Shown here: positions 1 to 64,000 of the stretch, piece by piece
How positions within the stretch are numbered: position 1 is the first letter of the stretch
Layout: each line of letters begins with the position of its first letter
Source of the DNA: Ostreococcus lucimarinus
Lineage: Eukaryota
Reading direction: 5' to 3' (one strand)
Assembly (NCBI GenBank): GCA_000092065.1
Contig: CP000594.1
DNA length: 64,000 nucleotides
Made by a program: the position numbers and the translations under genes
The notes under the pieces: generated by a model
Seen by the model: only the letters and a program-made list of their open reading frames with translations
Database searches by the model: none
Told to the model about the DNA's origin: nothing

Positions 1-3000
1 GCGCAGAATTCCTTGAAGACCCCATGTTGACGCGAAACACTCGTCTTCGAGAGCGCAAAAGCCGGGTAGTGCGGAAGAACATCCGACATTGTGTATCGTT
101 CCAACAAGTCTCCGCCAAAACCAATCACCCCGCTGGTGATTCGTCTATCCTTGATCACACCAGTCGCGTCCGGGCGCGTGACGCTCGTCTTGTAGATTTG
201 AGTTTTCTCCGGAATCGACCCTGTCGTATAGCCCTGAAACCACGTCATGTCGCGAAGATCGATTTCGAAGATACCGAGATCGTGCCAGTTCGCAGCCTTC
301 GAACACCGACTTGAGTCAGAGGCGTCGCATAAGCAAACGTGACCCCGGCGATCAACAAACGAGTCGCTCTTTTGGGCGCTCATATCCAACTCGAGATCGC
401 GCCATTCCAAAAACGGGCGCATGGACGTCTCAATCTTTTGGTCGCGGGAATACAACTCTCCCGACAACAAGCCCGCACAAGTGGATTGGTTTACAGACTG
501 GACTGAATCGACAGCACCGGGAAAGCACTGGCTCAAGGGATATCGACGTCGTTCAAATGTATCCGGCAAACCTTTGTCTCGTAGTCTTTGGAGAGCCTTT
601 TTGTCGTACCTGTATGGTGCACGCATGCTGTACGACAAGTCCTCTTCGACGGGTCGGCCGACCGGCCGGACAATGTGATCACTTTGCCGAGCGAGCGTAG
701 TCTCGGCCCAAATGGTGGTAGTATCGTCCCACGCGCCCATACATCCGACGTTGTCGCCCGCAAGCAGTCGTATCCATGCCTTGCGAGGTATTATGGACGT
801 CCCACCTTCAACAAAGATCATATTCGTACGCTGACCAGAGAGCAGCCGCTTCGGCCCAAATCGTATCTGCTGCTCATCATATTTGGGAATACAAACGCTA
901 GCCTTGTCGTCAAAACCATACTTGGCGCCGATCCGACGCGCGCATTGCAATCCGTAAGCGCACTGGTCGTCGCTCATGCAATGTCCTTCGTACGCCTGGC
1001 ATACCTCTCCACCTCCGAGACCTCCACAGTAGTCGTAGTCACCATTCGTGAGATTGAATCGAGCGTTGTAAGCTTCCTTGTTTTCAAAGTAGCCATCAGA
1101 GCCCGAAAAATCGGCGCAACACGCGTACGGGTGAATTTCACTCTCCAGCGCGCACTGCTTTCCAGGAAGTCCCCCTCGAGAAGCGACGAAATATCCTCTG
1201 TCTGTAGCGTTTCCACACGTTTCGTTTGTCCAATAATACTTGCCGACGATATTTGGATCTCCATAACGTCTGGGGTTGCCTCCCCATTGCGTTCGTACGT
1301 AGCTGAGATCACATGTGTCACCGAATGCAAACCCACCGACGACGCCGCTAAGAAGTTCGTTCGCTGAACACAGACGCGTGCCAGCCTGCGCACACTGTCG
1401 CATGGCAAAATGACGCGAGCCAATGCTCTTGCCGCTCACGCCAGGCAAATTTCCTCTCGCGACGTGTTCCATATCACTCAATGCCTTTTTACACTGCTCC
1501 GATTTCTTTGCGCTCGCATCTCGATCAAAGCATGCGGAAGTGTCCGGAGCCACGGCTCTGAAGCCAGGCGCGCCGCACGTGTCAGAGCCTTGCCTCAGCG
1601 CAAAATAGTTTTTGAAAGTGAATCCGTCGGGCTGCATTCCGCCTTCAAGCTTTTCACAGTTCCGTGTCACGTTACACTCATTGTAGCATATTTGCTCAAT
1701 CTCGGGTGGCCCATGACCAACCAATAAACCAATCCAACCGCTGGTATAGCGGCTAGAGTTTTTCGTCAAACTTGCCTTATCGTACGCAATAAGCCCTTGA
1801 GGATCATATGAATGCCAGTCCAAGTCGTATCGCTTCTCGCAGTAGTGAAGTGGCACCTCGCGCACGCAAGGATTTATCATATCACCAGCCGCAAAACACT
1901 TTACCTCCCGACGACGCGACACTGAGCATGTTTCAAAATCGGACGTCCAGTTCCGTGCGAGGCATGGCGACCATTCACCGATAGAGTAAAAATGATTATG
2001 TTGAAACACAATTCTGACAGTGTCATCGTCACCCGTTTTCAGCCTCAGGCCGTAATGCCATCCTTTCATTTGTGCATCCGCAGCGCCATTCACCATCACA
2101 GAAAGATCGCCCTCCAAATCACCAACGCCGTACTTTTTCTGAGTTTTAAAGTCGGTGAAACTCGCCACACAAATGGACTCTCGCCTATTGAAGTTAAACG
2201 AGTTGCAAGCCATGTTGCGAGTTGGACCTTTTTTTAGCGAATCACAGAGCGCAATACACTCTGCCATAGTGAAGGCGGCGCTGCTCTCGATCGCAATGGC
2301 TGGTACGTACTTTTCCGGGTACAAGCGATAATTGTCCTTCATTTTGTTGTCAAATCGACTGCACGCTCCTCGATTACTTCCGAGCATCGCGGATCCAACA
2401 GTATGCGTACAGGGTCCAAGTTTCGTGTCACCTCTGCAGCATGAGCGACCACACTGTGTGACTACGTTGGTCTTCGTGCGAGGCGCCATAGTCCCAGTGA
2501 TTGTATTTCTTCTCTCAGGGCACTGTAAACGGTTCCATTCCAAGTGTATCGAAAGTCTTCCGCCGACGATGGGGTCAATACATCCAGTGTCATCAATCTC
2601 GTTGCCATGATAACACTCGTGACCGGTCAGATTCTTGGCGAAATCAAAGCAGCACCCGTAATCATGGCACGCGCGCGCGCGAGAATCAATGGACATGAAC
2701 TCACTTCGAACGTCGCCGTAGTACGCCGTACACTTGAAACGATCTTCCATTTTAAGCGCACAATCAGCTTTACAAGAGTGGGTGTTACACTCTCGAGAAG
2801 TCTGTGGTAAAACACCACAGATGTGATCTTGGAGCTGCTCGCCGGATGTGGTGTTGACGCAAATCGCGCTCCGCGTTTGTCCACCTCGCTCGCACTTTCG
2901 CGAACAGTTACTCCATTCGCTAATTTCCCATCGGAATCCAAGTGGGTCTTCACCGTAACAATCAGCGTAGCCCCACAAGCCAGGCTTGGAGGTGTAGCAC

Positions 3001-3887
3001 CAAGGTCTCGTGGAAGGCTCGGCCGGCGCACGACCCACAAGGGTTGGTTCAAAGAATTCAACGACTGTCTGCCTTTGACGCGCGTTATAGTCGGTGGTAA
3101 AGGGAAAGACGCACGGCGCGCCACCAGCTGTACCTTCACACGTCGGTATCGCTCTTGAATGCACGACAAAATCTGCATCATTGAGCATCGAAGAGCCATC
3201 GGTGACGCTCTTGAGCAACATCGCGCTCGTCGTCGACACATCAAACGGACGCGTTGTCGAAAGTCCAAGCGTGTCGTGCTTTTTGTACATCCGCGCGGCA
3301 CAGTCCGTCGTGTTTATGCACGTATAATACCCTTGGCATTGGGAATCGCTTGCACAAAGCGTTCGTAGCCCAGTCTCTGATTTCCCGTTCACCGCGCGCC
3401 AAGCGAGAAGATCTGGAAACGCAACCATTTTCCCCTTGTGCGCCTTCCACTTGGCCTTGGAGTGCACACTCTTCTTGCGATAAAAATCACTCTCCGCCGC
3501 TCGTTGTAACCCGAATCCGCGACCGACCAAAGTACAGAAGTCCGTGGTCAGATCCTTCTTGAAACCCGCGCAGGCGAACCCTTTCGCGTCGCACTCGCGT
3601 TCACACGCGTCGAAAGACTCATAAGTCTCCATCAGGTTACTCCCGACTGGAATGCGGCTTCCGTGCCACCAATAATTTGTTAAATCATCCTCCAACGACC
3701 CAAGAGCGGCTTCGGGAACGTTCACGCCCGCTTTTTTCATGGCGCGCCCCAAGCGTCCTTCGGGAACGCACCAAGCATATGCCGTTCGACCGTGAATTCC
3801 GATTAACACGAACGTAGCGACGAGGATGAACGCGGCCGAGTTCCACCCAATCCATCTATCGCGCGTTCTTGTTCTTCTCGTCGTCAT
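1..3887 (-). CDS. Secreted multidomain protein, 3' end beyond window (>1,290 aa). Domains read from a manual reverse-complement translation: signal peptide, PAN/apple-like, FN2/kringle-like (CVFPF...PWCYT...WGYADC), thrombospondin type-1 repeat (WSNCSRKCERGGQTRSAIC), further Cys-rich PAN-like and possible lectin-like modules
   Basis: Manual reverse-complement translation from ATG at 3887-3885 gives an uninterrupted protein-like frame (carefully verified 3887->3000, less carefully to position 1). The N-terminus MTTRRTRTRDRWIGWNSAAFILVATFVLIGIHGRTAYA has signal-peptide character. The ORF is missing from the supplied track, consistent with the track listing only complete ORFs. Plus-strand ORFs 24..1367 are antisense artefacts. 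Confidence 0.6.
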   Translation of the reverse strand, partial: MTTRRTRTRDRWIGWNSAAFILVATFVLIGIHGRTAYAWCVPEGRLGRAMKKAGVNVPEAALGSLEDDLTNYWWHGSRIPVGSNLMETYESFDACERECDAKGFACAGFKKDLTTDFCTLVGRGFGLQRAAESDFYRKKSVHSKAKWKAHKGKMVAFPDLLAWRAVNGKSETGLRTLCASDSQCQGYYTCINTTDCAARMYKKHDTLGLSTTRPFDVSTTSAMLLKSVTDGSSMLNDADFVVHSRAIPTCEGTAGGAPCVFPFTTDYNARQRQTVVEFFEPTLVGRAPAEPSTRPWCYTSKPGLWGYADCYGEDPLGFRWEISEWSNCSRKCERGGQTRSAICVNTTSGEQLQDHICGVLPQTSRECNTHSCKADCALKMEDRFKCTAYYGDVRSEFMSIDSRARACHDYGCCFDFAKNLTGHECYHGNEIDDTGCIDPIVGGRLSIHLEWNRLQCPERRNTITGTMAPRTKTNVVTQCGRSCCRGDTKLGPCTHTVGSAMLGSNRGACSRFDNKMKDNYRLYPEKYVPAIAIESSAAFTMAECIALCDSLKKGPTRNMACNSFNFNRRESICVASFTDFKTQKKYGVGDLEGDLSVMVNGAADAQMKGWHYGLRLKTGDDDTVRIVFQHNHFYSIGEWSPCLARNWTSDFETCSVSRRREVKCFAAGDMINPCVREVPLHYCEKRYDLDWHSYDPQGLIAYDKASLTKNSSRYTSGWIGLLVGHGPPEIEQICYNECNVTRNCEKLEGGMQPDGFTFKNYFALRQGSDTCGAPGFRAVAPDTSACFDRDASAKKSEQCKKALSDMEHVARGNLPGVSGKSIGSRHFAMRQCAQAGTRLCSANELLSGVVGGFAFGDTCDLSYVRTQWGGNPRRYGDPNIVGKYYWTNETCGNATDRGYFVASRGGLPGKQCALESEIHPYACCADFSGSDGYFENKEAYNARFNLTNGDYDYCGGLGGGEVCQAYEGHCMSDDQCAYGLQCARRIGAKYGFDDKASVCIPKYDEQQIRFGPKRLLSGQRTNMIFVEGGTSIIPRKAWIRLLAGDNVGCMGAWDDTTTIWAETTLARQSDHIVRPVGRPVEEDLSYSMRAPYRYDKKALQRLRDKGLPDTFERRRYPLSQCFPGAVDSVQSVNQSTCAGLLSGELYSRDQKIETSMRPFLEWRDLELDMSAQKSDSFVDRRGHVCLCDASDSSRCSKAANWHDLGIFEIDLRDMTWFQGYTTGSIPEKTQIYKTSVTRPDATGVIKDRRITSGVIGFGGDLLERYTMSDVLPHYPAFALSKTSVSRQHGVFKEFC

Positions 3888-4150
3888 CGGTGCGTCAACG
3901 CCCGTCATGGGCGTTCGATTCTCGACCTCGTTGCCACGGATGGTGTTGGCGGAAACCTCGAGTGATAGCGCGGGTGAGTCTCGAACGAACGGGTGAGTTA
4001 CGGGTGAGTCTCGAACGACTGTTTCTTTTCTCGGCCACGCGCGCGTTTTCTTTTGTCCGCCTCTCTCTCTCGCGCGCGTCGTCGAGTGATGCTGGTGCCG
4101 CTCGTGACGGATTTAAGGGCTTGAACACCCGCGTGTAAAGGCAGACACTT

Positions 4151-4230
4151 TATATAGCACTTTGGGAGGTTAAAAGGTGTCCCAAAGTCTCATACATTGG
4201 CCTATACTTTGGCAACATCCCGCGCTTTGA
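4151..4230. repeat. Intergenic repeat module R1 copy A: TATATA-box-like + hairpin CTTTGGGAGG-ttaaaa-...-TCCCAAAG + ATCCCGCGCTTTGA
   Basis: ~80% identical to 16791..16870. The stem shows a compensatory change between copies (GGGAGG/TCCC vs GGGCGG/CGCCC). Confidence 0.6.
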
Positions 4231-4585
4231 TTACAGTACAGTAATATAACCCCCGCCAATGCGCGGGATGAATGGCATACATTCCATAGTATATGGGGAC
4301 CGGACCGGCGGGACGTGTGATTTTTACCGTATGGGTCACGACTCGTCATTCGGAGTACTCGTATGGAATAATGAAACACCATAACTGCATTTACTTTTTG
4401 GTTCATTAAAAAAACCGTACGGGCATTTACTGCAGAATTGGCCACTTTTCGCGCGGGTTTCACTGGACACGTGTCAAAAACGTGGCTTTTCTGAAACTCG
4501 ATTTTTGCTAGGGTTTAGCGTCTCAGTGTCCCGACGGAGATACAGTGCGGGGATCCCGTCGGCAGCACTCTCCGTCGCGCACGCA

Positions 4586-7500
4586 ATGTCGAAGAAATCT
4601 GATCCACTGTATGTACCAGTCAACACGTGTGAAGACGACACAGTCGGTCTTCTTCGGACGATCGATGAAGTTCAAGTAGACGAGGGTGAAACCAACGTTA
4701 CTTCGCCCGAAGATAATAATTGTGACGGCGGCGTTCGAGTAGTAGACATGGTTGGGTTGATACGGAACGGGCTGCATGCGCGGAGGTGCGCGAGCAGACG
4801 ACGGTCCACCGCGATCATCCACGTTTTGTTAACTGTCGTTCTGGCAAGTTTTTTGCGTTCGACCTTGGCGTTTGAAAGGACAGATGGGTTTCAAGGCGAG
4901 CTTGAAGATACCGCACACGAAGGACCGGGAGCATCAAGGAGTTCGGTGGCGAACGAAACCGCGGCGCTGGGGTGTGCATGGGGGATACCTTGTCCGCCAG
5001 TGGCTCAGGCGGTGGTGGATGTCGTGTCAGATCCACATGGTGCTGCCGAAGATGCTGCGAACCTGGCTGGAGATGGACTCAATAGTGCTGTAGATGCAGC
5101 AGCGGCTGGGGCAACATTTTTGTACGATCAAGGGACGGCAGCCGCGAGCGCAGCAGCGGCAGCGGCGACAGAGTTGGCGTCGGCTGGATTTGAATTCGCC
5201 AAGGGTGCGGCCACAAGCGCATACGCGATGGGTTGCTCCGCGGCGGCGATGGCTTGGAACACGGCGACGGCGGTCTATGACCGTATGAGCGACCCAGAAA
5301 AATTTTTGTCAGACATGATTGACAGCTTTCCCACATCTTTGGGGGATTTGAAGTCGCTTTCGGGCAAGGCACTCGCAGTCGGTGGAGAAGCCTTCGTGGA
5401 GATGAATGCGAATAATCCCGTTGGACGCCAAGCGCTCGCTGCTGTCAAAAAGGCAAACGAAATCGGCGGCAAGTACGGTTTCGAGAACCTTCAGAAATTC
5501 ACCGCTGTGGGCGCGTCGTTGACGAATCGCGTTATCCCCGGCGGTGGCATAATTTTTGAAGCCGTGGACGTCGTCGGTGAAACGGCGCAAGATGCTGTGG
5601 ATACTGCGATTCTCATCGTGGAGTCTATGCTCAACGCTCTTGAGTGCAAAGTGTCGCCAGTCGATGTTATGGAGGTGATACAAAAAGTTGTCATCGAACA
5701 AATATCAAGCTGGAATGCGTTTGCGAAAATGTTCGAGGAGAAGAAGGGGACTGACTTCTTCTACAAACTCGATCATGTCATCTGCAATACTCTTTGGACA
5801 GTGGCTATGCCGCATGCGGACTTGATGGTGACGGCGATTGGCGTCCTCCTGGAAAAAGTCCAAGCCACTTGTCCAGGAGTTATCCCAGCGGATTCCAAAC
5901 CAGCAGCTACGCTGGGGTTGATTTTTGACGCGTCTGTAAAAGGGGGCTCAATGAAAGGTGTATCTGCTGAGGTTGGCATCGGTGCTGACATTGATGGGAA
6001 CAAATTTTGCTATTTCGGCTCCTGCGCTTACGCAGGTATATCGTTTGGTGGCTACGGTGCTGATGGGACGATGTTGGCGGGACTCAGTGTTTGGAAGTCT
6101 ATGGATTCAGTTCCGGGCACCTCGAGTACATTTGCGTTCGCGGCCGATATCACCATGCCATTACTCCCCTCGTTTGATCCCGGAGTCACGTTCGTTTCAA
6201 ACGACGCCGGGCTCATCGGCATCAGTGTCTCAAAAGAAATCCCCGGCGGCGACGAACCAAGTGGTGAATTTTCGGTCACGAAAGGGCGATGCGTAACGCC
6301 TGTTTGTGTCAAGACAGATGGTAATCCTTGTGGTGAGGGTCAGGCTGCTTGGTCCGACGTGGGCTCGCATGCGACTGCTGCAGTGGAGGCGATCAAGACG
6401 GATGAGTGCATAGTTGCTGGTGCCGGTGTGATTGAACAAAATGGTGGAATTTCCGTGAGTCGAGAAATCCGGTTACCGGCGTCTGGGGTGAACCTTCTTG
6501 CCGATGCTGAGGCAAACCCGACGGGAATGAAGAATTTTAAGCCCTCAAGCGTGAGGATTCCTGAGGGTAAATTCTTACTTGCGTTTACCGGTGGTGATGA
6601 AGCATTTAAGGGGAGCGAGACAGTGATTCGTAGCTATAAGTCAAAACTCAACAACCGTTTGTATTCAATGACGTCCTTTGTCGTTTCTGACATTGCAGCC
6701 GAGTTTCACGAAGAAGCGCCAAAATCAGTTGGCCCAGAACATGCTGGTTCAATCAGTAAATGTAAAGCGATGTGCGCGGTGAAGAAACACTGCTGCAATA
6801 CGGATGAATCCATCGGAAGTAACCAGTATCTAAGCTGCCTACAGGCATGCGTCGTCCGCGTGCGTGGAACCGACGAGCGGACATGTAACTCTTACTGTGC
6901 ATCTGCAACGACTTCTCGTCACATTAATGGTTACATGTACAACCTCGCAACATCTTGCGCTGATGTCGTTGCATCCGAAGGAAAGTTATGTTCTACTCGG
7001 TACGGTAGCGATCGTTCAACCTGCCTATACGGTTGTTCGATCGGACGCGACCCCGAACAATCGCTCGCAGTCGTCAAATCCACTGGATTCTATATGCAAC
7101 TTCCTGCGGCACATGTTACCCCCAGGTCGACGAATAATTTGCGCGATCGGACGTTGAGTAGTGTGATTGTTCGAGCCGGGTTTGTTGTTAAACTGTACGC
7201 CGGGCGCGACCTGAAAGGTCAATACCTGACGCTCGGGAGTTCGGCGACGCTGTATGGTAACCATGCGAGGTTCTATTCATCCTTACGCGGATCATTCCCG
7301 AACACGAAGTTTGCCTGGGCAAATTTCAATGACAGAACTCGGAGCATCGCCATCTTGGAGGCGCCTGTGACGCTTTATACGCAACCCAATTTCCATGGCG
7401 ATCATGAATCAAAACTTGAGCATGCATTTGACTACACCAGTCTCGGTCCGACAGTCGGGGACAGGCATGTTAATTCCATCTTTCTAAGAGAAGGATCTGT

Positions 7501-10500
7501 GGTTGAAGTATACGAGGGACGCAGTTTCAACGGTCGAGGCATGCAGTTCATATCCAGCGTATCAGATGTCCGCCGCGCAACTGAATCCATCGGTGACCTT
7601 TCTAGACCGACATGGCAAAGAGTTTATGGAACTGCAAGTATGGTTGACGCGGGTCGTGAAGAAGTATATAGTATTCACGCAGATGACGTCGCAAATACAA
7701 AGCCAGTTGATAATTCTGGTGACTGGTCGGACTTTTTGACACTGAAGTGGAGTCATATTTCTGTTGGGCCCACAGGCCATGTATGGGCGATTCGTAAACC
7801 TTACGGCAACGCTTATCACTGCATGCCACATCAAACCTCTTGCAAGACCAAATGGGAGTATACCAGGCTCACCCAGCTGGATGCTGGAAGTTTGTACGTT
7901 TGGGGGGTGACGTACTCGGGATACGTATACAGGCATCTCGTGAACACACACGAGGGTTCATGGACACGTGTAAATGCGCCAGATACGATGAAGCATATCT
8001 CAATAGGCCCAAGTGGCGATGTCTGGGCGGTATCGACGACGAATAAAGTATATTTCTGCGTGCATCCGTGTACTGGATCGTGGCGTGTCATCGGCGCATC
8101 CGCACCCGTAAAACGTCTCATATTTACTGTGAACAATGACAAATATATGGCTCGTGTCGATTTGAAGACTGACGGTAGTATTAATTTCAACGCTGGTCAT
8201 AAAGTAGCTGGCTGGTTGAGTCTAAGCGGAATCACGTACGCCACGAGCGGTCTCAACTATCTTTCCCTAAACTCGCGTTATTGGGAACATTATAGTGGCA
8301 TGAATGGCTACTGGTCGCCAGCCCAATACTCGTGCTCGAACGGCCTCGTTTCTGTGACTGGGCTCGTGAAGACAAAAAATCATGGCTGGGGGCAGGTCAT
8401 CGGTACTCTCCCGTCAGGGTGTCGTCCGACGAAAGCACTCATCTTCACCACGAATAACCACGATGAGCAGGCGCGAGTGAACGTATACGCCGACGGGACG
8501 ATCAAATGGGGTGCCGGCGGCAAGGGTCACGGATGGTTGAGCCTAAGTAACATTGTCTTTTCGACCAGTGGCAACGCGCTTTTACCTCTGAGCAATGGTT
8601 GGGCGCACTACAGTGGCACGAGTGGCTACTGGTCGCCTGCTGAGTACTCGTGCGCCGACGGCCTCGTGGTCTTGAGTGGATTAGTACGCGGTAGTAACTG
8701 GGGTTCTACTATCGGCACTCTTCCTCCGGGTTGTCGTCCGAAACAAGCTCTCATCTTCACCACGAACAACAGCGATAAGCAAGCGCGAGTGAACGTGTCA
8801 CCGGGGGGGGTGATCAAATGGTCACGTGGTGGCAAGGGCCACGGTTGGTTGAGCCTGAGCGGCATCGTATTTGCAATGACTGGGCTGCAGTTGATGCCTC
8901 TGAGCAACGGTTGGAAGTACTATAACGGCGCGAGAACGAGCGGGTATTGGGCACCCGCACAGGTCGCGTCTGTGCGCGGCCTCACCGTTGCTCAAGGCCT
9001 TATCAAAGGCGGTGGATGGGGTGGAACAATGGCAAAAATTACCGGTGGATGCGGATATATGAGTGATTTAATGTCCCTGACTAAGAAGAACGCGGGTCAA
9101 CATAGCACAGCACATAATGGCGTTGCAAGCCGCCCGTTGACGTCGACTCCAAATGGGCGCTGGGGGGGTGGCACGTGCACGCACACGAATCATGCGTCCG
9201 ACCCATGGTGGCGACTTGATATGGGGACGACGAGGACCTTGAGTTCGGTGGAGTTGTTGAATCGCAACGACTGCTGCAGTGACCGCTTTATCGGCCTCCG
9301 CGTCTACATCAGCAATCATAACTCCTACGTAAAGGATCATCCGAGTAACAAACAGTGCGGGCAGACGTTGGGATCGCCGAATACTGCCTGGAATATATTC
9401 GACTGCGGCGATGCCATCTCTGGGCGCTACGTATACGCCACCCTATATGGTAAAGCAGCACCGTTAACTATCTGCGGTGTCAGGATGTTCGAATCAAATA
9501 CGATGATAAAGCAGCTGGACGTTGGAAAGCGCTATGTTTACGGAACCAGTACGAATGGTCATCTTTTTAAAATCCGTGCCGATGGGGGCGAGGATAACTG
9601 GTCCCTCGTACATCGTTATAGCGAATTCGGCGGTATTGATGCCAATTATGTTTCAGTCTCACCGCATTCCGAACAATCGTCGTTCCTGTGGGTTACAAAC
9701 CAAGCGAACGAAATTTATCGCCAATCCATCGGAATACAAATCTCTTCCATGAGAGTCGCCTCGGCAATCGTAACTGCTTACAAAGGTGTGGGATTTACCG
9801 GTGATAGTCTGCCCCTGACTTCCGGTTTTTATAACTTTAAGACGCTCGAGGCAGACTCAGACGCCGGATTTAAGCTCACGAACCTCAGAGCGTTTGTGCG
9901 AAGCATCAAGTCTATAAGGATCCATCCAGACTACGAGGTTGAGCTGCGCGGTTATAATCAAGCACGAGCAGTCGTCACCTCTAGTACAATGGGAGTACAC
10001 GATTTTCATAAACTGGACACAGAGGGCAAGGAACACGAAGAGAATATAGTTGGAGCTACAAGATTTCCGCGACCGAGCGGTGTCTCACGCAAATCGACGT
10101 TTATGCCAATCGAAGCAACTACGCTAGGAACATGGATCCAAACACGAACTGCCAACGTTTACGTGATGTCAGATCTATCAGCCACCCCAAGTGCTCTCAT
10201 TAGGTACATTGCTGCGTACGGCGATGCAGAATATTGCAAAATGATCATGTTTCACGTGCGTCACGGCGATGAAGTCTCTGTTGTGCCTGAGGAGGCTGGA
10301 TATGCGACTTTTGGCATCAGAGATGCGTCTTCCGACAAGTGTCAGAATCGCGACGGTGTACTATCGCTCTGGCGTATAAAGCAAACTCCGAGATTGGCGC
10401 GCCGCGCGACAGATGCAGGCTACGGCATCGGAAAGTTGAAATTCTCGATTTTGGGAGGCTGGACGGGAGAAATAGCCTCAATGAAAGTGATGAGAAAACT

Positions 10501-10996
10501 CACTTATGTCCAAGGGTACTCCGGTGGCCGTCATCGTAATGAGGGAGGAAATCCAAAACGGACTCCACGAGAATGTCGGGACATCGCTAAAAGCAAGGGT
10601 TTACCTGCCTGGGGATTTCGAACCGGCCGTCATAATGATCCTAACTGGCGGTTTACGTGCTTCTTTTATGAGCACGGATTTGGGAGATTTGCGGGTAATG
10701 ATGACACAATGCATATGACAGGATGCGTCGATATATCCCGAAAGACCGCAAATGGCTGCGCACTGAGCGCATCAGCCAGCGCGCGGTTGGGTTCTGAAGA
10801 CTTAGAGACTTACCCTCGCGCGATGGCGAGACCAAAGGCGAGACTGCTAGAATCAGACTGGTACTATATCTCTGTCTGCTGTGTTCTCGTCAGCCTAGCG
10901 TCTGTGGTAGCGTTCGTCGCATTTCGACGCTCGCGAACGTCGGGCAAACGCATTCTACTTGAACGAGTCTCAACGAACTACGGTGCCACAATTTAA
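4586..10996 (+). CDS. Giant (~2,100 aa) membrane-anchored multi-lectin protein: N-terminal Ala/Gly-rich region, beta/gamma-crystallin-like segment, tectonin-type beta-propeller repeats, three ~105-aa tandem repeats, F5/8-type-C/fucolectin-like domain, C-terminal TM helix + short tail
   Basis: Single ORF listed 4505..10996 with a TTG start; the first ATG is at 4586 (MSKKSDP) and an alternative at 4748 (MVGLIR) is followed by a hydrophobic signal/anchor. Three tandem repeats (IFTxNNxDxxARVxxxxDGxIxxxxGxKxxGWLSLS...GYWSPAxYSCxxGLV). A CCSDRFIGLRVYI fucolectin-like motif. C-terminal WYYISVCCVLVSLASVVAFVAF TM helix. Confidence 0.7.
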   Translation: MSKKSDPLYVPVNTCEDDTVGLLRTIDEVQVDEGETNVTSPEDNNCDGGVRVVDMVGLIRNGLHARRCASRRRSTAIIHVLLTVVLASFLRSTLAFERTDGFQGELEDTAHEGPGASRSSVANETAALGCAWGIPCPPVAQAVVDVVSDPHGAAEDAANLAGDGLNSAVDAAAAGATFLYDQGTAAASAAAAAATELASAGFEFAKGAATSAYAMGCSAAAMAWNTATAVYDRMSDPEKFLSDMIDSFPTSLGDLKSLSGKALAVGGEAFVEMNANNPVGRQALAAVKKANEIGGKYGFENLQKFTAVGASLTNRVIPGGGIIFEAVDVVGETAQDAVDTAILIVESMLNALECKVSPVDVMEVIQKVVIEQISSWNAFAKMFEEKKGTDFFYKLDHVICNTLWTVAMPHADLMVTAIGVLLEKVQATCPGVIPADSKPAATLGLIFDASVKGGSMKGVSAEVGIGADIDGNKFCYFGSCAYAGISFGGYGADGTMLAGLSVWKSMDSVPGTSSTFAFAADITMPLLPSFDPGVTFVSNDAGLIGISVSKEIPGGDEPSGEFSVTKGRCVTPVCVKTDGNPCGEGQAAWSDVGSHATAAVEAIKTDECIVAGAGVIEQNGGISVSREIRLPASGVNLLADAEANPTGMKNFKPSSVRIPEGKFLLAFTGGDEAFKGSETVIRSYKSKLNNRLYSMTSFVVSDIAAEFHEEAPKSVGPEHAGSISKCKAMCAVKKHCCNTDESIGSNQYLSCLQACVVRVRGTDERTCNSYCASATTSRHINGYMYNLATSCADVVASEGKLCSTRYGSDRSTCLYGCSIGRDPEQSLAVVKSTGFYMQLPAAHVTPRSTNNLRDRTLSSVIVRAGFVVKLYAGRDLKGQYLTLGSSATLYGNHARFYSSLRGSFPNTKFAWANFNDRTRSIAILEAPVTLYTQPNFHGDHESKLEHAFDYTSLGPTVGDRHVNSIFLREGSVVEVYEGRSFNGRGMQFISSVSDVRRATESIGDLSRPTWQRVYGTASMVDAGREEVYSIHADDVANTKPVDNSGDWSDFLTLKWSHISVGPTGHVWAIRKPYGNAYHCMPHQTSCKTKWEYTRLTQLDAGSLYVWGVTYSGYVYRHLVNTHEGSWTRVNAPDTMKHISIGPSGDVWAVSTTNKVYFCVHPCTGSWRVIGASAPVKRLIFTVNNDKYMARVDLKTDGSINFNAGHKVAGWLSLSGITYATSGLNYLSLNSRYWEHYSGMNGYWSPAQYSCSNGLVSVTGLVKTKNHGWGQVIGTLPSGCRPTKALIFTTNNHDEQARVNVYADGTIKWGAGGKGHGWLSLSNIVFSTSGNALLPLSNGWAHYSGTSGYWSPAEYSCADGLVVLSGLVRGSNWGSTIGTLPPGCRPKQALIFTTNNSDKQARVNVSPGGVIKWSRGGKGHGWLSLSGIVFAMTGLQLMPLSNGWKYYNGARTSGYWAPAQVASVRGLTVAQGLIKGGGWGGTMAKITGGCGYMSDLMSLTKKNAGQHSTAHNGVASRPLTSTPNGRWGGGTCTHTNHASDPWWRLDMGTTRTLSSVELLNRNDCCSDRFIGLRVYISNHNSYVKDHPSNKQCGQTLGSPNTAWNIFDCGDAISGRYVYATLYGKAAPLTICGVRMFESNTMIKQLDVGKRYVYGTSTNGHLFKIRADGGEDNWSLVHRYSEFGGIDANYVSVSPHSEQSSFLWVTNQANEIYRQSIGIQISSMRVASAIVTAYKGVGFTGDSLPLTSGFYNFKTLEADSDAGFKLTNLRAFVRSIKSIRIHPDYEVELRGYNQARAVVTSSTMGVHDFHKLDTEGKEHEENIVGATRFPRPSGVSRKSTFMPIEATTLGTWIQTRTANVYVMSDLSATPSALIRYIAAYGDAEYCKMIMFHVRHGDEVSVVPEEAGYATFGIRDASSDKCQNRDGVLSLWRIKQTPRLARRATDAGYGIGKLKFSILGGWTGEIASMKVMRKLTYVQGYSGGRHRNEGGNPKRTPRECRDIAKSKGLPAWGFRTGRHNDPNWRFTCFFYEHGFGRFAGNDDTMHMTGCVDISRKTANGCALSASASARLGSEDLETYPRAMARPKARLLESDWYYISVCCVLVSLASVVAFVAFRRSRTSGKRILLERVSTNYGATI

Positions 10997-11265
10997 ACAA
11001 ATCATTTCAAACCATCCTATTATTGGCATTGTGGTAAGTACAATCGACCTCACGGAAAAGGCAGGCGGTACTGGCGTCGAAGAGTCGCGTGAGATTTCGC
11101 TTAAGATTTCGGCACCCTCGCTTAAGATCTCTTCAGAATCGAATCTCTGAACGCAAGGCGTGGATGTACATTAAACCATGAACGAGGCGGGACACGGTTC
11201 GATTTTTGGATTACAAGTGTAGGTCTACTTTTACGTTTCGTGGACTCCGCTCGAGTCGGCCGATG

Positions 11266-12075
11266 TCACCATGTCAGGTGTTTCGAGTGCACTAGAGACG
11301 TGACCGCCGATACACAGGACGTCGAGCTCGGCGTGCCTGATTTCACGACTCGGCGACCATGGTTTGAAACCGAAATGACCATCGGCTTCAGGCCCAGGCG
11401 CGGCCGCAATGCTACTTTAAACTTAATTTTTTTTTTTTGAAAAAAGAGTAGTAAGAGTAATAAAAATAAACTTTTTTTTTGTTTGAGTTGGGGCCCCCCC
11501 AACATGATAAAACCGCACATCGACGTTGATGTACCACATGTAAGATTTCTCCGGGAACCAATCGTGTGAGTGAAGTGGTCAAACCAAGCCACGCAACTCA
11601 TCGACCGTAAATTGATACTTGTCGAGACTGCGCTTCGAAGGCAGCGTGCCGCGCGCTCGAGCATTCTTGAGGCACGTCTTACGCAGTATCTTTTCGCGTG
11701 CTGCTTGTAATAATTGAGTTGTCTGTAGTTACCATCGCCGCCGTCCCGCTTCGGCGTATATTGAGCTCTGCTGTAGGCCGGACTCTCGTCCACGTTCTCG
11801 TGGCACGCCTGCTTCTGGCTGCGTCCAGTAGCTCGGGAGTTGAATAAGCCGTCACGCTTCTCTCTCATGTAGGCACTTTTACGTTGATGGAGCTCTCCAG
11901 CTGGAATGTCCTTTTCGAGAACTCTCACGTCCGCGTCGCCAAACGTGAAGATTGGATGCCGTGCGTATTTATGCGAGGCAAGGCGCGCTCTGATCGAACC
12001 TGTCGTCGATCCGATGTACGTTTTGTCACATTTCGCATTATCGCTATACATTTCGTACACGCATCCCGACGGCAT
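11266..12075 (-). CDS. GIY-YIG family (homing-type) endonuclease; C-terminal ~90 codons run through a poly(A/T) tract without a stop (possibly decaying)
   Basis: N-terminus CVYEMYSDNAKCDKTYIGSTTGSIRARLASHKY matches the GIY-YIG motif (GIY...YIGS...R...H; compare I-TevI GIYQIKNTLNNKVYVGSAKDFEKRWKRH). Downstream E...N (REKRDGLFNS) fits. Low-GC codon usage. Confidence 0.55.
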   Translation of the reverse strand: MPSGCVYEMYSDNAKCDKTYIGSTTGSIRARLASHKYARHPIFTFGDADVRVLEKDIPAGELHQRKSAYMREKRDGLFNSRATGRSQKQACHENVDESPAYSRAQYTPKRDGGDGNYRQLNYYKQHAKRYCVRRASRMLERAARCLRSAVSTSINLRSMSCVAWFDHFTHTIGSRRNLTCGTSTSMCGFIMLGGPQLKQKKSLFLLLLLLFFQKKKIKFKVALRPRLGLKPMVISVSNHGRRVVKSGTPSSTSCVSAVTSLVHSKHLTW

Positions 12076-12244
12076 TTGTCCTGGTTACCTATCTATCCCT
12101 AAGAAAATATTGTTGCCTCCTCCTGCGGTTTGCAGTCACATTCGAGAGACCATAGGTACTCGTGTCGCTGCGTGGGGTGCAAGGTCCGGGATGTAGATAT
12201 CGAACCGCCCGATTTCACACCTGGACGTTCGTGATCCGTCGAGA

Positions 12245-12435
12245 CCTGACGAAATGACGAACTTGTTTTGTCGTCCCGAAATTCGTCAGCCCGTCGTTCG
12301 GTCACACTTTGTGTGTACCAATGATGAAAATGACGAAATGTTAAAATATTTTAATGTTTATTTTTATTTTAGATCTATGACAAGCAACAGTGTAGACCTT
12401 TATGAAAACAGTTCGTCATTCGTCATTTCGTCAGG
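12245..12435. promoter_or_regulatory. Inverted repeat (CCTGACGAAATGACGAAC / GTTCGTCATTCGTCATTTCGTCAGG) flanking an AT-rich core between the D5 3' end and the GIY-YIG 5' end
   Basis: Arms at 12245..12262 and 12411..12435 are near-perfect reverse complements. The core 12325..12375 is >80% AT. Confidence 0.35.
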
Positions 12436-12500
12436 ATCCAAACCATGGTCTTTTTGGTGTCTTGTTGAGTCTTCATATTGCAAATGTACGAATTACAAAA

Positions 12501-14711
12501 TTAGTATGAGCACCAGACGACCGCCGGCGCGAGCTCCGTCTCCCCCGTGTACCCATTGTTCTTCAGCCACTCGAAGCACCCGTCGCGGTCAATTTCCCAA
12601 TAAACGCCCTTCTCGTCCCTACCTTGCCTCAGGTGGTCCTCTTGCATTGGGACCCTGTGGCCCTTTTCCTTCTTGAAGAAGTCCTTGAGCTTATTACCGA
12701 CCTTCGTCGCGCTATCTTGACCGCGCGCAGCCGCTGGCAACCACGTCTGGTATTCGATGAAGATGTCACTGTTGCGGATTTTATTTCCAACCCACTTCTC
12801 AGGGAATTCAACAGTGACGCAATGCTCAAACCATCGAGTGAACTTGGGCATGCATCCACGCTTCATTTCCGAATACGCATCGGTCGTAGGTCTGTCTTTG
12901 ACGTAGTCAAAGGTCGATAGGTCGAGCCCCATGAGATGGTCGTAGATTGCCCTCAAGTTCCTCGGATCCCTGATGTAAACCTCGCGGAATTCCTTCAAGA
13001 ATCCAGTCTGGTCGTTCAAGTGCGTGAGCAGTGGCTCCATGACGACGAACCGACGATCACTCATTTCCAGAAAGACCGGGTAGTCGTCGTTCGAGAAAAA
13101 TAGGAACCCAACCAGATTCATGATGACGTACAGCTGCACGTGCTTCGGGTTGATTGTGAAACTCGTGTCCGTGAGCATCGACTTCAGCAACTTTCTATAC
13201 ATTTTCATGATGCACTCATCTGCTTCGTTCAACGCGAGGCACTTTTTGCCTTCAATCATGTTCGCATGCGTCCCAAATATGTCCTTTTTCGGATCAGCCG
13301 TCTCGTGAAACGTCTTGCCCATGAGCGCGTGAAGCAGGTGCAGGAAAGTGCCCTTGCCGGTACCTTGGACTCCTCGAAACACGAGCGACGTGATCGGCTT
13401 CTCTTCGGGTCTCTGGAAGAGACACGCGAACCAATTCGAAGCGTACTCGAGCGCATTTTCTGAACCGCCACATAGCACCAGGAGGAGCTCGAGGAAAGGC
13501 TTCACGTCGCCCTCTTTGCCCAGTTCACTGGGGATGCCTTCGACCGGGTAGCCTCGCCACAGATTGTACGTCTTGTTGCTGCAGTTTTTCGGGACGACGT
13601 CGAGGTTATCGTACACCCGTTTATTGTCGTCGTCGAGCCACTTTTCGATGAACCCGTTTTTCTTGCCTTTCCTCAAGACACCGTTCTCATCGACAAAGGA
13701 GAGCTCTCGATAGCGCCTCACCAAAGCGGCCTCGCTGTACTTGGTAATGTCCCCGGTGGTTCCATAACAGCTATCGTCGCAGAAGAGGTCCTTGGTTAAG
13801 ATCTTTGCGACGTGCTTCTCGAACTCACGGCGGACCTCGATGTAGCCCGCAGACGTGCCCTCTTTGATTTCGTTCTGCTCCTTTTCGGTGATACCGGTCA
13901 CCAAACACCCAACCTCAAAGCGAAACTGTCTGGGCTTGCAGTTGCCATGGTTTTTCACGGTGAGCACGCCGAGACCGACCTCGGCGACGTAAAAGTGATT
14001 CCCACCGCCCCTTCCATTGCCTTCGTGGAAGCCCCCACAGCAAGGACATTGGCCCACAGTGGTGCCTCGCTGTGGGCGACATTGGTCGCATTCAAAATCA
14101 TACGATGTCGCTCCACTGAGCCAATGTATGCCCGTGAACCCCATTTCCTCGAGCAAAGGTGTCACAGATGCTTGCGTAAAGCTGCACTCCGTGTCCGCGC
14201 GTTCGACCTTGTGACCGACTTTGCCATCAAGGAAACTGTACAAATCGTTGGGCATCGGTGGTAAATTGTTGATGTCGCCTCGGAGTAGCTCGTAGCCCGG
14301 GGCATCGGCACCGACCACGTAGTTACCCGTCGTACGGATATCGACGAACCCTTCGATGCCCACCGTGCCTTTCCAATCGCCGAATCGTTCTTCGTCCCAT
14401 GCGAAGTACGTGTGGTACCCGCCTGATCGCGTTTTGACGATATACGCGCCTTCCCCGCCGACCTTGCGCGTCAACATTTCTTCCGTGAGTTCAAACTCGC
14501 ACTTGCCACCGTAACAATCCCAGTCGATGACGAGGACACGGTTCGGTCGCCCTGTCAGCACGCCGTACATTTCTCCTGGGATGACTTTCTGCGTATTCCG
14601 TTCATAGTTTGCTTCATCGAGGAACCCCCTGCCGCATGTTGGCTCCTTGTCCTGGTCGAGTGGGATCAGATGCATGCCGTTCGTAAATTCTCTGGCGTCC
14701 ATATATATCAC
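12501..14711 (-). CDS. D5-like primase-helicase: N-terminal PrimPol (archaeo-eukaryotic primase) domain, D5_N, SF3 helicase (NCLDV/PLV/virophage/phage-P4 type)
   Basis: 736-aa ORF. PrimPol motifs (VLVIDWDCYGG...GGYHTYF...FVDIRTTGNYVVGA). Walker A VFRGVQGTGKGT and Walker B CLALNEADE of an SF3 helicase. Low-GC codon usage. Confidence 0.85.
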   Translation of the reverse strand: MIYMDAREFTNGMHLIPLDQDKEPTCGRGFLDEANYERNTQKVIPGEMYGVLTGRPNRVLVIDWDCYGGKCEFELTEEMLTRKVGGEGAYIVKTRSGGYHTYFAWDEERFGDWKGTVGIEGFVDIRTTGNYVVGADAPGYELLRGDINNLPPMPNDLYSFLDGKVGHKVERADTECSFTQASVTPLLEEMGFTGIHWLSGATSYDFECDQCRPQRGTTVGQCPCCGGFHEGNGRGGGNHFYVAEVGLGVLTVKNHGNCKPRQFRFEVGCLVTGITEKEQNEIKEGTSAGYIEVRREFEKHVAKILTKDLFCDDSCYGTTGDITKYSEAALVRRYRELSFVDENGVLRKGKKNGFIEKWLDDDNKRVYDNLDVVPKNCSNKTYNLWRGYPVEGIPSELGKEGDVKPFLELLLVLCGGSENALEYASNWFACLFQRPEEKPITSLVFRGVQGTGKGTFLHLLHALMGKTFHETADPKKDIFGTHANMIEGKKCLALNEADECIMKMYRKLLKSMLTDTSFTINPKHVQLYVIMNLVGFLFFSNDDYPVFLEMSDRRFVVMEPLLTHLNDQTGFLKEFREVYIRDPRNLRAIYDHLMGLDLSTFDYVKDRPTTDAYSEMKRGCMPKFTRWFEHCVTVEFPEKWVGNKIRNSDIFIEYQTWLPAAARGQDSATKVGNKLKDFFKKEKGHRVPMQEDHLRQGRDEKGVYWEIDRDGCFEWLKNNGYTGETELAPAVVWCSY

Positions 14712-15181
14712 ATAAGAAAAGAATTCTTTAAGCCGTGTTTTTCCTGGTCACATCGGCGCGATGACTGATTTTCAAGTTTTTCAACAGCCTGGAAAAGCAC
14801 GCCAGCACGCCCCACTGGTCAACATTTTGCCACTTTTTCGACGAGATCGGGGTACTGCAAAGCACACGGCGAAGACGGGTGGCCGATGATCCATGTGTCC
14901 GTGTCTTCTCTGATGATTCGCTCCCGTTCATGGCTCAAGTGGTCGCGCGACCTCGCGCGTGAACGAAGGTGCCAAATTTTAGGTACCAGAGGTGCCCATT
15001 TCTTCGTGGTGAGATGGTCCCTCGTGTACCACGCCGCTCCCCTTTAAGTATGAAAAGTTATGTCCAATATATTGCGCGCGATGTCCGATGGTACACCATA
15101 CAATTTCATAGTTAAGCCACACTTATTATATGACGACAGTGCCTACCTGTCGGTGGTCACGGAAAAGTTGCGTCTCAGACT

Positions 15182-15320
15182 GAGGATGGCGTGGCTCATG
15201 CGAGCTATATATACCTCATATATACATATATTAACACTTATAACACTATTAATGTACAATTGATTGGATGAGGTGCTCAGTCCACCCGCGCGAGGTCAAC
15301 AGCAGCAATTGTCTATGCAC
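15182..15320. repeat. Direct repeat R2 copy A (~140 bp), includes the last ~20 nt and 3' flank of the metallothionein-like CDS
   Basis: ~90% identical to 16869..17008. Confidence 0.6.
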
Positions 15321-15643
15321 TTGGAGCATGAGTTTTTGCACTCGCACGACGGACACGCGCAGGAGGTGCATCCGCACGACTTACACGTGGTCGCATCGGG
15401 ACACGCGCATTTGTCGGGGCCACAAGCATCACAGTCTTTCGGGCAGCACGCCTTGTCCGTGGACTCAGATTGTACCGTCCGTGCTGCAACCCGCGTCGGG
15501 CGCGAGACGACGCGCACGGCGCGTGGCGCGGTTCTTGACAATACGAAATCTGGTATCTGCGTACTCTTTACCTTAACGGCGGAGACTTTGAGCATTGTTG
15601 CGTCGAGGAATGGGCCAAGGGTAAGTAACCTCGTGGTCGGCAC
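15296..15643 (-). CDS. Metallothionein-like cysteine-rich protein (19 Cys in the C-terminal 50 aa) with a Cys-free, transit-peptide-like 65-aa N-terminal extension
   Basis: C-terminus CCPKDCDACGPDKCACPDATTCKSCGCTSCACPSCECKNSCSKCIDNCCC. The N-terminus is S/T/R/V/A-rich with few acidic residues. Head-to-head with ferritin. Confidence 0.5.
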   Translation of the reverse strand: MPTTRLLTLGPFLDATMLKVSAVKVKSTQIPDFVLSRTAPRAVRVVSRPTRVAARTVQSESTDKACCPKDCDACGPDKCACPDATTCKSCGCTSCACPSCECKNSCSKCIDNCCC

Positions 15644-15684
15644 GTGCCCGCCTTATACAATCGACGCCTGAAAAGGGAGACTGG

Positions 15685-16542
15685 ATGAGATCGAGGGCAC
15701 CCCGTGAGCGATCACTCTTCGACGCGGAACTCGTTCCTGTAGACGGCCAGCCACCACTCGAACGACCATACGGCAGCACAAAAGTACATCCACAACGTGT
15801 ACGTATCGAAATGGCTGCCTATACTCAAGCGACGTTAACAGCACCTTCGTCGTCGACAGCCGTAAGCAATTCGAAGATAAGACTACGCCGTTCACGAACA
15901 ACTACGCGCACACATTCTGATCCGTCCGAAAGTACGCCGTTGAGTGAAGAGGCGCAAATCATAGTTGATGCATCGGAGGCGTACCCAGCGCAGACAAGCG
16001 TGGATTATTCGTTCGCAAGGAGTGGGTTCAGTAACCAGTGTGAACGAGCACTCAACGAGCAAATCAATGTCGAGTACAATATTTCGTACGTCTATCACGC
16101 CATGTGGGCGTACTTCAATCGTGACAATATCGCATTGGCTGGCTTTGCTGAACACTTTCGAAAAGAGTCACTGGAGGAGCGTGCGCATGCGGAACAACTC
16201 ATGGAGTACATGAACTTACGAGGCGGCAAAGTTGAGCTCCAACAATTGTTACCACCACAGAGTGAATACGATCGCCCGGAGAAAGGATGCGCACTATTAG
16301 CCCTGGAGCTGAGTTTGAGTCTCGAAAAGTTGAATAAAGAGAAACTGTGTGAACTGCATCGCGTCGCTGAGGATGCAGGAGACGCACATATGTGCGATTT
16401 TATTGAAGGCGAGTTATTAGACTCGCAGGTTCAAAGTGTGCGACAGGTTAGCGAGATGGTCGCCACGCTATTACGCATGGGACCGCCAGCAGATGGTATG
16501 GCAACTTGGCACTTCGATCAAACCTTACTTGAGGTGGCATAG
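15685..16542 (+). CDS. Ferritin (plant/algal type, with N-terminal targeting/extension peptide; alternative start ATG at 15811)
   Basis: QCERALNEQINVEYNISYVYHAMWAYFNRDNIALAGFAEHFRKESLEERAHAEQLMEYMNLRGGKV...SLEKLNKEKL...WHFDQTLLE matches the plant ferritin consensus (ferroxidase-centre residues E, Y, E..H present). Confidence 0.9.
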   Translation: MRSRAPRERSLFDAELVPVDGQPPLERPYGSTKVHPQRVRIEMAAYTQATLTAPSSSTAVSNSKIRLRRSRTTTRTHSDPSESTPLSEEAQIIVDASEAYPAQTSVDYSFARSGFSNQCERALNEQINVEYNISYVYHAMWAYFNRDNIALAGFAEHFRKESLEERAHAEQLMEYMNLRGGKVELQQLLPPQSEYDRPEKGCALLALELSLSLEKLNKEKLCELHRVAEDAGDAHMCDFIEGELLDSQVQSVRQVSEMVATLLRMGPPADGMATWHFDQTLLEVA

Positions 16543-16652
16543 AAGCGGATTGTATCTCGTTGAGTCTAGTCACTTTCGTGTGCTCGTTTCGTTGGTTTCT
16601 GGTTACGAGTTCTTCCGTTGTTCTAAATATAACATATATTTAGACATATCCA

Positions 16653-16779
16653 AACCCTAGTACAATCACCCTAGGGTTTAGTCAAACTTTAATCAGTTTT
16701 ATCTAAATTAATTTTCATCTGTCGTCGCGAAAGATGAATCCTCGCGACAGAAAAACAGGTCTAAACCTTAAACCCTAAC
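16653..16779. repeat. Cluster of telomere-like / telo-box motifs (AAACCCTAG, CCCTAGGGTTTAG, TAAACCTTAAACCCTAAC)
   Basis: TAGGGTTTAG equals 1.5 units of the plant-type TTTAGGG telomeric repeat. Similar motifs occur at 4509..4518 and 19091..19106. Confidence 0.5.
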
Positions 16780-16790
16780 TTCGGTTGGGC

Positions 16791-16870
16791 TATATAGCAC
16801 TTTGGGCGGTTAAAACCGCGCCCAAAGCCCCATATATTGTCCCATGTTTCGGCCAAATCCCGCGCTTTGA
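16791..16870. repeat. Repeat module R1 copy B (hairpin CTTTGGGCGG-ttaaaa-CCGCGCCCAAAG)
   Basis: Homologous to 4151..4230; abuts R2 copy B. Confidence 0.6.
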
Positions 16871-17008
16871 GGATGGCGTGGCTCATGCGACCTATATATG
16901 CCTCATGCGTACATATATTAACATTTATAAGGGTATTAATACATAATTGATTGGATGGGGTGCTCAGTCCACCCGCGCGAGGTCAACAGCAGCAATTGTC
17001 TTTGCACT
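16869..17008. repeat. Direct repeat R2 copy B
   Basis: ~90% identical to 15182..15320. Confidence 0.6.
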
Positions 17009-17040
17009 GATCAGTCCGTGTTTGACAAGGAGACGTTCGC
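16983..17040 (-). pseudogene. Fragment of a metallothionein-like gene 3' end (...PCQTRTDQCKDNCCC*), duplicated with R2
   Basis: Reverse-strand translation ends ...QCKDNCCC-TGA, paralleling ...SKCIDNCCC-TGA of the 15296..15643 gene. No upstream ORF. Confidence 0.3.
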
Positions 17041-17177
17041 GCGAAAGTGAGTGGAGTGAGATAAGCAAAATTGGGATTTTTTGTTATTTAAAATGACTTC
17101 TTTTATATCGACGATCTTGTCTCGATTATACGCTGACCTTCGCGGGTGCTTGTTGTACTTGTACGTACACGACCCAG

Positions 17178-18968
17178 CTAGTCCGCTTTGTTGTGGATCT
17201 TGTCGCACTTGTCGAAAGCGTATGCGGCGACGGTACTGCTGACCCCGGACGGATCAAAGACTGATGCGAGCTCAGCTGCCGCGCGGACCGCATCCGTCTC
17301 TGATTCCGCGCTGTTTACGTTTTTCATCGCAGAAAAATAGCCGGTAGTCTTACCAACCGCCTCCATACCTTGGTCGAGACTATTTGCCGCCTTTTTCAAA
17401 GCAGCAAGCTTACTCCCAGCTTCGGCAACGTTAGCACCGGCACGGGCTGCAGCCTTGGCCCCAGTTGTCGCAGCTCCACTACTCCCAGCGGTCGCTACAA
17501 ATGCAATAATTTCCAACGGCCCGAGAATCATATTAGTTACCGCGGAGCCACAAGCGGCGTCATCTTTTGCGGCACCCATACCGCAGTTCACCCACTTCTC
17601 ACCGCTCACTGTTGGAGGTTGGCCCCAGCAAACTGGACCGACGCCATTGTAACCACTGCGACATTTCTTGTAACACAAACCAGCGTCGTACTCCAAACCA
17701 GGAGGACACGTGGCTGCTTCAAAGCCGTGTGAGCAGTATATCTTTTTCGGGCAACTCGGCGCAATTCCATGTGCGTACCCATTGCCGGTGCAAGAAACGC
17801 CGCACAAGTTGCAGCCAATCCGGTTCGGATGACTGCTAGGGCAAGGAGGATAACAAAGTCCAAGACAGTCTTGTCTTCCTTTTCTGCTACAGTGCCTTCC
17901 GCCGCATACGAGTCTTGTCCTCGCGTTCCCCAAAAGGCGTCGACCGTTGGCCGCATGTTCGCCAAGGGTGGATGATGATGATGACCAGTACTCCCAGCCA
18001 CACTGGACGGTACCAACACCACGACCGCGGTTACCTCTGTTACAAAAAAGACCATGATCATTCCAGCCCGAGCCGCAGCGTTGATGGCAGTCGTAGCCAA
18101 ATCTGGCATAATTACCGAGGTGGTGGCATTTGGTATAGCACAAGACGCCCCCTGCAATTGTTTCTTTATTGGAAGGGCAATGAGACGGGACTTTGCCCAC
18201 ATCGCGGCCGTATGAGTTTTTCCAACAGAACTCGACGGTGATGGCGTTCGCAACGACAGCACCCTTCGCATTCGACGCAGCACTTACACCATCACTAAAG
18301 CTGTCCCATTTTCCGCCCAACCGAGCAGATAGCATCGCTTCGTGTACCTCCAATAATGCCTTGTCTTGCTCAATCTCTTCGTGCAGTTTTTGCATATATG
18401 CTGAGACGTTCACTGGCGCCGGTTGCGTCGCACCCTCATCCACCGTGGCCTGCCAAACGAAGTTCGAATGCTCATCATTAGCAAGATTTTCATCGTCACG
18501 CCTGCGCAAATGTTGTTTAAGCATCTTAATTCGTAATAGCGTCGCGTTTCTTCCGCCCTTGGTCGATATGAACATGCCATCCTCGGCTCCTGCCGCATTC
18601 AACCTGGGTTCGGCACCTGGGATCACCTCCCCAGGACCCGCACTCCCGAGCAACGCGTGGACTTCTGGACCGAATTCCATCTCGTCAACGAATTCGTCCA
18701 AGTGATCAGGGAGATCAAATTCACCCTGGATCGAGTGCGCGGACAATCCCAGCAACGCAGACGGCCCTTTCGGTGCACTTTCACGGTACGAGAACGAAAT
18801 CACACCCACAGCAAACAGCACAGCGGCCTGCTTCACGGTACACCAGCCGCATGCCGCCGCTTTTCGCCCTTCACGTTCCTCCGTTTGTTGCCAACTGCGA
18901 GCGCCGTCGTTCGACGAGCCGGGCGCGCCGTATGTCTCACTAATCGCCGCCGCTTCGTACGTCGGCAT
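17178..18968 (-). CDS. Cysteine-rich type-II membrane protein (N-terminal signal anchor, coiled region, GCC2/GCC3- or EGF-like Cys repeats, C-terminal Ala-rich module)
   Basis: 596-aa ORF. TM helix AAVLFAVGVISFSY. Repeated CxxC...GY...G..C spacing (CYPPCPSSHPNRIGCNLCGVSC, CYKKCRSGYNGVGPVCWG). C-terminal AAARAGANVAEAGSKLAALKKAANSLDQG resembles the Ala-rich N-terminal part of the 4586..10996 protein (QALAAVKKANEIGGKYG). Confidence 0.6.
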   Translation of the reverse strand: MPTYEAAAISETYGAPGSSNDGARSWQQTEEREGRKAAACGWCTVKQAAVLFAVGVISFSYRESAPKGPSALLGLSAHSIQGEFDLPDHLDEFVDEMEFGPEVHALLGSAGPGEVIPGAEPRLNAAGAEDGMFISTKGGRNATLLRIKMLKQHLRRRDDENLANDEHSNFVWQATVDEGATQPAPVNVSAYMQKLHEEIEQDKALLEVHEAMLSARLGGKWDSFSDGVSAASNAKGAVVANAITVEFCWKNSYGRDVGKVPSHCPSNKETIAGGVLCYTKCHHLGNYARFGYDCHQRCGSGWNDHGLFCNRGNRGRGVGTVQCGWEYWSSSSSTLGEHAANGRRLLGNARTRLVCGGRHCSRKGRQDCLGLCYPPCPSSHPNRIGCNLCGVSCTGNGYAHGIAPSCPKKIYCSHGFEAATCPPGLEYDAGLCYKKCRSGYNGVGPVCWGQPPTVSGEKWVNCGMGAAKDDAACGSAVTNMILGPLEIIAFVATAGSSGAATTGAKAAARAGANVAEAGSKLAALKKAANSLDQGMEAVGKTTGYFSAMKNVNSAESETDAVRAAAELASVFDPSGVSSTVAAYAFDKCDKIHNKAD

Positions 18969-19090
18969 AGTTTGTTCCTTTAGTCGAGCGTCGGATTGTG
19001 GCGAAACGGCGGGTGCCCTCGGTCGGTCGGACGGACTTTCGCGGTCGGTCGGACGAGGGGCCCGTTGGCGCCCCGCGGGTGTGTGTACCA

Positions 19091-19106
19091 GCCCTTAGGG
19101 TTTAAT
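19091..19106. repeat. Telomere-like motif CCCTTAGGGTTTAATG at the island/host boundary
   Basis: Sequence seen directly; lies just upstream of the GC jump at ~19,200. Confidence 0.4.
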
Positions 19107-19222
19107 GTATATTAATGTATTTATGGGTATCATCCCGCGCAATTCGAGGGGTAGATTACTGTACTGTACAGTAACCCTCTAGTAGAACACGCTAGGTGAA
19201 ATCAAGCGCCGCGACCGTACGC

Positions 19223-19304
19223 TTATTCTCGTCGGCGTTTGCCGCTGCCGCTGCTACTGCTACTGCTACTGCTACTGCTCGAGGACGAGCTCGAAGACGA
19301 ACTT

Positions 19305-19342
<38 letters not shown>

Positions 19343-19912
19343 CCACGTCGATTCATCCTCGTCTTCATCCTCTCTTAATTCATCCGCAAACTCGCGCGAA
19401 CTGCGCACCAAAGCCTCTTCAAACTGCCGCTGCGCCTCGCTCCGCGCGCCTTCGAATCGAAACACCAACCGCGGCGTGTGTTTCATCGTCAACATCTTCG
19501 ACAGCATCGTCCGTATTTTCTGCGCGTTCCGCTCCAACGCGTTCCCCGCGATGTGTTCCTCCCCCATCCGCGTCGTTCCGTACAGCACGTGCACCGTCTT
19601 AAAATCTTTCGACACGCGCGCGTCCATCACGTTCGCCCCCGTGCCGTCAAACTTGTGCGCCAGCTCCTCGTGCACCACGCGCTTCAGCGCTTTGCGCACG
19701 CGCGCGCTCTGTCGAATCTGCGCCTTGTCCTGATCGATCGTCGTCCGCTCCACCTCGATCGGGCGTCGCGCCGCGCGCGGGCGCCGCGTCGTCGTCCCCG
19801 CGAAGTGCGCGCCGCTCGCCGCGCTCGCCGCGCCGCGCTCGCGCGCGCCCGCGCGCGCCGACGACGCCGTCGCGGTCAGGCGCATCAGCGCTCGCGTCGC
19901 GCGTCGACGCAT
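19223..19912 (-). CDS. rbfA: Ribosome-binding factor A (RbfA)-like organellar protein with presequence and acidic poly-D/poly-S C-terminal tail
   Basis: Core RVRKALKRVVHEELAHKFDGTGANVMDARVSKDFKTVHVLYG...KIRTMLSKMLTMKHTPRLVFRFE resembles RbfA. ATG at 19912 (MRRRATRAL...). The listed ORF extends upstream (to 20422) only because the GC-rich sequence stays open. Confidence 0.5.
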
Positions 19913-20008
19913 CGTCGCGTCCCGCGTCGCGTCGCGTCGCGTCCCGAGCGCCGCGATGTCCCGAGCGCCAATCGCCGCCGCGCCGCTCGGCGCCGCGCGC
20001 GGGACGCG

Positions 20009-20887
20009 ATGCCACCGCCGACGCGCGCGACGCCCGCGCGCGGCGCGCCCGACGTCGCCCGCGAGTGGGCGGCCGCGGGCGTCGGGTGCGCGCTCGCGGA
20101 CACGGTGTTCAACCCGCTCGAGGTGCTCAAGGTTCGCGCGCAACAACGACCGGACGCGGTCGCGCTGCGAGCGCTCGCGCGCGAGGCGATCGCGCGCGAT
20201 GGATTCGCGCGGGGCTTGCTCGCGCCGGGACTCGCGGCGACGTGGATGCGAGGGCTGTCGTACACGGGGTTTCGAATCGGGCTGTACCCGACGACGCGGG
20301 ACGAGGCGCTGCGCGTCTTCGGCGGCGACGGCGTCGGCGCGCGAGTGCTCGCGGGGGCGGTCACGGGCGGGATAGGCGCGGTGGTGTTTAATCCGATCGA
20401 CGTCGTGCGAGTGCGGATGCAATCGAGCGAGTGCGGGTATCGAAGCACGGTGGGGGCGTTCGCGGAGGTGGCGAGAGAGGAAGGCGTGAGACGCGGATTG
20501 TGGCGAGGCGCGGGGGCGTGCGTGGCGCGCGCGATGACGCTGTCGGGGTCGCAGTTAGCGACGTATGATGTCAGTAAACGATGGTTGTTGAAAAATGGGA
20601 CGTTTAGCGAGGACGCGCCGCCGTTGCACTTTACGTGCTCGTTCGCGAGCGGCGTCGTCGCGCAAACCGTCACGCAACCCGTGGACACGCTCAAGACGCT
20701 CGTCATGTCCAACGTCGGCGACAAGCGAGGCGCGATGACCATCGCGCGCGATGTCATCGCCAATCACGGCGTTCGCGGGTTATACAGGGGCTACTTTGCC
20801 GCAGCCGCGCGACAAGGTCCAGTCATGACGCTCCAAATGCCCATAGTAGAGGCGCTCAGAAGATTTTTGGGCCTCGAATACTTTTGA
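20009..20887 (+). CDS. Mitochondrial carrier family protein (~292 aa)
   Basis: Three carrier repeats (NPLEVLKVRAQ, NPIDVVRVRMQ, QPVDTLKTL) with six predicted TM segments. ATG at 20009; the upstream part of listed ORF 19478.. is spurious. Confidence 0.8.
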   Translation: MPPPTRATPARGAPDVAREWAAAGVGCALADTVFNPLEVLKVRAQQRPDAVALRALAREAIARDGFARGLLAPGLAATWMRGLSYTGFRIGLYPTTRDEALRVFGGDGVGARVLAGAVTGGIGAVVFNPIDVVRVRMQSSECGYRSTVGAFAEVAREEGVRRGLWRGAGACVARAMTLSGSQLATYDVSKRWLLKNGTFSEDAPPLHFTCSFASGVVAQTVTQPVDTLKTLVMSNVGDKRGAMTIARDVIANHGVRGLYRGYFAAAARQGPVMTLQMPIVEALRRFLGLEYF

Positions 20888-21035
20888 ACTTTCGAGCGCG
20901 CGAGATTCGACGCTCGCAGCGATTCGTTGTATTTATCATCTATTCTTTCAGCGCGCTCGAAGCCTTCCCTCGCGCGTCGCGGTGCCAGAGCGCGGCCAAC
21001 CTCGTCCGTACCTCACACCTCGACGCGCCGAAGCA

Positions 21036-21808
21036 TGCGCGCCGCGACGTCGCCGCGGGTTCGCGCCGCCCTACGGCCGTCGACGCGTCTTTCGCGCGTG
21101 CGCACATCGCGCGCGACTCACACGCGCGCGGAGCCGTCGAAAAGCGAGGAAAAGGCGTCGAAAGACGCGCAAGATGAAGATGACGCGTTCGCGATTGATT
21201 TATCCGTCGACGTCGAAAAGGAGTTCAAACGCGGCCTGGAGTTCGGGAACACTGAAGTGCGCGCGCGCTTCCGCCCAGAGGCGATCTCTGAAGTCGACCG
21301 CGGGTTGCCGATCGCGGATTCGCTCGTCGCGGTGTCCGCGCAGGTGCTCGTGGCGGTGGCGGCGCTCAGCGCGGGAAACATTCCGTCGTGGTTGGCGCCG
21401 ATTGGACCGAGGTGGCGTGGATTAGCGTATTTGTTGCCCGCAATCGTGCATGGGGCGAAATTAGCGAGCGTGTGGGTCGTGGGGGGGCTGGCGGGGAAGG
21501 CGTACGAGCGGAAGGCGTTCGATGGGACGTTTCGGGAGGCTATGCGACGAACGGTGAGCGGCGGATGTTTCGCCGTGGGGCTGCTGATATTTATCACGCA
21601 GATTGAAGTGGCGCATAAGTTTCACGAGTTAGGGTTGGGAGATCCCGTGCTTGAATCGTCGCCCGAGGGTGATTTAGTGATAAATGGAGCACTGTCTGAG
21701 CTTTTGGTTGACATCTTCAGCGAAGCCGGCGCGTTGCTGACGTGGCGAGCGATTAGGTGGAACACGTCGCCGACTGATCCGGCATCATTGCTGGAGGAGG
21801 AAGAGTAG
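21036..21808 (+). CDS. Hypothetical membrane protein with S/T/R-rich transit-peptide-like N-terminus (3-4 TM helices)
   Basis: Part of ORF 20927..21808. Hydrophobic segments LVAVSAQVLVAVAALSAG, LAYLLPAIVHGAKLASVWVVGGLAG, GGCFAVGLLIFITQ. Confidence 0.4.
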
Positions 21809-21887
21809 CGATTAATTGTTGTGATTCGATTCTTGTATTATATTATTTTCAACTTTCAATTCGTGTGTGTGTATTTGAGCGCACGCG

Positions 21888-24425
21888 TCATTCTTCGCCC
21901 CACGCTTGGTCGGCACTGCCCGCGTTCTCTTGGTCTTGTTGCGCGGCGCCTCGCAAGTGAGGCGGAACCCATTTCACCTGGGACGAAGTCGGGCGATCTT
22001 GTTCGTTGGAGATATCGTTTGACGTGGACTTTGTGAACGCACTGTCCATCATGATCTTTCCGGGAGGCTTCGCCGGTGCGGGCGCCTTCTCGGGTTCGGG
22101 TTCGGGTTCGGGCGCACGCCCACCTCCCCTCTTCTTTTCGGCTTTTCGTTTCTCCGACAACAAGTTGCCGCCCGAAAACTCTTCGCGCAACTTGGCTTTG
22201 TAATCGTCGAACGATCCATTGAAAACTTGTACGCTTCCTGGGACCGGAGGATTGGATTTCATGTCGCCCTTCGTGACAATCCAAATTTCATCGACGACGA
22301 GCGAAATGAGACGCTCGTCGTGCGAGACTAACACGACGCCGCCTTCGAAGTTGTTGAGCGCCATGGCAAGTGACTCGATCGTTTCCAAGTCAAGATGGTT
22401 AGTAGGTTCATCCAAAAGGAGAATGTGAGGTTGCTTCCACGCGAGTTCGGCAAATGCTAGACGTGACTTTTGCCCGCCGGACAAAACTTTAATCGGCTTT
22501 GTCGCGAGCTCGCCAGACAGGCCGAATCGACCCAAGTACGCTCGCGCCGTCTCTATAGGCATTTCGCTGTCTAGTCTCTTCATGTGCGCTACGCAATCTT
22601 CCTCCAAGTTCATCGTCTCCAAGTGATGTTGAGAGAAACGCGCTAGCCGAAGCTTGGTGTGACGATTAATCCAACCTTTGGTGGGCAAAATGTCACCCTC
22701 GAGAAGCTTCAAAAACGTCGATTTACCAGCCCCGTTCGGTCCGACGATTGCGACTCGGCTATCCATGTCTAACCCAAAGTCTAAGTTTTGGTACAAGGTT
22801 TGATAGCCTTCGTAACCGAACGCGACGTTCATCACGGAGATGCACGGTGGCGGCAACGGCGACGCGGATGGGAAATTGATGCGTAGATACGGATCATCGT
22901 AATCCACGTCCACCCGCTCGCTCTGTAATTTTTCGAGCATCTTCATGCGACATTGTGCCTGACGCACCATTTTCTTGTGACCTTGCCCAAATCGCTGAAT
23001 GAATTGCTTCAGAGATGACTCTCGCAAACTTTGGTTTCGCTGCATCGCCTCCTCGTTGGCTCGGTGCTCAGCGCGCACCTTGAGGAAGGTATCGTAGGAT
23101 CCGCCGTAGTAGCGCAACTTTTTGTGGTGCAAGAAAATTGTTGCCGTCGTGCAATCGTTCAAAAAGCCGCGATCGTGCGACACGATGAGGACCGTCTTTT
23201 CCCACTTTCGTAAAAACTCTTCGAGCCACGTCAAAGCGTGCACGTCCAAGTGATTCGTCGGTTCGTCCAGCAACAACAAATCCGGCGTCATGAACAGCGC
23301 CGCCGCGAGCGCGATGCGCATGCGCCAACCACCGGAAAATTCTTTCGTCGCCTTCATTTGCTCCTCGGGATCGAAACCGAGACCGCCCAGAATTTGTCCC
23401 GCGCGCGCCGTCGCCGTGTCGGCGTCTATTTCGTCCAGGCGCTCGTACACCTCGTTCAAGTCGATGCCATCGATTTGATCGAGTTCTTCGTCCAACATTC
23501 GCTTCTCTAGATTGAGCAAGTACAGACGCTCGGTGTCGGTCTCCACGACGGTCTGCAACGCGGACCGCTCGTCCGGTGACGCCTCTTGCTCGACGTGAAT
23601 GATGTGCAAAAATTCTGGCAACTTGATGACGCGTTCGGAAATCGCTCGCAACAGCGTCGACTTGCCGCATCCATTTCGACCGACCAAACCGTACTTCGTC
23701 CCGAACACTAACTTCAAAACCCCTTCCTGAATCAACTCATCGCGTCCGCCGTAGAGCTGAATACCGCTGATGTGAATGTCCATGTTACAGTTGGCGCGAC
23801 GATTCGCATCCGGGCCGCTTCGAATGTGAAAGCCCAAATCCTCCGAGCTCAACCGCCCCCCGTTCGCCGCGATTCGCGCCTCCCGCTCCTTCCTCGCCCG
23901 CTCCTCCTTTTTCTTCCTCGCTTGTTCCTCTTGCTCTTGCTTCACGCTCAACATTTTCCTCGTCTTCGCCTTGCCTCGCACGACTTTTTCCTCCGGCAGC
24001 GTCTCGCCGTTCGCCACCCTCTCCCCGTTTTCCCTCGCTCGCTTCACCCTCGCCAGCATCACCCTGTACTGCTGACAGCACTCCATCGCGTCTCGTCCAT
24101 CGACGTGCGTCGCGATCGCCTCCCACCTCTCCTCATCGCTCGTCGCCGCGTCCCTCGCCGCCGACGTCCCTCGCGCTCGCAAGCCCTCCACGAGCGCCAG
24201 GTCCTCCGCCTCGTCCCACGCCCCACCGCGTCGCGCGTCCTCGCGCGTCCGTCCCTCGTCCCGCGTCTCGCCCGCGTCGCCCGCGTCCTCGCGCGCCTCC
24301 GCGCGCGTCGCCTTGGCCGCGTCGCGCGCCGCGCGCTTCGCCGCGAGCGCCGCGCGCTTCGCCTCCTTCTCTCGATTCTTCTGTTCGAGCGCTTCGAGTC
24401 GCTCGCGCTCCTTCCGCGTGCTCAT
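21888..24425 (-). CDS. ABC-F family ATPase (two ABC cassettes, charged N-terminal domain; ABCF1/GCN20-like)
   Basis: Walker A GRNGCGKSTLL and GPNGAGKSTFL; ABC signatures LSGGWRMRIALA and LSGGQKSRLAFA. Confidence 0.85.
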   Translation of the reverse strand: MSTRKERERLEALEQKNREKEAKRAALAAKRAARDAAKATRAEAREDAGDAGETRDEGRTREDARRGGAWDEAEDLALVEGLRARGTSAARDAATSDEERWEAIATHVDGRDAMECCQQYRVMLARVKRARENGERVANGETLPEEKVVRGKAKTRKMLSVKQEQEEQARKKKEERARKEREARIAANGGRLSSEDLGFHIRSGPDANRRANCNMDIHISGIQLYGGRDELIQEGVLKLVFGTKYGLVGRNGCGKSTLLRAISERVIKLPEFLHIIHVEQEASPDERSALQTVVETDTERLYLLNLEKRMLDEELDQIDGIDLNEVYERLDEIDADTATARAGQILGGLGFDPEEQMKATKEFSGGWRMRIALAAALFMTPDLLLLDEPTNHLDVHALTWLEEFLRKWEKTVLIVSHDRGFLNDCTTATIFLHHKKLRYYGGSYDTFLKVRAEHRANEEAMQRNQSLRESSLKQFIQRFGQGHKKMVRQAQCRMKMLEKLQSERVDVDYDDPYLRINFPSASPLPPPCISVMNVAFGYEGYQTLYQNLDFGLDMDSRVAIVGPNGAGKSTFLKLLEGDILPTKGWINRHTKLRLARFSQHHLETMNLEEDCVAHMKRLDSEMPIETARAYLGRFGLSGELATKPIKVLSGGQKSRLAFAELAWKQPHILLLDEPTNHLDLETIESLAMALNNFEGGVVLVSHDERLISLVVDEIWIVTKGDMKSNPPVPGSVQVFNGSFDDYKAKLREEFSGGNLLSEKRKAEKKRGGGRAPEPEPEPEKAPAPAKPPGKIMMDSAFTKSTSNDISNEQDRPTSSQVKWVPPHLRGAAQQDQENAGSADQAWGEE

Positions 24426-25185
24426 GCCGTCGTCGAGCGCCGCGCGTTTCGCGTAACGTCGCGTCGCGCGTCCTCGCTCGACGTCGCGATCGCGCGCCGC
24501 GCCGCGCCACGCGCCGACGAGTGCGCGCGACGACGACGTCTCGAGCGATTCGCAATCCGCACCATGACGCGCGTCGTGCGCGGCGTGCGCCTGCGCGCCG
24601 CCTTCGTCGCGCCCGACGTCGACGCCGACGTCCTCGACGCGTCGAGCGATCTCGCGCGGCGCTTCCGGCGACGCCGCGACGCGACGCGCGACGCGCGGTC
24701 GTCGACGCCGTCGCTCTTTTCGTCGTCGACCGACGCCGACGCGCGCGCGATCGCGACGTCGAGCGACGCGCGCGACGCGCGCGACGACGACGCGGTCGAA
24801 CGCAGGGAGGCGGCGATCGCGACGACGCGGGTCTCGAACGCGTGCGATCGCGCGACGGCGGCGCTGGCGGTGGATTTAAGGATCGATCCGACGCGCGTCG
24901 GCGATTTCGCGCGCGGGTTGGAGGAGATGGCGCGGATGGGGTTCGTCGACGACGGGACGTGCGCGGGCGCGCTGGTGCGGTGCGGCATGGACGTCGCGCG
25001 CGCGGTGGAGACGGTGCTCGCGTCGCGGTGACGCGCGAACGCGGAGACGGTGACGCGCGCGCGACGATCAGGCATTCGTCATTCGTTGTAACGCACTCGT
25101 AACGAACTCGACATCGCGCGACGCGCGGGCGACGCGCGGGCGACGGCGACGGTGGACGACGACGCGGATCGACGCGCGACGGTCG

Positions 25186-28143
25186 ATGGACTTCGTCGCG
25201 CGCGCGCGGGCGAGGGAGACGCCGCGCGGAGGAGGACAGGAGGCGACGACGTCGGCGACGTCGGGAAGGGAGATTTTGCTGCGCGAGGCGAGGGACGCGA
25301 GAGACGCGCGGCGGTGGGCGCGCGAGCGCGCGAGCGCGGCGGTGCGGTGTCAACGCGCGCGTCGGAGGCACGTGGCGCGACGGGAGGCGACGCGGCGGGA
25401 GATCGAGGCGTTGGACGCGGTGATTGAGAGAATGGCGAGGGAGGCGAACGCGAACGCGAACGCGAACGCGAAGGCGACCGTCGCGTTTTTCGACGTCGCG
25501 ATCGCGATCTTGCGCAGGAGGGGAAGTTTTAAGGAAATGGGACTCGAACGTGCGTTCCGAGCGTACGCGCTGGCGCTGAAGTGGGTGGAGGGATTGCGAA
25601 TGGGATACGACGCCGGGACGCTCGAGGCGCTCGCGACGAACGCGTTGGCGACGGCGAGCGACGAAGACGCGAGGGCGCGTTTACCGGCACTCGTGGCGTG
25701 TGCGGTGAAATTCGCGTGCGGATTGTGTGATGCGGATGAAAATTTGGCGGCGCGCGTGCACGGTGCGGTGTGTGAGGCGTTGACGGTGGTGTTGGAGGCG
25801 GACGGGTTCGAGCATCGCGCCGTCGTGGCGCGAGCGCTCGCGCCGTCGGCGTTTGCGCCGTTGACGAGCGGTGGTGACGACGCGTCGTTCAGCGCGCTCG
25901 CTGTGCGTTTGCTCGGCATACCGCAGTTGCGAACAAATCTACCTGCCGATGCCGTGCGCATTCTGGAAGAGCCGAAAACGTTGACGCGCGTGCTCCGCGC
26001 GTGTTCGGCGAGACGCAATCGAGGCGCCGAGTGCGCGATTGAAAACGTTCTCGCGTTGATGTGCAAAGGCAGTAAGGGAGGCGAAAACGTTCGAGCTTTC
26101 GCGGAAGCGGATGATGATAACAGTGTCACGGCATTGCGCGCGCTCGCAGAGTTGTCCGCGAGCGCGCGAGCGCAATCAGCGAATTGGCACAGTCGACTGT
26201 CAAGCGAAAGTCGATTTCGAGCGAGCGCGACGAACGCGATGAGCGAGACGTGGTTTTTGGCGAGCTTAGTCGGCGGAAACGACGGGTGCATCGCATCGCC
26301 CGATAAAGCAGCCGAAGTGGCGTCGCTTTACGCCGAGTTGTCGCGCGCGAATAAAGATGGAGTGTATTCGGCGTGCGCTTTTTCACCTGGCTACTTGCAC
26401 TCGCTGTGGAACCATCTCGCGCGAGCGTTGTCGCTGCCAAGCAAAGTCTCAGACTCTGATCGTGCGTCGTGGGTCGCCTCGACGTTCGCGCACCGAGGCA
26501 TATTAGATTTATCACACTCCGAGCTGGAGAGATTTGGTTATTTCTGCTCGGCGTACACGTACCTTCTCGTCGTTTTGCGAGACAAGCAATTCTTTGAAGA
26601 GCAAAAGCCGTTCTCGCTGGACGAGCAGCGAGCCATAGCGGTGGCTGTGAACACTTTGATTGTTCGCTCGCATGCGTCGAATCAAGTACACTTAATCACA
26701 GAAGATATGAAGCGGTCTATAAATGCCGCGAGTGAGTTACTTCACGCGCTCACCACGCGCGATGCGCGACGCGCCTTTGCGCCGAAGGAATTGTGGCTTG
26801 CGCCGAATTCCATGGAGCTCGAGCCAGCAGTCGCCGCGTCGGCTTTGCAATCACAAATCGACGGCGGCGCGCCGACACAAATCACGGGTTTGCTGAACGA
26901 TTGTCCACATGCTTTGTCCTTCGACGAACGAGTGAAGATATTTCGTGAACTCATCAAGGCCGACAGACTCAAGGCTGGATATAGACCACAAGCCGGCGGT
27001 GCGGACGCGGCGCACGGCGATACATTTGCGCGGCCGGTGGCGCAGGTGACACTGCGACGCGAGAGCGTACTAGAGGATACGCTCACGTCAGTTTTACCTC
27101 TCGGTGCGAAAGCTCGAGGACGCATACTCGTGAAATTCGTCAACGCTGCGGGTCAAGAAGAGGCTGGCATTGACGCCGGAGGTTTATTCAAAGAGCTCCT
27201 CAGTCAAGTCACCGAACAAGGCCTCGACCCGAACCGCGGGTTGTTTCAGTCCAACGCCACTGGACTGATTTATCCGAGCCCTCGCGCAGGAGACACGCAC
27301 GAAGGGATATTGCTTCTTGAGATGATTGGAATGATGATCGGAAAGGGAATGTACGAAGGTATTTTGCAGGACATAAACATGGCACCATTCTTCGCGGCGC
27401 ACGTTTTGGGAACAGCGCGAACGATTGACGACATTCCCAGCCTTGATGAAGATCTGGCGCGATCGATCGTACAAATATTAGAATATGAAGGTGATGTCGC
27501 CGATCTGTGTTTAGACTTCACTTGCAGCGAAGAGATTTATGGCGAGCTTGTGACCAGAGAACTCGTCGCCGGCGGGAGAGACGTTGAAGTGACGGCGGCG
27601 AACAAATTATTCTACGTCTTCTCACTAGCAGATTACCACTTGAATCGACGCATTGCGACGCCAATGCTCGCTTTCATGCGAGGTCTAACGAAAATCATCA
27701 ATCAACGCTGGCTCAGGCTGTTCAATGTGACAGAGTTGAGTCTACTTCTCAGCGGCGGTGAATCCGCGATAGACGTCGACGATTGGGAGCTCCACACAAG
27801 ATACTCGGGTGGATATTCGTCCTCGAGCGCGACGGTGCGCAACTTTTGGCGCGTGATGCGAAAATTTACCCCAAAACAGCGCCAAGACGTCTTAAAATTC
27901 GTTACGTCGTCACCAAGACCACCGCTCCAAGGATTCAAGCACCTCAATCCGCCCTTTGTCATTCACAAAGTTCGCTGTGAGGCTTCGATGTTCGCCTACT
28001 TCGGCGCTACCGACGTGCGTCGCCTTCCCAGCGCCAGCACGTGTTTCAATATGCTCAAGCTTCCAAATTACCGCCGCGCGTCGACGCTGGAAAAATCCGT
28101 GTCGTACGCCTCGCAATCTCGAGCCGGTTTCGAGCTTAGTTAA
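25186..28143 (+). CDS. HECT-domain E3 ubiquitin ligase
   Basis: C-terminal HECT lobe with the catalytic Cys context (LPSASTCFNMLKLPNYRRASTLEKSVSYASQSRAGFELS). 985 aa. Confidence 0.8.
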   Translation: MDFVARARARETPRGGGQEATTSATSGREILLREARDARDARRWARERASAAVRCQRARRRHVARREATRREIEALDAVIERMAREANANANANAKATVAFFDVAIAILRRRGSFKEMGLERAFRAYALALKWVEGLRMGYDAGTLEALATNALATASDEDARARLPALVACAVKFACGLCDADENLAARVHGAVCEALTVVLEADGFEHRAVVARALAPSAFAPLTSGGDDASFSALAVRLLGIPQLRTNLPADAVRILEEPKTLTRVLRACSARRNRGAECAIENVLALMCKGSKGGENVRAFAEADDDNSVTALRALAELSASARAQSANWHSRLSSESRFRASATNAMSETWFLASLVGGNDGCIASPDKAAEVASLYAELSRANKDGVYSACAFSPGYLHSLWNHLARALSLPSKVSDSDRASWVASTFAHRGILDLSHSELERFGYFCSAYTYLLVVLRDKQFFEEQKPFSLDEQRAIAVAVNTLIVRSHASNQVHLITEDMKRSINAASELLHALTTRDARRAFAPKELWLAPNSMELEPAVAASALQSQIDGGAPTQITGLLNDCPHALSFDERVKIFRELIKADRLKAGYRPQAGGADAAHGDTFARPVAQVTLRRESVLEDTLTSVLPLGAKARGRILVKFVNAAGQEEAGIDAGGLFKELLSQVTEQGLDPNRGLFQSNATGLIYPSPRAGDTHEGILLLEMIGMMIGKGMYEGILQDINMAPFFAAHVLGTARTIDDIPSLDEDLARSIVQILEYEGDVADLCLDFTCSEEIYGELVTRELVAGGRDVEVTAANKLFYVFSLADYHLNRRIATPMLAFMRGLTKIINQRWLRLFNVTELSLLLSGGESAIDVDDWELHTRYSGGYSSSSATVRNFWRVMRKFTPKQRQDVLKFVTSSPRPPLQGFKHLNPPFVIHKVRCEASMFAYFGATDVRRLPSASTCFNMLKLPNYRRASTLEKSVSYASQSRAGFELS

Positions 28144-28205
28144 ACGTAGCCGCTTGTAGCAAGCTCGAGCGCACGAGCCAAACCACACACATCGCCGCTC
28201 GCGCG

Positions 28206-28535
28206 ATGCCCAAACGCCGCGGTAAATCCGGTCGTAAACACGACGGTCCGACGCTCCCCGGCGTGCTGTTCCGCCAGCTCGACGGTTTCGACGACGGCGG
28301 CACCGACGGTGTCCCGACCAAAAAGCGCACCGACCCGAAACTCGACCGAAAGGCGCGCCGAAACGCCGCCAAGGCGGAAGCGGCGAAGAAACGCCAGGCG
28401 AGCGCGAAGTGGAAGGCTGACGGCGCGGCGCGGCGCCGAGAATCGCGGCAGACGAGCGACGACAAACGCACGGTGGCGACGAACGCGCACGCCGGCGGCG
28501 GCTCGAAGATTTCCGTCGACGACGACGATGGACGC

Positions 28536-28572
<37 letters not shown>

Positions 28573-30617
28573 AAAGAGATAGAGCTGAAAAGAAACGTGC
28601 GGTCAATACGTCGGAGGCCGCGGTGAAGCGGGTCAAGACGGTGAAGGAGTCGAAGACGACCATGCGCGCTTCGATGCGAGAGGCGTATGAGCGGGACGAG
28701 GCGAACGCGAGACGGTTGGAGAAGAAGCTGAAGGGAAGGAAAGGACCGGACGATGGGTTGGATTCTTTGTTCGAGGGATTGCCCGGTATGGACTTTTTGG
28801 AGGAGGAATACGGCGAGGATGATGAAGAGGCAGAGGGGAGCGAAGACGATGAAGAGGGCGAGGACGACGAGAGCGATGAGAGCGATGAGAGCGATGACGA
28901 AGAGGAAGAAGAGAGCGGAGACGAAGATTTGGGCGACGAGGACGCTGAAAACGAGATACAAGGGCATGAAACAAAAATGTCTGATCCGACGGCGAACACG
29001 GGGAAGTATATACCGCCGGCACAACGTGCATTGATGGCGGCCGCCGCGGGGAAATCGCCCGGCTTTGAGCAGTGCGCGAGGCAAATCAGAGGTTTGATGA
29101 ATAGAATGGGCGAGGCGAACGTGGCCGGCATCGTCAACGATGTCTCAGATTTAGCGCAAAAGTATCCTCGCTTGGAAGTGTGCGACGCAGCGACGAAAGA
29201 AATCATGGTTGCCCTCACCGAGGGGCCTCGCGCGAGCGACCAATACTCCGCCGCCATCGCGGGCTTCGTCGCCGGCATTGCGGGCTCCATCGGGCCTGAA
29301 GCTGGCGCGCGCTTCGGCTCGGCCATTTGCGTAAGATTAGAACAAGAGCAAATGGATGGAAAGGCGAGATCATGTAGCAACATAGTGAACGTTCTCGCGA
29401 GATTGTACACGTGCGGGCTGTTTCCGTCGGCGTGTTGTTACGGTTTTCTAGTCACCTTGGCCAAGAGTTTGAGTGAGCTCGACTCTACGCTCATGCTCAC
29501 CTTGCTTCGCATCGCAGGGAACCGCTTGCGTTCAGAAGATCCAGTGGGGATGAAAGAGTTCATCTTGGCTTTGCAAGCACGCGTGGCTGAGTTACAGAAG
29601 GAGCGCGGCGACGGCGAAGACGGCGGCCAACTCTCAAAGCGCGCACGCTTGATGCTCGAGATGGTCATCGATTTGAAAAACAACAAGAAGCGAGACAGCG
29701 CACAAGATGTCGGTAAAGATCAGTGGGGCTTCCCTGTCGCGCTCAGCAAGTGGTTGCGGGGGACAAACGTGGGCGAGGCTACCGTGGCGCTTCGCGCATT
29801 GACGTACGAAAAGCTCATCAAAACTGAGAGTCAGAAAGGCCAGTGGTGGTTACCCGACGCCGCAGGAACTGCAGAGTGGTTCGCGGCGCGTGCAGCGCAA
29901 GGTGCGATCACCGAACAAGCTGGGAAGACACGCGAGGGTGGTGAGTTGCTTCAACTTGCGAAGAAGATGCGAATGAACACAGAAACGCGTCGAGCCATTT
30001 TTTGCGTCGTCATGGGCGCAGATGATTTTGCCGATGCTCTCGAGCGTTTACTGCGCTTACCACTCGCTGACAAGCAAGATCGTGAAATTCCTCGCGTTCT
30101 GCTCGAGTGCTGTCTTCAAGAAAAGGCGTACAATCCGTACTACGAGGTTCTCGCCAGCAAATTGTGCGAGCGTCAGCGCTCGCATCGGCTGACGTTTCAG
30201 CTCTGCATTTGGGATCAGCTCAAAGAGATCGACGATCCGTCATCTTCGGTCAGACGCATATCGAACATGGCGCGATTTTTTGCCGGATTGGTGCTTTCAG
30301 GTGCGCTCGCACCGACTGCGCTCAAGGCTTTGGAATTCGGCGTCGACATCGCGCCGCGCGTCGCGCTCCATCACAAGCTCTTCCTCCAAACTGTCCTAGA
30401 CGATCGCTCGCGAACGTCTGCCGCAGATAGCCTCTTCCAAAGGATTGCTGTCCACCCAGAACTCATGTCCGCCAAGGCTGGCTTCTTACGACTTCTTCGT
30501 GATCCTGCGTCGCTGGCCGCCGTCGCCGTCGGCGGCTCGAGCGATCCTAAAGCCGCCGCCAAGCGGCTCGCTGCGCGCGCCGGTGCGGCGCGCAACCTCC
30601 TCGGTGGCGTCTCGTGA
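28206..30617 (+). CDS. Nucleolar MIF4G/MA3 domain protein (NOM1/Sgd1-like)
   Basis: Basic N-terminus, acidic DE/poly-T stretch, central MIF4G-like and C-terminal MA3-like helical repeats. Confidence 0.55.
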
Positions 30618-30764
30618 TGATAGCACTATTTAGTAATTCACATTCCTAGCGAAATATACACATCCTCGGCGAATGCATCGGCACCGAAGTCGTCCGAATC
30701 CGTCGCGACGGCGCGACTTCGATGCTAACCCTCGTCGCTCGACCACTCTGGCGCTCGCGCGACG

Positions 30765-31772
30765 ATGTCGTCGTCGTCCGTCGCGACTCGATGCGCGCGC
30801 CTCGCACGAGCGATGGTCACGCCGCTCATCGAACGCCCCGCGCGCGCGCTATCGTCCTCGTGCGCGCACGCCGACGCGGCGGCGCGCGACGTCGCGACGA
30901 TCGCCGGCGGCTCGACCGCGAGTTCGACCGCGAATCCAGCGCGCGCACGACGCGAACGCGCGAGCGGCGCGCGCGCGAGCGCGACTGGGATGTTTGTGCG
31001 CGAGTACGCGGCGCGTGGGCGGACGTTCGCGTCGACGTCGGGGTCGGGAGACGAGGGCGAAGGCGCCGAAGGCGACGCGAGTGAAGCCGCCGCGAGCGAA
31101 AGCGTGACGGAGGAGAAAACGATGACCACGGAGAGCGCTGAGGATGGTGGGTGGGTGTTCGGGATAAAAAACCAGCGAAGACCGACCAGGAGGGATAAAG
31201 GGTCGTACGATGGATTCTTGACGGAGATGGATTCGTATCCCACGCGTCACGACGTTCGGGACGTGTACAACGCTCGAGAGTGGGTGGAGGCGAGTCTGGA
31301 AGAGAGCTGCGCGCGAGCGGAGGAACTCATCGATAAGATGATGCGTGGTGTGAGAGAGGGCGAAGAGTTGGCGGCGAAGTACGCCGATGTGTTCCCGAAG
31401 ACGCTCGGTGAAGAAGTCGATCCGGAAGCGGTGTTGACGTGGACGAGCGAATTCATCATGGAGCCGGGAGACGAGCAGGAGCACCCGCTCAACTGGAAGG
31501 TTTCGATGGAAGTGAACCTGAGCGAGTTACAGCGCGTCACTGGTTTAAGCGATGAGGCTATCGAGTACATCAAGCTGTTGGTGGACAAGAGGTACAACGC
31601 GAAGCAAGACGTATTGCGGATTGTGTGCCGAAGAAACGCCAATCGCGAGCACAACAGACAGTGGTGCTTAAAGGTGCTGTACGATTTAATTCAAGAAGGC
31701 AATAGAGAGTACCCTAGCGACTCTTATCAGTTTACTGGGAATTTAGGAGGCGACAACGCGGGCGAGGCGTAA
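30765..31772 (+). CDS. Hypothetical protein with mitochondrial-presequence-like N-terminus
   Basis: 335-aa ORF with GC-rich codon usage; no confident family call. Confidence 0.4.
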   Translation: MSSSSVATRCARLARAMVTPLIERPARALSSSCAHADAAARDVATIAGGSTASSTANPARARRERASGARASATGMFVREYAARGRTFASTSGSGDEGEGAEGDASEAAASESVTEEKTMTTESAEDGGWVFGIKNQRRPTRRDKGSYDGFLTEMDSYPTRHDVRDVYNAREWVEASLEESCARAEELIDKMMRGVREGEELAAKYADVFPKTLGEEVDPEAVLTWTSEFIMEPGDEQEHPLNWKVSMEVNLSELQRVTGLSDEAIEYIKLLVDKRYNAKQDVLRIVCRRNANREHNRQWCLKVLYDLIQEGNREYPSDSYQFTGNLGGDNAGEA

Positions 31773-31891
31773 ACTCACTTTTATTAATATCATCGGAGCG
31801 CCGATTTTAGAAAATAATTCTTGGTTTGTTTTATTGACACCGTACACTTGTTCGCGATCTACCCGACCAGCGAATGAATGAATGGAAGCGT

Positions 31892-32786
31892 TTACTTCTT
31901 CGATTCATCCGCATACTTGCCCTTCATGACCCCGTACAAGCCCGCACCGACGATGGCGATGGCGGAACCGACCAGCGTTTGCGTGGAAATCTTGTTTCCG
32001 AATGCGAGAATGCTGAAACCGATGACGAAGATGCGCTTACCAACGTTACCGACGGCGTGAGTCACCGGAGCAACCTTGCCGAGCGCTTGGTAGGCGACTT
32101 GGTTGTACATGTGGTAGTAGAAACCAACAGAGGCGAGCGCCATGAGGAATTCCGTTTTACCCTTGACGGCGATGGCTTTGCTGATGCCCGCCGAGAGCGT
32201 CGGGCCTTCAAAGTAGACGGCGAACGGCAAGCAGAAGAGCAAGGCGACGATGGTGACCCAGTTGTACAGGTTAAGCGGAGACATCTTGCTCATGAGCTTC
32301 TTGCTGAAGATGGCGCGCGCAGAGAACGCGATGTTGGAGCTCATGGCCGTCAAGAAGCCCAACCACGTGAAGGAAAGCTCGGTGGCGCTCGCGATGGCGA
32401 CGCCGGCGATGACGGGAAGCAAGGACAAGTACACCGGAAGCGGGTACACGGTACCTGCGACCAAGTACGAGCCAATGGACGTGAACACCGGTTCGAGCGT
32501 CTTAACGGTGTGCGTGAACGACACCGCCACCGCCGCGAACGAGACATTTGTCAAGCAGTGCCCGAACGCGTGCAAAAACGCCGGCAACGACAGCGCCTTC
32601 AAAAACTCCTTGTCGGGTTGTTCGTACTCGACCAACTTGGTACCCCAAGAAGAACGCCATGATGAACAACCCGACGATCAAGTGCACGCAAGACACGAAC
32701 CACGGGTACGGGAAGTAGTTGTAGATCGTCTTGTTGATGATGTTAAACTGCACGTTTAAAAAGTACCACGCCGCGAAGTAAAACAC
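31892..32786 (-). CDS. Triose-phosphate/phosphate translocator (TPT/DMT) family transporter, interrupted by an apparent 1-nt frameshift near 32620-32650
   Basis: ORFs 32502..32786 ([39 protein letters not shown]...) and 31892..32635 (...[28 protein letters not shown]...[28 protein letters not shown]) align collinearly with plant TPT. No room for an intron. Confidence 0.7.
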
Positions 32787-33665
32787 GGTTTCGAGCTGCG
32801 GGTACTTTTCCTTGATCTCCGCCAGCGGTCCACTGTTCGCTCGAACGACGCGCGATTCGATCCGTCAGTCTTAGTCTTCGTCTCGCGTCCACCTCCCGTC
32901 GCCACCTTCCATCGCGTCGAAACACCCGATCGTTCCGGCGCGCGCGCGCGACCGCCCCCTGGAAAAACCTAACGCAGGCCCCGCGGTCGAGGGCGATCCT
33001 GGACACCCGATTCTCGACCCCCCCCCCGCGTCCCACGCGCGCGCGGGCGCGCGTCCGCGCGCGCCGCGCGCGCCGTTTCGCGCGCGACGCCTCCGTCGCC
33101 CCCCCCGTTCGCGCTCGAATCCACCGTCCCGTCCCGCCCTCGCCGCGCGCGCGCGTCAACTCAAACCATCCGACGCGACGAAAGCGGTTGCCGTCGCGCC
33201 ATCGCCTCCGCGCGCCTCGCGCCTCGCGCGCGCGCTCGTTCGACGCACCTCGCGCTCGCGGCGGTCGTGATAATATCCCCACGTTTTTTCCCATCGCGCG
33301 TCGCGCGCGTCGCGCGTCGCGCGAGCGTCGCCGACGTCGCGAGCGCGACGCGCGAAACCTCGCGCGCGCGCGTCGCGCGCGGCGTCGCGAGCGCGCGCGG
33401 CGTCGCGCGCGGCGCGCGGCGCGTCGCCGGGCGCGCCGCGATCGCGGGGCGCGTCGTCGCGACGGTCGCCACGGTCGCCACGGTCATCATCGCGCGCGTG
33501 TCGTCGAGCGGTCGCGCGCGGCGTCGTCTGCCGCGCAATGCGACGCGCGAGGGTCGTTGCGCGTCGAAAAAAAAGCGCGCGCGAACTGTTTGCCCATAGC
33601 GGCGCTTTTTTTTCGTTCCGTGTTTACGCGCAGTCTCGTTTTTCGTACCGGTCGCGACCGGATGG

Positions 33666-33844
33666 ATGGATGGATGGCGACGCGCGACGGTTGGCGACGC
33701 GCGACGGATGGCGACGCGCGTTTGCTCGACGACGACGACGACGACCGCGCGGACGCCGTCGACGACGTCGTTCGTCGTCGCGCGGCGTCTGAGGGCGCGA
33801 CGACACCGGGGACGGGTTCGCGCGACGGCGGCGACGAAGGATGA

Positions 33845-33878
<34 letters not shown>

Positions 33879-35012
33879 ACGGCGACGGCGCGCAAGCGTC
33901 GGTACGTCAACGTGACGGGATTCCCGTTCCCGCTCACGCCGGTGCTGCGAAGGAAGACGACGATGGAGACGATCGTTCCGGGACGGGTGTGGGCGCTGGA
34001 GCAAGAGCAAGGGATCGGATTCGGGCTGGGGGTGACGACGAACGTGCGGATGACGGTGGTGAGAATGCGCGACGGCGCGCTGTGGGTGCACGACCCGATC
34101 GCGCCGACGGAGGAGTGCGTGGAGTTGTTGGCGAAGATCGGGGGAGAGGTGAAGTATTGCTGCTTGTCGACGACGCAGTACGAACATAAAATATTCGCGC
34201 CGGCGTTCACGCGCGCGTTTCCAAAGTGCGAGCTGTGGATCGCGCCGGGGCAGTTTTCGTTTCCTCTGCCGCTGCCGAACGCGTTTTTGGGATTGTTTCC
34301 GAAAGGTACGCTCGGTGACTCGCGTAATCCGCCGCCGTGGAGCGATGAGATCGAAAGCGAGCTTTTGTATCTACCGCCGTTGTTTTGGCACAATTACACG
34401 TACTGCGAGTGCGCGTTTTATCATAAAGATACGTCGTCGCTTTTAGTCACCGACGCGGCGGTGTACGTGGGAGAGAACGCGCCAGGAATCATCCCAGAGG
34501 ATGACTTGGAGAGTCTGGGGAGCGACGACTGCTTCACCATTCGTTTGCTGAAACTGGGGAATTATCGCGGCGGACGAAACATCGCGTCGCCTCAAATTCC
34601 GGCGAGTCAGCGCGAAGCGCGCGTGTCGAACGGATGGATGCGCATGGCGCTGTTTTCGTTGTTCATCGCCCCGGACGCGAAGAATATCTTAAACCCCGAA
34701 CGGAGCTTTCGCGGCATGGCGGGGAAATTCGTCGTGTCCCCGATCGTATTCAACGTCGTGTTTCAATTTTACCGCGAGGAAGTCGCGGCGTGGGCCGAAA
34801 AAGTCAGTCGCTGGAACGCAGAGCGCGTGATCGCCTCGCACTTCCCCGTTCCGGAGTCCGCCAGCAGTGCTGACTTTTTGCGAGCCTTTGATTTCGCAAA
34901 GTCACCGGACGCGATTCCTGCGGAATACGTCGATGCGGAAAACGACCTCGCGTCCTTGAATCTCGTCGTTCGCATCTTGGCCGCCATCAACGCGGTGCCG
35001 CGCATAGAATGA
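33666..35012 (+). CDS. DUF4336-like conserved protein (plant/cyanobacterial family), start uncertain
   Basis: Long conserved core (VRMTVVRMRDGALWVHDPIAPTEECVELLAKIGGEVKYCCLSTTQYEHKIFAPAFTRAFPKCELWIAPGQFSFPLP...). The N-terminal part has a poly-T/poly-D low-complexity region. Confidence 0.45.
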
Positions 35013-35054
35013 AGAATATTTGTAAATTACACAATAGAGCATAGGTAGCATCAT

Positions 35055-37040
35055 TTACTCCCAGGACTCGTCGTCATCGTCTTCAGCCGCGGTGGTCGTG
35101 AGTGCGCCGTGATTTTTGTTCCATTCTTCATGGAATTCAACGTCTGCTCTCGTCACAGAAGGGCGCACTTGCTTAGCGGCGCGGCGAATGTCGGCCAATA
35201 CGATGGGTCTGAGAGTACTTGGCGAGAGCGGACCTTGAACGTCCTTTGTCTTTTGAAACGTCTCACGAACGGGCGCTCTCGCGGCTTCTTGGATGAGATG
35301 TTTCATGTCAGATCCCGAGTAGCCGTCAGTTTTCTCGCAAATTAAATCCAAGTCGGCATCGGTGAGGTTGTGCGCGACGCCTTTGCCAGAGCTGAGCGTA
35401 CGAAGAACCATGTCCCGCCTCGCGGCGGCGCACGGAAGAGGGATGTACAGCTGCTTAGGCATGCGCCGTCGAGCGCCATCATCGAGCTCTTGCGGCCTAT
35501 TCGTCGCTCCGATGAGCAACAATCTGTCGTTCTCACCGCCGCCTAAACCGTCCATTTGTACTAAAAATTCCGTCTTCATGCGACGCGAGCTCTCGTGCTC
35601 GCCGTCCGATTTACGAGCGGAGAGCAATGAATCGATCTCGTCCACGAAAATCACGGCGGGAGATAGGTGACGAGCGACGGCGAAGAGCGCACGAACCATT
35701 TTTTCGCCTTCACCAATCCACTTACTCGTCAAACTCGAGGCAGAGATCGAGAAGAACGTCGCGCCGCACTGACTCGCAACGGCGCGACCGATCAAAGTCT
35801 TACCAGTACCGGGCGGACCAAAGAGGAGCAAGCCTTTTGGCACAGCACGTGCGCCTACGAACAATTCTGGATTCATCATCGGCCACACCGCGAGCTCTTG
35901 TACCGCCGCTTTCGGGTGCTCCAAGCCCGCGATGCTGTCCCAATCCACGCTCTCGTGCTTGTCCAAAATCTCGCTCACCACTCGTTCGATGATTTCTCTA
36001 TCAATCTTAAGGATATCCTCCGCGATCGCTTCGCCGTTAGGGGATAGCTTTTGCATCACGGCTTCACTGAAAGGCTGCGCGTCGTCTTCGTTGCTCTCAT
36101 TCTGATTCGGCTTCACTCGCTGCCCATTCCCGTTCCCGCCGCCGTACGGAGGCACAAAGCCGCCCCGCCCGTACGTTCGAGTCGTTCCATTCGCTTCCCT
36201 CGCCGTGCGATACTGTGCTGTCGCCGGAGGTAAGCCTTTCGCCGCGTGCTCTAAATCCAATCTCTCTCCAGCGCTCATGAATCGTGTCGGTGGCTTATTC
36301 GCCGCGTCGCCCTCTCCTTTTCCCGACCACCTCGACGCCGGCTCGCCACCCTTTCTATTTCTCTTATTTTTCGGACTCTTTCTCGGACTCGTCTTTCTGT
36401 CCTTAAGTCCCGGTCGTTCGAACTGTTTCTGTCGCTTCGGCGCGCCGCCGCCGATCCCGATCCCCCCATCGCGCGCCGCCGGCGCCGGCGCCGCTCGCCG
36501 CGGTTCCAAGTATCGATTTAAATCCGCGTCGCCCAAAATTTCCATCTCGTCGTCGTCCTCCAACGTCACGATCGGCGGTGGCGGCACCCCCCAAGCGCTC
36601 GTCGTCTTTTTCGCCAGCATCGCATCGACCGCCTCGTAATTCGGCCGCTTGACGACTGTCTCATCCTTCCCTCCCGTCGTCGTCGTCGCCGTTCCCCTCG
36701 TCACCCGTTCCTCTCGCGCCGAATCCGACCCCTCATCGCTCGATTTTATCTCCGCCCCGTCCTTCGTTTCGACCTCACCCTGCCGCGCGTGCATCTCCCG
36801 TCGCACGTCTTCCATCTGCGCCGTGATTTTCGCCAGAACGGGCGCGATCATCTTCGCATCCGCGCTCGACGCCCGCATCGATGGTTGCAACAGCTCGCGC
36901 TGGGAGATTAACAATTCGAGCGCCTTGGTGTGGTTTCCGTCGCGTCGCGCGTCCGCGATGTCCTTGCGCATGGCGCCTAAACGCGCTAAGATCGCGGCGC
37001 CGTCGCCCATGGCGCGTCGGCGCGACGCGACGCGGCTCAA
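35055..37040 (-). CDS. Meiotic-clade AAA ATPase (katanin p60/fidgetin/spastin-like) with N-terminal MIT-like region
   Basis: Walker A LLFGPPGTGKTLIGRAVA, Walker B IFVDEIDSL, second region of homology, C-terminal GYSGSDMKHLIQEAARAPVRE. Confidence 0.8.
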   Translation of the reverse strand: MSRVASRRRAMGDGAAILARLGAMRKDIADARRDGNHTKALELLISQRELLQPSMRASSADAKMIAPVLAKITAQMEDVRREMHARQGEVETKDGAEIKSSDEGSDSAREERVTRGTATTTTGGKDETVVKRPNYEAVDAMLAKKTTSAWGVPPPPIVTLEDDDEMEILGDADLNRYLEPRRAAPAPAARDGGIGIGGGAPKRQKQFERPGLKDRKTSPRKSPKNKRNRKGGEPASRWSGKGEGDAANKPPTRFMSAGERLDLEHAAKGLPPATAQYRTAREANGTTRTYGRGGFVPPYGGGNGNGQRVKPNQNESNEDDAQPFSEAVMQKLSPNGEAIAEDILKIDREIIERVVSEILDKHESVDWDSIAGLEHPKAAVQELAVWPMMNPELFVGARAVPKGLLLFGPPGTGKTLIGRAVASQCGATFFSISASSLTSKWIGEGEKMVRALFAVARHLSPAVIFVDEIDSLLSARKSDGEHESSRRMKTEFLVQMDGLGGGENDRLLLIGATNRPQELDDGARRRMPKQLYIPLPCAAARRDMVLRTLSSGKGVAHNLTDADLDLICEKTDGYSGSDMKHLIQEAARAPVRETFQKTKDVQGPLSPSTLRPIVLADIRRAAKQVRPSVTRADVEFHEEWNKNHGALTTTAAEDDDDESWE

Positions 37041-37161
37041 AGTGACGATCAGCGCGGGCGCGGTGCTCGGTTTGGTTGTTTGAAATCGACGCGCGGCGGA
37101 GAGAATCGCGATGGATATTACGAAGTGAAGACGCTCGACGAGCGCGATCGCGCGAGCGCGA

Positions 37162-38700
37162 TCACTCGGCGTACGTGCGAGCGTCGTCGGCGGCGTCGTC
37201 TCGGACGTCGAGGGAGAGCTTGGACGTCGCCGATTCGAAGACGTCGCACGGGCGACACAGCGTGCCGATGGCTCCGTCGACTATGAGGGTGCGATCGAGA
37301 TCGATAAAGTGGAGGTAAACCGCGGTGAGGTGCTTCACGGCGTGGTCTATGTCGTCAGCGCCGCAGACTTCGCGGATGGAGTGCATGGAAAGCTGCGCGG
37401 CGCCGACGTCCACGGTGCGAATGCCGGTTCGGGTGGAGAAAATCGGCCCAATGGTGGAACCGCAACCGGTGTCGCTTCGCACGACGAACTCTTGCACGGG
37501 AACGCCCGCGCGCTCGCCAATCTCGCGGAACATGAATGCCGTCACGGCATCGGTGGCGTAACGCTGGTTGGCGTTGTGCTTGATGACTAAGCCGCCGTGC
37601 ATTTTCGGCGCGTGCGCCGGTTCGTGTCGATCGGCGTAGTTTGGGTGCAAGGCGTGCGCCATGTCGGAGCTGACGCAAAACGACGCGCGGCGCGTGCGCT
37701 CGTCCAAGCCTTCCACGCTTCCTTGGCTCAGCGCAGCTGCGATGCGTTTGATCGCGTCCGTGGTCATCGCGCCCGCGGCGCCGCTCGAAGACTCGCTTCC
37801 GACTTCTTCGTGGTCAAAGTGCATAATCATGCGCACGCCTCGCGCGTCCGCCAACGCCTCATCCGTCGAGGCGTTCATCAGCGCGTGCAACGATGTGTAA
37901 CAACTCGCCAGGTTATCCAAACGGCCGCTGTAAATGAACTCATTCTGCGCCCCACCGATCGCGCTCGGTTGCGTGTCGCACAGCTGTAGATCGAAATCGA
38001 CGATGTCGCCCGGCGCGCACCCGAGTTCCTTGGCGAGCAACGTCAGCAGCAGCGGGTGATGCCGTTCGCTCGACCCCTTACCGTCGCTCGCCGTCGTTTT
38101 CTCCCCACCCTCGTCGTCGTCTTTCGCTTCGGCCTTCGCGCGCGTCGCCAAAATCGGCGCCATGTGCTGCTGAAAGTTCACCTTCATCCCCTCGCTGTTG
38201 ACGTTTCGATCCAAGTGAATCGCCAGCGTCGGAATCCGACACACCGCCCGATCTATCCGCACCAATCGATGCAAAATCTCCCCCGTGTGCGACGATTTCA
38301 CCACCACCCGTCCCGCGATCCCTAAATCGCGATCGAACCACGTGTGCCACAGCCCGCCGCCGTACGGCTGCACGCGCACGCGCACCTCGTCGCCCCCCTC
38401 CACGCGCGTGTTCGGCTTCAGCTTCGGACACGGCGAGTCCGTGTGCGCGCCGACGATCACGAACCCATCTCCCGGTTCGTATCCACCCCCCACCGCGAAC
38501 GCCACCACCGCCGACGCGTTCCGCGTGTAAAAGTACCTCCCCCCGCGCGCCAACGACCACGTCGCGCGCTCGTCGAGCTCGACGAATCCTCGCCGCGCGA
38601 GCGCCTCGCACGTCGCGCGCGTCGCGTGGTACGCCGTCCACGCGTCGTTGAGATAATCCACGAGCCCGCGCGCGTGCGTTCGCGCCGTCTCGGTCGGCAT
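37162..38700 (-). CDS. Aspartyl aminopeptidase (M18 family)
   Basis: 512 aa from ATG at 38700 (MPTETARTHARGLVDYLNDAW...). M18 motifs GAHTDSPC, HFDHEEVGS, SDMAHALHPNY. The listed 1,041-aa ORF 37162..40287 is read-through of GC-rich upstream sequence. Confidence 0.85.
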   Translation of the reverse strand: MPTETARTHARGLVDYLNDAWTAYHATRATCEALARRGFVELDERATWSLARGGRYFYTRNASAVVAFAVGGGYEPGDGFVIVGAHTDSPCPKLKPNTRVEGGDEVRVRVQPYGGGLWHTWFDRDLGIAGRVVVKSSHTGEILHRLVRIDRAVCRIPTLAIHLDRNVNSEGMKVNFQQHMAPILATRAKAEAKDDDEGGEKTTASDGKGSSERHHPLLLTLLAKELGCAPGDIVDFDLQLCDTQPSAIGGAQNEFIYSGRLDNLASCYTSLHALMNASTDEALADARGVRMIMHFDHEEVGSESSSGAAGAMTTDAIKRIAAALSQGSVEGLDERTRRASFCVSSDMAHALHPNYADRHEPAHAPKMHGGLVIKHNANQRYATDAVTAFMFREIGERAGVPVQEFVVRSDTGCGSTIGPIFSTRTGIRTVDVGAAQLSMHSIREVCGADDIDHAVKHLTAVYLHFIDLDRTLIVDGAIGTLCRPCDVFESATSKLSLDVRDDAADDARTYAE

Positions 38701-38763
38701 CGTCGACGCCGACGACGCGCGCGCGACGATGCCGACCGACGACCGACGACCGGCGCCGCGATC

Positions 38764-38874
38764 GACGATCGATCGATCGATCGATCGTCGTTCGCGGGGA
38801 AACTCGATCGACGTCGCGAGCTTCGACGCGCGCGCGCGATCGGCGCCGATCGATCGATCGATCGATCGATCGTC
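38764..38874. repeat. Two (GATC)n palindromic tracts (38764..38788, 38847..38874) in the DNPEP/eIF3b bidirectional promoter
   Basis: cgatcgatcgatcgatcg repeats; similar tracts at 57098..57212 and 63625..63643. Confidence 0.6.
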
Positions 38875-39180
38875 GATGGATGCGAAACCCCAAGAGCATC
38901 GGGAGTGCGCGACGCGCGCGCCATGGACGACGTGCCCGCGAGCTTTCCGCGCGGCGAGGTGCGGACGACGCGACGCGAACGCGACGACGCGACGCGACGG
39001 CGACGCGGCGACGCGCGACGGCGACGCGCGACGACGCGCGACGACGAGGAAACCGATCGAGAGCGGGTTCGGCGGCTCGCGCGCGACGGCGAGGGGGAGG
39101 GCGGCGCGCGCGGGCGACGCGATGCGAGCGACGCGAGCGGAGACTGACGAGACGGACGATTCGCGGCGCAGGATGGATTC

Positions 39181-41277
39181 GTGGATTGGGACAAGGTGGA
39201 CGTCGAGAGCGTGGAGCTGCCCGCGGATGAAATCAAACGCGCCGGGTTGGATCAACCGGTGAAGGTGGAGTTGGAGGAAGCGAAGGAAGATACCGGGTTC
39301 GCGAGCGTGATCGTCGTGGATAATTTGCCGCAGATTCCCGAGGCGAAGTTTGGCAAGCTGTTGAACGTGCTGACGAAGATTTTTACCCAAATTGGTGAAA
39401 TCCGAGAGGGAGGGATGTTGATGCCGCAAGACGAGGCGACGAAGACGTCTCTCGGATACGCGTTTGTGGAGTTTGCGAACGAGCAACAGGCGCAGAGCGC
39501 GGTGGAACAAACGGATGGGTATAAATTGGATAAGACGCACATCTTCAAGGTTTGCAAGTTTGATGACTTTGAAAAGTACCAAAAGGTGCCGGATGAGTAC
39601 GTCGCGCCGCCGCCGAAGCCGTTCGCGCCGCGCGAGAACACTCAAGCGTGGATGATGGATCAGCGTGGGCGCGATCAATTCGTGTGCCGATTCGGCGATG
39701 AGACGCAAATCTTTTGGAACGATCCCCAGACGAAGAAGGGCGAGGATGTGTACACGCGTACGCACTGGACGGAGTCGTATGTGCAGTGGTCGCCCAAGGG
39801 GAGTTTCTTGGCGACGGTGCACAGACAAGGCGTTGCACTGTGGGGTGGTGATTCGTTCGGACGTATCGCTAAGTACGGTCACAATGGCGTTCAATTCATT
39901 GAATTCTCTCCATGCGAGCGATTCCTCGCCACTGGGTCCACGCACGATCCGACCACGGCGGACGGAGTGACATCCGTCCTCGTCAACTTTTTCGACACGC
40001 GCTCGGGCGCCAAGTTGCGTACTTTCATGGGACCTATTAGTGATTTCATAGCCCAAGGCCAACAAGGTTTGAGGTGGCCGGTGTTCAAGTGGTCGGGGCA
40101 GAGTAGCGATGAGAGCGGATGCTTCTTTGCCAAGATGGGCACAGGCATGATTTCCGTGTACGCCGCCCCGGAAATGACGCTGGTGGATAAGAAGTCCATC
40201 AAAGTCGACGGCGTGGTTGATTTCTGCTGGTCCCCGACGGATCCTATCTTGGCCACGTTCCAACCCGAACAAGGTCTCGGTAACCAACCGGCGCGCCTTT
40301 CTTTGATTTCTCTGCCGAGTAAGAAAGAAGTTCGTTCGAAAAACTTGTTATGCACCGGTAGCATCGTCGGCGTCAACATGTACTGGCAAGCGAGCGGTGA
40401 TTACTTTGGGGCTAAGGTTTTACGGACGACCAAGTCAGGGAAGACGACGTATAGTGGTTTCGAGTTGTTCCGCTTGCGCGAACCAAACTGCCCAATGGAA
40501 GTTGTTGAACTCGCCAACAAGGCTGAGAAGATTGTCGCGTTTGCGTGGGAGCCGAAGGGCCATCGCTTTGCCGTCATTCACGGCGACGGTGCGCGTCCGG
40601 ATGTCTCTTTCTACAGCATGAAGGATAAGCAAGGTAACAACAACTGCACGTTGATTGGTACCGTCAAGAATAAGACGGCCAACCATTTGTTCTGGAGTCC
40701 GAATGGGCGCGTCGTCATCTTGGCGGGTCTGAAGACGATGAACGGTCAGTTTGAGTTCTTCGACGTAGAAACCATGGAAACCATGGCGAGCGTCGAGCAC
40801 TTTATGGCAACTGATGTCGAGTGGGATCCCACCGGTCGTTTTGTCACCACGGCGGTGACGAGCGTGCACCAAATGGAGAATGGATACCACATGTGGACGT
40901 TCAACGGCAAGCTGCTGTACAAGTACGGCAAGGATCGTTTCTTCCAGTTTTTGTGGCGTCCTCGCGCAAAGTCCTTGCTCACGGCAGAACAAGAGGCCGA
41001 TATCGAGAAGAACATCAAGAAGTACAGCAAGAGGTTCGAAGAGATCGACGAGAAGATCAGAAACGAGGCGGATTCCAACGTCGCGAGCGAGAAGAGAGCG
41101 ACGGCGGAGAAGTGGAAGAAGTGGGTCGAGTCCAAGAAGGCTGTTCGGGACACCCCGATCTACAAGCAAGCGCTCGACGAGTTGCTTGGCGATCAAGCCA
41201 AGGCAAAGTTGGACTTTGTCGAGACCACCGTCATCGAGGAAGAGATTTTATCCATCGTCGAAGAACCGCTTTCGTAG
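39181..41277 (+). CDS. EIF3B: Translation initiation factor eIF3 subunit B (RRM + WD40 beta-propeller); true start probably in an upstream exon (no in-frame ATG; frame opens at 39148)
   Basis: Strong collinear similarity to eIF3b (SVIVVDNLPQ..., DGYKLDKTHIFKV, WSPKGSFLATVHRQGVALWGG, DVEWDPTGRFV, LLWRPR). The listed start is GTG. Confidence 0.8.
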   Translation: MDWDKVDVESVELPADEIKRAGLDQPVKVELEEAKEDTGFASVIVVDNLPQIPEAKFGKLLNVLTKIFTQIGEIREGGMLMPQDEATKTSLGYAFVEFANEQQAQSAVEQTDGYKLDKTHIFKVCKFDDFEKYQKVPDEYVAPPPKPFAPRENTQAWMMDQRGRDQFVCRFGDETQIFWNDPQTKKGEDVYTRTHWTESYVQWSPKGSFLATVHRQGVALWGGDSFGRIAKYGHNGVQFIEFSPCERFLATGSTHDPTTADGVTSVLVNFFDTRSGAKLRTFMGPISDFIAQGQQGLRWPVFKWSGQSSDESGCFFAKMGTGMISVYAAPEMTLVDKKSIKVDGVVDFCWSPTDPILATFQPEQGLGNQPARLSLISLPSKKEVRSKNLLCTGSIVGVNMYWQASGDYFGAKVLRTTKSGKTTYSGFELFRLREPNCPMEVVELANKAEKIVAFAWEPKGHRFAVIHGDGARPDVSFYSMKDKQGNNNCTLIGTVKNKTANHLFWSPNGRVVILAGLKTMNGQFEFFDVETMETMASVEHFMATDVEWDPTGRFVTTAVTSVHQMENGYHMWTFNGKLLYKYGKDRFFQFLWRPRAKSLLTAEQEADIEKNIKKYSKRFEEIDEKIRNEADSNVASEKRATAEKWKKWVESKKAVRDTPIYKQALDELLGDQAKAKLDFVETTVIEEEILSIVEEPLS

Positions 41278-41384
41278 AGACTACGAGTTGCTTTGTCAAT
41301 ATCGACACCGAATTTATCATCAAAACGCCGCGCACGCGTCGTTCTCAAGACAGGAATGAATTCATCACTACAACACCTTAGATT

Positions 41385-41993
41385 TCATCGCCGCGACGGC
41401 ACGGTGCACCAGCCATCGTCGTCTGGCTCGTTTTTCAAACGTCGCGCCGACGTGTCCAGCGCGTCGTCGCCGCTCGGGTGAACGTTAAAAGCCCCACCCA
41501 ACTGCTCGGCGAGCCCATCGGCGTCGACGGCGTCCATTTCATCATCTCCTTCATCATCACTCGAGCTCGCTCCGGTGTCCATGTCCCCACCACCGTTCAT
41601 CGACCATCGCTTGTCTTCTTCGATTTGTCTGCTTCGCTCGATCGACTCGCGCGGGAGCGGCTTCGATTCAATCTGCGCAACCATATCGTACCTTCCCTCC
41701 GCACACTGCTCGTACATCATCCACAGCGCCTTCGCCACCTCACCCGGCGACCCATCCTCGCACGTGACGTTAAAATCATCCCCTAATATCTCAATCAACA
41801 AATCCTCCAACTCGAGCGCGTCCTTGCTCTTGCGCGACGCGAACCACTCCGCGATCTCCTCTTCCGCCTCCCGCGCCTTCCGTTCGCTCTCCGTCCCCCC
41901 CCACGCGTTCACCACCGCCAGCTGCATCGCCGTCCACCGATCGAACACCGCTTTCACCCCCCTGCGAAACGTCGGCGCGTGCTCGCTCGCCAT
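41385..41993 (-). CDS. TSR2: Pre-rRNA-processing protein TSR2-like
   Basis: FRRGVKAVFDRWTAMQLAVVNAWGG...EKAREAEEEIAEWF... followed by an acidic tail. ATG at 41993 (MASEH). Confidence 0.5.
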   Translation of the reverse strand: MASEHAPTFRRGVKAVFDRWTAMQLAVVNAWGGTESERKAREAEEEIAEWFASRKSKDALELEDLLIEILGDDFNVTCEDGSPGEVAKALWMMYEQCAEGRYDMVAQIESKPLPRESIERSRQIEEDKRWSMNGGGDMDTGASSSDDEGDDEMDAVDADGLAEQLGGAFNVHPSGDDALDTSARRLKNEPDDDGWCTVPSRR

Positions 41994-42554
41994 CTTCGTC
42001 CCGCCCGGCCGTCCCATGAGCATCGCCCTCGCCTCCGCCGCGCTCCTCGGCGTCGCTCGCGCCTCCGCCGCGCCTCCCACCGCGCGTCCCGAGCGCAGTC
42101 GCATCTCATCCTGCCTCGCGCGCGATCGCTCGCGTCGTCAGTCACCGTCGGGTCGTCGTCGTCGTCGCCGCCGCCGCCGCCGTCGCCGGCGCGTCTTCAT
42201 TCGCGTCTTCGTTCGCGTCGCCTCGCGCGCGCGCACCGTCGCCGCGCTCGACGCGCCGCTTCGAAGCTCCATCGCGCGTCGGCGCGTCGCGCGCCGTCGT
42301 CCGCCGTCGGTCGGCGCGCGCGTCGCGCCGTCGCGCCGTCGTTTTCGACGACGATTCCATCGATCGCGCGCGACGCCGGCGAACCTCGAACCGTCGATCG
42401 ACGCCGCGCGAACGAACCTCGCGTCCGAGGTTCGAGCGCGCGCGTTTTGGATAAAATCATCCGACGCCGCGCGAAGAACGACGCGCGCTCGAGAGACGGC
42501 GACGCGCGACGCGCGAGCGAGGCGACCGAGCGGGAAACGACGCGAGCGGGAGCG

Positions 42555-43700
42555 ATGCGCGCGACGGCGGGCGCGCTGGGCGGCGCGCGCGCGCGGTGCG
42601 AGCGCGCGATCGGCGCGCGATCGGTGACGAAGACGAGAAGCGCGCGACGGGGGGGGCGCGCGACTCGCGCGGCGAGCGCGGCGGAGCTGGCGAGCGAGGA
42701 GAATAAGGACGTCAAGGTGCTCGTCGTGGGGGCGACGGGGTACATCGGGAAGTACGTGACGCGGGAGTTGTGCGCGCGCGGGTACGACGTCACGGCGTTT
42801 ACGCGGGAAAAGAGCGGCATCGGCGGAAAGACGAACGCGACGGACGCGAAGGCGTTGTTCCCGGACGCGAAGGTGAAGTTCGGCGACGTTGGAAGCAAGG
42901 AGTCGATCGAGACGAAGGCGTTCGATGAGGGCGCGTACGACGTGGTGGTGTCGTGCCTGGCGAGCCGCACGGGCGGCGTGAAGGACTCGTGGGATATCGA
43001 TTATCGCGCGACGAAGAACGTGTTGGACGTGGCGCGCGAGCGCGGGAGCAAGCACTTCGTTTTGTTGAGCGCGATTTGCGTGCAAAAGCCGACGCTGACG
43101 TTCCAAAAGGCGAAGCTTAAGTTTGAGGCTGAGTTGCAAGCGGCGGGGGATATTTCGTACACCATTGTGCGCCCGACGGCGTTTTTCAAGTCTCTCGCGG
43201 GGCAAGTCGAAGTGGTGCAAAAGGGCGGCCCATACGTCATGTTCGGCGATGGACAATTGGCTTCGTGTAAGCCGATCTCCGAGAGCGATTTGGCCAAGTT
43301 TATGGCGGATTCTATTCGCGAGCCGGAGATGTTGAACAAGGTGCTCCCCATCGGCGGCCCGGGCGAGGCGATGTCGGCGCTTCAGCAAGGCACTATGCTT
43401 TTTGAACTCCTCGAAATGGAACCAAAGTTCATCAAAGTGCCGATTGAAGTGATGGACGTCGCTATCAAGGTTCTCGATGTCTTCGCTGGCTTCTTTAGCA
43501 ACATGAAGGATGCGGCCGAGTTCGGCAAGATTGGTCGATACTACGCCGCCGAATCGATGTTAGTGATGAACGATGATGGTAAGTACGACGCCGCCGCGAC
43601 GCCGAGCTATGGCTCGGACACACTTAAGGAATTCTTCGATAAGGTGAGCAAGGAAGGTCTCGCGGGCCAAGAGCTCGGCGACCAGGCCGTTTTCAAGTAA
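42555..43700 (+). CDS. DVR: 3,8-divinyl (proto)chlorophyllide a 8-vinyl reductase (DVR), with chloroplast transit peptide
   Basis: Near-collinear match to plant DVR (VLVVGATGYIGKYV, VVVSCLASRTGGVKDSWDIDY, FVLLSAICVQKP, IVRPTAFFKSL, YVMFGDG, CKPISE, VLPIGGPG, EFGKIGRYYAAESML). Confidence 0.9.
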   Translation: MRATAGALGGARARCERAIGARSVTKTRSARRGGRATRAASAAELASEENKDVKVLVVGATGYIGKYVTRELCARGYDVTAFTREKSGIGGKTNATDAKALFPDAKVKFGDVGSKESIETKAFDEGAYDVVVSCLASRTGGVKDSWDIDYRATKNVLDVARERGSKHFVLLSAICVQKPTLTFQKAKLKFEAELQAAGDISYTIVRPTAFFKSLAGQVEVVQKGGPYVMFGDGQLASCKPISESDLAKFMADSIREPEMLNKVLPIGGPGEAMSALQQGTMLFELLEMEPKFIKVPIEVMDVAIKVLDVFAGFFSNMKDAAEFGKIGRYYAAESMLVMNDDGKYDAAATPSYGSDTLKEFFDKVSKEGLAGQELGDQAVFK

Positions 43701-43785
43701 ACGCTGTTTACTCGCGAAGAATTTCATTTATTTTAATGCAACGTGCGCTTTCTTTCTATTTTCCATCGTATCATCTAAGGCTACC

Positions 43786-44625
43786 CTACTTTTTCGCCGC
43801 CAGCGGTCCTAGAATGTTCAACGCTCGCTCTAACGCCTCCACCGCGGTGTTCACGTCGTCGAAACCCAACGCGCTTACCGCATTCTTTGCGTGTCGCTGC
43901 GCGTCGGCGATGCTTCCAACGTCGATCTTCGGCGGTGTGACCCCAGGCGGCGCTCGACCGCCTCGAACCACCGGCGTTTTGCTCGTAGCCTTCGATGGGG
44001 CGCCCGTGTTTACACCAGCTGGTGGTCCACTGGCCACGTGTGGCGGTGGAGGTGGCGGCGGCGGCGGTTGATGCCTCGGCGCCGGCGGCAATTCCACCTC
44101 TGGCTCCGCCGACGACGCCTCCGCCTCGACGCCTATCTCGCTTCGCTCTTCGCCCTCATCATCTACTGGCGGTGCGGTCGCATTTCGACCCTCTCTACAC
44201 GCTTTCGTTATCTCCGCCGCACGCCACTCCGCGTACCGCTGCTTGTTCTCTATATCTGCGTCCAATTTCCCGTCGGCGTCAAACTGTCGCAAAACGTTGA
44301 AGAAGATTGATGACGCGTAAAACATTTTTGCCGTGTTCATCCCTCGCGAGCCACCCCGATCGGCCCGATCGGCCTTTACGAATATTTGCAAAGCGAACGA
44401 CTCGCACTCCAGCTCATCGTGTTCCTCGTTCAGTTCGTCTTTCATCTTCGCCTTGGCGCGCTCGAGCCGTTCCATGGCGTCCGACAGCGCCTCGTTAACC
44501 TCCGCCGAGCGATAATCGAGTTTCAGCCCCTCGCGCACGGCATGCATGCGGCAGTAATACGCAATTTTCGGTTTCGCCGCGTCCAACTCCTGCGCACGCT
44601 TCAGAATCGGCGCGATGAGCTTCAA
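43786..44625 (-). CDS. VTA1: VTA1/LIP5-like ESCRT-III/Vps4 cofactor
   Basis: N-terminus KRAQELDAAKPKIAYYCRMHAVREGLKL...ESFALQIFVKADRADR; Pro-rich linker; C-terminal VSL-like ADAQRHAKNAVSALGFDDVNTAVEALERALNIL. Confidence 0.65.
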   Translation of the reverse strand: MKLIAPILKRAQELDAAKPKIAYYCRMHAVREGLKLDYRSAEVNEALSDAMERLERAKAKMKDELNEEHDELECESFALQIFVKADRADRGGSRGMNTAKMFYASSIFFNVLRQFDADGKLDADIENKQRYAEWRAAEITKACREGRNATAPPVDDEGEERSEIGVEAEASSAEPEVELPPAPRHQPPPPPPPPPHVASGPPAGVNTGAPSKATSKTPVVRGGRAPPGVTPPKIDVGSIADAQRHAKNAVSALGFDDVNTAVEALERALNILGPLAAKK

Positions 44626-44899
44626 CTGTTTGACGAAGCGAATCTCTCGACGTGGTCAGTCGCGAACTTTGACACGACGATTCCGCGCGTTGCGGGACGT
44701 AAACGCGCGATGACGCGTTCGAGATCATGGTGTCATGTGCGTTATAGGTCGGAACGCGGTCACGCACCTGGTCAGCCATGGATACGCGTCGAGAACGCGA
44801 GTCGCGTTGTGAAGGTGCCTCTCGAGTCGAACGCGTGGAGCGCGGAACGGATCATTCGAGCCGAAGCTTCGTGCGCGCTAGTACTACTGTAGGACTAAA

Positions 44900-46234
44900 T
44901 CACCGCTTGCGTAAGCGATGGACTATGTGTGCTATGGACGCATCGTCGGTGGCGTTCGAAGCGAGAGCTTCGCTCGTGGCGCATTTGCAAATACGCCGAT
45001 ATTCATCCTTCGTGACGTCTCCGGCGGCGTAGAGCGGACGCAAGACGGCTTTGACGCGATCGGCGATGGCGAATTTGAGTGATTTATCCGGTGATGATGC
45101 GGCGGGCAGTGGCCGAGAGGTGTGAGAGTGCGACGGTGCGGCCCGTTGCGGAACGGGCGTCGCTCGCGCCGTCTCCTCGCGCGGTTTCCACGCCGTAGCC
45201 GACATGCTCCAACCGGGAGGCTCGCTTCGAATGGATGGACGTTTGAGTTTCGGTGCACTGGTGCTAGCGACTGCGTTTGATGCTTTGTCCGATGTTGACG
45301 CCCGCTTCTTTTTCTTGTCGTCTGCGTGCATCGCCTTTTCAAGAACGTCCCACGCTTCGTCCACGACGTCCTTCGGTCCGTCTTCATCCGTGTTCGATCC
45401 TACCCGACGCGGTGCCGACGGCACCGACGAGCGAGGCGACGAAGGTGTGTTTTGTATCCGCGTCCAGCCCGGAAACTCGACTTCCCCGCTTTGTAACATT
45501 TCCCAGGCTTCTCTCAGTACGTGAACTCTCGAAATCTGCTCAACTCGAGCGTCGTCGCCGCCGCCCGAGCGACTGCGCATCACCGATCGCTCGCCGCCGC
45601 CCCCGCGTCGACGTATTTCCCCACGTTGACGCGCTCTCACCGCGCGACGCGCGCGATCCGCCCTGCGCTCTCTCGTCCGCACGGCTTCGACGCCGCCATC
45701 CGACCGTAACAAAATGTCCCGAGCGCGCGACTCCGCCTCGGCTCGTCGTCGGCGTCGACTCGACCCACCATCGCGCGCTCCCGCGAACTCTCCCTCCATT
45801 CCTCGGCATAGTTCGCAAAACCATCTTCCACGCGGCACGGACTCGAGTCCGACGCAAAACGTGTGCGCCCCGATGTCGCACGCGTCGCACAGCAACAGCG
45901 ACGCCTCGTCGTCGCCGCGTCGGCACACGTCGCAAAAGTACCGCTCCGCCTCGTCCTCCGATTCTTCCTCCGCCTCGTCCGGGCGTTCGTCGCCTTGATT
46001 CGTCTCTCGAAACTCCATCACCGGCCCCGCGCGCGCGCTCGTCGACGCGTCCTCGGGCGTCATCTTTGTGAACCTTTCCTTGCACAGGGGACATTTCGTC
46101 TCAATCGAAGCCCAGCGCACGATGCACGGGACGCAGAAGAGATGACAGCACGAGTCTAACCTCCCTCTTTGCTCGGGGATGGCCAAACAGACAGCGCACA
46201 CGTCGGCAGCGGGCAGCGCGGGTGCCGGCGTCAT
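44900..46234 (-). CDS. RING + PHD finger protein (PHRF1-like)
   Basis: RING CAVCLAIPEQRGRLDSCCHLFCVPCIVRWASIETKCPLC; PHD FCDVCRRGDDEASLLLCDACDIGAHTFCVGL...WFCELC. Confidence 0.7.
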   Translation of the reverse strand: MTPAPALPAADVCAVCLAIPEQRGRLDSCCHLFCVPCIVRWASIETKCPLCKERFTKMTPEDASTSARAGPVMEFRETNQGDERPDEAEEESEDEAERYFCDVCRRGDDEASLLLCDACDIGAHTFCVGLESVPRGRWFCELCRGMEGEFAGARDGGSSRRRRRAEAESRARDILLRSDGGVEAVRTRERRADRARRAVRARQRGEIRRRGGGGERSVMRSRSGGGDDARVEQISRVHVLREAWEMLQSGEVEFPGWTRIQNTPSSPRSSVPSAPRRVGSNTDEDGPKDVVDEAWDVLEKAMHADDKKKKRASTSDKASNAVASTSAPKLKRPSIRSEPPGWSMSATAWKPREETARATPVPQRAAPSHSHTSRPLPAASSPDKSLKFAIADRVKAVLRPLYAAGDVTKDEYRRICKCATSEALASNATDDASIAHIVHRLRKR

Positions 46235-46295
46235 CTCGACGCCGGCGAGCGGGACGGAGAGTGCGGCGCGACGAAACAGTTACACTATCGGTACT

Positions 46296-47453
46296 CTACG
46301 CGTGACGAAACGAATCGATCGCGGGTTGCGTGCGTAAGGCATAAACGTGACCACTTTCGGCCCAGCCCGCGAGGACGTCGCCGCGGCCGCACGCGGTCTT
46401 GCAGGAGTGCAATCCCATCCAACGCGTGTCGGCTCGAAAGGAAAATCCGCCGTCGGATTTTTGCGTTCGCCAACTGCCACACATGCACTCGTAATCTAAC
46501 CCGGCCACGTACGCAAATCCTGGGCTCGATGTGCTGAGTTCGAGCTGGGTGATGTCGAACTTGGCGGCGTTTCTCCAGCGTTCCATGGCGCCCCATTTGC
46601 GGATGTCGAGGACGTGCACGACGCGCTCCGCTCCGCCACACGCGATGACGGATTCCAATCCCGGCGTTCGAGACGTCGACACCGCGTACAGCGGCTTATT
46701 ATACCCTAATGATATTCTATTTGCGCACCCACCCCTTTCGGCGATTCGATCGTCGTACACCGCGAGCTGATGTCCCTCAGCGACGACGAAGACGTTGCCT
46801 CCGTTCCCAACCGCGGTGAGCTCTATATCGTACGGCGCTAATAACGTGCGAATCCGTCGCACGCGTCGATCACCGTCGTACAAATCCACCACACGCTGTG
46901 AACTCTTTGCGACGTATATCTTACCGTCTTCGCCTCCTCCCGTGACGGCGCCGCACCATCCGCCGACGCCCTCGACGTCGTTCGCGCCCACCGCCGCGAG
47001 CCGCGAGCCGTCGCCGAATTTCCCTCCCCCGCCCACATCGCGCGTCATCACGTCCACGACACCGTAATTATCCACCATCAACAGTTTTCTTGCGTCCTCG
47101 CTCAACGAAATCGATTGAATCTCCCGTTTTGTCGACGACGATTCCAGCCGTCGCCGTCGCGCCGCCGTCTCGCTCACCGCCGTCGGTCTCAGCGCGTTTT
47201 CCTTACCTCTATCGACGTTCGAGTCGCTCAAGTTGATCTCACACGCGAGAACATCGCATCCCGAAGCTATGATCACGTCGTACGTCTCTTCATCGCTCGC
47301 GCGCGCGTTGTACACGCACGCTCTCGACGCGTGATGTTCACCAGGGCTCGGGTGACTCGGTGACGGAAAAACGACGCGCGCGTGCGCGAACGCGCGAACT
47401 TCTAACGCTGATGGACCGTGCGCTATGGATTTGGGTAAGTTAGCGGGCGCCAT
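46296..47453 (-). CDS. WD40/beta-propeller-like hypothetical protein
   Basis: ORF 46296..47663 with probable ATG at 47453 (MAPANLPKS). Repeated GxxDxxxxxxD/W patterns; weak family assignment. Confidence 0.4.
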   Translation of the reverse strand: MAPANLPKSIAHGPSALEVRAFAHARVVFPSPSHPSPGEHHASRACVYNARASDEETYDVIIASGCDVLACEINLSDSNVDRGKENALRPTAVSETAARRRRLESSSTKREIQSISLSEDARKLLMVDNYGVVDVMTRDVGGGGKFGDGSRLAAVGANDVEGVGGWCGAVTGGGEDGKIYVAKSSQRVVDLYDGDRRVRRIRTLLAPYDIELTAVGNGGNVFVVAEGHQLAVYDDRIAERGGCANRISLGYNKPLYAVSTSRTPGLESVIACGGAERVVHVLDIRKWGAMERWRNAAKFDITQLELSTSSPGFAYVAGLDYECMCGSWRTQKSDGGFSFRADTRWMGLHSCKTACGRGDVLAGWAESGHVYALRTQPAIDSFRHA

Positions 47454-47560
47454 GCCGCGAGGGCGCGCGCGAGGCGACGCGCGAAGGTGTGCGGCGCCGC
47501 GCGCAGGCTCGGGACAGCGGGACGACGCGCTTCGGTGAGAAGAAGAATTTACACTATTTA

Positions 47561-48679
47561 TTAGAACTTCCAAATCGCGCTTGCCCACGTGAGACCGGCG
47601 CCGAACCCCGCGAAGGCGATAATGTCGTCCTCCTTGATCGCGCCGCTCTCGACGGCTTCGCACAAGGCGATCGGAACGGAGCCTGCAGAGGTGTTGCCGT
47701 ACTCGGCGATGTTACTAACTACCTTGTCTTCGCTCAAACCAAACCTTTGCGCCGCGCTGTCTATGATACGCTGGTTGGCTTGGTGCAAGACTAACTTATC
47801 GATGTCTTCGGCGGTCATGCTGGCCGCCGCGAGCGACTTGTTCACCGTCATCGGCACCGTGCGCACGGCGAATTTGAAGACGTCTTGACCGCTCATGGAG
47901 ATGTTGCAAAACGCCGCCGTTTTCGACGCACCATCGCTCATCGGCTTACCGTTATCACCAATATACTGTGCTACCAGATGATGATTTTGGCTTCCGTCTG
48001 AGTGCATGTCGAACCCTTTTAACGAACAATTCGCCGCATCCGTTGCCGTTAACACCGCCGCTCCGGCGCCGTCGCCGAAGAGAATGCACGTCCCTCGATC
48101 GCGCCAATCCACGTATCGGCTCAACACATCGCCTCCGATCACCAGTACATTCTTATAGCCCCCCGCTCGAATAAATTGCGCGCCATTCACCAACCCAATA
48201 ACGAATCCACTGCACGCCGCCGTCAAATCAAACGCCAACGCATTTTTTGCCCCAATCGCCGCCTGAATCGTGCACGCGCTTCCGAATATATCATCCGGGC
48301 TCGACGTGGCCAAAATGATCAAATCCAAATCCTCAGCTTTCACATTCGCTCTTTCAAGCGCTTGTTTCGCCGCGTGCGCCCCCAGGCTCGTCAGCGTTTC
48401 ATCCCCCGTAATCACGTGTCGCTTGCGAATGCCCGTGCGCGTCGCAATCCACTCGTCGTTCGTCTCCACGAGTTCGCTCAGATCGTCGTTCGTCAGGAAT
48501 TTCTCCGGTATCGCCTTACCGACGCCCGAGATCTTCGCCCCCGCGACGTCGAACGCGCGCGCCACGCACAGACCGCGCGGCGTTCGTTTCGCCGCGTTCG
48601 CTTTCGTCGTTTCGCTTCGACCTCGCGGCGCGCGCGACCGCGACGGCGCGCGCGCGACGGCGGACGCGAGAGACAGCAT
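47561..48679 (-). CDS. fabH: 3-oxoacyl-ACP synthase III (KAS III/FabH), plastid-targeted
   Basis: GVGKAIPEKFLTNDDLSELVETNDEWIATRTGIRKRH, active-site AACSGF, HQANQRI, GNTSAGS. Confidence 0.9.
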   Translation of the reverse strand: MLSLASAVARAPSRSRAPRGRSETTKANAAKRTPRGLCVARAFDVAGAKISGVGKAIPEKFLTNDDLSELVETNDEWIATRTGIRKRHVITGDETLTSLGAHAAKQALERANVKAEDLDLIILATSSPDDIFGSACTIQAAIGAKNALAFDLTAACSGFVIGLVNGAQFIRAGGYKNVLVIGGDVLSRYVDWRDRGTCILFGDGAGAAVLTATDAANCSLKGFDMHSDGSQNHHLVAQYIGDNGKPMSDGASKTAAFCNISMSGQDVFKFAVRTVPMTVNKSLAAASMTAEDIDKLVLHQANQRIIDSAAQRFGLSEDKVVSNIAEYGNTSAGSVPIALCEAVESGAIKEDDIIAFAGFGAGLTWASAIWKF

Positions 48680-48954
48680 GACGCGACGTACGCTCGCGCA
48701 GGTACGTGCGCGCGGTCACGCGAACGCCTTGACGCCGACGGACGCCCAGACGCCGACGGACGCGCGCGTCCAAGACTGCCGATCGACCACTGGACCAAGG
48801 TTATCCAAAAGCTGTACACGCGAAGGCTTTGACGCGGGACGCGAGAGGCGAGCGGGACGAGACCGCGAGGCGAGACCGCGAAAACGCAGAGATATCTGAG
48901 ATGCACTAGGAATGACTAGGCTAAAATGACTATCGCGATGAATGCGTGCCGAGT

Positions 48955-50028
48955 TCAGGAGCGAGACGCGCGACGCGCCTTGTCGACGGCGTATTCGGCG
49001 ACGCGGAGCGCGTCCTTGGCTTGGATGTTTTTGGGATCTACGCTGAGCGTGCGCTCGAACGCGAGGACGGCGTCGGTGAATCGTTTTAAGGCGTGCAACG
49101 CGAGACCGCGGCGGAAGTGGGCCTTGACGTAGTCGGGTTTCACCGAAAGAGCGGCGTCGGCGTCGGCGAGGGCTTTATCGTGCTCGCCGAGCTTTAAAAA
49201 GCACTGCGCGCGGTTGCACAGAGCCACGACGTGCGATGCGTCGAGGTCTAGGGCTTCGGTGTAGTGCAACACGGCTTGAGAATAATTACCATCCTTGAAA
49301 GCGGCGTTGCCTTTGTCTTTGCGCAGCTCCGCGCGCGCCGGAGCGGTGTCCAAATGTTCCGCCGCGAGCGCGTCGCCGAGCGAATCGCGAAGTTCGCGTT
49401 CCGTCGTCGGGTACTCATCTTTCCCACGAATCAACCGCTCGGTGAGCAAATCTCCATCTATCACTCGCGTGATGAACTGTGGAATCTCTCTGTGATCACC
49501 GGGCGCTAAATCTTCCGAATCGAGCCTTTGAGCGTCGCTTCCGAAATCGCCAAACGCCACGTCGACGCCGACGCTCGTGGCGAATACCACCGCTCCCATG
49601 AACGCCCGTACCGCGTATTTCAACCGCACACCGCGACACTGATCGATTTGAGTCGTCCCGAGCGCGCTCTCGTACCTCACCTCACACCGCACGCAGTCCC
49701 AAATCTCCAAGTGTTCGCTCAGCACGCGTCCCGCCACGACGATTTCGCACCCCTCGCACCGCTCCACGAACACCTTTGCGCACTCCACGCTCGCATCGAT
49801 CGTCACGCGGCTGTCTTTACACCCCGCGACGTGAATCGCGCGTTTTGCATCGCAGTCCGACGCTCGCACGCGCGCGTGCGATCCATCCACGACGTCACCG
49901 ACGACGAGACGCGACGCTTTCTCTCGCGCCAAAGCGCGCGCGATGGCGATCGTTTCCGTCGTTTTATCGCCGTTCGCGGGCGCGTTCGAGCGCGTTTCGG
50001 CGTCGTTCGCGGGCGCGGCGTCCGGCAT
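48955..50028 (-). CDS. TPR-repeat protein with N-terminal CARP/TBCC-like beta-helix region
   Basis: C-terminal three TPRs (AELRKDKGNAAFKDGNYSQAVLHYTEALDLD...KAHFRRGLALHAL). N-terminus has repeated V.D..V..C..C.IVVAG patterns. Confidence 0.5.
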   Translation of the reverse strand: MPDAAPANDAETRSNAPANGDKTTETIAIARALAREKASRLVVGDVVDGSHARVRASDCDAKRAIHVAGCKDSRVTIDASVECAKVFVERCEGCEIVVAGRVLSEHLEIWDCVRCEVRYESALGTTQIDQCRGVRLKYAVRAFMGAVVFATSVGVDVAFGDFGSDAQRLDSEDLAPGDHREIPQFITRVIDGDLLTERLIRGKDEYPTTERELRDSLGDALAAEHLDTAPARAELRKDKGNAAFKDGNYSQAVLHYTEALDLDASHVVALCNRAQCFLKLGEHDKALADADAALSVKPDYVKAHFRRGLALHALKRFTDAVLAFERTLSVDPKNIQAKDALRVAEYAVDKARRASRS

Positions 50029-50299
50029 GTCGTCGCTGCGCCGTCGACGCGACGGCTCGACGCGTCGACGCGTCGCGAGGTGACGCCGACGATCGTTCGG
50101 TCCGTCGATCGACGTCGCGCTTCACCGTCAGTCGAGACACGCCGACGCGCGACGACGCCGACGACGCCGACGACGCGCCCGCGAACGCTCGATCGTCGCG
50201 GAGGGAGAATTTGCGGAGAAGAATCGGCGCGCGCCGTCGGAGAGCGACGACGCGCGATCGCGAGCGACGCGGCGCGCCGACCGAGACGACACGAGACTG

Positions 50300-50848
50300 G
50301 TGATATCAACCGACATGAGCGACCCCGCGCCGAGGCCGACGACGACGACGACGACGACGACGACGTTCGTGAAGCTTCAACAGACGGTGGACGAGCTCGA
50401 ACGCGAACTTGAGACCGCAGAGAGTCGATTAAAAACGCGCCGGAGCGATATCGTCACGCTCGAGGAGAATTTGGACGCGGAGCGCGCGCTCGCGAAGCGC
50501 CTCAGAGGCGAGTTTGCCGACGTCTTGGCGGAGATTGCGACCACTAAGGCGGCTTTGATGAAGTCGAACTTCGAAATCGAGGATGTGTTGCGCGAGATCG
50601 AACCGCATCGCCGACACTCGATCGGTGAACCATCGCCAGGGGCGCCAGAGACGATCGAAGAAACCGACGCCGAGGCGCCGGATCCCGAGCGGCGCGCCGC
50701 CTCGCGACGCGCCGCGCGGCTCGCGGCGTGCGAAGAAGGCTTCGAGCGCGAAAAGGCGCGCACCGCGGACTTTTTGAAGTCACTTCGCGCGTACGAGAAT
50801 CGTCTCCAGGCTGAGCGTCGACGCGACGCGCTTCAGCGCGCTCGTTGA
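50300..50848 (+). CDS. Coiled-coil hypothetical protein with poly-T run
   Basis: 182-aa ORF; heptad-like LQQTVDELERELETAESRLK. Confidence 0.3.
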   Translation: MISTDMSDPAPRPTTTTTTTTTFVKLQQTVDELERELETAESRLKTRRSDIVTLEENLDAERALAKRLRGEFADVLAEIATTKAALMKSNFEIEDVLREIEPHRRHSIGEPSPGAPETIEETDAEAPDPERRAASRRAARLAACEEGFEREKARTADFLKSLRAYENRLQAERRRDALQRAR

Positions 50849-51147
50849 CGCGCTCGTCGTCGCGCGAGAGGTCCCGAGCCCTCCGTCACCGTGCAATCAC
50901 TCCTCACATTTCGCCGCGCAATAACTCCGCGCGTCGCTCGAGTGTCGTCACGCGTCGCGCGCGCTAGTGCACCGCAGTCGGTCGTTCATCGCGGTCGTCG
51001 ATCGCGCGCGTCGCGATCGAGCGCATCGCGCGCGTCGTCATCGTTTGATCGAACGCGTTCGGGCCCTCGATCGAACTCTCGACTCTCGCCGCGCGCGCGT
51101 GACGGCTCCGCGGCCGGCTGCCGACGCGACGAGCGGGCAAACGCGCG

Positions 51148-52671
51148 ATGTCGTGTTGGTGCTGCTTTAAGGGCGCGCGAAAGCTCGATGTCGCGAGTTG
51201 GCGCGCGCGGTTTCAACCCGGGGAGGATGACATGTGGTTCGACGCGCGCGAAGAGTTACACTACGGCGACGAGGATGATGGCCTGGATGATTTGACGGAT
51301 GAGAATATCTCCATTGAAGCGAACAGTGAGTTCCCGTTCACGCTTGGCAAGGTTTGGGAACAGGAGGAACATCAGAGCTACGTGGCGACGGCGATTCGGG
51401 AGATGAAGGGCAAGGTGCGACACGTGTTGCGAAAACAACACGAGGAGGCGGTGAGACAGGCTGAGGAAGAGGCGGCAGAGTTGGAACGATTGGGTTTGAT
51501 GACGGCGGAGAAGCGAGCGATGCATGAACGCATGACTTCGGGTCAAGGTACGCAAGAGCTGGTGGGAATGACGAAGCACTTGAAGGTTGGTCAAGACTTG
51601 ACGGATATCGAACTGCCGCCGACGTTCTTCGTGCCGTTTAGTACGATTCAAGTCGCGGAGGACGTCGTGTACGTGATCGAAGGCTGCAACAATGATTGGA
51701 GCGACTTAAAGCATCCCGATCCCGAGCGTCGGATCGCACGTTTGGTGAAGTTGTACCTAGACATGAGCGCCATTCGAACGGAGCACGGCTCGAGCGCTGG
51801 GGTCAAGTCAGCGTACACGTTTGGAGCCATGAAGAAGCCTTTGAATCCGATTTTAGGCGAAACACATCGAATTAAAAGTGGCAACACTGAGTATTTAGCC
51901 GAACAGGTGTGTCATCACCCTCCCATCACGACGTGGGACTTGAGAAATGAAGAAATTGGTTTGCACCTGTCGGCTGACGTCAAGGCGAAACCCGTCTTCC
52001 GAGGAACATCGGTGCAAGTGCTCATCGATGGCGAGATGCGATTCGAAAATTTACACACGGGTGAAAAGTACGTCATGGATATGCCTTCGTTATTTATTCG
52101 ATTTTTTGGACTGAGCGGGAGCTATTCCGAAACGGTGGGTCACATCACACTCAGGCGCGTCAGCGAGGGTCCGCCTTTGTGCGCGGAGTTACACTTCAAA
52201 CCGCGAGGCACGACTGGCTTGCGCAGCCATGCGAATAAGGTTGAGGGATCGATTAGCTCTGAGACCACCACATTCATGCACTTCAAGGGTAAATTCAACG
52301 ACGCCGTGGACGAGGTCACAGAGAAGAGGGAGTTTGTGCGACCGTTTTGGCGTCCTGCACCTCCAAAATCGTCCAAAGCACCGAGAGCGGTGACGCGCCC
52401 GCTCAACGGATTCACAGACAGTCACTGTCTTTGGGGAGAGTTTTTCCAAGCTCTCATTGCCAAGGACATGAAAACTGCGAGCAAGGCGAAAAAGAAAGCT
52501 GAGCGTGGGCAGCGCAGCCTTCACAAAGCGATGAAAACCGGCGAACTCCCGCCGTGGGAGCCGACGATGTTCGCCACCGAGGACGGCGAGCGGTGGCTGC
52601 TGAAGCCCAATTTCAACCCCAGCGTGCAGCCGTCGTGGTTGAAGTACATTGGCTATAGAATTTATGAATAG
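51148..52671 (+). CDS. Oxysterol-binding protein-related protein (ORD domain)
   Basis: OSBP fingerprint EQVCHHPPITTW; LNPILGETHR; 507 aa. Confidence 0.85.
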   Translation: MSCWCCFKGARKLDVASWRARFQPGEDDMWFDAREELHYGDEDDGLDDLTDENISIEANSEFPFTLGKVWEQEEHQSYVATAIREMKGKVRHVLRKQHEEAVRQAEEEAAELERLGLMTAEKRAMHERMTSGQGTQELVGMTKHLKVGQDLTDIELPPTFFVPFSTIQVAEDVVYVIEGCNNDWSDLKHPDPERRIARLVKLYLDMSAIRTEHGSSAGVKSAYTFGAMKKPLNPILGETHRIKSGNTEYLAEQVCHHPPITTWDLRNEEIGLHLSADVKAKPVFRGTSVQVLIDGEMRFENLHTGEKYVMDMPSLFIRFFGLSGSYSETVGHITLRRVSEGPPLCAELHFKPRGTTGLRSHANKVEGSISSETTTFMHFKGKFNDAVDEVTEKREFVRPFWRPAPPKSSKAPRAVTRPLNGFTDSHCLWGEFFQALIAKDMKTASKAKKKAERGQRSLHKAMKTGELPPWEPTMFATEDGERWLLKPNFNPSVQPSWLKYIGYRIYE

Positions 52672-52776
52672 TAGAAGACCGCGCCAGAGCGCGCGCGTAG
52701 ACTTGTGAAATAGAAAATTTGTTGCATTTCTTCCGCTACGTCACTTCGCCCCTCGCCGCCGCTCCGCGTCACGGTC

Positions 52777-53331
52777 ATGCACGCGAGCGCTCGAAGAACC
52801 GCCCTCCGCGCCCTCGCGCGCGGTGTATCCTCCAGCGCCTCCACCAACGCCTGCGCGACGCGCACGAACGCGACGGCGTTCCTCGCGAGTCGCGCGTCGA
52901 CGTCCCCATCCCTCCCCGCGCGCGTTCGCGCCGCCTCGCGCGCGCGACGCGCGTTCGCGTCCGACACGCACGATGATTTCAAACCCAAGGTTGCCGATGC
53001 CTCGAACGAGGACGTCGAACGCGCGATCGAAAGCGACGTGCAAACGAACGCGGTGCTGATTTACATGAAGGGGTCGCCGAGCGCGCCGCAGTGCGGGTTC
53101 TCGAACATGGCGTGCCGCATCCTCGATCATCACGGCGTGGAGTACGCGTCGAGAAACGTGCTCGCGAGCGAGGAATTGAGAAATGGTATCAAGGCGTACT
53201 CGGCGTGGCCGACGATCCCGCAATTGTACGTCAAGGGAGAATTCGTCGGGGGCTCGGACATCATGATGTCGATGCACCAGAGCGGCGAGCTCGCGGAGTT
53301 GTTCAAGGACGTCGCCAAGCGCGCGGATTGA
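52777..53331 (+). CDS. GRX5: Monothiol glutaredoxin (Grx5-type, CGFS), mitochondrial presequence
   Basis: VLIYMKGSPSAPQCGFSNMACRILDHHGVEY...WPTIPQLYVKGEFVGGSDIM. Confidence 0.85.
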   Translation: MHASARRTALRALARGVSSSASTNACATRTNATAFLASRASTSPSLPARVRAASRARRAFASDTHDDFKPKVADASNEDVERAIESDVQTNAVLIYMKGSPSAPQCGFSNMACRILDHHGVEYASRNVLASEELRNGIKAYSAWPTIPQLYVKGEFVGGSDIMMSMHQSGELAELFKDVAKRAD

Positions 53332-54069
53332 TGCACGCATCGCACGAGTAGGTTTGTCTATTTTACTTAGTCTAATTCCCGAGGCGTGCGATCGCATCGC
53401 GTTCGCGTTCCCATTCGGCTCGTTCCGGGCGCGACGCGTCTCGCTCCTCTCGCCGCGTCACGACGCCCAGTCTCGCGCCATCTGTTCGCTCTTGCGATCA
53501 CCGTGCGCGTCCCCGCTCGTTCTCGCGGCCGCCGCCTTGGACGCGCGCACTTTACTCGCCATCGCTTCGCTCTGTCGTCGTCGCGCGTCGTCGTCCTCGC
53601 CGTCAGTCGCGTCGTCACGCCGTCTCGAGCCAACCGTCGCGCACCTTGATCCCGCGCATCTCGCTTTGCTTATTCCGCGCTTCCGCGGCTTTCAGCGCCA
53701 TCGCTCGGCGCTCGTCGACCGTGGCGAGATCGTCGTACGGCGCCGAGGCGCAGCATCCCATCGGACGCGATCCCAGTCGGCGGCGTCGACGTCGCGATGT
53801 GACGGGGGCGCCGCCGCGGCGACGGGAGTGAGTTGAAGCAATGAATCGATTATTATTACATAACCTCGTAGTCGTATATGGTGGACGCGAGCCCCTATCG
53901 CGCGTTTAAAAACACGCGAGTTTATGGTATAGTTCGTTTTCACACCGCAGAAAGCATAGACTCGTCGAAGCGATATTTTCCATCGCTCGACGACGCTGCG
54001 TTTTTGCGAGCGCGCTCCTCCGTGGAACGCGCTCGCAGAAGACATTTTTCATATCATGATTTACATCAT

Positions 54070-54091
54070 GATTTCTCTGTACAGAGAAATC
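54070..54091. terminator. Perfect 22-bp palindrome GATTTCTCTGTACAGAGAAATC in the shared 3' region of convergent Grx5/Pumilio genes
   Basis: Self-complementary sequence, AT-richer context. Confidence 0.25.
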
Positions 54092-54154
54092 ATCACCCTC
54101 TCACCCATTTCACGATTTTGACTCTTGGGAACAAGTAAAAATGGATCAACTGTT

Positions 54155-56257
54155 TTACTTCTTGTTCTCCAGGAGTAATCGCAAAATCCGTTTACCGAAC
54201 GGACTATTTTTGATCAATGGCAAGTGTGGTCTGATACGCTCGACAAGTTCGGTGTGAAGAACACCTTTTGTGACAGTGAGCGTTGACTGCACGACGTAGT
54301 TACCGTACGGATCCATGAGAAGACGGTCCAACAGGGGCGACTGCATGATTTCACGCACGACCGTGTTGCGATTCTTCTCGAGAGACGCGTCGGCGAGTTT
54401 GAGGCACTTCTCGACAACGTTGGAGCTGAACTTCTGCATGGAGAGTTCGGCATAGTTGCCGAGGAGCTGCGTCATAACTTCTCCGTTGGCCCAAGACAAT
54501 CCGAGGTCCAAAATGTATTGAACGACGTAGTTTCCAAAAGGATCTTGAGAAAGCACGAGCGCTTGAGAGGCGATTTCGAGCACCAACGGACGACGTTGTT
54601 CATCAATGGCGTGGTCGATGCAACGCTGAAGAACGCAACAACCGTGTCGGTGAGTCGCAATCTCAACACAGTGCACCTTGGCCGCGTCATAGATGAATTG
54701 GTTGTCTTCAGACGACAATCTTTGAAGGCACCGCTGAATTACGTGGTTACCATTCAAGTCCTTGATCAAAGTAACGACCCCAGGTCGTAATGCGTTCGTC
54801 GCCAGAGAAACCTCTTCGGGAGAGTTGAGCATCTCGATCAACTTTTGAACCGCGCGAGTACCGTGCGTGTTCAAAGCGATAGTGACGAGCTCAGGCAACC
54901 CATCAAGTGAATCATCCTTGACGACAGAAACCGCGCGTAGAACTCCAGAACGTTGTTCGTCGCTGCAGCACTCGATCAACTTTTGCACCAAATAGTTGCC
55001 AAAGGGATCCATCATTAACTCGACGGCTTCGGCGATGATTTCATCGTAGCACAAGTCGACGGCTTTGGCACCTTCTTCATCAAACTTCCGTTGTAAGAAT
55101 CGGCAACCGTGTTGATCGCGCGCGAGCACAGAAATCTGTCCGACGCAGTTGTCGACGGAGACGAAACGACTGTCCATCTCCGCGATTTCAGCCTCGGACG
55201 GAGGAGAATCAGATCGCGCAACCGAACCGGAGAGCGACTGTGAGCCACCCCCATTTCGATCGCCTCGATCACCCGCACGATTTCTTCCCATAGTTCTACC
55301 AACGCGAGAGCGATCGTCTCGACCGCTCATGCGCGAGCCGTAGCCACCGTTATCGCCCCCGGCCATCCCGCCGTCGAGACCAGAGAATTGCTGAAGCTGT
55401 TGCGCAGTCAAGTTCTGATGCATAAGTCCAGGAACTTGTTGCTGCATGCGCATCAAGTTCTGCAACTGCTGTTGCTGAGCGTAGAAAGCGGCAGCGTACG
55501 CAGCTTGGTAGACTTCAGCCATGGATTGCGGTTGACCATTCGCGCCGTAACCCGCACCGCCGAGCCCGCCGCCGAGGTTCGACGCGAGAAGCTGCGCCAT
55601 CTCCGGCGTTTGGACAGGCATACCGCCCGACATGCCGCCTAAACCGACACCAGCACCCATCCCAAAAGCATCCATGCCCGCCATGGACGGCGTGCCTTGG
55701 AGCTGCTGCATTTGCTGCAGCTGCTGCAACTGGAGCTGGAGCATGGCGGCGTTATCCATACCACCGCCGGCGCCCACGGCGCCGTAAGCGCCCATGACCG
55801 GTGCCGGAGAGGCACTTTGCGAATTCGCTTCAGTGCTAAATCGCGATGAGTTACCCACAAAGCTCGCTTGCTGTCCGTGAGGAGCGGCGTGCGAGCCGTG
55901 CGGCGGAAGCGGCGCGGTGGATGGCCGCAGCGGCACATCCGTCCCTAACCCGAAGCTGGAGAACGCGCTCACGACATCCGTCGTGCCTTGTCCCAAACTA
56001 CTACCCGCCATATTCCCCATACCATTCAGATCGCTCGGCAACCCAAACGCGCTCTCGTTGAACGCTCCGTTTGACATCGAGTTCGACCGCCCGTGGTGCC
56101 CCGACGGAATCGCCCCGTCGTCTCTCGACGCCCCAAACAACCCACCACCCTTCCCGAACCCCGCGGCGTGTCCGAAGTGTCCAGAGTTGTGCGCACTATC
56201 GGCATCACCCGCTGCCGTCTTCCCGTACGACAAATCTACCGCCGACGCGCTCCGCAC
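54155..56257 (-). CDS. Pumilio-family (PUF) RNA-binding protein
   Basis: Eight PUF repeats (FGNYLVQKLIE, HGCRFLQRKFDE, HGTRAVQKLIE, NGNHVIQRCLQ, HGCCVLQRCID, FGNYVVQYILD); Q/G/M-rich N-terminus. Confidence 0.85.
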   Translation of the reverse strand: MRSASAVDLSYGKTAAGDADSAHNSGHFGHAAGFGKGGGLFGASRDDGAIPSGHHGRSNSMSNGAFNESAFGLPSDLNGMGNMAGSSLGQGTTDVVSAFSSFGLGTDVPLRPSTAPLPPHGSHAAPHGQQASFVGNSSRFSTEANSQSASPAPVMGAYGAVGAGGGMDNAAMLQLQLQQLQQMQQLQGTPSMAGMDAFGMGAGVGLGGMSGGMPVQTPEMAQLLASNLGGGLGGAGYGANGQPQSMAEVYQAAYAAAFYAQQQQLQNLMRMQQQVPGLMHQNLTAQQLQQFSGLDGGMAGGDNGGYGSRMSGRDDRSRVGRTMGRNRAGDRGDRNGGGSQSLSGSVARSDSPPSEAEIAEMDSRFVSVDNCVGQISVLARDQHGCRFLQRKFDEEGAKAVDLCYDEIIAEAVELMMDPFGNYLVQKLIECCSDEQRSGVLRAVSVVKDDSLDGLPELVTIALNTHGTRAVQKLIEMLNSPEEVSLATNALRPGVVTLIKDLNGNHVIQRCLQRLSSEDNQFIYDAAKVHCVEIATHRHGCCVLQRCIDHAIDEQRRPLVLEIASQALVLSQDPFGNYVVQYILDLGLSWANGEVMTQLLGNYAELSMQKFSSNVVEKCLKLADASLEKNRNTVVREIMQSPLLDRLLMDPYGNYVVQSTLTVTKGVLHTELVERIRPHLPLIKNSPFGKRILRLLLENKK

Positions 56258-57097
56258 GAGGTCATCCGTCGCCCCCTCGCCCGCGGCGCGCGTCTCGTCC
56301 CGCAGTAACCTCGAAAACGTGCTCTCGTACTCCCTGCGTCCCGCGCGAGCGCGCGAAATCCGTCAGTCACCGAAGCGCGCGTGCGTTTCATCTCTCCTTC
56401 CCCGCATCGTCTCGTCTCGCGCGCTCCCGCTCGCGCGGACGTCGCGCGACGCGTCCAGAGTCACGCCGCGCGGATGTCTCGAGTCGCGCCGCGCGCGCGC
56501 CGCGACGAAACCGCGCGCGTTCGAGCGCCGCGACGCGCCCACGCCGCGTCCGCGTCCGCGCGCGACGCGCGACGTAAATTCTTCTTCCGGATTCTCGCCG
56601 CGCGAATCCCGCGCGCGAGCCCTCGACGACGACGACGCGTCCCATCGCGTCGCATCGCATCGCATCGCATCGCGTCGCGAAACCCCCGCACCTCCACGAC
56701 GGTGACGTCCCCGCGATGTCGTGCGCGCCCTCGCTCGCGCTCGCGCTCGCGCCGCCATCGCTCGATGGTTTAAACATCTGCGTCCTCGCGGCGCGTCCGC
56801 GCGTCTATCGCCCGCCGCGCGGACGAGCGCGTCGTCGATCGACGCGCGGACGCGCGCGGATGTCGAGCGCGACGCGCGCGGCGTCGGCGCGTTCGAATCG
56901 ATCGTCGCTCGAGCGCGCGATGCGAATCCACCGAGCCCGCGACGCGGGCGTCGAGCGACGGCGTTCGAATCGATTCGCGCGCCCGCGTCGCCGTGCGTCG
57001 CGAAGCGCGCGCCGTGCGACCTCGACGACGGCGCGTCGAACGCGACGCCCGAGCGTGCGTGTGCGGGCGCGGCGGCGGCGGCGAGGCGCCGCGCGAA

Positions 57098-57212
57098 CGA
57101 TCGAACGATCGATCGATCGATCGATCGATCGAACGATTCGCGAACCCGATCGATCGATCGATCGCGCGCGCGAACGATCGATCGACGTCGATCGATCGAT
57201 CGACCTCTCGCA
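57098..57212. repeat. (GATC)n / CGATCGAACGATCG palindromic tracts in the Pumilio/TAPT1 bidirectional promoter
   Basis: Seen directly; same motif class as 38764..38874. Confidence 0.6.
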
Positions 57213-57292
57213 CACCCGGGTGTCTGCGCGCGCGCGTCGAACCGCGAAATCGCGTCGAATCGCGCGTCGGCAGACGGCGCCGGTCGTCGTCG

Positions 57293-58975
57293 ATGGAGAA
57301 GACGCCCGCGCGGGCGACGTCGGAGGACGAAGGGATCGGGATCGTCACCCCGGGCGCGGTGAACGATGGGATCGGGGCGCGCAGACGCGCGAAGAGTGGG
57401 TCGGAGACGACGACGACGAACGCCGCGAACGAGAACGACGAGGACGATGACGATGATTCGGTGACGATGGTGGCGCGAGCGAACGCGCGGGCGCGCGAAC
57501 GCGCGAGGATGGAGGCGCTGAGAGATTGGACGGTGATGCGGGAAGACGAAGGGCGATCGTCGCCGCCGCCGGTGGCGATCGAAGGGCTGACGACGATTCG
57601 GAAGTATTGCGCGCTCGAGTTGGGCTTGCGCGTGGGCGAACGCGAGGACGATCCGGACATGTCGCACGCGCGCGAGCGCGTGTTCGATTTATTGTGGTAC
57701 ATACCGTTGGAATTGGAAAAGTTTTGCCTGTACGGGGGGTTGCTGTGCGCGGATGCGATTTTGGGGTTGTTTACGTCGCTGCCGGTGCGCGTAATGTCGC
57801 AGACGGTGCGTTTGGCGTGGTCGGTGTCGGGGCTGAAATCGAGAGACAAGACGTCGTCGAAGCGTCGTGCGTGGGGGATACACCCGTATGCGCGCGAACA
57901 TTTGAACGATGTCTTGTGGCTGTTCATGCTGTGCGTCGCGGTGACGTACACGCACATGCTTGACGTGAGCGTGATTTATCACTACATTCGAGGCCAAGAA
58001 GTGATCAAACTTTACATGGCGTGTCACGTCCTGGAGACGTTCGATAAGTTGTTGTGTTCGTTCAATAGCAACGTGCTCGATGCGCTACAAAACAGCGTGC
58101 ACGGATGCGTCAGCGCGGCGACGAACGGGTCAAAAGTTGATCAAGTGAAGTCTGGTGTCAGGCTCGCCGTGGATGTGATTTTGTCCACGAGCGCGACGGT
58201 GGCGCACACGTTCATCCTTCTCACGCATGCCGTGACACTTTCGGTGGCGATCAACAGTCACACGAACGCTATGTTGCTCGTGCTCATCTCGAATAATTTC
58301 GCGGAGATGAAAGGTCACGTGTTCAAGAAGCAGGATCCAGAGAAGTTGTTTGGCGTCAGTCGACTCGACGTCATCGAGCGAGTGCATCTCTGCGTGTGTC
58401 TGATGTTCGTCACCGCACAAAGAATCATGGCTGCTGGAAATCTTGAAATGGCGCTCACGCGTAAATTTTTGAACGACATAGCCTTGGTGATGGGTTCGGA
58501 GATTTTCGTCGACGTTGTGAAGCATTCATTCATGGCGAAATTCAACGGCTTGCGCCCAGGCGTTTATCGACGATTCTATCGACAAATCTGTCGAGATCAC
58601 GTGCACTTGACGCAGTCATACAAGATACATCAAGTCGTTGGATTCGTCCCACTCGCTCCGGCGGCGGTTATCGTTCGCGTCGTTCCAGGTCTATATCGAA
58701 CACTCAAGCAAAACGCGATGTCCTCCGACATTGTCACGCGAGGAGCTTTCGATCGTTTATTGGCACATTTTAGCGGCCGTGTCATCGGTCTCGGGGTCAT
58801 GTTCATCGCGATTTGTTTTAAGCTCGCGTTCGGTATCGCTATTTACACCTGGGGTGCGCGCTCGCTCGAACGCACATCGAAAGTAACGCCGAGCGCCGAG
58901 CGATGGGGCGCTAAGACGCCGGGCAAGGTGACTGGAAGCATGCCGAGATCGCCGCCTAGGATCAAGGTCAATTAG
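57293..58975 (+). CDS. TAPT1/DUF747-family multi-pass membrane protein
   Basis: ATG at 57293 (MEKTPARAT). Multiple TM segments; conserved HVLETFDKLLCSFNSNVLDAL-type block. Confidence 0.55.
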   Translation: MEKTPARATSEDEGIGIVTPGAVNDGIGARRRAKSGSETTTTNAANENDEDDDDDSVTMVARANARARERARMEALRDWTVMREDEGRSSPPPVAIEGLTTIRKYCALELGLRVGEREDDPDMSHARERVFDLLWYIPLELEKFCLYGGLLCADAILGLFTSLPVRVMSQTVRLAWSVSGLKSRDKTSSKRRAWGIHPYAREHLNDVLWLFMLCVAVTYTHMLDVSVIYHYIRGQEVIKLYMACHVLETFDKLLCSFNSNVLDALQNSVHGCVSAATNGSKVDQVKSGVRLAVDVILSTSATVAHTFILLTHAVTLSVAINSHTNAMLLVLISNNFAEMKGHVFKKQDPEKLFGVSRLDVIERVHLCVCLMFVTAQRIMAAGNLEMALTRKFLNDIALVMGSEIFVDVVKHSFMAKFNGLRPGVYRRFYRQICRDHVHLTQSYKIHQVVGFVPLAPAAVIVRVVPGLYRTLKQNAMSSDIVTRGAFDRLLAHFSGRVIGLGVMFIAICFKLAFGIAIYTWGARSLERTSKVTPSAERWGAKTPGKVTGSMPRSPPRIKVN

Positions 58976-59049
58976 TGTTGTAGTACATAGAATTGAAATG
59001 CATTTGTCGAGCGACGTCCACGGCTTCGCGCCGTCCGGACGCCCCGATT

Positions 59050-61047
59050 TTAGAGCGTCGTTTCGTCGGCTTCGCCAGATTTTTCTGGCTCTGGTGTGCG
59101 CCACTCGTCGGCGGACGCGCCGAATTCCTCCGCTAAGCCGCGCCAAAGAGAGAGTGAACGTTCGGCGTTGGCGACTTGCACACGGGAGTAGTTGAGCAGC
59201 ATGGCGTGAAATTGTGCGACGCGCTCTTTTTCTAAACGAGCGAATTCCTCGCGATGACGATCTTGGATGATTTTGTAATCGACTTTTGCCTGCTCTCCAG
59301 TCGCGCGCGTGGCGTCGAGTTCGAGCTTCAAATCTTCAACCTTTTTCATCTTGGTGAAGTCTGGCGTGAGCTTGGCGATTCTGGCTTCCAATCTATCCGC
59401 CTCAGCGAGCATGGTTTGAAGCGTCAAGAGAGATTCATTGCGGTCGCTGATGGACCTACGAACGGAGGGCATGATTTTCAAGTAGTCGTGAAGCGGCTCG
59501 AGCGATTGCGCCGTCTGCGCCGTCGCCGCGCGAGAGACGCGGCTCACCTTGATTGACGTGTTCCCAGCTTTTCTCATTTCATTCGCGGCAGTCATGCACT
59601 CGAGACCATTCTCGCTGTATTTGCCTAACCGCGTACCCTCCTCTTCTTGAATCTTTGCAAATTTCAAGCACTCCAAACCAAACTCTCCCACGGCTTCGCC
59701 AAACTTTTGCTGCAACGTCAGCAACTTCGTCGCCTTGGATGACATCCCGGATAACTCATTTTCCATGCGAACGACTCTATCCTTTTCAACCAAGAACGCG
59801 GCGTCCTCTTCCATCACTTTCGGTTTGGGAGTGTCCAGCCCCAACACGCCGCCGACGGCGCTCACCGCCGTCGACTGCACCACAGTCTGTCTCAGTTCTT
59901 TGAAAAATCTACCGAAGTCACGAGGCTGCCCAGGAGACGCCACCGCGATCGGAGGGCGTTGTGGCGTTTCCGGACTACTCGGTAGATCGCTCGGGATCGT
60001 CGTGATGACCCTTCCCGCGGTCATGTTGAACCAATCGAGACTCGACGCCAAATCTTGGTGAGTGAGGAAGATTCGAAGCGGATCCCCGAGACGAAGCTTG
60101 GAGTGCGATGCGATGCGATTGAGGTAGTGCTGCAGCTGTATCGCGCGTTCTGCGATGAAGTTGTCTCCCGTCGAGCTCACAACCGTCTTCTCCGGTCGAG
60201 GCGGGATGAAATAGCCTCGGTGAAGCGCCGAGAGTCTGGCGTCGAGGGCGACAAAGTCGCGAAATCGTCTCCAAACCACAACCTCTTTGTGAATGTACGA
60301 CGGAATCGTGGTGCGCGTGGTAATCTTGTAGTGCGTCACGCGCTTACCGACGAGCGCCGCGCTCGTATCGGCCTCAATCTTGGGATCGCTCACCCAAATC
60401 TGAAGCGTCTCCTCGTCTCCCGCTCCGTCGTCGCCGTCGAGGTAAACCGTCGTCGTCCCTCCCACCGCGTTCGCCCCGACATCGCGCGCTGGTTGAATCT
60501 CAGGCTGCGCGTACATCACGCTGTCCGCGTACGACGGCGGCGGTGCGAGTAAATCCCCGTACGACATCCCCGCGTTCGCGTGATAGCTCCCGTTTTCGAG
60601 CGCCTCCCCGCCCCCCCCCCCCGCCCGCGTCGGCGTTCGCGGCGACGCCGGTTCGACGTCCCGTTCCACCCCGACCCCGATCCCGATCCCGATCCCGCGT
60701 TCGTCGTCGAGCGACGCGTCCCGCGTCCTCGCGCTCGCGTCGTCCGCGCCCGCGTTCGTCTCCGCGCCCACCCCCAGCGGTTCGTCGCGCCGCGCCTCGA
60801 GCTCCGCCGCGTCCACGTCGAACGGATTCGTCGACCGCGCGTCGAACATCGCGCGCGTCGCGTCGTCCGTCGATTCGCGCGTCTCGATCGCGTCGCGCGT
60901 CGTCGTCGTCGTCGTCGTCGTCGCCTCCATCGCGCGTCCCAATCCTCCCAACGACCGATCGAGCGCCGGTCCCGCGAGCACGCCGAGCGCGGACGCGCCC
61001 GGGTCGAGATCGATCGATTCGTCGTCGCTGTCGTCGCGCGGCGTCAT
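59050..61047 (-). CDS. Sorting nexin with PX and BAR domains (SNX1/Vps5-like)
   Basis: PX region (RRFRDFVALDARL...YFIPPRPEK...RAIQLQHYLNRI) followed by a long coiled BAR-like C-terminal half. Confidence 0.7.
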   Translation of the reverse strand: MTPRDDSDDESIDLDPGASALGVLAGPALDRSLGGLGRAMEATTTTTTTTRDAIETRESTDDATRAMFDARSTNPFDVDAAELEARRDEPLGVGAETNAGADDASARTRDASLDDERGIGIGIGVGVERDVEPASPRTPTRAGGGGGEALENGSYHANAGMSYGDLLAPPPSYADSVMYAQPEIQPARDVGANAVGGTTTVYLDGDDGAGDEETLQIWVSDPKIEADTSAALVGKRVTHYKITTRTTIPSYIHKEVVVWRRFRDFVALDARLSALHRGYFIPPRPEKTVVSSTGDNFIAERAIQLQHYLNRIASHSKLRLGDPLRIFLTHQDLASSLDWFNMTAGRVITTIPSDLPSSPETPQRPPIAVASPGQPRDFGRFFKELRQTVVQSTAVSAVGGVLGLDTPKPKVMEEDAAFLVEKDRVVRMENELSGMSSKATKLLTLQQKFGEAVGEFGLECLKFAKIQEEEGTRLGKYSENGLECMTAANEMRKAGNTSIKVSRVSRAATAQTAQSLEPLHDYLKIMPSVRRSISDRNESLLTLQTMLAEADRLEARIAKLTPDFTKMKKVEDLKLELDATRATGEQAKVDYKIIQDRHREEFARLEKERVAQFHAMLLNYSRVQVANAERSLSLWRGLAEEFGASADEWRTPEPEKSGEADETTL

Positions 61048-61234
61048 CGCGCGGCGTCGTGTGCGCGCGACGCGACGCGACGCGCGATCGGAGGCGATGG
61101 CACGCGTGTCGTATGGGTAAACAGTGAGGCGTATGTTTTAGTTCGACCCGTCACCCTCGGCGCGACGACCCGCCACACCGCGACGGCGACGGCGCCGAGG
61201 GTGACCGGGACGAGGGAAACCGCGGTGACGACCC

Positions 61235-62548
61235 ATGACGACGCCGCGCGCGCGCGTCGCGGCGCACGCGGCGCGCGAGCGCGACGACGTCGAGGACGGC
61301 GGCGCGCTCGGAGGCGCGACGACGACGGCGCGCGCGCGGGGACACGGGAACAGGAGCCCGCGATCGATGGCGACGCACGGATTCGGACAGCCGACGCGAC
61401 GGACGCCGTGGGGGGCGAGGCTGCGCGCGACGCTCGGGATGGACGGAAGGAAAACGGGAGAGCGGACGCGGGACGGACGACGCGGGCGGGGACGGGGACG
61501 AGGGGACGCGAGGGAAGACGAGGAAGACGGCGATGGGAGCAAGGGAAGGCGCGACGGGCGACGGGAGGCGGAGAGAACGTCGAGATTGTGGTGGGTGTGC
61601 GCGGCGGTGCTGGTGTGGACGTTCGGGCCGTTCGCGTACAAGTGCGCGCAGGGGTTCAACAAGGTGTACGGGCGAAGATGGTTCGATCCGGTCGAGCGAC
61701 CGGTGCCGTGCGAACCGACGAGCGCGGCGGCGGCGAAGCTGGTGGATAACTCACCGTTACCGGGGCTCTTACCGGCGGACATGACGAATCTCCCGAGTTT
61801 ACTGCCGAAAAAGTTCAAGATTGGAATGATTTCGCTCTGCGACGACGGCGTCGAAGCCATCTGCGCGCAGTCGATGGCGAACAAGCAGGCGTACGCCGAT
61901 TATCACGGATACGATTTGATAGTGGATGAAGAAATTATCGATAGAAACCGGCCGACGAGCTGGAGTAAGCTACTGGCGATGCGCAAGTATTTGCCCGATT
62001 ACGACTTTATGCTCTACGTCGACGTCGACACGATCATCATGAATCCGGAGAAGAAGTTGGAAGACATCGTGGATTACAATTACGATCAGATGCTAGCGGC
62101 GGATAAAAACGGTTTAAATTGTGGGGTTTGGATGGTGCGCAACACGCCGTGGATGCTGTGGTTCATCGACGAGATGTGGGCGCAAGATCAACTCGTCGCG
62201 CCGAAGACGTGGAACATGCTCTTTAAATACGAGCAACGCGCTTTTCATTATCTCTATCAGTCAAAGATTTGGCGCAGCAAGGTAAAAGGTGATGCATACC
62301 CCAAAGCTAACACCGTTCGCGCGAGGACAAAGGTTTTGAACGCGTGCGTGTTCAATTCTCAGCCTTCGTTTTACGTCAAAGGCGATTTGCTCGTCCACCT
62401 CGCCGGTCTGAAGGGCACGGTAAAGTGCATGTGGTTTAGATATTACTACAAACAGTCTCTGAACACGATTCGGGCGGTGGGTGCGGTGTCATCAGACGCC
62501 GATCTCCCTCCGCCGTCGATTTGGACGTGTTTAACGAGGCAAACGTGA
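61235..62548 (+). CDS. GT34-family glycosyltransferase (MNN10/GMA12-type), type-II membrane topology
   Basis: Signal anchor LWWVCAAVLVWTFGPFAY. KIGMISLCDDG, YADYHGYDL, YDFMLYVDVDTIIMNP, NCGVWMVRNTPWM, FKYEQRAFHYLY motifs. Confidence 0.7.
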   Translation: MTTPRARVAAHAARERDDVEDGGALGGATTTARARGHGNRSPRSMATHGFGQPTRRTPWGARLRATLGMDGRKTGERTRDGRRGRGRGRGDAREDEEDGDGSKGRRDGRREAERTSRLWWVCAAVLVWTFGPFAYKCAQGFNKVYGRRWFDPVERPVPCEPTSAAAAKLVDNSPLPGLLPADMTNLPSLLPKKFKIGMISLCDDGVEAICAQSMANKQAYADYHGYDLIVDEEIIDRNRPTSWSKLLAMRKYLPDYDFMLYVDVDTIIMNPEKKLEDIVDYNYDQMLAADKNGLNCGVWMVRNTPWMLWFIDEMWAQDQLVAPKTWNMLFKYEQRAFHYLYQSKIWRSKVKGDAYPKANTVRARTKVLNACVFNSQPSFYVKGDLLVHLAGLKGTVKCMWFRYYYKQSLNTIRAVGAVSSDADLPPPSIWTCLTRQT

Positions 62549-62640
62549 AATAGCGTGCGCTAGCGTAGTGTATTGAACAGCGCAAACTCCGAACTCCCGT
62601 CCTCACACTCGAGCGCGCGCGTCGAGCGCGCACGCGTCGC

Positions 62641-62737
62641 GATGGCGGATTCGGTGACGCAGTTACAGAACCAAATCAACACTCTGTGTCAGTTGATGTT
62701 CAACTACGCCGGGACGCTGCAGCGCGACGCCAAGCCG
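62641..62737 (+). CDS. MED21: Mediator subunit MED21, exon 1
   Basis: MADSVTQLQNQINTLCQLMFNYAGTLQRDAKP versus human [32 protein letters not shown]. GT donor at 62738. Confidence 0.65.
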
Positions 62738-62840
62738 GTGCGACGACCGACGCGCTCGACCGCTCGAAAAATGCGCGACGCCGCGCGCGAACTCTCGCCC
62801 GTGCGACACGACTGACGCCGCGCGCGGCGCCGATGAACAG

Positions 62841-63161
62841 GCCACGATCGGACCGAACGGTGAACTCAACGATGCGCTCACCGAGGGTGGGGTGACGCGA
62901 GCGGAGATAGACGAAATGGCAGCCACGATCGCCGAGGCGAACCGAGTGATTATGGAAATCGCGCGCGCGCTGCCGGAGATCGATACGGATGAGAAAGCAG
63001 CGCGTAAACGCATCGCCGCGCTTCACGCGGAGCACGACAAGGTGAGTAAAGAATTAGAAACCGTCATCGCGCAGGCGAAGGCGGAGTTAGACGTCATCAA
63101 CGCCGCTTTCAAAGCCGCGGCGAGCGGCGTATTGGCGCTCGACGACGAAGCGACCGATTAG
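62841..63161 (+). CDS. MED21: Mediator subunit MED21, exon 2 (103-nt GT..AG intron at 62738..62840)
   Basis: Joins in frame after acceptor CAG at 62838-62840. ...EIDEMAATIAEANRVIMEIARALPEI...AALHAEHDKVSKELE... aligns with the MED21 C-terminal half. Confidence 0.65.
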   Translation, partial: ATIGPNGELNDALTEGGVTRAEIDEMAATIAEANRVIMEIARALPEIDTDEKAARKRIAALHAEHDKVSKELETVIAQAKAELDVINAAFKAAASGVLALDDEATD

Positions 63162-63248
63162 TCGATAGAAAATAGATCCGCGTTGAAGTGTACATCTTCG
63201 TTCGTATAGCAGTGACTAGTGTAACGTTACAATCTAAATTTCCCTCCC

Positions 63249-63536
63249 TCACGGCGCCGAAGACACGAGATCGCGCAGGCACTTCTCCACCTCCTTCGCG
63301 TCCAGTCCCTCGAGCTTCACGCACTTCTCCACGCCGTAGTCGTACCGCGCGTACAACTTCCCCTCGATCCCGCTCGCCTCGCGAATCAGCACCGGCGTCG
63401 TCGGCGACGCCGCCTTCAAGTTTTTATAGCTCGACATCAAGAAATTCCTCACGCCCTCGCTCCCTTTGCTCGTCTGACACAGGTGAAAGCGAAGCTCTTG
63501 CAAGGTTTTCAGTCCCGCGAACGCGGCTTTGCTCAT
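63249..63536 (-). CDS. NDUFA2: NADH dehydrogenase (ubiquinone) 1 alpha subcomplex subunit 2 (NDUFA2/B8)-like
   Basis: LQELRFHLCQTSKGSEGVRNFLMSSYKNLKAASPTTPVLIREASGIEGKLYARYDYGVEKCVKLEGL. Thioredoxin-like fold family. Confidence 0.75.
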   Translation of the reverse strand: MSKAAFAGLKTLQELRFHLCQTSKGSEGVRNFLMSSYKNLKAASPTTPVLIREASGIEGKLYARYDYGVEKCVKLEGLDAKEVEKCLRDLVSSAP

Positions 63537-63624
63537 CGCGACGCCGCGACTTCCGTCCCGCGCGCGCGCGTCCCGCGTCCCTGAAAGAGTGAGCCCTTCG
63601 GCGTGTCCCGCTCGGTCGCCTCCG

Positions 63625-63643
63625 CGATCGATCGATCGATCGA
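63625..63643. repeat. (GATC)n tract in the NDUFA2/RPS24 bidirectional promoter
   Basis: gcgatcgatcgatcgatcgacg. Confidence 0.55.
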
Positions 63644-63812
63644 CGCGCGCGACGCACCGTGCGGACGCGCGCGCGATCGCGACCGAGGGCGCGATTCGAT
63701 TTCGACGCGCGTCCGTCGATCCGTGTTTTGTTCTCGAAAATCAGTCTCATCACCGCGCGCGCGATCGACGCGCGCGCCGTCTTTCCGTGGCGCGCGACGA
63801 GAACCAGACGCG

Positions 63813-63884
63813 ATGACCAACACGTCGTGCACGATCCGCACGCGCAAGTTCATGACGAACCGCCTGCTGCAGCGCCGTCAATTC
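63813..63884 (+). CDS. RPS24: 40S ribosomal protein S24e, exon 1 (MTNTSCTIRTRKFMTNRLLQRRQF), followed by GTACGT donor; the rest of the gene is beyond the window
   Basis: Matches the RPS24 N-terminus (TIRTRKFMTNRLLQRKQ). After QF the frame diverges into Arg-rich junk starting at a consensus donor GTACGTG at 63885. Confidence 0.65.
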
Positions 63885-64000
63885 GTACGTGTCGCGCGCG
63901 CGAGCGAACGCGAGAACCAGCGACGAGGACGAGGACGGGACGATGGGGCGATCCCGCGGCGGGCGGATGCGTCGCGCGCGACGCGCGCGGCGACGGATGG

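What the first reader, a model, noticed from the sequence alone, without database searches (positions are those of the whole stretch)
1..19220. Sharp compositional boundary: a ~19-kb low-GC island abutting ordinary GC-rich host DNA
GC falls from roughly 68% in the right-hand part to about 50% left of ~19,200, and codon usage of the island genes is correspondingly GC-poor. Genes in the island are long, intronless and unusual (giant lectins, D5 primase-helicase, GIY-YIG), whereas the right-hand part holds compact GC3-rich housekeeping genes. In Mamiellophyceae such low-GC blocks correspond to the outlier chromosomes or regions (the BOC mating-type-like region, the SOC hypervariable region) or to horizontally acquired or viral DNA. 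The junction at the RbfA 3' end (19,100-19,220) carries a telomere-like motif.
Basis: partly seen in the sequence, partly recalled or inferred. Interest (0 to 1): 0.7.

Follow-up and report, generated by a model that had tools for sequence, protein, structure and literature searches.

The report
Strain-variable low-GC gene-cassette island in Ostreococcus
The left 19 kb of this Ostreococcus lucimarinus window is a moderately GC-poor, strain-variable patch of giant surface-protein genes and movable gene blocks, joined to conserved DNA at a small palindrome where wild strains carry different content.

Summary
The GC step is real but overstated. The left part is 51.9% GC and the right 60.7%, not 50 against 68. 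The right side swings from 48 to 79% because normal genes have GC-rich 5' ends. That gradient plus the great length of the island genes explains roughly 45% of the step.

The window is O. lucimarinus CCE9901, on a 708,927-bp record. That rules out the 149-kb small outlier chromosome (chr 18). Accession order argues against chr 2, which carries the mating-type region; this is an inference.

Marine metagenome contigs are 99.5% identical to the window down to position 19162-19168. Beyond that point they carry at least three different contents, all about 51% GC. The break lies in a palindrome, TTACTGTACAGTAA. The same palindrome and flanking arms bound cassettes at a second locus.

The island holds:
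- two giant adhesin or lectin genes, one of them replaced in other strains;
- a 3.4-kb primase-helicase module with an origin-like hexamer cluster and a possible GIY-YIG nuclease gene, found in at least five contexts;
- a ferritin block found next to five different partners.

No capsid, integrase, transposase, tRNA or telomere array was found. Best reading: a hypervariable accessory-gene locus resembling the small outlier chromosome, on a standard chromosome. This is a new variant of a known kind.

The parts
1..3887 (-). Giant gene A, N-terminal 1295 aa. It has a TSP1 domain, 5.2% Cys and an N-terminal hydrophobic segment, and runs off the left end of the window. It is low in GC but conserved between haplotypes.
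   Evidence: ORF with no stop codons. Pfam TSP1_ADAMTS. 99.67% identical to L109 1-3910, which is haplotype C. A JGI gene call continues at least 2.4 kb beyond the window start. GC3 is 0.56.
3990..11092 (.). Segment replaced in haplotype C. Haplotype C has a GC-rich promoter region plus a different giant gene C (3247 aa, PAN and TSP1 domains) here.
   Evidence: blastn of L109 and L110 against the window. Pfam scan of gene C. The gene C cluster has 265 members and the gene B cluster 16.
4216..4270 (.). Full palindromic junction site: CATCCCGCGC ... GATTACAGTACAGTAAT ... GCGCGGGATG, with its core at 4231-4244. It lies between divergent genes A and B.
   Evidence: Sequence. Pattern search. DNA hairpin of -19.1 kcal/mol, z = -5.1.
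4100..4585 (.). Two cassette arms running outward from the core. Arm T1 (4100-4238) runs towards gene A. Arm T2 (4237-4585) runs towards gene B. Relatives of both occur at other junctions.
   Evidence: Arm alignment. An arm T2 relative lies upstream of the haplotype B 306-aa gene.
4586..10996 (+). Giant gene B (2136 aa; ABO99589 / XP_001421296). It has Tectonin, F5/8 type C and beta/gamma-crystallin domains, internal repeats of about 104 aa, and a C-terminal membrane anchor.
   Evidence: Pfam. Exact match to the NCBI protein. Hydrophobic segment at residues 2119-2142. Internal repeats.
11093..11415 (.). Repeat of about 324 bp shared with haplotype C (93.5% identity). It is present in several copies at locus 2.
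11416..19165 (.). 7.75-kb segment absent from haplotype C. In haplotype C, position 11415 is joined to 19166 through 2-3 filler bases.
11461..14875 (-). Primase-helicase module of 3.4 kb, recurring at 94-98% identity in at least 5 contexts: this window, two arrangements at locus 2, haplotype B, and L007.
11266..12075 (-). Possible GIY-YIG nuclease ORF (ABO99771). Intact copies elsewhere are 157-165 aa. The reference copy is frameshifted after about residue 128 and reads through to 269 aa.
   Evidence: HMM, PDB and AlphaFold tests gave no support.
12247..12433 (.). Origin-like cluster: 7 copies of the hexamer TCGTCA/TGACGA flanking an AT-rich stretch, immediately 3' of the primase-helicase gene.
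   Evidence: 7 copies in one 500-bp bin, against a window mean of 0.59 and a maximum elsewhere of 3. The hexamer covaries with the protein lineage: TCATCA x7 beside the copy that is 81% identical.
12501..14702 (-). PrimPol plus D5-like SF3 helicase (733 aa).
   Evidence: Pfam DUF5906; homologues also carry Prim-Pol PF09250. PHROGs 'DNA primase'. PDB match 6k9c, deposited as 'Primase'. dN/dS 0.07-0.19.
15181..15321 (+). Direct repeat D2, copy 1. The second copy is at 16868-17008 (90% identity). The pair brackets the metallothionein-like ORF and the ferritin gene.
15296..15643 (-). Cys-rich metallothionein-like ORF. The 52-aa core matches an intact gene at locus 2. In the reference, the codon aligned with that gene's ATG is AAG.
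15685..16542 (+). Ferritin gene (the partial NCBI model is ABO99591). GC3 is 0.49.
   Evidence: Pfam..
16791..16870 (+). Truncated copy of arm T1, ending ...ATCCCGCGCTTTGA. It abuts the second D2 copy.
16868..17008 (+). Direct repeat D2, copy 2.
17178..18968 (-). Cys-rich 596-aa protein of unknown function (ABO99774). In wild contigs the block holding it, and ferritin where the contig reaches that far, meets 5 different partners at the palindrome.
18969..19164 (-). Arm T3, upstream of the 596-aa gene. It contains the telobox-like AAACCCTAA at 19095-19103.
   Evidence: A related arm lies at the locus 2 boundary.
19131..19175 (.). Island boundary: a half-site CATCCCGCGC-N13-GATTAC, then the palindromic core TTACTGTAC-TGTAC-AGTAA at 19156-19174. 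All haplotypes diverge here, at 19162-19168.
19223..19885 (-). First conserved gene to the right of the island, RbfA-like (220 aa). The normal-GC region starts here.
   Evidence: Pfam. The exact protein is indexed in 117 blocks of the collection.

Best explanation
The left part of the window is one end of a hypervariable accessory-gene locus on a standard chromosome of Ostreococcus lucimarinus CCE9901. It resembles the small outlier chromosome in behaviour.

How it is built. It is made of cassettes. Each complete cassette starts with a conserved arm (5'-CAGTAATC, 0-11 nt, GCGCGGGATG...) followed 190-400 bp later by a gene. Arms meet head to head at a TA inside the palindrome TTACTGTACAGTAA. 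The same core marks the border with conserved DNA.

How it varies (core shown, mechanism inferred). Strains differ by replacement, deletion and relocation of whole cassettes, and most of the junctions recovered lie at these palindromes. I infer that breakage or recombination at the palindromes causes this.

The moving parts.
- A 3.4-kb module encodes a PrimPol/D5-type helicase, an adjacent origin-like hexamer cluster with an AT-rich centre, and a small possible GIY-YIG nuclease. It travels with variable giant surface-protein genes and occurs at several loci.
- A block holding ferritin and the 596-aa gene also sits in several contexts.

Why the GC is low (inferred). First, giant genes sit at the 3' baseline of the normal 5'-to-3' GC decline. 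Second, the cassettes lack the GC-rich 5' peaks of normal genes. They are often without a matching partner sequence in crosses, so they would rarely undergo recombination-linked GC-biased gene conversion.

Likely role (inferred). Diversifying cell-surface proteins, probably under pressure from viruses.
For: Shown.
- Organism and record.
- Metagenome contigs are 99.4-99.6% identical down to 19162-19168 and then diverge.
- Three haplotypes are each supported by several independent contigs. They include contigs of 217-232 kb, and the reference arrangement itself is recovered in L009.
- All alternative contents are also 51% GC.
- 11 distinct junction contexts share the palindromic core. The arm on the 596-aa-gene side meets 5 different partners.
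- The arm terminus is conserved in 10 arms.
- Full sites fold as strong DNA hairpins (z about -5 to -6).
- The same core and arms bound a second low-GC island, which varies between samples.
- An 8-kb block (primase-helicase to a DUF285 giant gene) is 96-97% identical at locus 1 (haplotype B) and locus 2.
- The haplotype B 306-aa gene has a >=90% homologue, ABO99769, just left of gene A in the reference. This fits a deletion between two sites.
- The helicase gene is under purifying selection, and the hexamer covaries with the protein lineage.
- GC gradient and the expected-GC calculation.

Background from papers.
- GC-biased gene conversion and low GC where recombination is suppressed in Ostreococcus: PMC8557840, PMC5498103.
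- Low-GC dispensable cassettes with fixed borders on regular Bathycoccus chromosomes: PMC5128809.
Against: - No recombinase, transposase or integrase was found in the window, so the enzyme acting at the palindrome is unknown.
- The GIY-YIG assignment is weak.
- The haplotype C right junction and the left end of the 7.75-kb segment are not at a full palindrome. They look like end-joining, so more than one mechanism is at work.
- The primase-helicase module has no recognisable terminal repeats.
- The left border of the island lies outside the window and could not be reached.
- The chromosome assignment is inferred from accession order, not from coordinates.
- Most short-read contigs stop within a few kb of the junction. 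Some contexts therefore rest on only 100-970 bp of sequence.
Confidence: 0.6

Rival explanations
1. This is the edge of the big outlier region on chromosome 2, the candidate mating-type locus. In that case the step is the known mating-type border, and haplotype B is the opposite mating type.
For: - A GC drop of about 9 points lies within the 9-17% used to define mating-type borders (PMC8557840).
- The O. tauri ferritin gene is ostta02g03400, on chr 2.
- Haplotype B cannot be aligned with the reference beyond the junction.
Against: - Protein ids XP_001421296-483 have index 5939-6126 of about 7600. XP numbers rise in step with the O. tauri XP numbers of the proteins listed for the same functions, so the list is ordered by chromosome and chr 2 should come early.
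- There are at least 3 haplotypes, not 2.
- Gene A, which is low in GC, is 99.67% identical between haplotypes.
- Modules are 94-99.9% identical in different contexts, which is incompatible with anciently diverged, non-recombining mating types.
- The same modules occur at a second locus.
- No intron-rich housekeeping genes are present.
Confidence: 0.07
2. The island is integrated viral DNA: a prasinovirus fragment, an endogenous giant-virus element, or a polinton-like virus or virophage.
For: - The D5-like primase-helicase matches phage primase families and a PDB chain deposited as 'Primase', which I take from memory to be that of phage NrS-1.
- Distant helicase relatives are common in IMG/VR viral contigs.
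- Relatives at 33-35% identity sit on small, 43%-GC contigs of unknown nature.
Against: - No capsid, packaging ATPase, polymerase B or integrase was found.
- IMG/VR holds no close relative. The best hits have at most 31% identity, and only over the helicase half.
- The 8 L008 ORFs scanned besides its own primase-helicase match no phage family.
- Most of the island consists of giant cellular-type adhesin genes, ferritin and a metallothionein-like gene.
- Only the 3.4-kb module could plausibly descend from a virus or plasmid.
Confidence: 0.08
3. Nothing is special here. The low GC is just what very long genes look like in this genome, because GC falls with distance from the gene start.
For: - In 21 normal genes, GC falls from 0.68 in the first 300 nt to about 0.53 beyond 1.2 kb, and GC3 falls from 0.80 to 0.61.
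- Applying that profile to the island genes predicts 0.569 against a flank value of 0.607. That is about 45% of the gap.
- In haplotype C the promoter between genes A and C is GC-rich (0.63) like a normal one.
Against: - Observed coding GC is 0.527, not 0.569.
- The short island genes (ferritin, the 596-aa gene, the possible GIY-YIG gene) also lack 5' GC peaks. First-300-nt GC is 0.56 against 0.68, and GC3 is 0.60 against 0.80.
- CpG observed/expected is 1.26 against 1.66.
- This reading does not explain the structural polymorphism that coincides exactly with the boundary.
Confidence: 0.12
4. A single translocation moved a piece of the small outlier chromosome (chr 18) onto a standard chromosome. 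No continuing cassette exchange is involved.
For: - The GC of 52% matches that of chr 18, 53%.
- For Bathycoccus, low-GC dispensable cassettes were proposed to derive from that chromosome (PMC5128809).
- Translocations involving that chromosome are documented (PMC13390643; PMC5498103).
Against: - Several haplotypes share the same breakpoint.
- The same modules occur at two loci.
- One block is found in five contexts and another has been exchanged between loci. Both indicate repeated events.
- The content of chr 18 could not be examined here.
Confidence: 0.2

Closest known systems
Small outlier chromosome of Mamiellales (O. lucimarinus chr 18; O. tauri chr 19)
   Same: About 52-53% GC against 60% for the genome. 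Hypervariable between strains. Strain-specific genes, many of unknown function or related to the cell surface. Few introns. Linked in the literature to resistance against viruses (PMC3491373, PMC5498103, PMC5082852).
   Different: Here it is a segment, not a whole 149-kb chromosome, on a 708,927-bp record next to at least 194 kb of conserved DNA. It has a defined palindromic border and arm-plus-gene cassettes, which the papers read here do not describe.
Dispensable low-GC gene cassettes on regular Bathycoccus chromosomes (Vannier et al. 2016, PMC5128809)
   Same: Presence or absence in natural populations, detected with Tara metagenomes. Cassette borders sit at the same position in all samples. 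GC is lower than in the surrounding DNA. The cassettes lie on standard chromosomes.
   Different: Those cassettes hold 2-4 short genes and are either present or absent. Here there are alternative contents (at least 3 haplotypes), giant genes, a shared junction motif, a replication-type module, and movement between loci.
Big outlier region / candidate mating-type locus on chr 2
   Same: A sharp GC drop of similar size. Sequence that cannot be aligned between some haplotypes. Reduced recombination is the likely cause of the low GC.
   Different: Not on chr 2 (inferred). More than two haplotypes. Near-identical modules are shared between haplotypes. No intron-rich housekeeping genes.
Primase-helicase plus adjacent origin in bacterial phage-inducible chromosomal islands (SaPI type), and tycheposon-type elements in Prochlorococcus genomic islands. 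Both are recalled from memory and were not tested.
   Same: A primase/SF3-helicase gene is followed immediately by hexamer repeats flanking an AT-rich stretch, and the repeats are specific to the protein lineage. The module lies in a hypervariable island that carries cargo and surface genes.
   Different: The host is a eukaryote. No integrase or tyrosine recombinase, no tRNA target and no packaging genes were found. Autonomous replication is untested.
Tc1/mariner-type terminal inverted repeat elements (TA target, CAGT termini). Recalled from memory.
   Same: Arms begin 5'-CAGT and meet at TA. The arms at 4239 and 19162 are inverted relative to each other, and each is flanked by TA.
   Different: No DDE transposase was found. 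The arm-bounded unit would be 15 kb of unrelated cargo. Haplotype C shows a replacement rather than an empty site. In 5 of 5 complete arms, a gene start follows within 190-400 bp, so the arms may be promoter regions.

Membership tests
Small outlier chromosome | A whole small chromosome (149 kb in O. lucimarinus) of low GC | tested here: not met
   The window's proteins lie on an NCBI record of 708,927 bp. Chr 18 is 149 kb (PMC3491373).
Small outlier chromosome | GC about 53% against 60% for the genome | tested here: met
   51.9% against 60.7%.
Small outlier chromosome | Hypervariable, strain-specific content | tested here: met
   At least 3 haplotypes at the junction. Gene B is replaced by gene C. 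A 7.75-kb segment is present or absent.
Big outlier region / mating-type locus | Located on chromosome 2 | tested here: not met
   XP index is 5939-6126 of about 7600 in a chromosome-ordered list. This is an inference from accession order, not from coordinates.
Big outlier region / mating-type locus | Two anciently diverged haplotypes that cannot be aligned with each other | tested here: not met
   At least 3 haplotypes. Gene A is 99.67% identical between haplotypes A and C. Modules are 94-99.9% identical across contexts.
Big outlier region / mating-type locus | Sharp GC drop of 9-17 points at the border | tested here: met
   8.8 points overall. 0.555 against 0.682 at +-1 kb.
Big outlier region / mating-type locus | Hundreds of kb in size, with intron-rich housekeeping genes | tested here: inconclusive
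   Only 19 kb can be seen. The ORFs visible are long and uninterrupted. The left border was not reached.
Dispensable low-GC cassettes on standard chromosomes (Bathycoccus type) | Present in some natural genomes and absent in others, with identical borders across samples | tested here: met
   The same breakpoint, 19162-19168, occurs in contigs from many samples.
Dispensable low-GC cassettes on standard chromosomes (Bathycoccus type) | Lower GC than the neighbouring DNA | tested here: met
Dispensable low-GC cassettes on standard chromosomes (Bathycoccus type) | Short genes, in cassettes of 2-4 | tested here: not met
   The locus contains genes of 2136, 3247 and more than 1295 aa.
Integrated virus (prasinovirus, polinton-like virus or virophage) | Capsid and packaging genes, or a viral DNA polymerase or integrase | tested here: not met
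   Pfam, PHROGs and NCBIfam scans of the island ORFs found only the primase-helicase.
Integrated virus (prasinovirus, polinton-like virus or virophage) | Close relatives in viral sequence collections | tested here: not met
   IMG/VR gave none with the single protein. With a profile, hits reached at most 31% identity and covered only the helicase half.
Tc1/mariner-type TIR transposon | TA target duplication and CAGT termini in inverted orientation | tested here: met
   Arms start with CAGTAAT, and TA lies between facing arms. The arms at 4239 and 19162 are inverted.
Tc1/mariner-type TIR transposon | DDE transposase, or a clean empty site in genomes lacking the element | tested here: not met
   No transposase domain was found. 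Haplotype C has different DNA there, not an empty site.
Primase-helicase replicon with adjacent origin | Primase and SF3 helicase in one protein | tested here: met
   DUF5906 in the window protein, Prim-Pol in its homologues, and phage primase families.
Primase-helicase replicon with adjacent origin | Short repeats flanking an AT-rich region next to the gene, specific to the protein lineage | tested here: met
   7 hexamers in 190 bp, against 0.59 per 500 bp in the window. TCGTCA changes to TCATCA with the diverged protein.
Primase-helicase replicon with adjacent origin | Autonomous or induced replication | not testable with these tools
   Needs an experiment or read-level data.
GIY-YIG nuclease | A GIY-YIG domain detectable by profile or by fold | tested here: inconclusive
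   No Pfam, NCBIfam or PDB hit. The AlphaFold model has pLDDT 36 and is unusable. By eye the sequence shows CVY...YIGST...R...H...E...N, and UniProt names it a GIY-YIG domain protein.

The most novel reading that the evidence does not exclude
Ostreococcus standard chromosomes carry a family of modular islands. Their cassettes (a conserved arm plus a gene) are exchanged within and between loci by breakage or recombination at a specific palindromic site. The driver would be a self-replicating primase-helicase module with its own origin and a small nuclease, or that module would at least travel with the cassettes. Such a system would diversify giant cell-surface proteins and could relocate even core genes such as ferritin. 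It would be a eukaryotic counterpart of bacterial genomic islands and integron-like cassette arrays, and a sequence-level handle on how outlier-chromosome hypervariability arises.
Probability: 0.35. Interest if true: 0.8.

Novelty: new variant of a known kind. Interest (0 to 1): 0.62.

Why it matters
Mamiellales algae are major marine primary producers. Their low-GC hypervariable outlier DNA is tied to virus resistance, but how that variability arises is unknown.

This locus shows the same behaviour on an ordinary chromosome, with features that can be tested directly:
- a 14-bp palindromic breakpoint;
- conserved cassette arms;
- a conserved primase-helicase module with a matching origin-like repeat.

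It also shows that about half of a 'GC island' signal in this genome can come from gene length and the strong 5'-to-3' GC decline. Anyone scanning these genomes by composition should take that into account.

Tried and rejected
- **Telomere.** Only one 9-mer plus an inverted copy is present, with no array in the window. None of the loci checked shows an array beyond one two-unit interstitial run in L116, and the contig ends that could be inspected carry none.
- **tRNA integration target.** No tRNA gene in the window.
- **Known RNA families in 1-21000.** None.
- **Homologue search with gene A.** No hits.
- **Walking left of the window through JGI metagenomes.** Only one 1-kb contig at 65% identity.
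- **Exact look-ups.** The primase-helicase protein and the NCBI GIY-YIG model are not indexed. The NCBI chromosome itself is not in the position index, so window coordinates on the chromosome could not be obtained.
- **The palindrome in viral contigs.** One chance hit inside a coding region (translation not checked) of an AT-rich IMG/VR viral contig.
- **Viral identity of the 16.8-kb contig L008.** Apart from its primase-helicase, none of the 8 ORFs scanned matches a phage family.
- **GIY-YIG by HMM, PDB or AlphaFold.** No support. The model is unusable at pLDDT 36.
- **Terminal repeats of the primase-helicase module.** None seen.
- **Chromosome sizes and mating-type region coordinates from papers.** Not available in the texts held.
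- **O. tauri neighbours of ferritin as a synteny test.** Uninformative.
- **Subtelomeric location.** Neither supported nor excluded. At locus 2 the island is internal in a 1.24-Mb contig.

Full report
**1. The observation**

GC is 51.9% for 1-19220 and 60.7% for 19221-64000. The best single change-point is near 18.6 kb. No 19.16-kb window inside the right part falls below 59.7%, and 1-kb windows differ with p = 9e-8. So there is a real step, but it is 9 points, not the 18 claimed.

The right side is very uneven, from 48 to 79% per 500 bp. Across 21 normal genes, GC falls from 0.68 in the first 300 nt of the coding sequence to about 0.53 beyond 1.2 kb. GC3 falls from 0.80 to 0.61. Island genes start at 0.56 and settle at 0.50-0.52.

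If the island genes followed the normal profile, their coding GC would be 0.569. The observed value is 0.527. Gene length and the 5'-to-3' decline therefore explain roughly 45% of the gap, and the rest is a true compositional difference. CpG observed/expected is also lower, 1.26 against 1.66.

Mean GC3 is 0.58 in the island and 0.72 on the right (p = 2e-4). The primase-helicase gene (0.695) and the metallothionein-like ORF (0.655) are exceptions. Within +-500 bp of the junction the composition does not change.

The 'telomere-like motif' is a single TTAGGGTTT at 19095-19103, with an inverted copy at 16770-16778 and no array.

**2. Organism and place**

Exact protein matches identify Ostreococcus lucimarinus CCE9901, on a record of 708,927 bp:
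- gene B is ABO99589 / XP_001421296;
- ferritin is ABO99591;
- the GIY-YIG ORF is ABO99771;
- the 596-aa protein is ABO99774;
- the ABCF protein is ABO99776.

The small outlier chromosome of this species is chr 18, at 149 kb and 53% GC (PMC3491373). That is excluded by size.

The ids are sorted by strand and then by position. The minus-strand ids known here (771, 774 and 776) rise with position, and the intervening ids fit the minus-strand ORFs lying between them. The window's proteins sit at index 5939-6126 of about 7600. In a paper listing proteins of both species by function, O. lucimarinus XP numbers rise in step with the O. tauri XP numbers given for the same functions. The list therefore follows chromosome order. 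That places the window on a chromosome around number 12-14, not on chr 2, which carries the big outlier region. This is an inference from accession order, because I could not obtain coordinates.

**3. Population evidence**

Marine metagenome contigs carrying the exact ABCF or RbfA protein are 99.4-99.6% identical to the window from about 34 kb down to 19162-19168. They then diverge. Three arrangements were found.

- **Haplotype A.** Like the reference. L009 is 99.8% identical across the junction.
- **Haplotype B.** After the junction come an arm related to window 4237-4520, then a 306-aa gene, then a primase-helicase copy. Contig L125 starts exactly at the palindrome and continues through the primase-helicase and small nuclease-like genes into a giant DUF285 gene.
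- **Haplotype C.** Seen in many contigs, including two of 217 and 232 kb. L109 1-3910 equals window 80-3989 at 99.67%, which is gene A. Next come 10 kb of different DNA, with a GC-rich promoter and a 3247-aa PAN/TSP1 gene. Then 324 bp matches window 11093-11415 at 93.5%. Finally window 19166 onward resumes.

Relative to haplotype C, the reference therefore has a different giant gene (3990-11092) and an extra 7.75 kb (11416-19165). All the alternative contents are about 51% GC, next to 60-61% flanks. The low GC belongs to the locus, not to one insert.

The gene C cluster has 265 member sequences and the gene B cluster 16. The reference arrangement therefore looks like the rarer one in the sea.

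The 306-aa gene of haplotype B has a homologue of at least 90% identity in the reference, ABO99769. That is two minus-strand ids before the GIY-YIG ORF, so it lies just left of gene A and outside the window. Haplotype B thus looks like a deletion between two junction sites. It also shows that the island continues beyond the left edge of the window.

**4. The junction**

In haplotypes A and B the break lies in the perfect palindrome TTACTGTACAGTAA. In the reference the core carries a 5-nt TGTAC duplication and sits at 19156-19174. Haplotype C keeps only the right half of the core.

On the island side, every arm reads outward as CAGTAAT(C/A), then 0-11 nt, then GCGCGGGATG, followed by 100-300 bp belonging to a few related types. 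A complete two-armed site lies between genes A and B at 4216-4270. It folds as a DNA hairpin of -19.1 kcal/mol, z = -5.1. A truncated arm ends at 16870.

Across the fetched loci, 11 distinct junction contexts share the core. The arm on the 596-aa-gene side, 99.5-99.95% identical to the reference over 2-5 kb, meets five different partners at the same nucleotide. In the contigs that reach far enough, ferritin travels with that gene.

In all five complete arms, a gene start follows within 190-400 bp. A cassette is therefore an arm plus a gene.

The conserved RbfA flank shares only TACAGTAAC with the arms. Not every junction fits this pattern. The haplotype C right junction and position 11415/11416 lack a full site and look like end-joining with filler bases.

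**5. A second locus**

Long-read contigs from the Great Barrier Reef carry the same modules next to a kynurenine-3-monooxygenase gene. The order is:
1. normal flank;
2. GATTACTGTGCTGTACAGTAAT;
3. an arm containing AAACCCTAAACCCTAA;
4. a 52-aa metallothionein-like gene;
5. a 296-aa gene;
6. the primase-helicase module;
7. variable giant genes.

The structure differs between samples, and GC falls from about 0.58 to about 0.50. In a 1.24-Mb contig this locus is internal, at 946-967 kb.

The 8-kb block from the primase-helicase gene to the DUF285 giant gene is 96-97% identical between this locus and haplotype B at the RbfA locus. Blocks therefore move between loci.

**6. The primase-helicase module**

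The 733-aa protein matches Pfam DUF5906. Its homologues also carry the Prim-Pol domain. It matches phage primase families in PHROGs and a PDB chain deposited as 'Primase'.

The closest cluster is 98% identical and has 601 member sequences, mostly on contigs of 2.5-4.5 kb. The shared unit is about window 11461-14875, at 94-98% identity in at least five contexts.

dN/dS is 0.07-0.19, although some copies are split into two ORFs.

Immediately 3' of the gene lie seven TCGTCA/TGACGA hexamers around an AT-rich stretch. The window average is 0.59 per 500 bp. Beside a copy whose protein is 81% identical, the hexamer is TCATCA, seven times, in the same layout. This is the layout of a replication initiator with its origin. 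The comparison with bacterial island replicons comes from memory and was not tested.

The neighbouring small ORF is 157-165 aa when intact. In the reference it is frameshifted and reads through to 269 aa. UniProt calls it a GIY-YIG domain protein, and the motif is visible by eye. Pfam, NCBIfam, PDB search and an AlphaFold model gave no support.

IMG/VR holds only distant helicase relatives.

**7. Other genes**

- Gene A has a TSP1 domain and is rich in Cys.
- Gene B has Tectonin, F5/8 type C and crystallin domains, plus a C-terminal membrane anchor.
- Ferritin and the metallothionein-like ORF are bracketed by a 141-bp direct repeat.
- The O. tauri ferritin gene is on chr 2 (ostta02g03400). The gene has therefore moved between species as well as between strains.
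- No tRNA gene, known RNA family, capsid, integrase or transposase was found.

**8. Reading**

The best-supported account is a hypervariable accessory locus on a standard chromosome. It is built of arm-plus-gene cassettes and reshuffled mainly at a palindromic site, and a conserved replicon-like module travels with variable giant surface-protein genes.

The low GC is inferred to have two sources. One is the baseline composition of very long genes. The other is the lack of GC-rich 5' peaks in DNA that rarely has a homologous partner. That fits the role of GC-biased gene conversion described for Ostreococcus (PMC8557840, PMC5498103).

The closest described phenomena are the small outlier chromosome and the low-GC dispensable cassettes with fixed borders on regular Bathycoccus chromosomes (PMC5128809). 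The papers I could read describe no palindromic junction motif or replicon module.

**9. Limits**

- The left border and the chromosome coordinates were not obtained.
- The enzyme acting at the palindrome is unknown.
- Several contexts rest on short contigs. De Bruijn assemblies with k of 119-141 cannot join sequences through a 14-bp repeat without read support, and the joined arms are not fold-backs of each other.
- The functional claims are inferences: a replicon, a nuclease, and surface-protein variation driven by viruses.

Noticed in passing
window 19223-64000: Normal genes show a strong 5'-to-3' GC decline. GC goes from 0.68 to 0.53 and GC3 from 0.80 to 0.61 within about 1.2 kb of the start codon. 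This gives 72-79% GC peaks at gene starts, for example at 24-25.5 kb, 33-33.5 kb, 42-43 kb, 56.5-57 kb and 60.5-61.5 kb.
   Followed up: partly
window 15181-17008: The ferritin gene and the metallothionein-like ORF are bracketed by a 141-bp direct repeat (90% identity). Ferritin is on chr 2 in O. tauri but on this 708,927-bp record in O. lucimarinus. In wild contigs the block holding the 596-aa gene, with ferritin in those that reach far enough, sits next to five different partners.
   Followed up: partly
window 15296-15454: The metallothionein-like gene is an intact 52-aa ORF beginning ATG GCG TGC at locus 2. In the reference strain the aligned codon is AAG, so the copy may be inactive or may use another start.
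   Followed up: partly
window 11266-11700: The reference copy of the small nuclease-like gene is frameshifted after about residue 128, compared with the 157-165-aa copies elsewhere. The annotated 269-aa protein ABO99771 is therefore a read-through into the shared 324-bp repeat.
   Followed up: yes
L116-L124 (Great Barrier Reef and Tara contigs): A second hypervariable low-GC island lies next to a kynurenine-3-monooxygenase gene. Its content differs between samples and includes ankyrin genes, DUF285 giant genes and split primase-helicase ORFs. Seven contigs of 109-334 kb end within about 0.7-41 kb of this locus, while one of 1.24 Mb runs through it.
   Followed up: partly
L125 position 1; L001-L006 ends: Short-read assemblies tend to break at or just past the palindrome. 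L125 begins exactly with TTACTGTACAGTAATC.
   Followed up: no
window 8281-8934: Gene B contains tandem internal repeats with a period of 312-318 bp (about 104 aa), at 75-81% nucleotide identity.
   Followed up: no
window 19240-19345: The 3' end of the RbfA-like gene encodes long acidic and serine runs, from GCT/ACT and GTC/GAC microsatellite-like repeats.
   Followed up: no
L008 (JGI 3300017751, 16.8-kb contig, 43% GC): A small contig encodes a full-length primase-helicase 33% identical to the window protein. The other 8 ORFs scanned match no phage family. It may be an unknown small virus or plasmid-like element.
   Followed up: partly
L114 (ENA contig of 108,795 bp): Two tandem giant TSP1 genes (3603 and 3502 aa) lie in 22.8 kb of 48-57% GC DNA at a contig end. 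The last 730 bp match the 3' end of haplotype C's giant gene at 90-91% identity, which suggests mosaic giant genes.
   Followed up: no
NCBI protein ids on this record: GenBank protein ids for CCE9901 appear to be ordered first by strand and then by position: plus-strand genes 589 and 591, minus-strand genes 769, 771, 774 and 776.
   Followed up: partly

Follow-up and report, generated by a model that had tools for sequence, protein, structure and literature searches.

The left edge of the window, by which we mean the whole stretch of 64,000 nucleotides analyzed here, raises the question of whether its minus strand encodes a giant secreted protein that the list of open reading frames (ORFs) passes over, and what such a protein might do for its host, a green alga, plausibly a picoalga, whose genome is compact and poor in introns. 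The best named matches of a housekeeping gene from the host are to other Viridiplantae, at 55-57% identity. For positions 1-3887, the list gives only 588-1367 on the plus strand and the out-of-frame 2627-3301 on the minus strand. The minus-strand frame that begins with the ATG at 3887 contains 1295 codons and no stop down to base 1, as the first-pass annotation had proposed, and the omission arises as it had supposed, because the description of the list excludes ORFs that run off the end of the source. The other five frames hold 18 to 72 stops each, with longest open runs of 81-260 codons. Because the lowest of these rates is 18 stops per 1295 codons, an open run of such length would be expected by chance with a probability of about e^-18, or roughly 1e-8. 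Upstream, the frame is open back to an in-frame TAA at 4115-4113, and a second in-frame ATG is present at 3908, seven codons before the first, so the start is either 3908 or 3887. Scans of the window for Rfam families and tRNAs gave no matches.

The predicted truncation by the window edge is borne out by a metagenome contig (L007) that is 95-98% identical to window 1265-1 and on which the frame goes on for another 370 codons before it meets a stop. Judged from this relative, which is other than the source genome and is the source of the last ~370 amino acids discussed below, the full protein probably has about 1665 amino acids. Positions 3887 (or 3908) to 1 would then be the 5' 78% of an intron-free gene of ~5 kb. 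The part within the window includes 67 cysteines (5.2%) and 11 N-x-S/T sequons. The ORF is thereby confirmed as genuine; it encodes the first part of a very large picoalgal protein, presumably secreted or held at the surface, whose binding modules are most familiar from the blood and matrix proteins of animals. Its features are listed in Table 1.

Table 1. Features of the giant protein gene and its upstream region, by window position (aa, residues of the encoded protein)
Feature	Residues (aa)	Position	Strand	Remarks
Giant mosaic protein CDS	1-1295	1..3887	-	No stop; cut by window edge; alternative ATG 3908
N-terminal leader	1-38	3774..3887	-	Arg-rich n-region, hydrophobic segment ~aa 12-33, then AYA/W
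PAN/apple module 1	~66-140	3468..3692	-	Core C95-x3-C99...C106-AGF...C118-TL
Second conserved alpha/beta module	~147-247	3147..3449	-	C178-x5-C184-QGYY-x-C190...C196; high pLDDT
Divergent FN2/mini-kringle module	250-310	2958..3140	-	FN2 C2-C4 disulfide lost; carries insertion
Thrombospondin type-1 repeat	320-372	2772..2930	-	Pfam PF19030, E 1.6e-7, 31.9 bits, cut-off 23.8
Trefoil (P-domain)-like module	376-425	2613..2762	-	C-x9-C-x20-C-x4-CC-x11-C, including GCCFD
PAN_1 domain	~521-582	2142..2327	-	Pfam PF00024 on fragment, E 6.3e-5, 23.2 bits, cut-off 21.4
Degenerate TSP1-like repeat	637-684	1836..1979	-	EWSPC..., five Cys; by eye
C-type-lectin-like/Link-like domain	~824-926	1110..1418	-	
Dickkopf_N-like cysteine-knot module	945-1003	879..1055	-	Tandem repeats elsewhere
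Conserved beta-rich region, Ig/IPT-TIG-like sandwich	~1004-1216	240..878	-	
Start of further PAN-like core		3..80	-	Cut by window edge; ...KEFC, then AQRCKANALCVGFDY... in relative; pattern only
80-nt repeat		4151..4230		Contains TATATA; upstream region shared by target and divergent neighbor; copy at 16791-16870, 80% identical

The gene is under purifying selection. The dN/dS ratio is 0.33 against the environmental allele on contig L008 (1268 codons) and 0.12 against that on L007 (395 codons). The FN2-like module, the TSP1 repeat, and aa 880-1090 have lower values (0.06-0.14), and the middle third has higher ones (0.65-0.83). Four of the five indels relative to L008 are multiples of three (12, 12, 3, and 3 nucleotides). 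Environmental alleles are 88-98% identical to the window, and three of them are disrupted. The L008 allele has C372 changed to TGA plus a 1-nucleotide frameshift, and the L007 allele has R1115 changed to TGA plus a 72-nucleotide deletion. Such disruptions may be errors of assembly, or they may indicate that some lineages can do without the gene or are letting it decay.

Together with giant proteins of other algae, the protein makes up a conserved family of colinear members that carries no name. An exhaustive search of a representative library with the whole protein gave 277 matches. Orphan status, which a word-indexed search with no matches at E<=1e-3 had seemed to imply, was therefore rejected, the null result reflecting limits of the index. 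Single ORFs of at least 4702 amino acids on two contigs (L011 and L012) align colinearly with residues 60-1490, at 37% identity (870 bits); colinearity extends over aa 62-1490 on L010, and over aa 68-407 and then 728-1439 on L005. These loci have cellular contexts, adjoining FBPase, PfkB, and OTU genes, and those on L005, L010, and L011 have normal GC content. No relative was found among 2.9 million viral contigs.

The target protein begins with a hydrophobic leader. In a Kyte-Doolittle scan of the 1666-aa composite, windows above 1.6 start only at aa 12-18, so that aa 12-33 is the one hydrophobic segment of the whole composite, and the scan detects no C-terminal transmembrane segment. The leader that had been called a signal peptide is thus present, and a type II signal anchor would look the same in the sequence.

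The module that follows the leader was described as PAN/apple-like, and this is upheld by its PAN fold, a beta-sheet packed on a helix with a disulfide core. Pfam PF00024 matches none of the N-terminal modules, even when they are searched as fragments. The second alpha/beta module is kept in ~37 homologues and has a predicted structure of high pLDDT; its cysteine pattern suggests that it is PAN-like. Farther along, the PAN_1 domain at aa 521-582 is not reported in a whole-protein Pfam scan, but exceeds the cut-off of 21.4 bits as a fragment, and its counterparts in two homologues score 24.6 bits (P0059) and 22.1 bits (P0002). The PAN-like core that is cut by the window edge continues in the relative on L007 (P0162), in which Pfam finds no match. 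Profile-profile comparison of the PAN-like modules with one another was too weak to use (P 0.003-0.4).

Both motifs quoted in the first-pass annotation recur letter for letter in the translation: CVFPF...RPWCYTSKPGLWGYADC spans aa 259-310, and WSNCSRKCERGGQTRSAICV spans aa 326-344. The first belongs to a module that had been likened to FN2 and kringle domains. In the window copy, Pfam PF00040 is below threshold and matches only 'CVFPFTT' (E 0.56), but the orthologous module passes at full length in P0008 (26.5 bits, cut-off 22.2) and reaches 20.0 bits in P0158, which sustains the assignment for a divergent copy. Of the four cysteines that form the C1-C3 and C2-C4 disulfides of FN2 domains, the window copy lacks the C2-C4 pair. 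Both cysteines are replaced together (FEP, WGYAD) in the window protein, P0010, and P0022, and both are retained (YEC, WGYCD) in six other homologues, a covariation that favors the assignment to a probable FN2 fold.

The second motif lies in a thrombospondin type-1 repeat, which had been called canonical. Its identity as a TSP1 repeat is secure in the profile match, and all six conserved cysteines are present (C328, C332, C343, C357, C367, and C372). "Canonical" is slightly generous, since W-EISE-W (W-x4-W) takes the place of WxxW and CSRKCERG that of CSxTCG. The C-x-x-S/T-C-x-x-G motif for O-fucosylation and the WxxW ladder are accordingly degenerate in the window copy; the homologue P0004 keeps CSRTCGTG. 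Further Cys-rich modules had been noted besides this repeat, and they are indeed found: trefoil-like, PAN_1, second TSP1-like, and Dickkopf_N-like. The trefoil-like module has no match to Pfam PF00088 in the window copy, and at the orthologous site in four homologues the full profile gives 20.6, 19.4, 19.3, and 14.4 bits, all under the cut-off of 21. Residues 637-684 may, weakly, represent a second, degenerate TSP1 repeat (local hhalign against the TSP1 block, P 2.4e-4, probability 44%). The calls of FN2, trefoil, second TSP1, and C-type-lectin-like modules are thus either sub-threshold in Pfam or made through homologues or models of moderate confidence. Overall, the domain assignments draw on Pfam matches together with structural models and fold searches.

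In the C-terminal half, the Dickkopf_N-like module has counterparts repeated in tandem in dozens of proteins of the library, one of which (P0030) matches Dickkopf_N with an E value of 7e-13. Few parts of the protein are as constrained as the beta-rich region that follows. A discoidin/F5-8C-like end of the C-terminal extension was considered and rejected, as this part has no Pfam match, is unlike the F5/8C domain of the neighboring gene, and has no homologues. A search of PDB sequences with the protein returned nothing meaningful.

These features probably reflect a secretory giant mosaic that acts as a multivalent adhesion protein or lectin-type recognition protein. The protein would enter the secretory pathway by its single N-terminal hydrophobic segment and display a string of disulfide-rich binding modules outside the cell, ordered as PAN/apple, PAN-like, divergent FN2/mini-kringle, TSP1, trefoil-like, PAN_1, degenerate TSP1, C-type-lectin-like, Dickkopf_N-like knot, Ig/IPT-like sandwich, and another PAN-like core. 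To our knowledge, each of these module types is an extracellular protein- or carbohydrate-binding module. The protein may stay anchored in the naked plasma membrane with type II topology, or it may be released; its ligands might be glycans or glycoproteins exposed by other cells, by particles, or by viruses. Ostreococcus and other mamiellophyte picoalgae are wall-less, so that all their contact with viruses, bacteria, grazers, and possible mates runs through what the plasma membrane bears. Hardly any of their surface proteins are characterized, as far as we know, and literature searches turned up no account of Mamiellophyceae proteins with TSP1, PAN, or FN2 modules. The combination of PAN, FN2/kringle, TSP1, trefoil, and lectin-like modules is usually treated as an animal or apicomplexan toolkit.

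The surroundings of the gene bear on more specific roles. An adhesion or recognition gene cluster had been proposed here; it comes down to two adjoining genes for large extracellular proteins, which are unrelated and divergently oriented. The neighbor is not a paralogue of the target, and it is absent beside homologues elsewhere. GC content is 0.49-0.54 in the first 18 kb and ~0.54-0.71 beyond, and the GC3 of the target is 0.56, versus 0.63-0.74 for housekeeping genes. On two contigs that carry an identical neighbor gene (L014 and L015), similarity to the window ends at 4220 and 4236, in or near the 80-nucleotide repeat, and no target gene is present there; two others (L017 and L008) break from it at about 3780 and 3828, although assembly chimeras or a second copy of the neighbor gene could also give these four breaks. 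The spot is low in GC and apparently prone to rearrangement. A primase/SF3-helicase gene occupies 12501-14711 (DUF5906, E 2e-14; phage DNA-primase PHROGs, E 2e-30) and has tblastn matches to P4-type primases of phages. A GIY-YIG-like gene also lies nearby. No inverted repeats that might delimit an element were detected in 1-20 kb.

One elaboration, which we consider doubtful, is that the window holds one allele of a repeat-bounded surface-protein cassette in a hypervariable low-GC region, and that this cassette is swapped, truncated, or deleted in natural populations of one picoalgal species while its flanks stay identical. If so, it would be a candidate cell-surface determinant of virus susceptibility or mating compatibility, and the PAN-kringle/FN2-TSP1-trefoil head would predate the animal extracellular matrix toolkit or be independent of it. 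Should the structural polymorphism among the contigs be real, the locus would be a testable candidate for strain-specific surface recognition.

Ostreococcus has documented small outlier chromosomes, low in GC and hypervariable, that are linked with resistance to viruses (PMC5498103, PMC5082852), and the gene might be a determinant of virus-host interaction, as an attachment factor or decoy for prasinoviruses whose alleles are swapped, truncated, or lost in an outlier-like hypervariable region. The low GC and GC3 of the first ~17 kb agree with this, as do the contigs that lose similarity to the window upstream of the gene and lack it. The target alleles, with their stops and frameshift, also vary more than the ferritin locus 12 kb away, which is 99.9-100% identical in four datasets, or the neighbor gene, which is 100% identical at the protein level on seven contigs; literature searches found nothing that assigns this ferritin gene to a chromosome. 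We nonetheless judge this role unlikely. The compared contigs may come from more than one population, and chimeric assembly is a risk at repeats and at the ends of contigs. Conservation of the 1490-aa head, at 37% identity among distantly related algae, points to a core function and away from a receptor of rapid turnover. Moreover, the published work on resistance in Ostreococcus implicates glycosyltransferases and reports no differences in adsorption (PMC5082852).

The target lies in a region of low GC3, and the big outlier chromosome of Mamiellophyceae, a candidate mating-type locus, is low in GC (PMC5498103). A gamete or cell-cell recognition adhesin, analogous to a sexual agglutinin and lying in or beside a low-GC, recombination-suppressed region of mating-type character, would fit the mosaic architecture and the conservation of the family across genera. 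This seems rather improbable, because the window shows no marker gene of a mating type, because the alleles have diverged by ~5%, in contrast to ~50% at the amino-acid level between mating haplotypes (PMC5498103), and because the homologues on L010 and L011 adjoin ordinary metabolic genes.

It is very unlikely that the gene arrived with the adjacent primase-helicase and GIY-YIG-like genes as cargo of an integrated virus or mobile element. The phage-like matches of the primase, the atypical base composition, the short repeats that bound segments, and the abundance of PAN/apple proteins in giant viruses would agree with it. However, the target lies outside the primase-containing segment bounded by the repeats at 4151-4230 and 16791-16870, the viral contigs hold no relative, viral PAN matches share only the fold (6-23% identity), inverted repeats are missing, and the family occurs amid cellular genes of normal GC. 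The notion of a decaying pseudogene or a fortuitous long ORF without function, which could draw on the disrupted environmental alleles and on the relaxed middle third, is scarcely credible given 1295 open codons in the window copy, dN/dS of 0.12-0.33 overall and 0.06-0.14 in domain cores, larger indels that keep the frame, and colinear homologues at 37% identity.

The secretory mosaic that we favor shares parts with several known systems. Pfam scans show none of the family-specific parts that would make the whole protein a member of the thrombospondins, ADAMTS, plasminogen/HGF, or TRAP/MIC2 families. Like thrombospondins, ADAMTS proteins, properdin, and spondins, it has one bona fide TSP1 repeat, with an ADAMTS-type profile match, but it lacks an oligomerization coil, EGF and type-3 repeats, a metalloprotease, and reelin/spondin domains. 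With the apicomplexan adhesins (apple domains in TgMIC4 and EtMIC5, TSR in TRAP/MIC2, and Plasmodium CCp/FNPA), it shares module types and no detectable sequence relationship beyond these; Pfam and hydrophobicity indicate that it is devoid of vWA, LCCL, and discoidin domains, a C-terminal transmembrane segment, and a cytoplasmic tail, its module order differs, and its host is a free-living green alga. The N-terminal regions of plasminogen and hepatocyte growth factor consist of a PAN domain and then kringles, to which the target has 13-18% identity. In contrast to these proteins, it has no serine-protease domain, and its module is FN2-sized rather than kringle-sized, with one of two inner disulfides lost in the target copy. 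A six-cysteine module between FN2 and kringle is relevant to evolution of the kringle/FN2 superfamily.

True homologues are found among the unnamed giant proteins of marine algae (for example, the Ga0181560_10001203 ORF of at least 4702 amino acids, and P0159, with 2699). These relatives are two to three times longer, adding DUF285 repeats, more TSP1 and PAN modules, or ShK-like ends, and some are interrupted by introns, whereas the target is intron-free and ends ~175 amino acids past the shared part, in a tail that has no homologues. What they have in common with the target is the cassette of PAN, PAN-like, FN2, TSP1, and trefoil-like modules.

The minus-strand frame of the mosaic gene runs from ATG 3887 to base 1 of the window through 1295 codons, and the in-frame stop that was looked for is absent. 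Each of the remaining five frames is broken by 18-72 stops over this 3.9-kb stretch and reaches at most 260 open codons. Even at the lowest stop rate of these other frames, an open run of 1295 codons would be expected by chance with a probability of roughly 1e-8. The frame is limited upstream by a TAA at 4115-4113 and includes two candidate starts, ATG 3908 and ATG 3887; residues are numbered here from the latter. The ORF list reports only 588-1367 (+) and 2627-3301 (-) in this stretch, the latter out of frame. The gene is missing from this list because the lister leaves out ORFs that reach past either sequence end, which agrees with the explanation offered by the first-pass annotation. That annotation had also described the frame as open to position 1, as it is, and all of the motifs that it quoted are found as written in the translation, which includes 11 N-glycosylation sequons and is 5.2% cysteine (67 residues).

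The annotation's proposal that the gene is truncated by the window edge is borne out by L007, a public contig that is 95-98% identical to window 1265-1 and reaches 1.6 kb past the edge. There the reading frame extends by another 370 codons before its stop, after which the next gene follows. The complete protein would comprise about 1665 residues, provided that the source genome agrees with L007. When 1.84 billion representative proteins were searched exhaustively, 277 hits were returned at E<=1e-3, among them metagenomic fragments that are 84-97% identical. Three of these have L007 and two further contigs as their sources; the further two match the window at 94.9% identity (L008, window 3828-1) and at 88% (L009, which is error-rich, window 3989-1). 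The dN/dS ratio is 0.33 against L008 (1268 codons) and 0.12 against L007 (395 codons), with minima in the FN2-like module (0.06), TSP1 (0.14) and residues 880-1090 (0.10-0.11), and maxima of 0.65-0.83 in residues 375-880. Of five indels against L008, four have lengths of 12, 12, 3 and 3 nt. The mosaic gene is a real gene under selection. The L008 allele has C372 changed to TGA and a frameshift (a 1-nt insertion after codon 472), and the L007 allele has R1115 changed to TGA and a 72-nt in-frame deletion. These changes represent either true loss-of-function variation or errors of assembly or sequencing.

The earlier reading of PAN, FN2-like and TSP1 modules is correct, on the evidence of Pfam and of homologues. 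A whole-protein Pfam scan found nothing besides TSP1_ADAMTS, and the fn2 match in a fragment scan is non-significant and covers 7 residues. The orthologous module in the homologous library protein P0008 matches the whole fn2 profile above threshold (26.5 bits), and that of P0158 scores 20 bits. In the family alignment, FN2 cysteines 2 and 4 are either retained jointly (YEC with WGYCD) or lost jointly (YEP or FEP with WGY[AT]D, the type found here), as expected for a C2-C4 disulfide. With its flanking cysteines, the module of the homologues probably forms a six-cysteine pattern like that of a miniature kringle. The Trefoil profile matches four homologues at the site of the trefoil-like module, over its full length and slightly below threshold. 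For the leader, the alternatives are signal peptide and type II anchor, and the hydrophobicity of the 1666-aa composite reveals no C-terminal membrane segment.

Features of the mosaic protein (aa) and of the window (nt)
Feature	Position	Strand	Description
Leader	aa ~12-33	-	Sole hydrophobic segment of the 1666-aa composite; Arg-rich stretch before, AYA|W after
TSP1_ADAMTS	aa 320-372		Pfam, E 1.6e-7, above threshold
Trefoil-like module	after TSP1		C-x9-C-x20-C-x4-CC-x11-C, including GCCFD
PAN_1	aa 521-582		Pfam on fragment, 23.2 bits (cut-off 21.4)
Second TSP1, degenerate	aa 637-684		EWSPC...; weakly supported
Cysteine knot	aa 945-1003		Tandem copies in many library proteins; Dickkopf_N match in P0030
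PAN-like core	window edge		Cut after …KEFC; AQRCKANALCVGFDY… in the continuation
Tectonin gene	4586-10996	+	2136 aa; divergent to mosaic gene; Tectonin, F5/8-type-C (NedA-like) and beta/gamma-crystallin matches; C-terminal transmembrane segment
Internal tandem duplications of tectonin gene	8281-8883		~310 nt
GIY-YIG-like ORF	11266-12075	-	269 aa; N-terminal similarity judged by eye; unmatched in Pfam and PHROG
Primase/SF3-helicase	12501-14711	-	736 aa; DUF5906; phage P4-type DNA-primase PHROGs
Ferritin gene and flanks	15244-16988		Beyond tectonin gene; GC3 unusually low (0.49)
ORF	17178-18968	-	596 aa; GC3 0.55 (intermediate); at low-GC to normal-GC transition; no Pfam or PHROG match
Housekeeping ORFs	>19 kb		ABC-F, HECT, MIF4G/MA3, Vps4-like AAA, M18 aminopeptidase, PUF, PX/Vps5, OSBP, GT34
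80-nt repeat	4151-4230, 16791-16870		80% identical; TATATA and small hairpin
141-nt repeat	15181-15321, 16868-17008		90% identical

The mosaic protein belongs to a family of giant algal proteins. At 37% identity (~870 bits), its residues 60-1490 align colinearly with a single unbroken ORF of contigs L011 and L012 that is at least 4702 aa long; they are also colinear with a frameshifted homologue in L010. In L005, similarity covers residues 68-407 and then 728-1439, with an apparent intron. The longer relatives additionally contain DUF285 repeats and more TSP1 and PAN modules, and P0159 (2699 aa) carries ShK-like motifs at its end. The giant homologues are flanked by ordinary cellular genes (FBPase, PfkB, an S1-domain gene, OTU) at a GC content of 0.58-0.65. 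The relatives are nameless in the sources, apart from labels of "hypothetical protein" and an entry in EukProt that carries the label Prymnesium polylepis. No viral relatives were found in 2.9 million viral contigs, and the matches in a viral structure library were limited to giant-virus PAN/apple proteins of a generic kind (6-23% identity). Within 1-7000 of L011 and 1-9000 of L010, several copies of one repeat (translated ...LVPIRPRSRGERRSLRT...PLAFNPR...) interrupt the FBPase gene that lies upstream of the giant homologue. We read this repeat as resembling introner elements, which are known from Micromonas.

The first ~17 kb of the window has a GC content of 0.49-0.54, and GC3 is 0.56 in the mosaic gene, 0.53 in the tectonin gene and 0.63-0.74 in housekeeping genes, whose long eukaryotic ORFs are dense from 19 kb on. 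The M18 protein has a 100% match in a marine metagenome and unnamed relatives at 75-86% identity, and its named matches are all from Viridiplantae (53-57%). The host is a green alga, and the compactness and roughly 60% GC would suit a Mamiellophyceae-type picoalga. The primase/SF3-helicase and GIY-YIG-like ORFs look like virus- or mobile-element-derived genes within the algal chromosome. The supposed adhesion or recognition cluster stands insofar as two extracellular-protein genes are adjacent; it amounts to adjacency because the tectonin gene is unrelated to the mosaic gene and is not present beside its homologues. A functional cluster of the two is hypothetical.

Dispersed short repeats are confined to the low-GC part of the window, where the 80-nt and 141-nt repeats jointly flank the ferritin gene and the tectonin-to-primase segment. 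Similarity of public contigs to the window extends down to 3888 (L016) and 3780 (L017), or ends completely, in or beside the 80-nt repeat, at 4220 (L014, contig position 4832) and 4236 (L015, contig position 551). In L014 the 4.6 kb upstream of this point hold different genes, with no homologue of the mosaic gene among them; one encodes a 626-aa membrane protein that is 31% identical to part of the tectonin protein. L017 and L008 likewise begin with 52 nt and 164 nt, respectively, that are unrelated to the window. The tectonin protein is 100% identical on seven public contigs, and the gene copy on contigs that diverge near 4151-4236 is 99.8-99.99% identical. Alleles of the mosaic gene differ by 2-12%, and the ferritin locus 12 kb away is 99.9-100% identical across four independent public datasets (L001-L004). 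These breakpoints, this divergence and the disrupted alleles are signs of structural polymorphism, in a pattern reminiscent of the low-GC, hypervariable outlier chromosomes reported from Ostreococcus (PMC5498103, PMC5082852). The apparent polymorphism could also reflect chimeric contig ends or an assembly chimera, a second genomic copy of the tectonin gene, or an origin of the contigs from different species.

Each identified module of the mosaic protein belongs to a type of extracellular protein- or glycan-binding unit. Together with the single N-terminal hydrophobic segment and a head conserved across genera, these modules make a multivalent adhesion or lectin-type glycoprotein, surface-bound or secreted, the best-supported reading. 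Candidate roles are cell-cell contact, binding of particles or bacteria, virus attachment and gamete recognition. Because it lacks the non-repeat parts that define the thrombospondin, ADAMTS, plasminogen/HGF and TRAP/MIC2 families, the mosaic protein falls outside all of them. In how it might work, the systems that it appears most to resemble are the apicomplexan mosaic adhesins.

Follow-up and report, generated by a model that had tools for sequence, protein, structure and literature searches.

Module M in a low-GC island of Ostreococcus lucimarinus, a probable end-sequence of mobile, virus-related gene cassettes

Several described systems come close to the locus analysed here. Transposons of the Tc1/mariner/pogo type (those with the long IR/DR arrangement, such as Sleeping Beauty) have ends that begin with CAGT at a TA, and leave TAC(A/T)GTA behind as an excision footprint. 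In the IS30 dimer and the IS911 circle junction two ends face each other across a spacer of 2-3 bp and are hyper-reactive, which leads to deletions, inversions and fusions. Plant core promoters with a TATA box may carry a telo-box, AAACCCTAA, downstream of it. As for polinton-like viruses, one to two capsid genes are present per Ostreococcus genome and TIRs were found in about half of such inserts, while ends of the kinds presented below (M and T2) were not described (Bellas et al. 2023, PMC10120064). We found no description of such ends in the literature.

The stretch of DNA that we analysed, here called the window, is 64,000 nucleotides long and comes from a 708,927-bp chromosome of O. lucimarinus CCE9901 (proteins ABO99771-99776). 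Bases 1 to about 19,170 of the window form a low-GC island (GC 0.49-0.54, vs 0.54-0.71 in the rest), and the shift from island to host composition falls at 19162..19174. The first-pass annotation had pointed out two elements in this island, at 4151-4230 and 16791-16870, as being about 80% identical, and a blastn search within the window bears this out (64 of 80 bases, 80%, E = 9.6e-14). We refer to the element as module M and to its two window copies as copies A and B (M-A and M-B), and we think it reasonably likely that M is one variant of the sequence standing at the ends of mobile gene cassettes, related to viruses, in a hypervariable island. The features of the island are as follows (L numbers denote contigs).

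3..3908, minus strand: giant ORF with a TSP1 domain and a signal anchor, at least 1302 aa; its start adjoins M-A and it leaves the window at the left end
4020..4150, minus strand: leader that other strains also have conserved beside M-A (91-94% identity), with a different gene there (ORF204, L145/L146) past breakpoint 4020
4151..4236, plus strand: module M-A, an M-type terminal module of 86 nt including the terminal TTACAG; inverted repeat at 4160-4168 / 4179-4187
4230..4245, no strand: head-to-head junction of M-A and T2a, ATTACAG-TA-CAGTAAT, an imperfect form of the palindrome described below
4239..4409, plus strand: T2a terminal module, beginning CAGTAATATAACCCCCGCCAATGCGCGGGATG; left end of a 14.9-kb unit, directed inward to the lectin gene
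4586..10996, plus strand: giant tectonin / F5_F8-type-C lectin-like gene, 2136 aa; first inward gene after T2a
11269..12075, minus strand: GIY-YIG-like ORF; it shares 46% identity with its counterpart in L158, a relative that encodes a capsid protein
12504..14711, minus strand: Prim-Pol + DUF5906 (superfamily 3) primase-helicase
15181..15321, plus strand: 141-nt repeat, copy 1, with the ferritin promoter in it; TATATATA at 15206-15213, RNA contig L003 starting at 15244
15685..16542, plus strand: ferritin gene; poly(A) site of its mRNA at 16719
16791..16870, plus strand: module M-B, a terminal module of the M type that is cut short at TTTGA and has lost the terminal TTACWG
16868..17008, plus strand: second copy of the 141-nt repeat, fused to M-B and not followed by a gene on the plus strand
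17181..18968, minus strand: 596-aa Cys-rich gene reading inward from the right end; ATG 194 nt from the terminus
19046..19161, minus strand: T2b terminal module, ending in CATCCCGCGCAATTCGAGGGGTAGATTACTG; right end of the unit, inverted relative to 4239
19162..19174, no strand: TA-CTG-TA-CAGTAA, pieces of terminus that resemble footprints, where the right end of the unit gives way to flanking host DNA

Some of these features need a further word. The TSP1-domain ORF lies in a minus-strand frame that has no stops from 4112 to the left edge of the window, and the start of the lectin ORF is listed as 4505 or 4586, the first ATG being at 4586. The window helicase (12504-14711) carries DUF5906 and its homologs are of Prim-Pol + DUF5906 composition, and the two 141-nt repeats (15181-15321 and 16868-17008) are 90% identical. 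A tRNA search of the whole window with ARAGORN returned none, and an exact-sequence look-up of the helicase matched no contig.

Compared with the Tc1/mariner type, the ends at this locus likewise begin with 5'-CAGT and abut a TA, units are bounded by inverted ends, and TAC(A/T)GTA next to the ends has the form of the canonical excision footprint; the terminal modules, about 170-220 nt with repeated short internal motifs, resemble the IR/DR of Sleeping Beauty. In contrast to that type, no DDE/D transposase was seen in any copy and no empty site proves TA duplication, the cargo measures 3.5-15 kb and is made up of surface-protein genes of cellular type together with ferritin and a primase-helicase of viral kind, and the ends habitually stand head-to-head against another end. 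The last arrangement, ATTACWG-TA-CWGTAAT, and the swapping of partners at it are reminiscent of the abutted ends of IS30 and IS911, although those are prokaryotic elements with a known transposase, whereas here the host is a eukaryote and neither an enzyme nor a circle was found. Like endogenous polinton-like viruses (PMC10120064), the locus is an insert of low GC, some 15 kb long, that has TIRs and encodes a primase-helicase as well as a GIY-YIG protein, and its relatives L158 and L169 encode a double-jelly-roll capsid protein, L158 also having the terminal core. It differs from such viruses in that the window element has lectin, ferritin and Cys-rich membrane-protein genes instead of capsid, packaging and integrase genes, in that its ends have only about 35 nt of true inverted identity and swap partners, and in that two other integrated relatives, L181 and L183, are without the core.

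The inverted repeat of module M

Both copies start with TATATAGCA and finish with ATCCCGCGCTTTGA, as the first-pass annotation had it, and the homology of copy A with other copies reaches further, past 4230 and through TTACAG to 4236. The 16-mer TATATAGCACTTTGGG occurs exactly twice in the window, with one additional match at 3 mismatches that is the other arm of copy B; the chance expectation at up to 3 mismatches is 0.09. Between copy A and the first ATG of the lectin ORF (4586) there are 356 nt, in agreement with the placement of this copy upstream of that gene, and the minus strand of copy A reads TATATAAA from 4156 to 4149. Copy B is fused directly, at its TTTGA truncation, to the 141-nt repeat, while its ortholog in related strains (M-B') has a complete terminus and adjoins a 97%-identical ferritin gene. 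Within the window M is specific to the low-GC island, an nhmmer profile of M giving no match in the other 45 kb. Further copies were sought outside the window: a metagenome scan with the pattern GCACTTTGGGNGGTTAAAA, in which the 3' arm was left free, gave 23 loci, among them eight true relatives, several with two copies, and look-ups of the window proteins together with the nhmmer profile added others, so that nine distinct M sequence types from marine metagenomes were available in total.

The inverted repeat reads CTTTGGGA...TCCCAAAG in copy A and CTTTGGGCG...CGCCCAAAG in copy B, and between the two there is indeed one matched change on both arms, from A-T to C-G. This change had been taken as a sign that pairing is under selection, M being an RNA hairpin (a 5'-UTR structure or a small-RNA precursor) with a plus-strand TATA of its own. 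The double change, A-U to C-G at the RNA level, and a stem of 6-9 bp that is kept in six of eight sequence types (dG -8 to -15 kcal/mol) speak for such a reading, yet with more copies the claim of covariation fails. Across the nine M copies the covariation score is 0.028 vs 0.042 for shuffles, 441 of 500 shuffles scoring at least as high as the real alignment, and in a 7-copy alignment 286 of 500 do so; a covariation test over all copies, which the annotation had proposed, thus comes out no better than shuffles. The supposedly compensated pair is A-U in three of the nine copies, C-G in one and unpaired in five, and it is the only cell of the stem that changed on both sides. Of the proposed 9-bp stem, four pairs are invariant in the 7-copy alignment and three in the 9-copy alignment. 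Copies that break the pairing and do not compensate, which had been named in advance as evidence against the claim, do exist: M4 and M5 have lost the stem entirely, and in the L170 copy a C.A mismatch interrupts it midway.

Other evidence against an RNA hairpin comes from folding and from transcripts. Plus-strand RNA folds of copies A and B are no better than those of shuffled sequences (z = -0.4 and -0.6, respectively), and a search of Rfam with window positions 1-20000 gave no match at E<=1. Since the 5' arm begins 3 nt past the TATA, an RNA started about 30 nt downstream of that TATA cannot contain the hairpin, which speaks against the 5'-UTR proposal: the arm lies upstream of any start that this TATA would set. 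For a small-RNA precursor a stem of 7-9 bp is too short, and Ostreococcus is not known to have Dicer or Argonaute, a point that we count against the hairpin. No RNA contig covers copy A, and the ferritin mRNA (L003) stops at its poly(A) site 72 nt short of copy B. We had also considered M as a small-RNA or tRNA-like gene and rejected this. The RNA-hairpin reading is therefore close to refuted, and we would give it next to no probability. Covariation at the level of shuffles and broken stems suggest that the inverted repeat is kept by sequence and not by compensation, i.e. that it appears conserved because both arms are, and M need not be pursued as an RNA element.

TATA-like boxes and the genes at the ends

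The suggestion that M is a promoter fared better in part. The TATA-like box in M probably does belong to a promoter, yet in copy A the likely direction is the minus strand: the box on the plus strand of M is TATATAG, whereas the minus strand of copy A (4156 to 4148) reads TATATAAAG, which fits better and faces the giant minus-strand gene. We infer from this that the TATA box would drive the inward gene, in the case of copy A the minus-strand one, and the segment 4020..4150 is probably the promoter-proximal or 5'-UTR part of that gene. M was also tried as promoter of the lectin gene and rejected, the better TATA being on the other strand and the intervening T2a having a TATA-like box of its own.

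One may go further and take M as an ordinary promoter module (TATA, palindromic transcription-factor site, telomere-like box) that was spread by segmental duplication and has no role in mobility. A long ORF reads inward at 13 of 20 ends, with an ATG that is between 29 and 746 nt away from the end, and ten of these ORFs have it at +100 to +350; examples are T2a and the lectin gene (+348), T2b and the 596-aa gene (+194), T2c and a 952-aa gene (+294), M-A and the TSP1 gene (+329), and M-A2 and ORF204 (+227). Inward genes at 100-350 nt from most ends, TATA-like boxes 37-99 nt in, and the orientation of TATATAAAG toward the minus-strand gene at copy A would all suit a promoter module. So would the RNA start behind the TATA of the 141-nt repeat: the poly(A)-tailed contig L003 (run SRR847308) spans 15244-16719, so that ferritin RNA starts 31-38 nt past TATATATA and is polyadenylated (16719) 72 nt before copy B. 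The telomere-like AAACCCTAA follows the TATA-like box by about 20-30 nt in M-B (as reverse complement), M5 and T2b, much as in the TATA and telo-box promoters of plants, which most ends also resemble in having inward genes.

Against this stands the fact that M-B, M-B', M5 and M6 have no inward gene, so that a promoter role is not general; several M copies (M-B, M-B' and M6 among them) lie 3' of genes with nothing to drive, unlike plant TATA promoters. A mere promoter module also leaves unexplained the invariant outer boundary CWGTAAT|TA, which has three to five partners in near-identical sequences, the inverted pairs that bound units, and the conservation of ends across elements whose helicases are 33% identical. 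We therefore regard it as quite unlikely that M is nothing but a promoter module.

Terminal modules and their junctions

In the reading of M as an end-sequence, the ends have a common anatomy. The outermost part of an end is C(A/T)GTAAT, next to which stands a central TA (or GTAC); then follow inward an optional ACCCCC block, GCGCGGGATG, a subterminal TWTGGGRAC and, at 37-99 nt, a TATA-like box, after which the 5' leader of an inward-reading gene usually comes. In M the subterminal motif is present twice and inverted, and this is what had been seen as the hairpin; the ACCCCC block is absent from M-A and M-B, hence the 11-nt gap of these relative to other ends. About 20 distinct termini from the window and related contigs align as CWGTAAT..GCGCGGGATG, M fitting with the 11-nt gap, and are followed inward, past GCGCGGGATG, by AT-rich or TTTGGG-type motifs. 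All complete M copies run through CGCGCTTTGA-TTAC(A/T)G and stop at TA, the sequence beyond differing by context. In M-B' the interior is of the M type but the tip of the T2 type, and the ends of L152/L156 are intermediate between M and T2a; M and T2 are thus mosaics of one family. The modules are 170-220 nt long with repeated motifs of the GCGGGAYG/TTTGGGAC type, and their inverted TTTGGG motifs are putative protein-binding sites.

The string TACWGTAAT occurs three times in the 64 kb (at 4230, 4237 and 19155), always within the island, where 0.14 occurrences would be expected in all, and pairs of ends that meet head-to-head make up the palindrome ATTACW-GTAC-WGTAAT. The ends at 4239 and 19161 stand in opposite orientation, agree at about 75% of their first 36 nt and enclose 14.9 kb with the lectin, GIY-YIG, Prim-Pol/helicase, ferritin and 596-aa Cys-rich genes. 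A smaller unit of 3.5 kb (L146, 5967-9496) has one M-type and one T2-type end around a single 952-aa gene. The product of that gene had been considered as a transposase on account of its position, and proved to be a three-fold repeat membrane protein. The M copies of L128 are about 80% identical to those of the window while its helicase is just 33% identical, and since L158 too has the terminal core despite such a helicase, the ends are much better conserved than the cargo. In IMG/VR, the 14-mer TATAGCACTTTGGG gave at least 120 chance matches and no true copy, a gapped pattern of the two arms and CCCGCGC none, the T2-end pattern none, and the 18-nt palindrome only three chance matches, in low-GC phage-like contigs.

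What joins these ends varies among closely related sequences. In contigs that are 99.5-99.96% identical to the window at its positions 14-19.2 kb, the end at 19161 has five different continuations, four of which begin with another CWGTAAT end, the fifth being the host flank found in the window and L148. The end at 4239 has three partners in front of the lectin cassette (M-A, a T2b-like end and another sequence), and in L164 a junction variant that is exactly 5 nt shorter; the M-B' end has five partners beside an identical ferritin protein, with T2b-like ends following it directly in L171 and L174. Host neighbours also differ (a poly(A) polymerase in L145, a MOV10-like helicase in L146). Every end abuts TA. 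In all seven independent single-end flanks the TA is followed by C, so that the common centre may be GTAC rather than TA. Strings of the form TA-CWG-TA adjoin single ends in the window (TACTGTA, 19162-19168) and in L172 and L146 (TA-CAG-TA), and a junction may hold one, two or three CWGTA units, a variation that could be due to replication slippage instead of excision footprints. We recovered no empty site, and target-site duplication is accordingly not proven. Some breakpoints lie off the core, namely 4020, 4409 (where T2a breaks in other strains, L131/L146 joining it to 12643 in reverse), 15074 and about 11389, which indicates that general recombination among repeats also adds to the scrambling.

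Junction diversity that was drawn from short-read metagenome contigs and not from isolates calls for caution: all alternative junctions come from such assemblies and many contigs terminate at or near repeats, so one could argue that they are assembly artefacts at a repeated palindrome, M then being a dispersed repeat of no particular position. However, the common palindrome is just 16-18 nt, far below the k-mer sizes used (contig names k119 and k141), the same junction types appear in independent samples and projects (TARA, JGI, ENA), and the reference genome itself has ends in three contexts. An artefact is, in our view, highly improbable.

Joining of the ends and relation to polinton-like viruses

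The analysis documents a family of ends with a sharp common boundary and many alternative partners, an inverted pair bounding 14.9 kb and a virus-related gene set. As to mechanism, we suggest that two ends meet head-to-head as ATTACW-GTAC-WGTAAT, that the DNA may be broken and rejoined at this palindrome, and that ends would thereby swap partners, cassettes being inverted, lost or moved; head-to-head ends might be hyper-reactive, as abutted ends are in certain insertion sequences of bacteria. Our best guess for the enzyme, by analogy, is a cut-and-paste activity of the Tc1/mariner type supplied in trans, a guess based on termini that read CAGT, on the TA beside them and on possible TAC(A/T)GTA footprints. 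It is a real possibility that the element's own GIY-YIG nuclease or some other enzyme is responsible. Searches of Pfam and PHROGs with the window and about 40 related contigs found no transposase, integrase or recombinase (long ORFs were searched from the window island, L128, L145, L146, L149, L156, L157, L158, L159 and L169). A 308-aa ORF of L157 has a sub-threshold match to a TNP-like RNase H (E = 9e-4).

Alternatively, GATTAC-WGTACW-GTAATC may be the core site of a conservative site-specific recombinase, with two inverted binding arms around a 6-bp overlap and the modules as accessory arms, allowing inversion, excision and integration in the manner of shufflons and integrons. The arm-spacer-arm layout fits, inverted arms around a short central overlap being also the plan of FRT, loxP and dif, and cassettes with or without promoters that are reshuffled at a fixed site recall integron attC sites and shufflons. 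The variable W bases are at the putative edges of the overlap, where heteroduplex would form, the C after TA in seven of seven independent single-end flanks extends the common sequence to GTAC, and some strain differences are of the inversion type (4409-12643 in reverse in L131/L146, and the T2b-like ends after M-B' in L171 and L174). Many polinton-like viruses, moreover, encode tyrosine recombinases (PMC10120064). In contrast, we found no recombinase gene, junctions with one or three CWGTA units (L164, L153 and the right end of the window) would destroy or duplicate the site, and ends are joined to unrelated sequences that have no partner arm; the lack of a recombinase gene, the varying number of central 5-nt units and the joining to sequences that offer no matching arm also set the locus apart from the FRT, loxP, dif and attC systems. 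We consider a recombinase core site unlikely, and within the reading of M as the end of a mobile cassette we give transposase-type joining roughly twice the weight of recombinase-type joining.

The viral side of this reading comes from the relatives of the window element. The helicases of L158 and L169 are about 33% identical to that of the window, L158 having in addition the GIY-YIG ORF (46%), and each of the two contigs encodes a protein of about 445 aa that belongs to a large marine family with no Pfam match. The AlphaFold model of this protein (pLDDT 88, pTM 0.88) matches the double-jelly-roll capsid proteins of PBCV-1, iridovirus and Sputnik (Foldseek vs PDB, E = 3e-18), and reaches TM 0.80 to the best predicted viral structure. 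With a predicted double-jelly-roll capsid beside a homologous helicase, and in L158 also the GIY-YIG gene, these relatives are polinton-like viruses. L158 moreover carries the palindromic core ATTACAG|TA|CTGTAAT, for which we estimate a chance expectation of about 2e-4 in 12 kb. One arm of this L158 junction resembles, by eye, the 141-nt repeat of the window.

The window itself has a replication gene of the polinton-like kind, the primase-helicase, and L157, whose helicase is 81% identical to it, has a T2b-type end followed by TA. A tblastn search with the capsid family found nothing in the window or in L157, neither the window nor its relatives gave any match to an integrase, be it rve or tyrosine recombinase, and the core motif is absent from L181 and L183, two long contigs of host DNA in which relatives of the capsid gene are integrated. 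Searching IMG/VR with a primase-helicase profile returned only weak Prim-Pol matches and no close helicase relatives.

A bolder interpretation, which we put forward only tentatively and hold to be a good deal less probable than not, is that of an active, population-wide cassette exchange system of polinton-like-virus origin that has no recognisable DDE transposase or integrase. Promoter-bearing modules would then carry surface-protein genes (lectin, TSP1-type, Cys-rich and repeat membrane proteins) together with ferritin, and the enzyme might be the GIY-YIG nuclease with the Prim-Pol helicase, or else one of host or viral provenance. If this were true, it would be a eukaryotic counterpart of diversification by integrons and shufflons, possibly part of an arms race with prasinoviruses.

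The module itself is ordinary but the locus is not, for its junctions differ among natural genomes that are 99.9% identical, with no recognisable integrase. Read as the end of a cassette, M serves as a tag by which the ends of mobile cassettes related to viruses can be recognised in one of the smallest free-living eukaryotes, and at these ends natural genomes that are nearly identical have different sequences joined together. Most of the cargo is secreted or surface proteins, along with the ferritin gene of the alga, which is relevant to its iron physiology. Should the exchange be enzymatic and ongoing, it would provide marine picophytoplankton with a mechanism for rapid variation of surface and gene content, could be tracked in metagenomes by reading across CWGTAAT junctions, and may shed light on the movement of polinton-like virus derivatives that lack a capsid.

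Virus relatives and co-resident element lineages

We found no Pfam match for the ~445-aa proteins of a large marine family (proteins P0062-P0142, and genes on the two related metagenome contigs below), which are predicted with high confidence to be double-jelly-roll major capsid proteins.

Predicted capsid protein genes
L158 5993-7303, capsid-type protein gene
L169 5893-7242, capsid-type protein gene

This family marks a clade of polinton-like viruses with a Prim-Pol helicase; the GIY-YIG gene is also carried in the clade, at least by L158, and some of these viruses are integrated in host contigs of 185 kb and 317 kb. On L157, a long-read contig of a related alga, two primase-helicase genes were observed 9 kb apart, one of them 96-97% identical to the helicase of the window and the other 81%.

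Primase-helicase genes of the related alga
L157 1-881, primase-helicase gene
L157 10001-12181, primase-helicase gene

Several element lineages thus share one genome in this alga. Locus L160 (about 480-553) holds a 24-nt "mini-element" that is built solely from a pair of end fragments (CAGTAACCC-A-GGGTTATATTACTG) and adjoins a TA-CAG-TA string, and its CAGTAACCC fragment is also present at the right flank of the window (19169-19177).

Cassette cargo and gene models

In other strains, genes in first position behind a cassette end encode, among others, a lectin paralog (31% identical), a protein longer than 4156 aa, a membrane protein with a three-fold repeat and a TAXi/aspartyl-protease-like protein. 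All four products look secreted or surface-located; one cassette instead has a gene for an ABM-domain protein in first position.

Genes nearest the cassette ends (other strains)
L159 2634-4514, first gene
L170 1562-11122, first gene
L146 6348-9203, first gene
L156 3-557, first gene
L171 1607-1999, first gene

At the left edge of the window lies a giant open frame.
3-4112, minus strand, frame without stops, at least 1370 codons, continuing past the left window end

From an ATG near 3908 it encodes at least 1302 aa (a lower bound, being cut by the window edge), with a signal anchor, a TSP1 domain and many cysteines; the truncation also kept it out of the ORF listing. The giant lectin gene contains an internal tandem duplication (8281-8934, ~320 nt, 70% identity). 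The annotated 269-aa GIY-YIG ORF is interrupted by an AT-rich poly-T/poly-A stretch (11401-11480), where the gene model may be wrong or an intron may be present, and is overlapped on the opposite strand by a small conserved ORF (11126-11437; 59% identical to L157).

Repeats and the ferritin gene in the island

Several terminal modules are adjoined by telomere-like repeats (CCCTAAA/TTTAGGG, 1-3 units), and the ferritin 3' UTR contains a palindrome, AAACCCTAG...CTAGGGTTT. Such sequences may be promoter elements of the telo-box type or may have been left behind when breaks were healed.

Telomere-like repeat or palindrome sites
Window 16756-16778
Window 19094-19103
Window 16651-16680
L128 3322-3357
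L147 about 3225-3236

The ferritin gene and a direct repeat lie in the mobile island.
15685-16719, ferritin gene
15181-15321, 141-nt direct repeat, copy 1
16868-17008, 141-nt direct repeat, copy 2 (90% identity to copy 1)

The TATA of the ferritin gene lies in copy 1, and the RNA contig of its transcript starts at 15244. Copy 2, joined to the truncated end module B, points at the convergent 596-aa gene from its 3' side and is therefore a promoter duplicate without a gene. The segment 15209-15647 is entirely absent from the related strain L170. In natural relatives with an identical ferritin protein (L170-L174), what follows the gene downstream takes at least five different forms, and the upstream region differs as well. 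Such changing neighbours, together with a location in a mobile island, are unexpected for a single-copy iron-storage gene.

Follow-up and report, generated by a model that had tools for sequence, protein, structure and literature searches.

The 2136-aa protein encoded at 4586-10996 (+) of the window, a stretch of 64,000 nucleotides from Ostreococcus lucimarinus (GCA_000092065.1 CP000594.1), is probably a multivalent lectin or adhesin of type I topology in the plasma membrane, with an ectodomain of about 2000 aa composed of carbohydrate-recognition modules. A six-bladed tectonin propeller appears to hold three tandem repeats and an F-type lectin domain as an insertion in its fifth blade, and the gene is carried by a transposon-like element. 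All features of the protein are on the + strand, and residues are counted from the first codon of the open frame.

A single uninterrupted ORF was described at 4505-10996 by the first-pass annotation, and this was confirmed. Counted from the first TTG, the frame comprises 2163 codons with zero stops, for which the chance in random sequence is, by our own arithmetic, ~(61/64)^2163, roughly 1e-45. From the in-frame ATG at 4586 (aa 28) onward the product is identical to XP_001421296.1 / A4S7M0 of O. lucimarinus CCE9901, an uncharacterised "predicted protein" (2136 aa plus stop). The gene-bearing record measures 708,927 bp. Three start codons had been proposed, TTG 4505, ATG 4586 and ATG 4748 (aa 82). 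TTG 4505 is merely a start in the bacterial code and the public gene model begins at ATG 4586; hence TTG can be dropped, whereas both ATGs remain candidates, 4748 as the alternative start. The ORF is conserved in wild populations, being intact in nine metagenome contigs with DNA identities of 99.5-99.99%. Two discrete oceanic alleles were found, with 8 synonymous and 14 non-synonymous differences (dN/dS ~0.54); based on 22 substitutions, this ratio supports constraint only weakly. Beside near-identical copies, no full-length homologue was found elsewhere.

Only two hydrophobic segments were detected in the protein by Kyte-Doolittle analysis. The segment at aa 2118-2142 (10856-10930; peak 1.70) agrees with the single C-terminal transmembrane helix reported before and is followed by a basic tail of 21 aa. 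The other one, aa 101-122 (4805-4870; peak 1.67 at aa 101), was missing from the earlier domain list and is a putative signal peptide or signal anchor; after it a possible cleavage site between TLA and FE was read by eye. The proposed Ala-rich N-terminal region could be verified, with 20-27% Ala in aa 101-300. Its probably helical part, aa 125-355 (4877-5569; 20-27% Ala), gave zero Pfam or PDB matches. A conserved Cys/Gly-rich module (aa ~357-612; 5573-6340) follows, which is common to Ostreococcus-type membrane proteins of 643 aa and 669 aa. In tblastn searches it matched L004, L021 and L023 with E-values of 1e-14 to 1e-20, and 42 columns, including 6 Cys, are invariant in its alignments (A3/A4). 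Single-sequence structure modelling of this module failed (pLDDT 34). Judged by sequence comparison, the N-terminal ~500 aa (Ala-rich plus Cys/Gly-rich) are a module that also occurs in smaller Ostreococcus membrane proteins. Two further Cys-rich parts are a segment at aa 750-850 (6752-7054) with 8 Cys per 100 aa and no Pfam match, and a membrane-proximal domain at aa 2000-2085 (10502-10759), which resembles PAN/apple domains by eye only and had no match in Pfam and PDB searches. Altogether, aa 125-860 and 1830-2085 (~45% of the protein) were left with no assigned fold after Pfam and PDB searches and the single-sequence model.

Every named domain of the first-pass annotation was recovered by profile or structure-sequence searches. 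For the beta/gamma-crystallin-like segment (aa 880-1030; 7142-7594), Pfam Crystall scored 25.0-25.4 bits, exactly at its cut-off of 25 bits, and Inhibitor_I36 reached 25.5 bits, above its cut-off of 21.1 bits. YTQPNFHG and YEGRSFNG, read from the sequence of this segment, fit the YxxxxFxG signature of Greek-key motifs. A second, weak crystallin-like motif at aa 1749-1830 (9749-9994) was matched by Crystall with an E-value of 0.17 only and contains YKGVGFTG; thus the whole protein has three exact YxxxxFxG motifs beside the threshold-level Crystall match.

The assignment of tectonin-like propeller blades was clearly supported. Pfam Tectonin recognised aa 1036-1199 (7610-8101), which make up blades 1-4 and the opening strand of blade 5, with 54.5-55.8 bits. 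The best match (PF19193, aa 1045-1196) had 55.8 bits and an E-value of 5.6e-15 at a cut-off of 30 bits and spans profile positions 3-152 of 216. The remaining part of blade 5, together with blade 6 (aa 1666-1748; 9500-9748), gave a weak match of 16 bits when searched alone. After aa 1200-1665 had been spliced out, one continuous match across the junction was obtained with 67.5 bits, compared with 54.5 bits for the unspliced sequence. This match covers profile positions 3-181, leaving the last ~35 profile positions unmatched, and PDB alignments likewise cross the junction. They relate the propeller to Tectonin 2 of Laccaria (5FSB, E 9e-9) and to fish-egg lectin (4RUQ, E 6e-5). In contrast to the tectonin relatives examined, blade 5 is seemingly interrupted here by a cassette of ~465 aa, consisting of three repeats and the F-type lectin domain. 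In the related protein P0075 the propeller is followed by three repeats, with no interruption of the O. lucimarinus type.

The three repeats of ~105 aa (aa 1201-1307, 1308-1411 and 1412-1516; 8105-9052) had been called near-identical and were given no assignment. They are three and tandem, but not near-identical, sharing 45-69% protein identity and 75-81% DNA identity, and Tandem Repeats Finder reported no DNA array over this region. In fold they correspond to the receptor-binding head of phages or viruses. Modelled as one chain, all three repeats fold confidently (pTM 0.88). The heads used for comparison were those of Listeria phage PSA gp15 (6R5W), of the lactococcal phages p2, TP901-1 and bIL170, and the adenovirus and reovirus knobs. 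The repeats of the window had no match in Pfam, PF08931 included, and the homologue P0005 scored a sub-threshold 20.3 bits. Among 141 related proteins three is the commonest copy number (maximum 19 per protein), and arrays in head register have three units as a rule. The same repeat occurs together with tectonin in P0075, P0014 and P0011 and with ricin-type lectin domains in P0202. Viral receptor-binding heads are trimers of separate chains. In contrast to siphophage heads and viral knobs, three diverged copies are fused here within a single chain, that of a cellular membrane protein, and they may pack as a pseudo-trimer.

The fucolectin/F5-8-type-C-like domain postulated before was identified as an F-type lectin domain at aa 1530-1663 (9092-9493). 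Pfam F5_F8_type_C_2 (PF22633) matched aa 1556-1643 with 52.9 bits and F5_F8_type_C (PF00754) with 36.4 bits. Sequence searches of the PDB with phmmer found striped-bass FBP32 (3cqo, E 8e-30 to 9e-34), eel agglutinin AAA (1k12, E 2e-16) and 4gwi (E 1.5e-13). The fucose-binding motif of F-type lectins is His ... Arg-x-Asp-x4-Arg/Lys (PMC5712786). The triad is intact, as H1560, R1587-N-D1589 and R1594 (CTHT...NRNDCCSDR) are located in the same alignment columns as in AAA and FBP32. With these two lectins (1K12 and 3CQO) the domain further shares its length of ~135 aa end to end and the adjacent Cys-Cys. In contrast to them, it occurs once, as part of a membrane protein of 2136 aa, and the calcium motif h2DGx is absent at the aligned position (RPLTSTPNG versus NAIDGN in FBP32). 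The domain may bind L-fucose, but since h2DGx is not kept (LTSTPNG), sugar binding could be altered. No close viral relative of the domain was found, F-type lectin domains of giant viruses being at best 26-39% identical. Fusions of such domains to other domains in the host Ostreococcus are already described in the literature (PMC5712786).

The lectin gene is carried by a low-GC element of 14.9 kb (4239-19166) with inverted repeats of ~45 bp, 5'-CAGTAAT tips and TA flanks, which was not mentioned in the first-pass annotation; neither was the neighbouring gene for a D5-type primase-helicase. The left repeat (4239-4285, +; CAGTAATATAACCCCCGCCAATGCGCGGGATGAATGG...) contains a palindromic core with arms, is preceded by TA at 4237-4238 and aligns to the right end. 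The right repeat (19105-19166, -) lies on the border between low and high GC and is followed by TA at 19167-19168. Thus the ends read TA before CAGTAAT... at 4237-4239 and ...ATTACTGTACTG before TA at 19166-19168; the arms are imperfect, ~75% alike over ~45 bp. In metagenomes the left end of the lectin gene adjoins three different sequences, and homology among these contexts starts at the left repeat, at 4239. Contig L032, otherwise 99.96% identical, departs from the window exactly at 19168. Carriage inside this element probably accounts for the patchy, context-variable distribution of the lectin gene. A housekeeping-type ferritin gene lies within the same inverted repeats, truncated 3' copies of the lectin gene occur in other contigs, and the low-GC segment continues past the left end of the window.

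Beside these genes the element contains an ORF with a GIY-YIG-like N-terminus (YIGSTTGSIRARLASHKY; 11266-12075, -; motif by eye, no Pfam match) and the D5-type gene at 12501-14711 (-), with an AEP-like N-terminus and a DUF5906 / P4-type helicase (Pfam DUF5906, 54.5 bits). The latter matched TIGR01613 weakly (E 3.7e-5, 22.7 bits, cut-off 108.7 bits). For the D5-type gene 29 related metagenome loci were found, with a dN/dS of 0.13-0.23. Related copies adjoin other giant C-terminally anchored proteins, namely a G8/CEMIP/F-lectin protein of at least 2780 aa, an SRCR/He_PIG protein of 1606 aa and others of 2208 aa and at least 3139 aa. The right-hand boundaries of these copies differ between contigs, and recombination in a variable region thus explains much of the mosaic. 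The CAGTAAT-tipped inverted repeats with TA on both sides seem similar to those of Tc1/mariner/pogo (IS630-type) transposons. The content of non-transposition genes is like that of cargo-carrying giant transposons. In contrast to Tc1/mariner/pogo, a D5-type primase-helicase and a GIY-YIG-like ORF were found instead of a DDE transposase. No DDE/D transposase or integrase was detected by Pfam among the ORFs of the element, and no transposase in the scanned neighbours of related loci. A polinton-like virus or virophage-type integrated element was considered as well; among the ORFs scanned, no capsid, packaging ATPase, polymerase or integrase accompanied the D5-type and GIY-YIG-like genes. The best relative of the D5 protein in IMG/VR was 26% identical over 213 aa, and the terminal-repeat pattern was not in IMG/VR. 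As a tentative proposal, the element could belong to an undescribed family in Ostreococcus of ~15 kb, TA-flanked and with inverted repeats, which encodes a D5-type primase-helicase and has varied giant surface-protein genes within its copies or next to them; the lectin gene would be one of these cassettes.

The claimed role in cell-surface carbohydrate recognition or adhesion fits the named domains, the N-terminal signal and the C-terminal helix; a location at the surface would follow from this topology. Most likely, the protein acts as a multivalent lectin. If expressed, the chain would be directed into the secretory pathway by its N-terminal hydrophobic signal and anchored by the single C-terminal helix, with the 21-residue basic tail in the cytoplasm. 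From the membrane outward, the ectodomain would comprise the Cys-rich domain, crystallin-like motifs and the six-bladed propeller, whose fifth blade would carry the cassette of three phage-type receptor-binding heads and one F-type fucose-binding lectin domain. Past the propeller, further crystallin-like motifs and a Cys-rich segment would lead to the distal Ala-rich/Cys-Gly module of ~500 aa, which also stands alone in smaller membrane proteins encoded at loci of this type. By avidity, such an array may bind fucosylated and other glycans on a bacterium, a virus particle or a conspecific cell.

It seems unlikely that the protein serves the mobile element instead, by remodelling or masking the surface against prasinoviruses or competing elements or by promoting cell-cell contact for spread. 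The position between inverted repeats together with a D5-type gene, the three sequences adjoining the left end, the giant anchored proteins beside related D5 copies and the viral attachment fold of the repeats would agree with such a role. The element contains no detected transposase or integrase, however, the ferritin gene shares its inverted repeats, no close viral homologue was found, and the variable right-hand boundaries of the D5 copies leave much of the mosaic to recombination.

Gamete or mating recognition, which the first-pass annotation linked, like virus susceptibility or resistance, to giant surface proteins in low-GC 'outlier' regions, is quite improbable. The low-GC segment leaving the window at the left might mark the border of an extensive outlier region, the ocean harbours two discrete alleles, and F-type lectin repeats function in bivalve fertilisation (PMC5712786), but the present data contain no link between the locus and a mating type, and the window has no nearby meiosis or mating genes. 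Very improbable is a decaying or silent ORF, open by chance or through recent arrival and functionless. Near-identical copies as the only full-length relatives, a dN/dS of 0.54 that is not strongly below 1 and the truncated 3' copies point in this direction; against it, 2136 codons are open in nine of nine independent assemblies, the binding-site residues of the F-lectin domain are intact, and the model folds all three repeats confidently.

Ostreococcus is the smallest free-living eukaryote, and its naked cells have neither wall nor scales. A membrane-bound multi-lectin of 2000 residues is therefore a strong candidate for the means by which such a cell touches viruses, bacteria or mates. The findings extend the annotation as a predicted protein by a lectin cassette apparently inside a tectonin propeller and by a repeat family which is widespread in marine metagenomes and folds like viral receptor-binding heads, with three copies joined in one chain in the present protein. 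Furthermore, the gene is located within a transposon-like element that also encodes a primase-helicase. A recent analysis describes the outlier regions of O. lucimarinus as mostly lacking transposable elements (bioRxiv 10.1101/2025.04.21.649811). If the proposed family exists, wall-less cells could swap or reposition surface receptors, e.g. under virus pressure. If the element truly moves surface-protein genes, it would provide a testable mechanism by which the surface of picophytoplankton could diversify rapidly.

The first-pass annotation had described one uninterrupted reading frame for a giant lectin-type protein at 4505-10996 on the plus strand, and the ORF listing bears this out, with a length of 2163 codons when the first TTG behind a stop is taken as codon 1. 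By our arithmetic the chance of so many stop-free codons, (61/64)^2163, is roughly 1e-45; the G+C content of the ORF is about 52%. TTG 4505, from which residues are counted here, had been offered as a start as well, but is an artefact of the bacterial-code ORF listing. The real candidates are ATG 4586 (M28), used in the public model, and ATG 4748 (M82). Translation from ATG 4586 matches every residue of XP_001421296.1 (ABO99589.1, UniRef100_A4S7M0), a 2136-aa 'predicted protein' of Ostreococcus lucimarinus CCE9901 with the automatic UniRef name 'Fucolectin tachylectin-4 pentraxin-1 domain-containing protein'. No paper naming these accession numbers was found in the literature search.

Hydropathy agrees with the proposed C-terminal transmembrane helix, a hydrophobic segment at aa 2118-2142 followed by a basic tail of 21 residues. 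The only other hydrophobic segment of the protein, at aa 101-122, was absent from the first-pass annotation. With a start at M82 it reads as a classic signal peptide (basic stretch, hydrophobic core, TLA/FE), while a start at M28 would make it a signal anchor preceded by 73 cytoplasmic residues. With either start, the bulk of the protein is predicted to face outwards. Three of the 22 codons that differ between two natural alleles lie within the 54 codons M28-M82, which hints at weaker constraint in that stretch.

The domain assignments proposed earlier were recovered by Pfam. Tectonin (PF19193) matches aa 1045-1196 with 55.8 bits (E 5.6e-15), and NedA-like and F5/8 type C domains match aa 1538-1643 with 52.9 and 36.4 bits. 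Among solved structures this discoidin-like domain matches F-type lectins specifically (PDB sequence search), as the fucolectin assignment had implied: striped-bass FBP32 was found with E 9e-34 and eel agglutinin with E 2e-16, together with streptococcal fucolectin-related proteins. In the structure-sequence alignments the adjacent Cys-Cys pair is retained, and the fucose-binding triad aligns at H1560, R1587 and R1594 (CTHT...NRNDCCSDR), a site predicted from sequence. The calcium motif h2DGx is not kept in the alignment, where LTSTPNG stands at AIDGN of FBP32. Both motifs were taken as defined in PMC5712786. F-type lectin domains occur in Ostreococcus hosts, fused to other domains, and in their prasinoviruses alike (PMC5712786); thus, the presence of such a domain here is not new. 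The beta/gamma-crystallin-like segment scores 25.0 bits, exactly at the curated cut-off, and aa 855-1040 scanned alone also match Inhibitor_I36 (25.5 bits vs a cut-off of 21.1 bits). Exact Greek-key signatures are YTQPNFHG, YEGRSFNG and, farther along, YKGVGFTG. No Pfam family was assigned to aa 1830-2085, and the PDB sequence search with aa 1745-2110 gave no usable match; by eye, the last approximately 85 residues of aa 1830-2085 appear PAN/apple-like.

Three tandem repeats of about 105 aa had been reported as near-identical. Self-comparison shows that the three units are real (aa 1201-1307, 1308-1411 and 1412-1516), but they share only 45-69% identity as protein and 75-81% as DNA in the best stretches, and Tandem Repeats Finder detected no DNA array at this region. 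Sequence divergence of this extent indicates old duplications. The repeats match no family in the Pfam scan. When aa 964-2163 were searched exhaustively with HMMER, 6446 proteins were found at E <= 1e-3, via the repeat or the F-type lectin domain, and many of the top matches are giant proteins. A repeat profile run on 141 related proteins showed as many as 19 copies in one protein, three being the commonest number. Symbiodinium natans and a myxobacterial genome bin are among the named sources of homologues. The repeat co-occurs with ricin-type lectin domains in one homologue and with tectonin in three others (P0011, P0014, P0075).

A confident AlphaFold2 model was obtained for aa 1185-1530 with an alignment of 15 sequences (pLDDT 89.5, pTM 0.88). 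A Foldseek search with this model agrees with a viral-type receptor-binding head. Among predicted viral structures 40 matches were found at E 1e-3; every named one tabled is a tailed-phage protein, mostly a tail, baseplate or receptor-binding protein. On the basis of the predicted model and these structure matches, each repeat is assigned the fold of a viral-type receptor-binding head. Viral heads work as trimers of separate chains, whereas in this protein a single chain carries all three copies. The high pTM suggests that the three fused heads may form a single-chain pseudo-trimer.

The heads and the F-type lectin domain seem to interrupt the tectonin propeller. The Pfam Tectonin match ends at profile position 152 of 216, where the repeats start, and a weak tectonin-like stretch (aa 1668-1740, 16 bits) returns directly after the F-type lectin domain. 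When aa 1200-1665 were spliced out in silico, one continuous match crossed the junction (profile positions 3-181) and scored 67.5 bits instead of 54.5. The splice is likewise crossed without interruption in alignments to Laccaria Tectonin 2 (5fsb) and a further propeller (3hxj), and 'WRVIGA' ahead of the cassette and 'IKQLDVGKRYVYGTSTNGHLF' behind it form one blade by eye. The simplest reading of the sequence is that the triple head and the F-type lectin domain (about 465 aa) occupy the blade-5 loop of a six-bladed propeller. Arrays of related proteins in head register usually comprise three units; the array described here begins and finishes half a unit off the phage-head register. We infer that this offset would bring the two ends of the array together, which fits an insertion into blade 5.

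In the N-terminal third, aa 125-355 contain 20-27% alanine and have no matches. The module at aa 357-612 (approximate limits) is homologous to ectodomains of two smaller membrane proteins on related metagenome contigs (tblastn E 1e-14 to 1e-20), one of 643 aa on L021 and L023 and one of 669 aa on L004. In the alignment, 42 columns are invariant, six of them Cys. In these small proteins the C-terminal anchor comes directly after the module; hence the giant protein looks like a member of their family with lectin modules of about 1500 residues inserted between module and anchor. A PDB sequence search with aa 125-860 gave nothing usable, and a single-sequence AlphaFold2 model of aa 340-745 reached a pLDDT of 34.

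The complete gene was found in nine contigs of independently assembled metagenomes, Tara Oceans samples among them, with 99.5-99.99% DNA identity and an open frame in all nine. Two alleles exist, one of them that of CCE9901 and the other differing at 13-14 residues. The 8 synonymous and 14 non-synonymous changes between them (dN/dS about 0.54) are weakly compatible with constraint. The whole-protein search returned the same gene only, and no full-length relative beyond the species-level cluster was detected. Among the best 150 of the 6446 matches to aa 964-2163, the second tectonin part, the second crystallin-like and the C-terminal domains were not seen, save in shortened copies of the same gene. 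These copies lie in other contexts and retain the last approximately 180 codons and downstream DNA (P0020 cluster, 32 members). In L065 (2784-4095) and L066 (2382-3589) they correspond to window 10454-10996 plus downstream sequence to about 11810 with 95-98% identity, fused to different upstream sequence to give a 303-aa ORF. A 149-aa entry, P0089, covers window positions 7870-8310 approximately; compared with the window protein it has T>M, S>L, H>Y, P>L, A>V and R>C substitutions, which correspond to C-to-T changes. The entry looks as though bisulfite-converted reads had been assembled, and not like a real variant; bisulfite data exist for O. lucimarinus (bioRxiv 10.1101/2025.04.21.649811). 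A viral origin was rejected: IMG/VR contained no close relative of the C-terminal half, the N-terminal module or the F-type lectin domain, and in the profile search giant-virus F-type lectins reached only 26-39% identity.

The gene lies in a region of unusual composition, with 46-56% G+C in the first 19 kb of the window vs about 60% beyond. Homology of metagenome contigs to the window starts only at about 4237 and runs rightwards, with three unrelated contexts on the left. The left junction is a palindrome, TTAC(A/T)GTACAGTAA, whose arms carry CATCCCGCG / CGCGGGATG. In the 64-kb window these 9-mers occur only at 4216, 4262 and 19131, and the palindromic core only at 4231 and 19156/19161 (0.08 expected in shuffles). 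Read as transposon ends, TA/CAGTAATATAACCCCC... is located at 4237-4239 and ...GGGGTAGATTACTGTACTG/TA at 19166-19168. The element thus delimited (4239-19166) has 14,928 bp, imperfect inverted repeats of about 45 bp and the end pattern CAGTAAT...GCGGGATGA; its right end falls exactly at the G+C step. TA flanks and 5'-CAGT tips are a hallmark of Tc1/mariner/pogo transposons. No DDE transposase was found by Pfam scan of the element ORFs, and IMG/VR lacks the terminal-repeat pattern. One contig that shares 99.96% identity with window 14395-19168 diverges precisely at 19168, into another CAGTAAT... terminus, and about thirty such palindromic junctions occur across approximately 340 kb of related loci. 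At L023 5338-5421 four cores TTACTGTACAGTAA lie within 85 nt, as though several element tips were stacked.

A single insertion at 4231-15180 splitting a repeat unit had been considered, and was given up for the inverted-repeat model after palindromic junctions and arms had been mapped. The unit of about 218 nt is intact at 16791-17008 and split elsewhere: 4151-4230 corresponds to its first 80 nt (80% identity) and 15181-15321 to its last 141 nt (90%). The 80-nt part is a CAGTAAT-type terminus in its own right, and the split is only partly accounted for by the inverted-repeat model.

Besides the lectin gene, the element carries a 736-aa D5-type primase-helicase (12501-14711, minus strand; DUF5906 54.5 bits, and a weak match below threshold to the C-terminus of P4-type primases) and a ferritin gene (15685-16542, plus strand; PF00210, 104 bits). 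Just inside the right inverted repeat, a 596-aa protein is encoded (17178-18968, minus strand) with 4.5% Cys, one hydrophobic segment near aa 476, an Ala-rich C-terminal part and no Pfam match. A GIY-YIG-like ORF also lies in the first 19 kb. On the left, a divergent, uninterrupted, Cys-rich ORF of at least 1302 aa (1-3908, minus strand) runs off the window end; it contains a thrombospondin type 1 domain (31.9 bits) and an N-terminal hydrophobic stretch resembling a membrane anchor by eye, and has a CAGTAAT-type terminus of its own at its end (about 4190-4236). From about 19.2 kb, and in keeping with an origin from O. lucimarinus, eukaryotic housekeeping ORFs follow in close succession at about 60% G+C (ABC-F ATPase, HECT ligase, MIF4G/MA3, AAA ATPase, eIF2A-domain/RRM/WD40, PUF and Vps5-type). 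The first high-GC gene (19223-20422, minus strand) ends in a long acidic/serine run (D12, S19) encoded by a GCT/ACT trinucleotide repeat (19239-19300) that starts about 70 nt from the right end of the element.

For the primase-helicase, 29 related loci were found in JGI metagenomes. Most of the encoded proteins share about 98% identity with it, several share 81-83% and one shares 57%; the near-identical class shares 95-97% DNA identity. The reading frames are intact, and dN/dS values of 0.13-0.23 at dS 0.05-1.5 indicate purifying selection. The contexts are mosaic: some copies adjoin ordinary housekeeping genes (L019), several others giant, C-terminally anchored proteins. The latter include a protein of at least 2780 aa on L017 with G8, a CEMIP beta-helix and an F-type lectin domain 62% identical to that of the window, a 1606-aa SRCR/He_PIG protein on L039, and proteins of 2208 aa (L028) and at least 3139 aa (L022) without Pfam matches. 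In other copies (L011, L019, L030, L004) window position 15450 is joined directly to 19104, so that 15457-18999 with the ferritin and 596-aa genes is lacking; therefore these genes look like an addition specific to the window copy. Right-hand homology limits differ between contigs, so recombination within the variable region explains some of the pattern, with clean transposition no more than a candidate. The closest IMG/VR relative of the protein shows 26% identity over 213 residues, and exact look-ups of it and of a housekeeping neighbour returned no record. The family may so far have gone unnoticed. The element was not classed as a polinton-like virus, as no capsid or polymerase gene accompanies the D5-type gene among the ORFs scanned.

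Two further observations concern these loci. Window 11389-11476 recurs inverted at the homology end in several primase-helicase copies (L013, L020, L029), and all lectin-bearing contigs break between 11173 and 11461, which looks like a recombination or assembly hotspot. A 377-aa protein beside a primase-helicase fragment (L028/L029, 8391-9524, plus strand) has a Peptidase_S74 domain (50.6 bits), the intramolecular chaperone of endosialidase and tail-spike proteins and another phage-tail-type module at D5 loci.

In general, the analysis shows a gene intact and conserved across the population, whose predicted product combines an intact fucose-binding site with two membrane signals and glycan-recognition modules of at least three kinds. 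These features point to a multivalent glycan binder of the plasma membrane, which we consider the probable mechanism. As a type I or doubly anchored protein it would bind glycans on another surface via many weak sites simultaneously, the propeller presenting the F-type lectin domain and the triple head together; a prasinovirus, a bacterium or a conspecific cell would be candidate partners. A role tied to the element itself, in surface masking or spread, seems rather unlikely; in its favour are the location of the gene in the element and the other giant anchored proteins that adjoin primase-helicase copies. Recognition during mating is more doubtful still. Least probable is a silent ORF: the weak constraint indicated by the alleles would fit it, but the frame is open wherever the complete gene was recovered.

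Regarding novelty, the sequence became public with the CCE9901 genome, its F-type lectin domain is catalogued, and mosaic surface lectins are a known kind of protein. New are the fold assignment for a widespread repeat of about 105 aa, the inferred single-chain triple head, the apparent insertion of the cassette into a tectonin blade and the modular relation of the giant protein to smaller membrane proteins. Furthermore, the location of a lectin gene within a primase-helicase element with TA-flanked inverted repeats, whose position varies in nature, is new.
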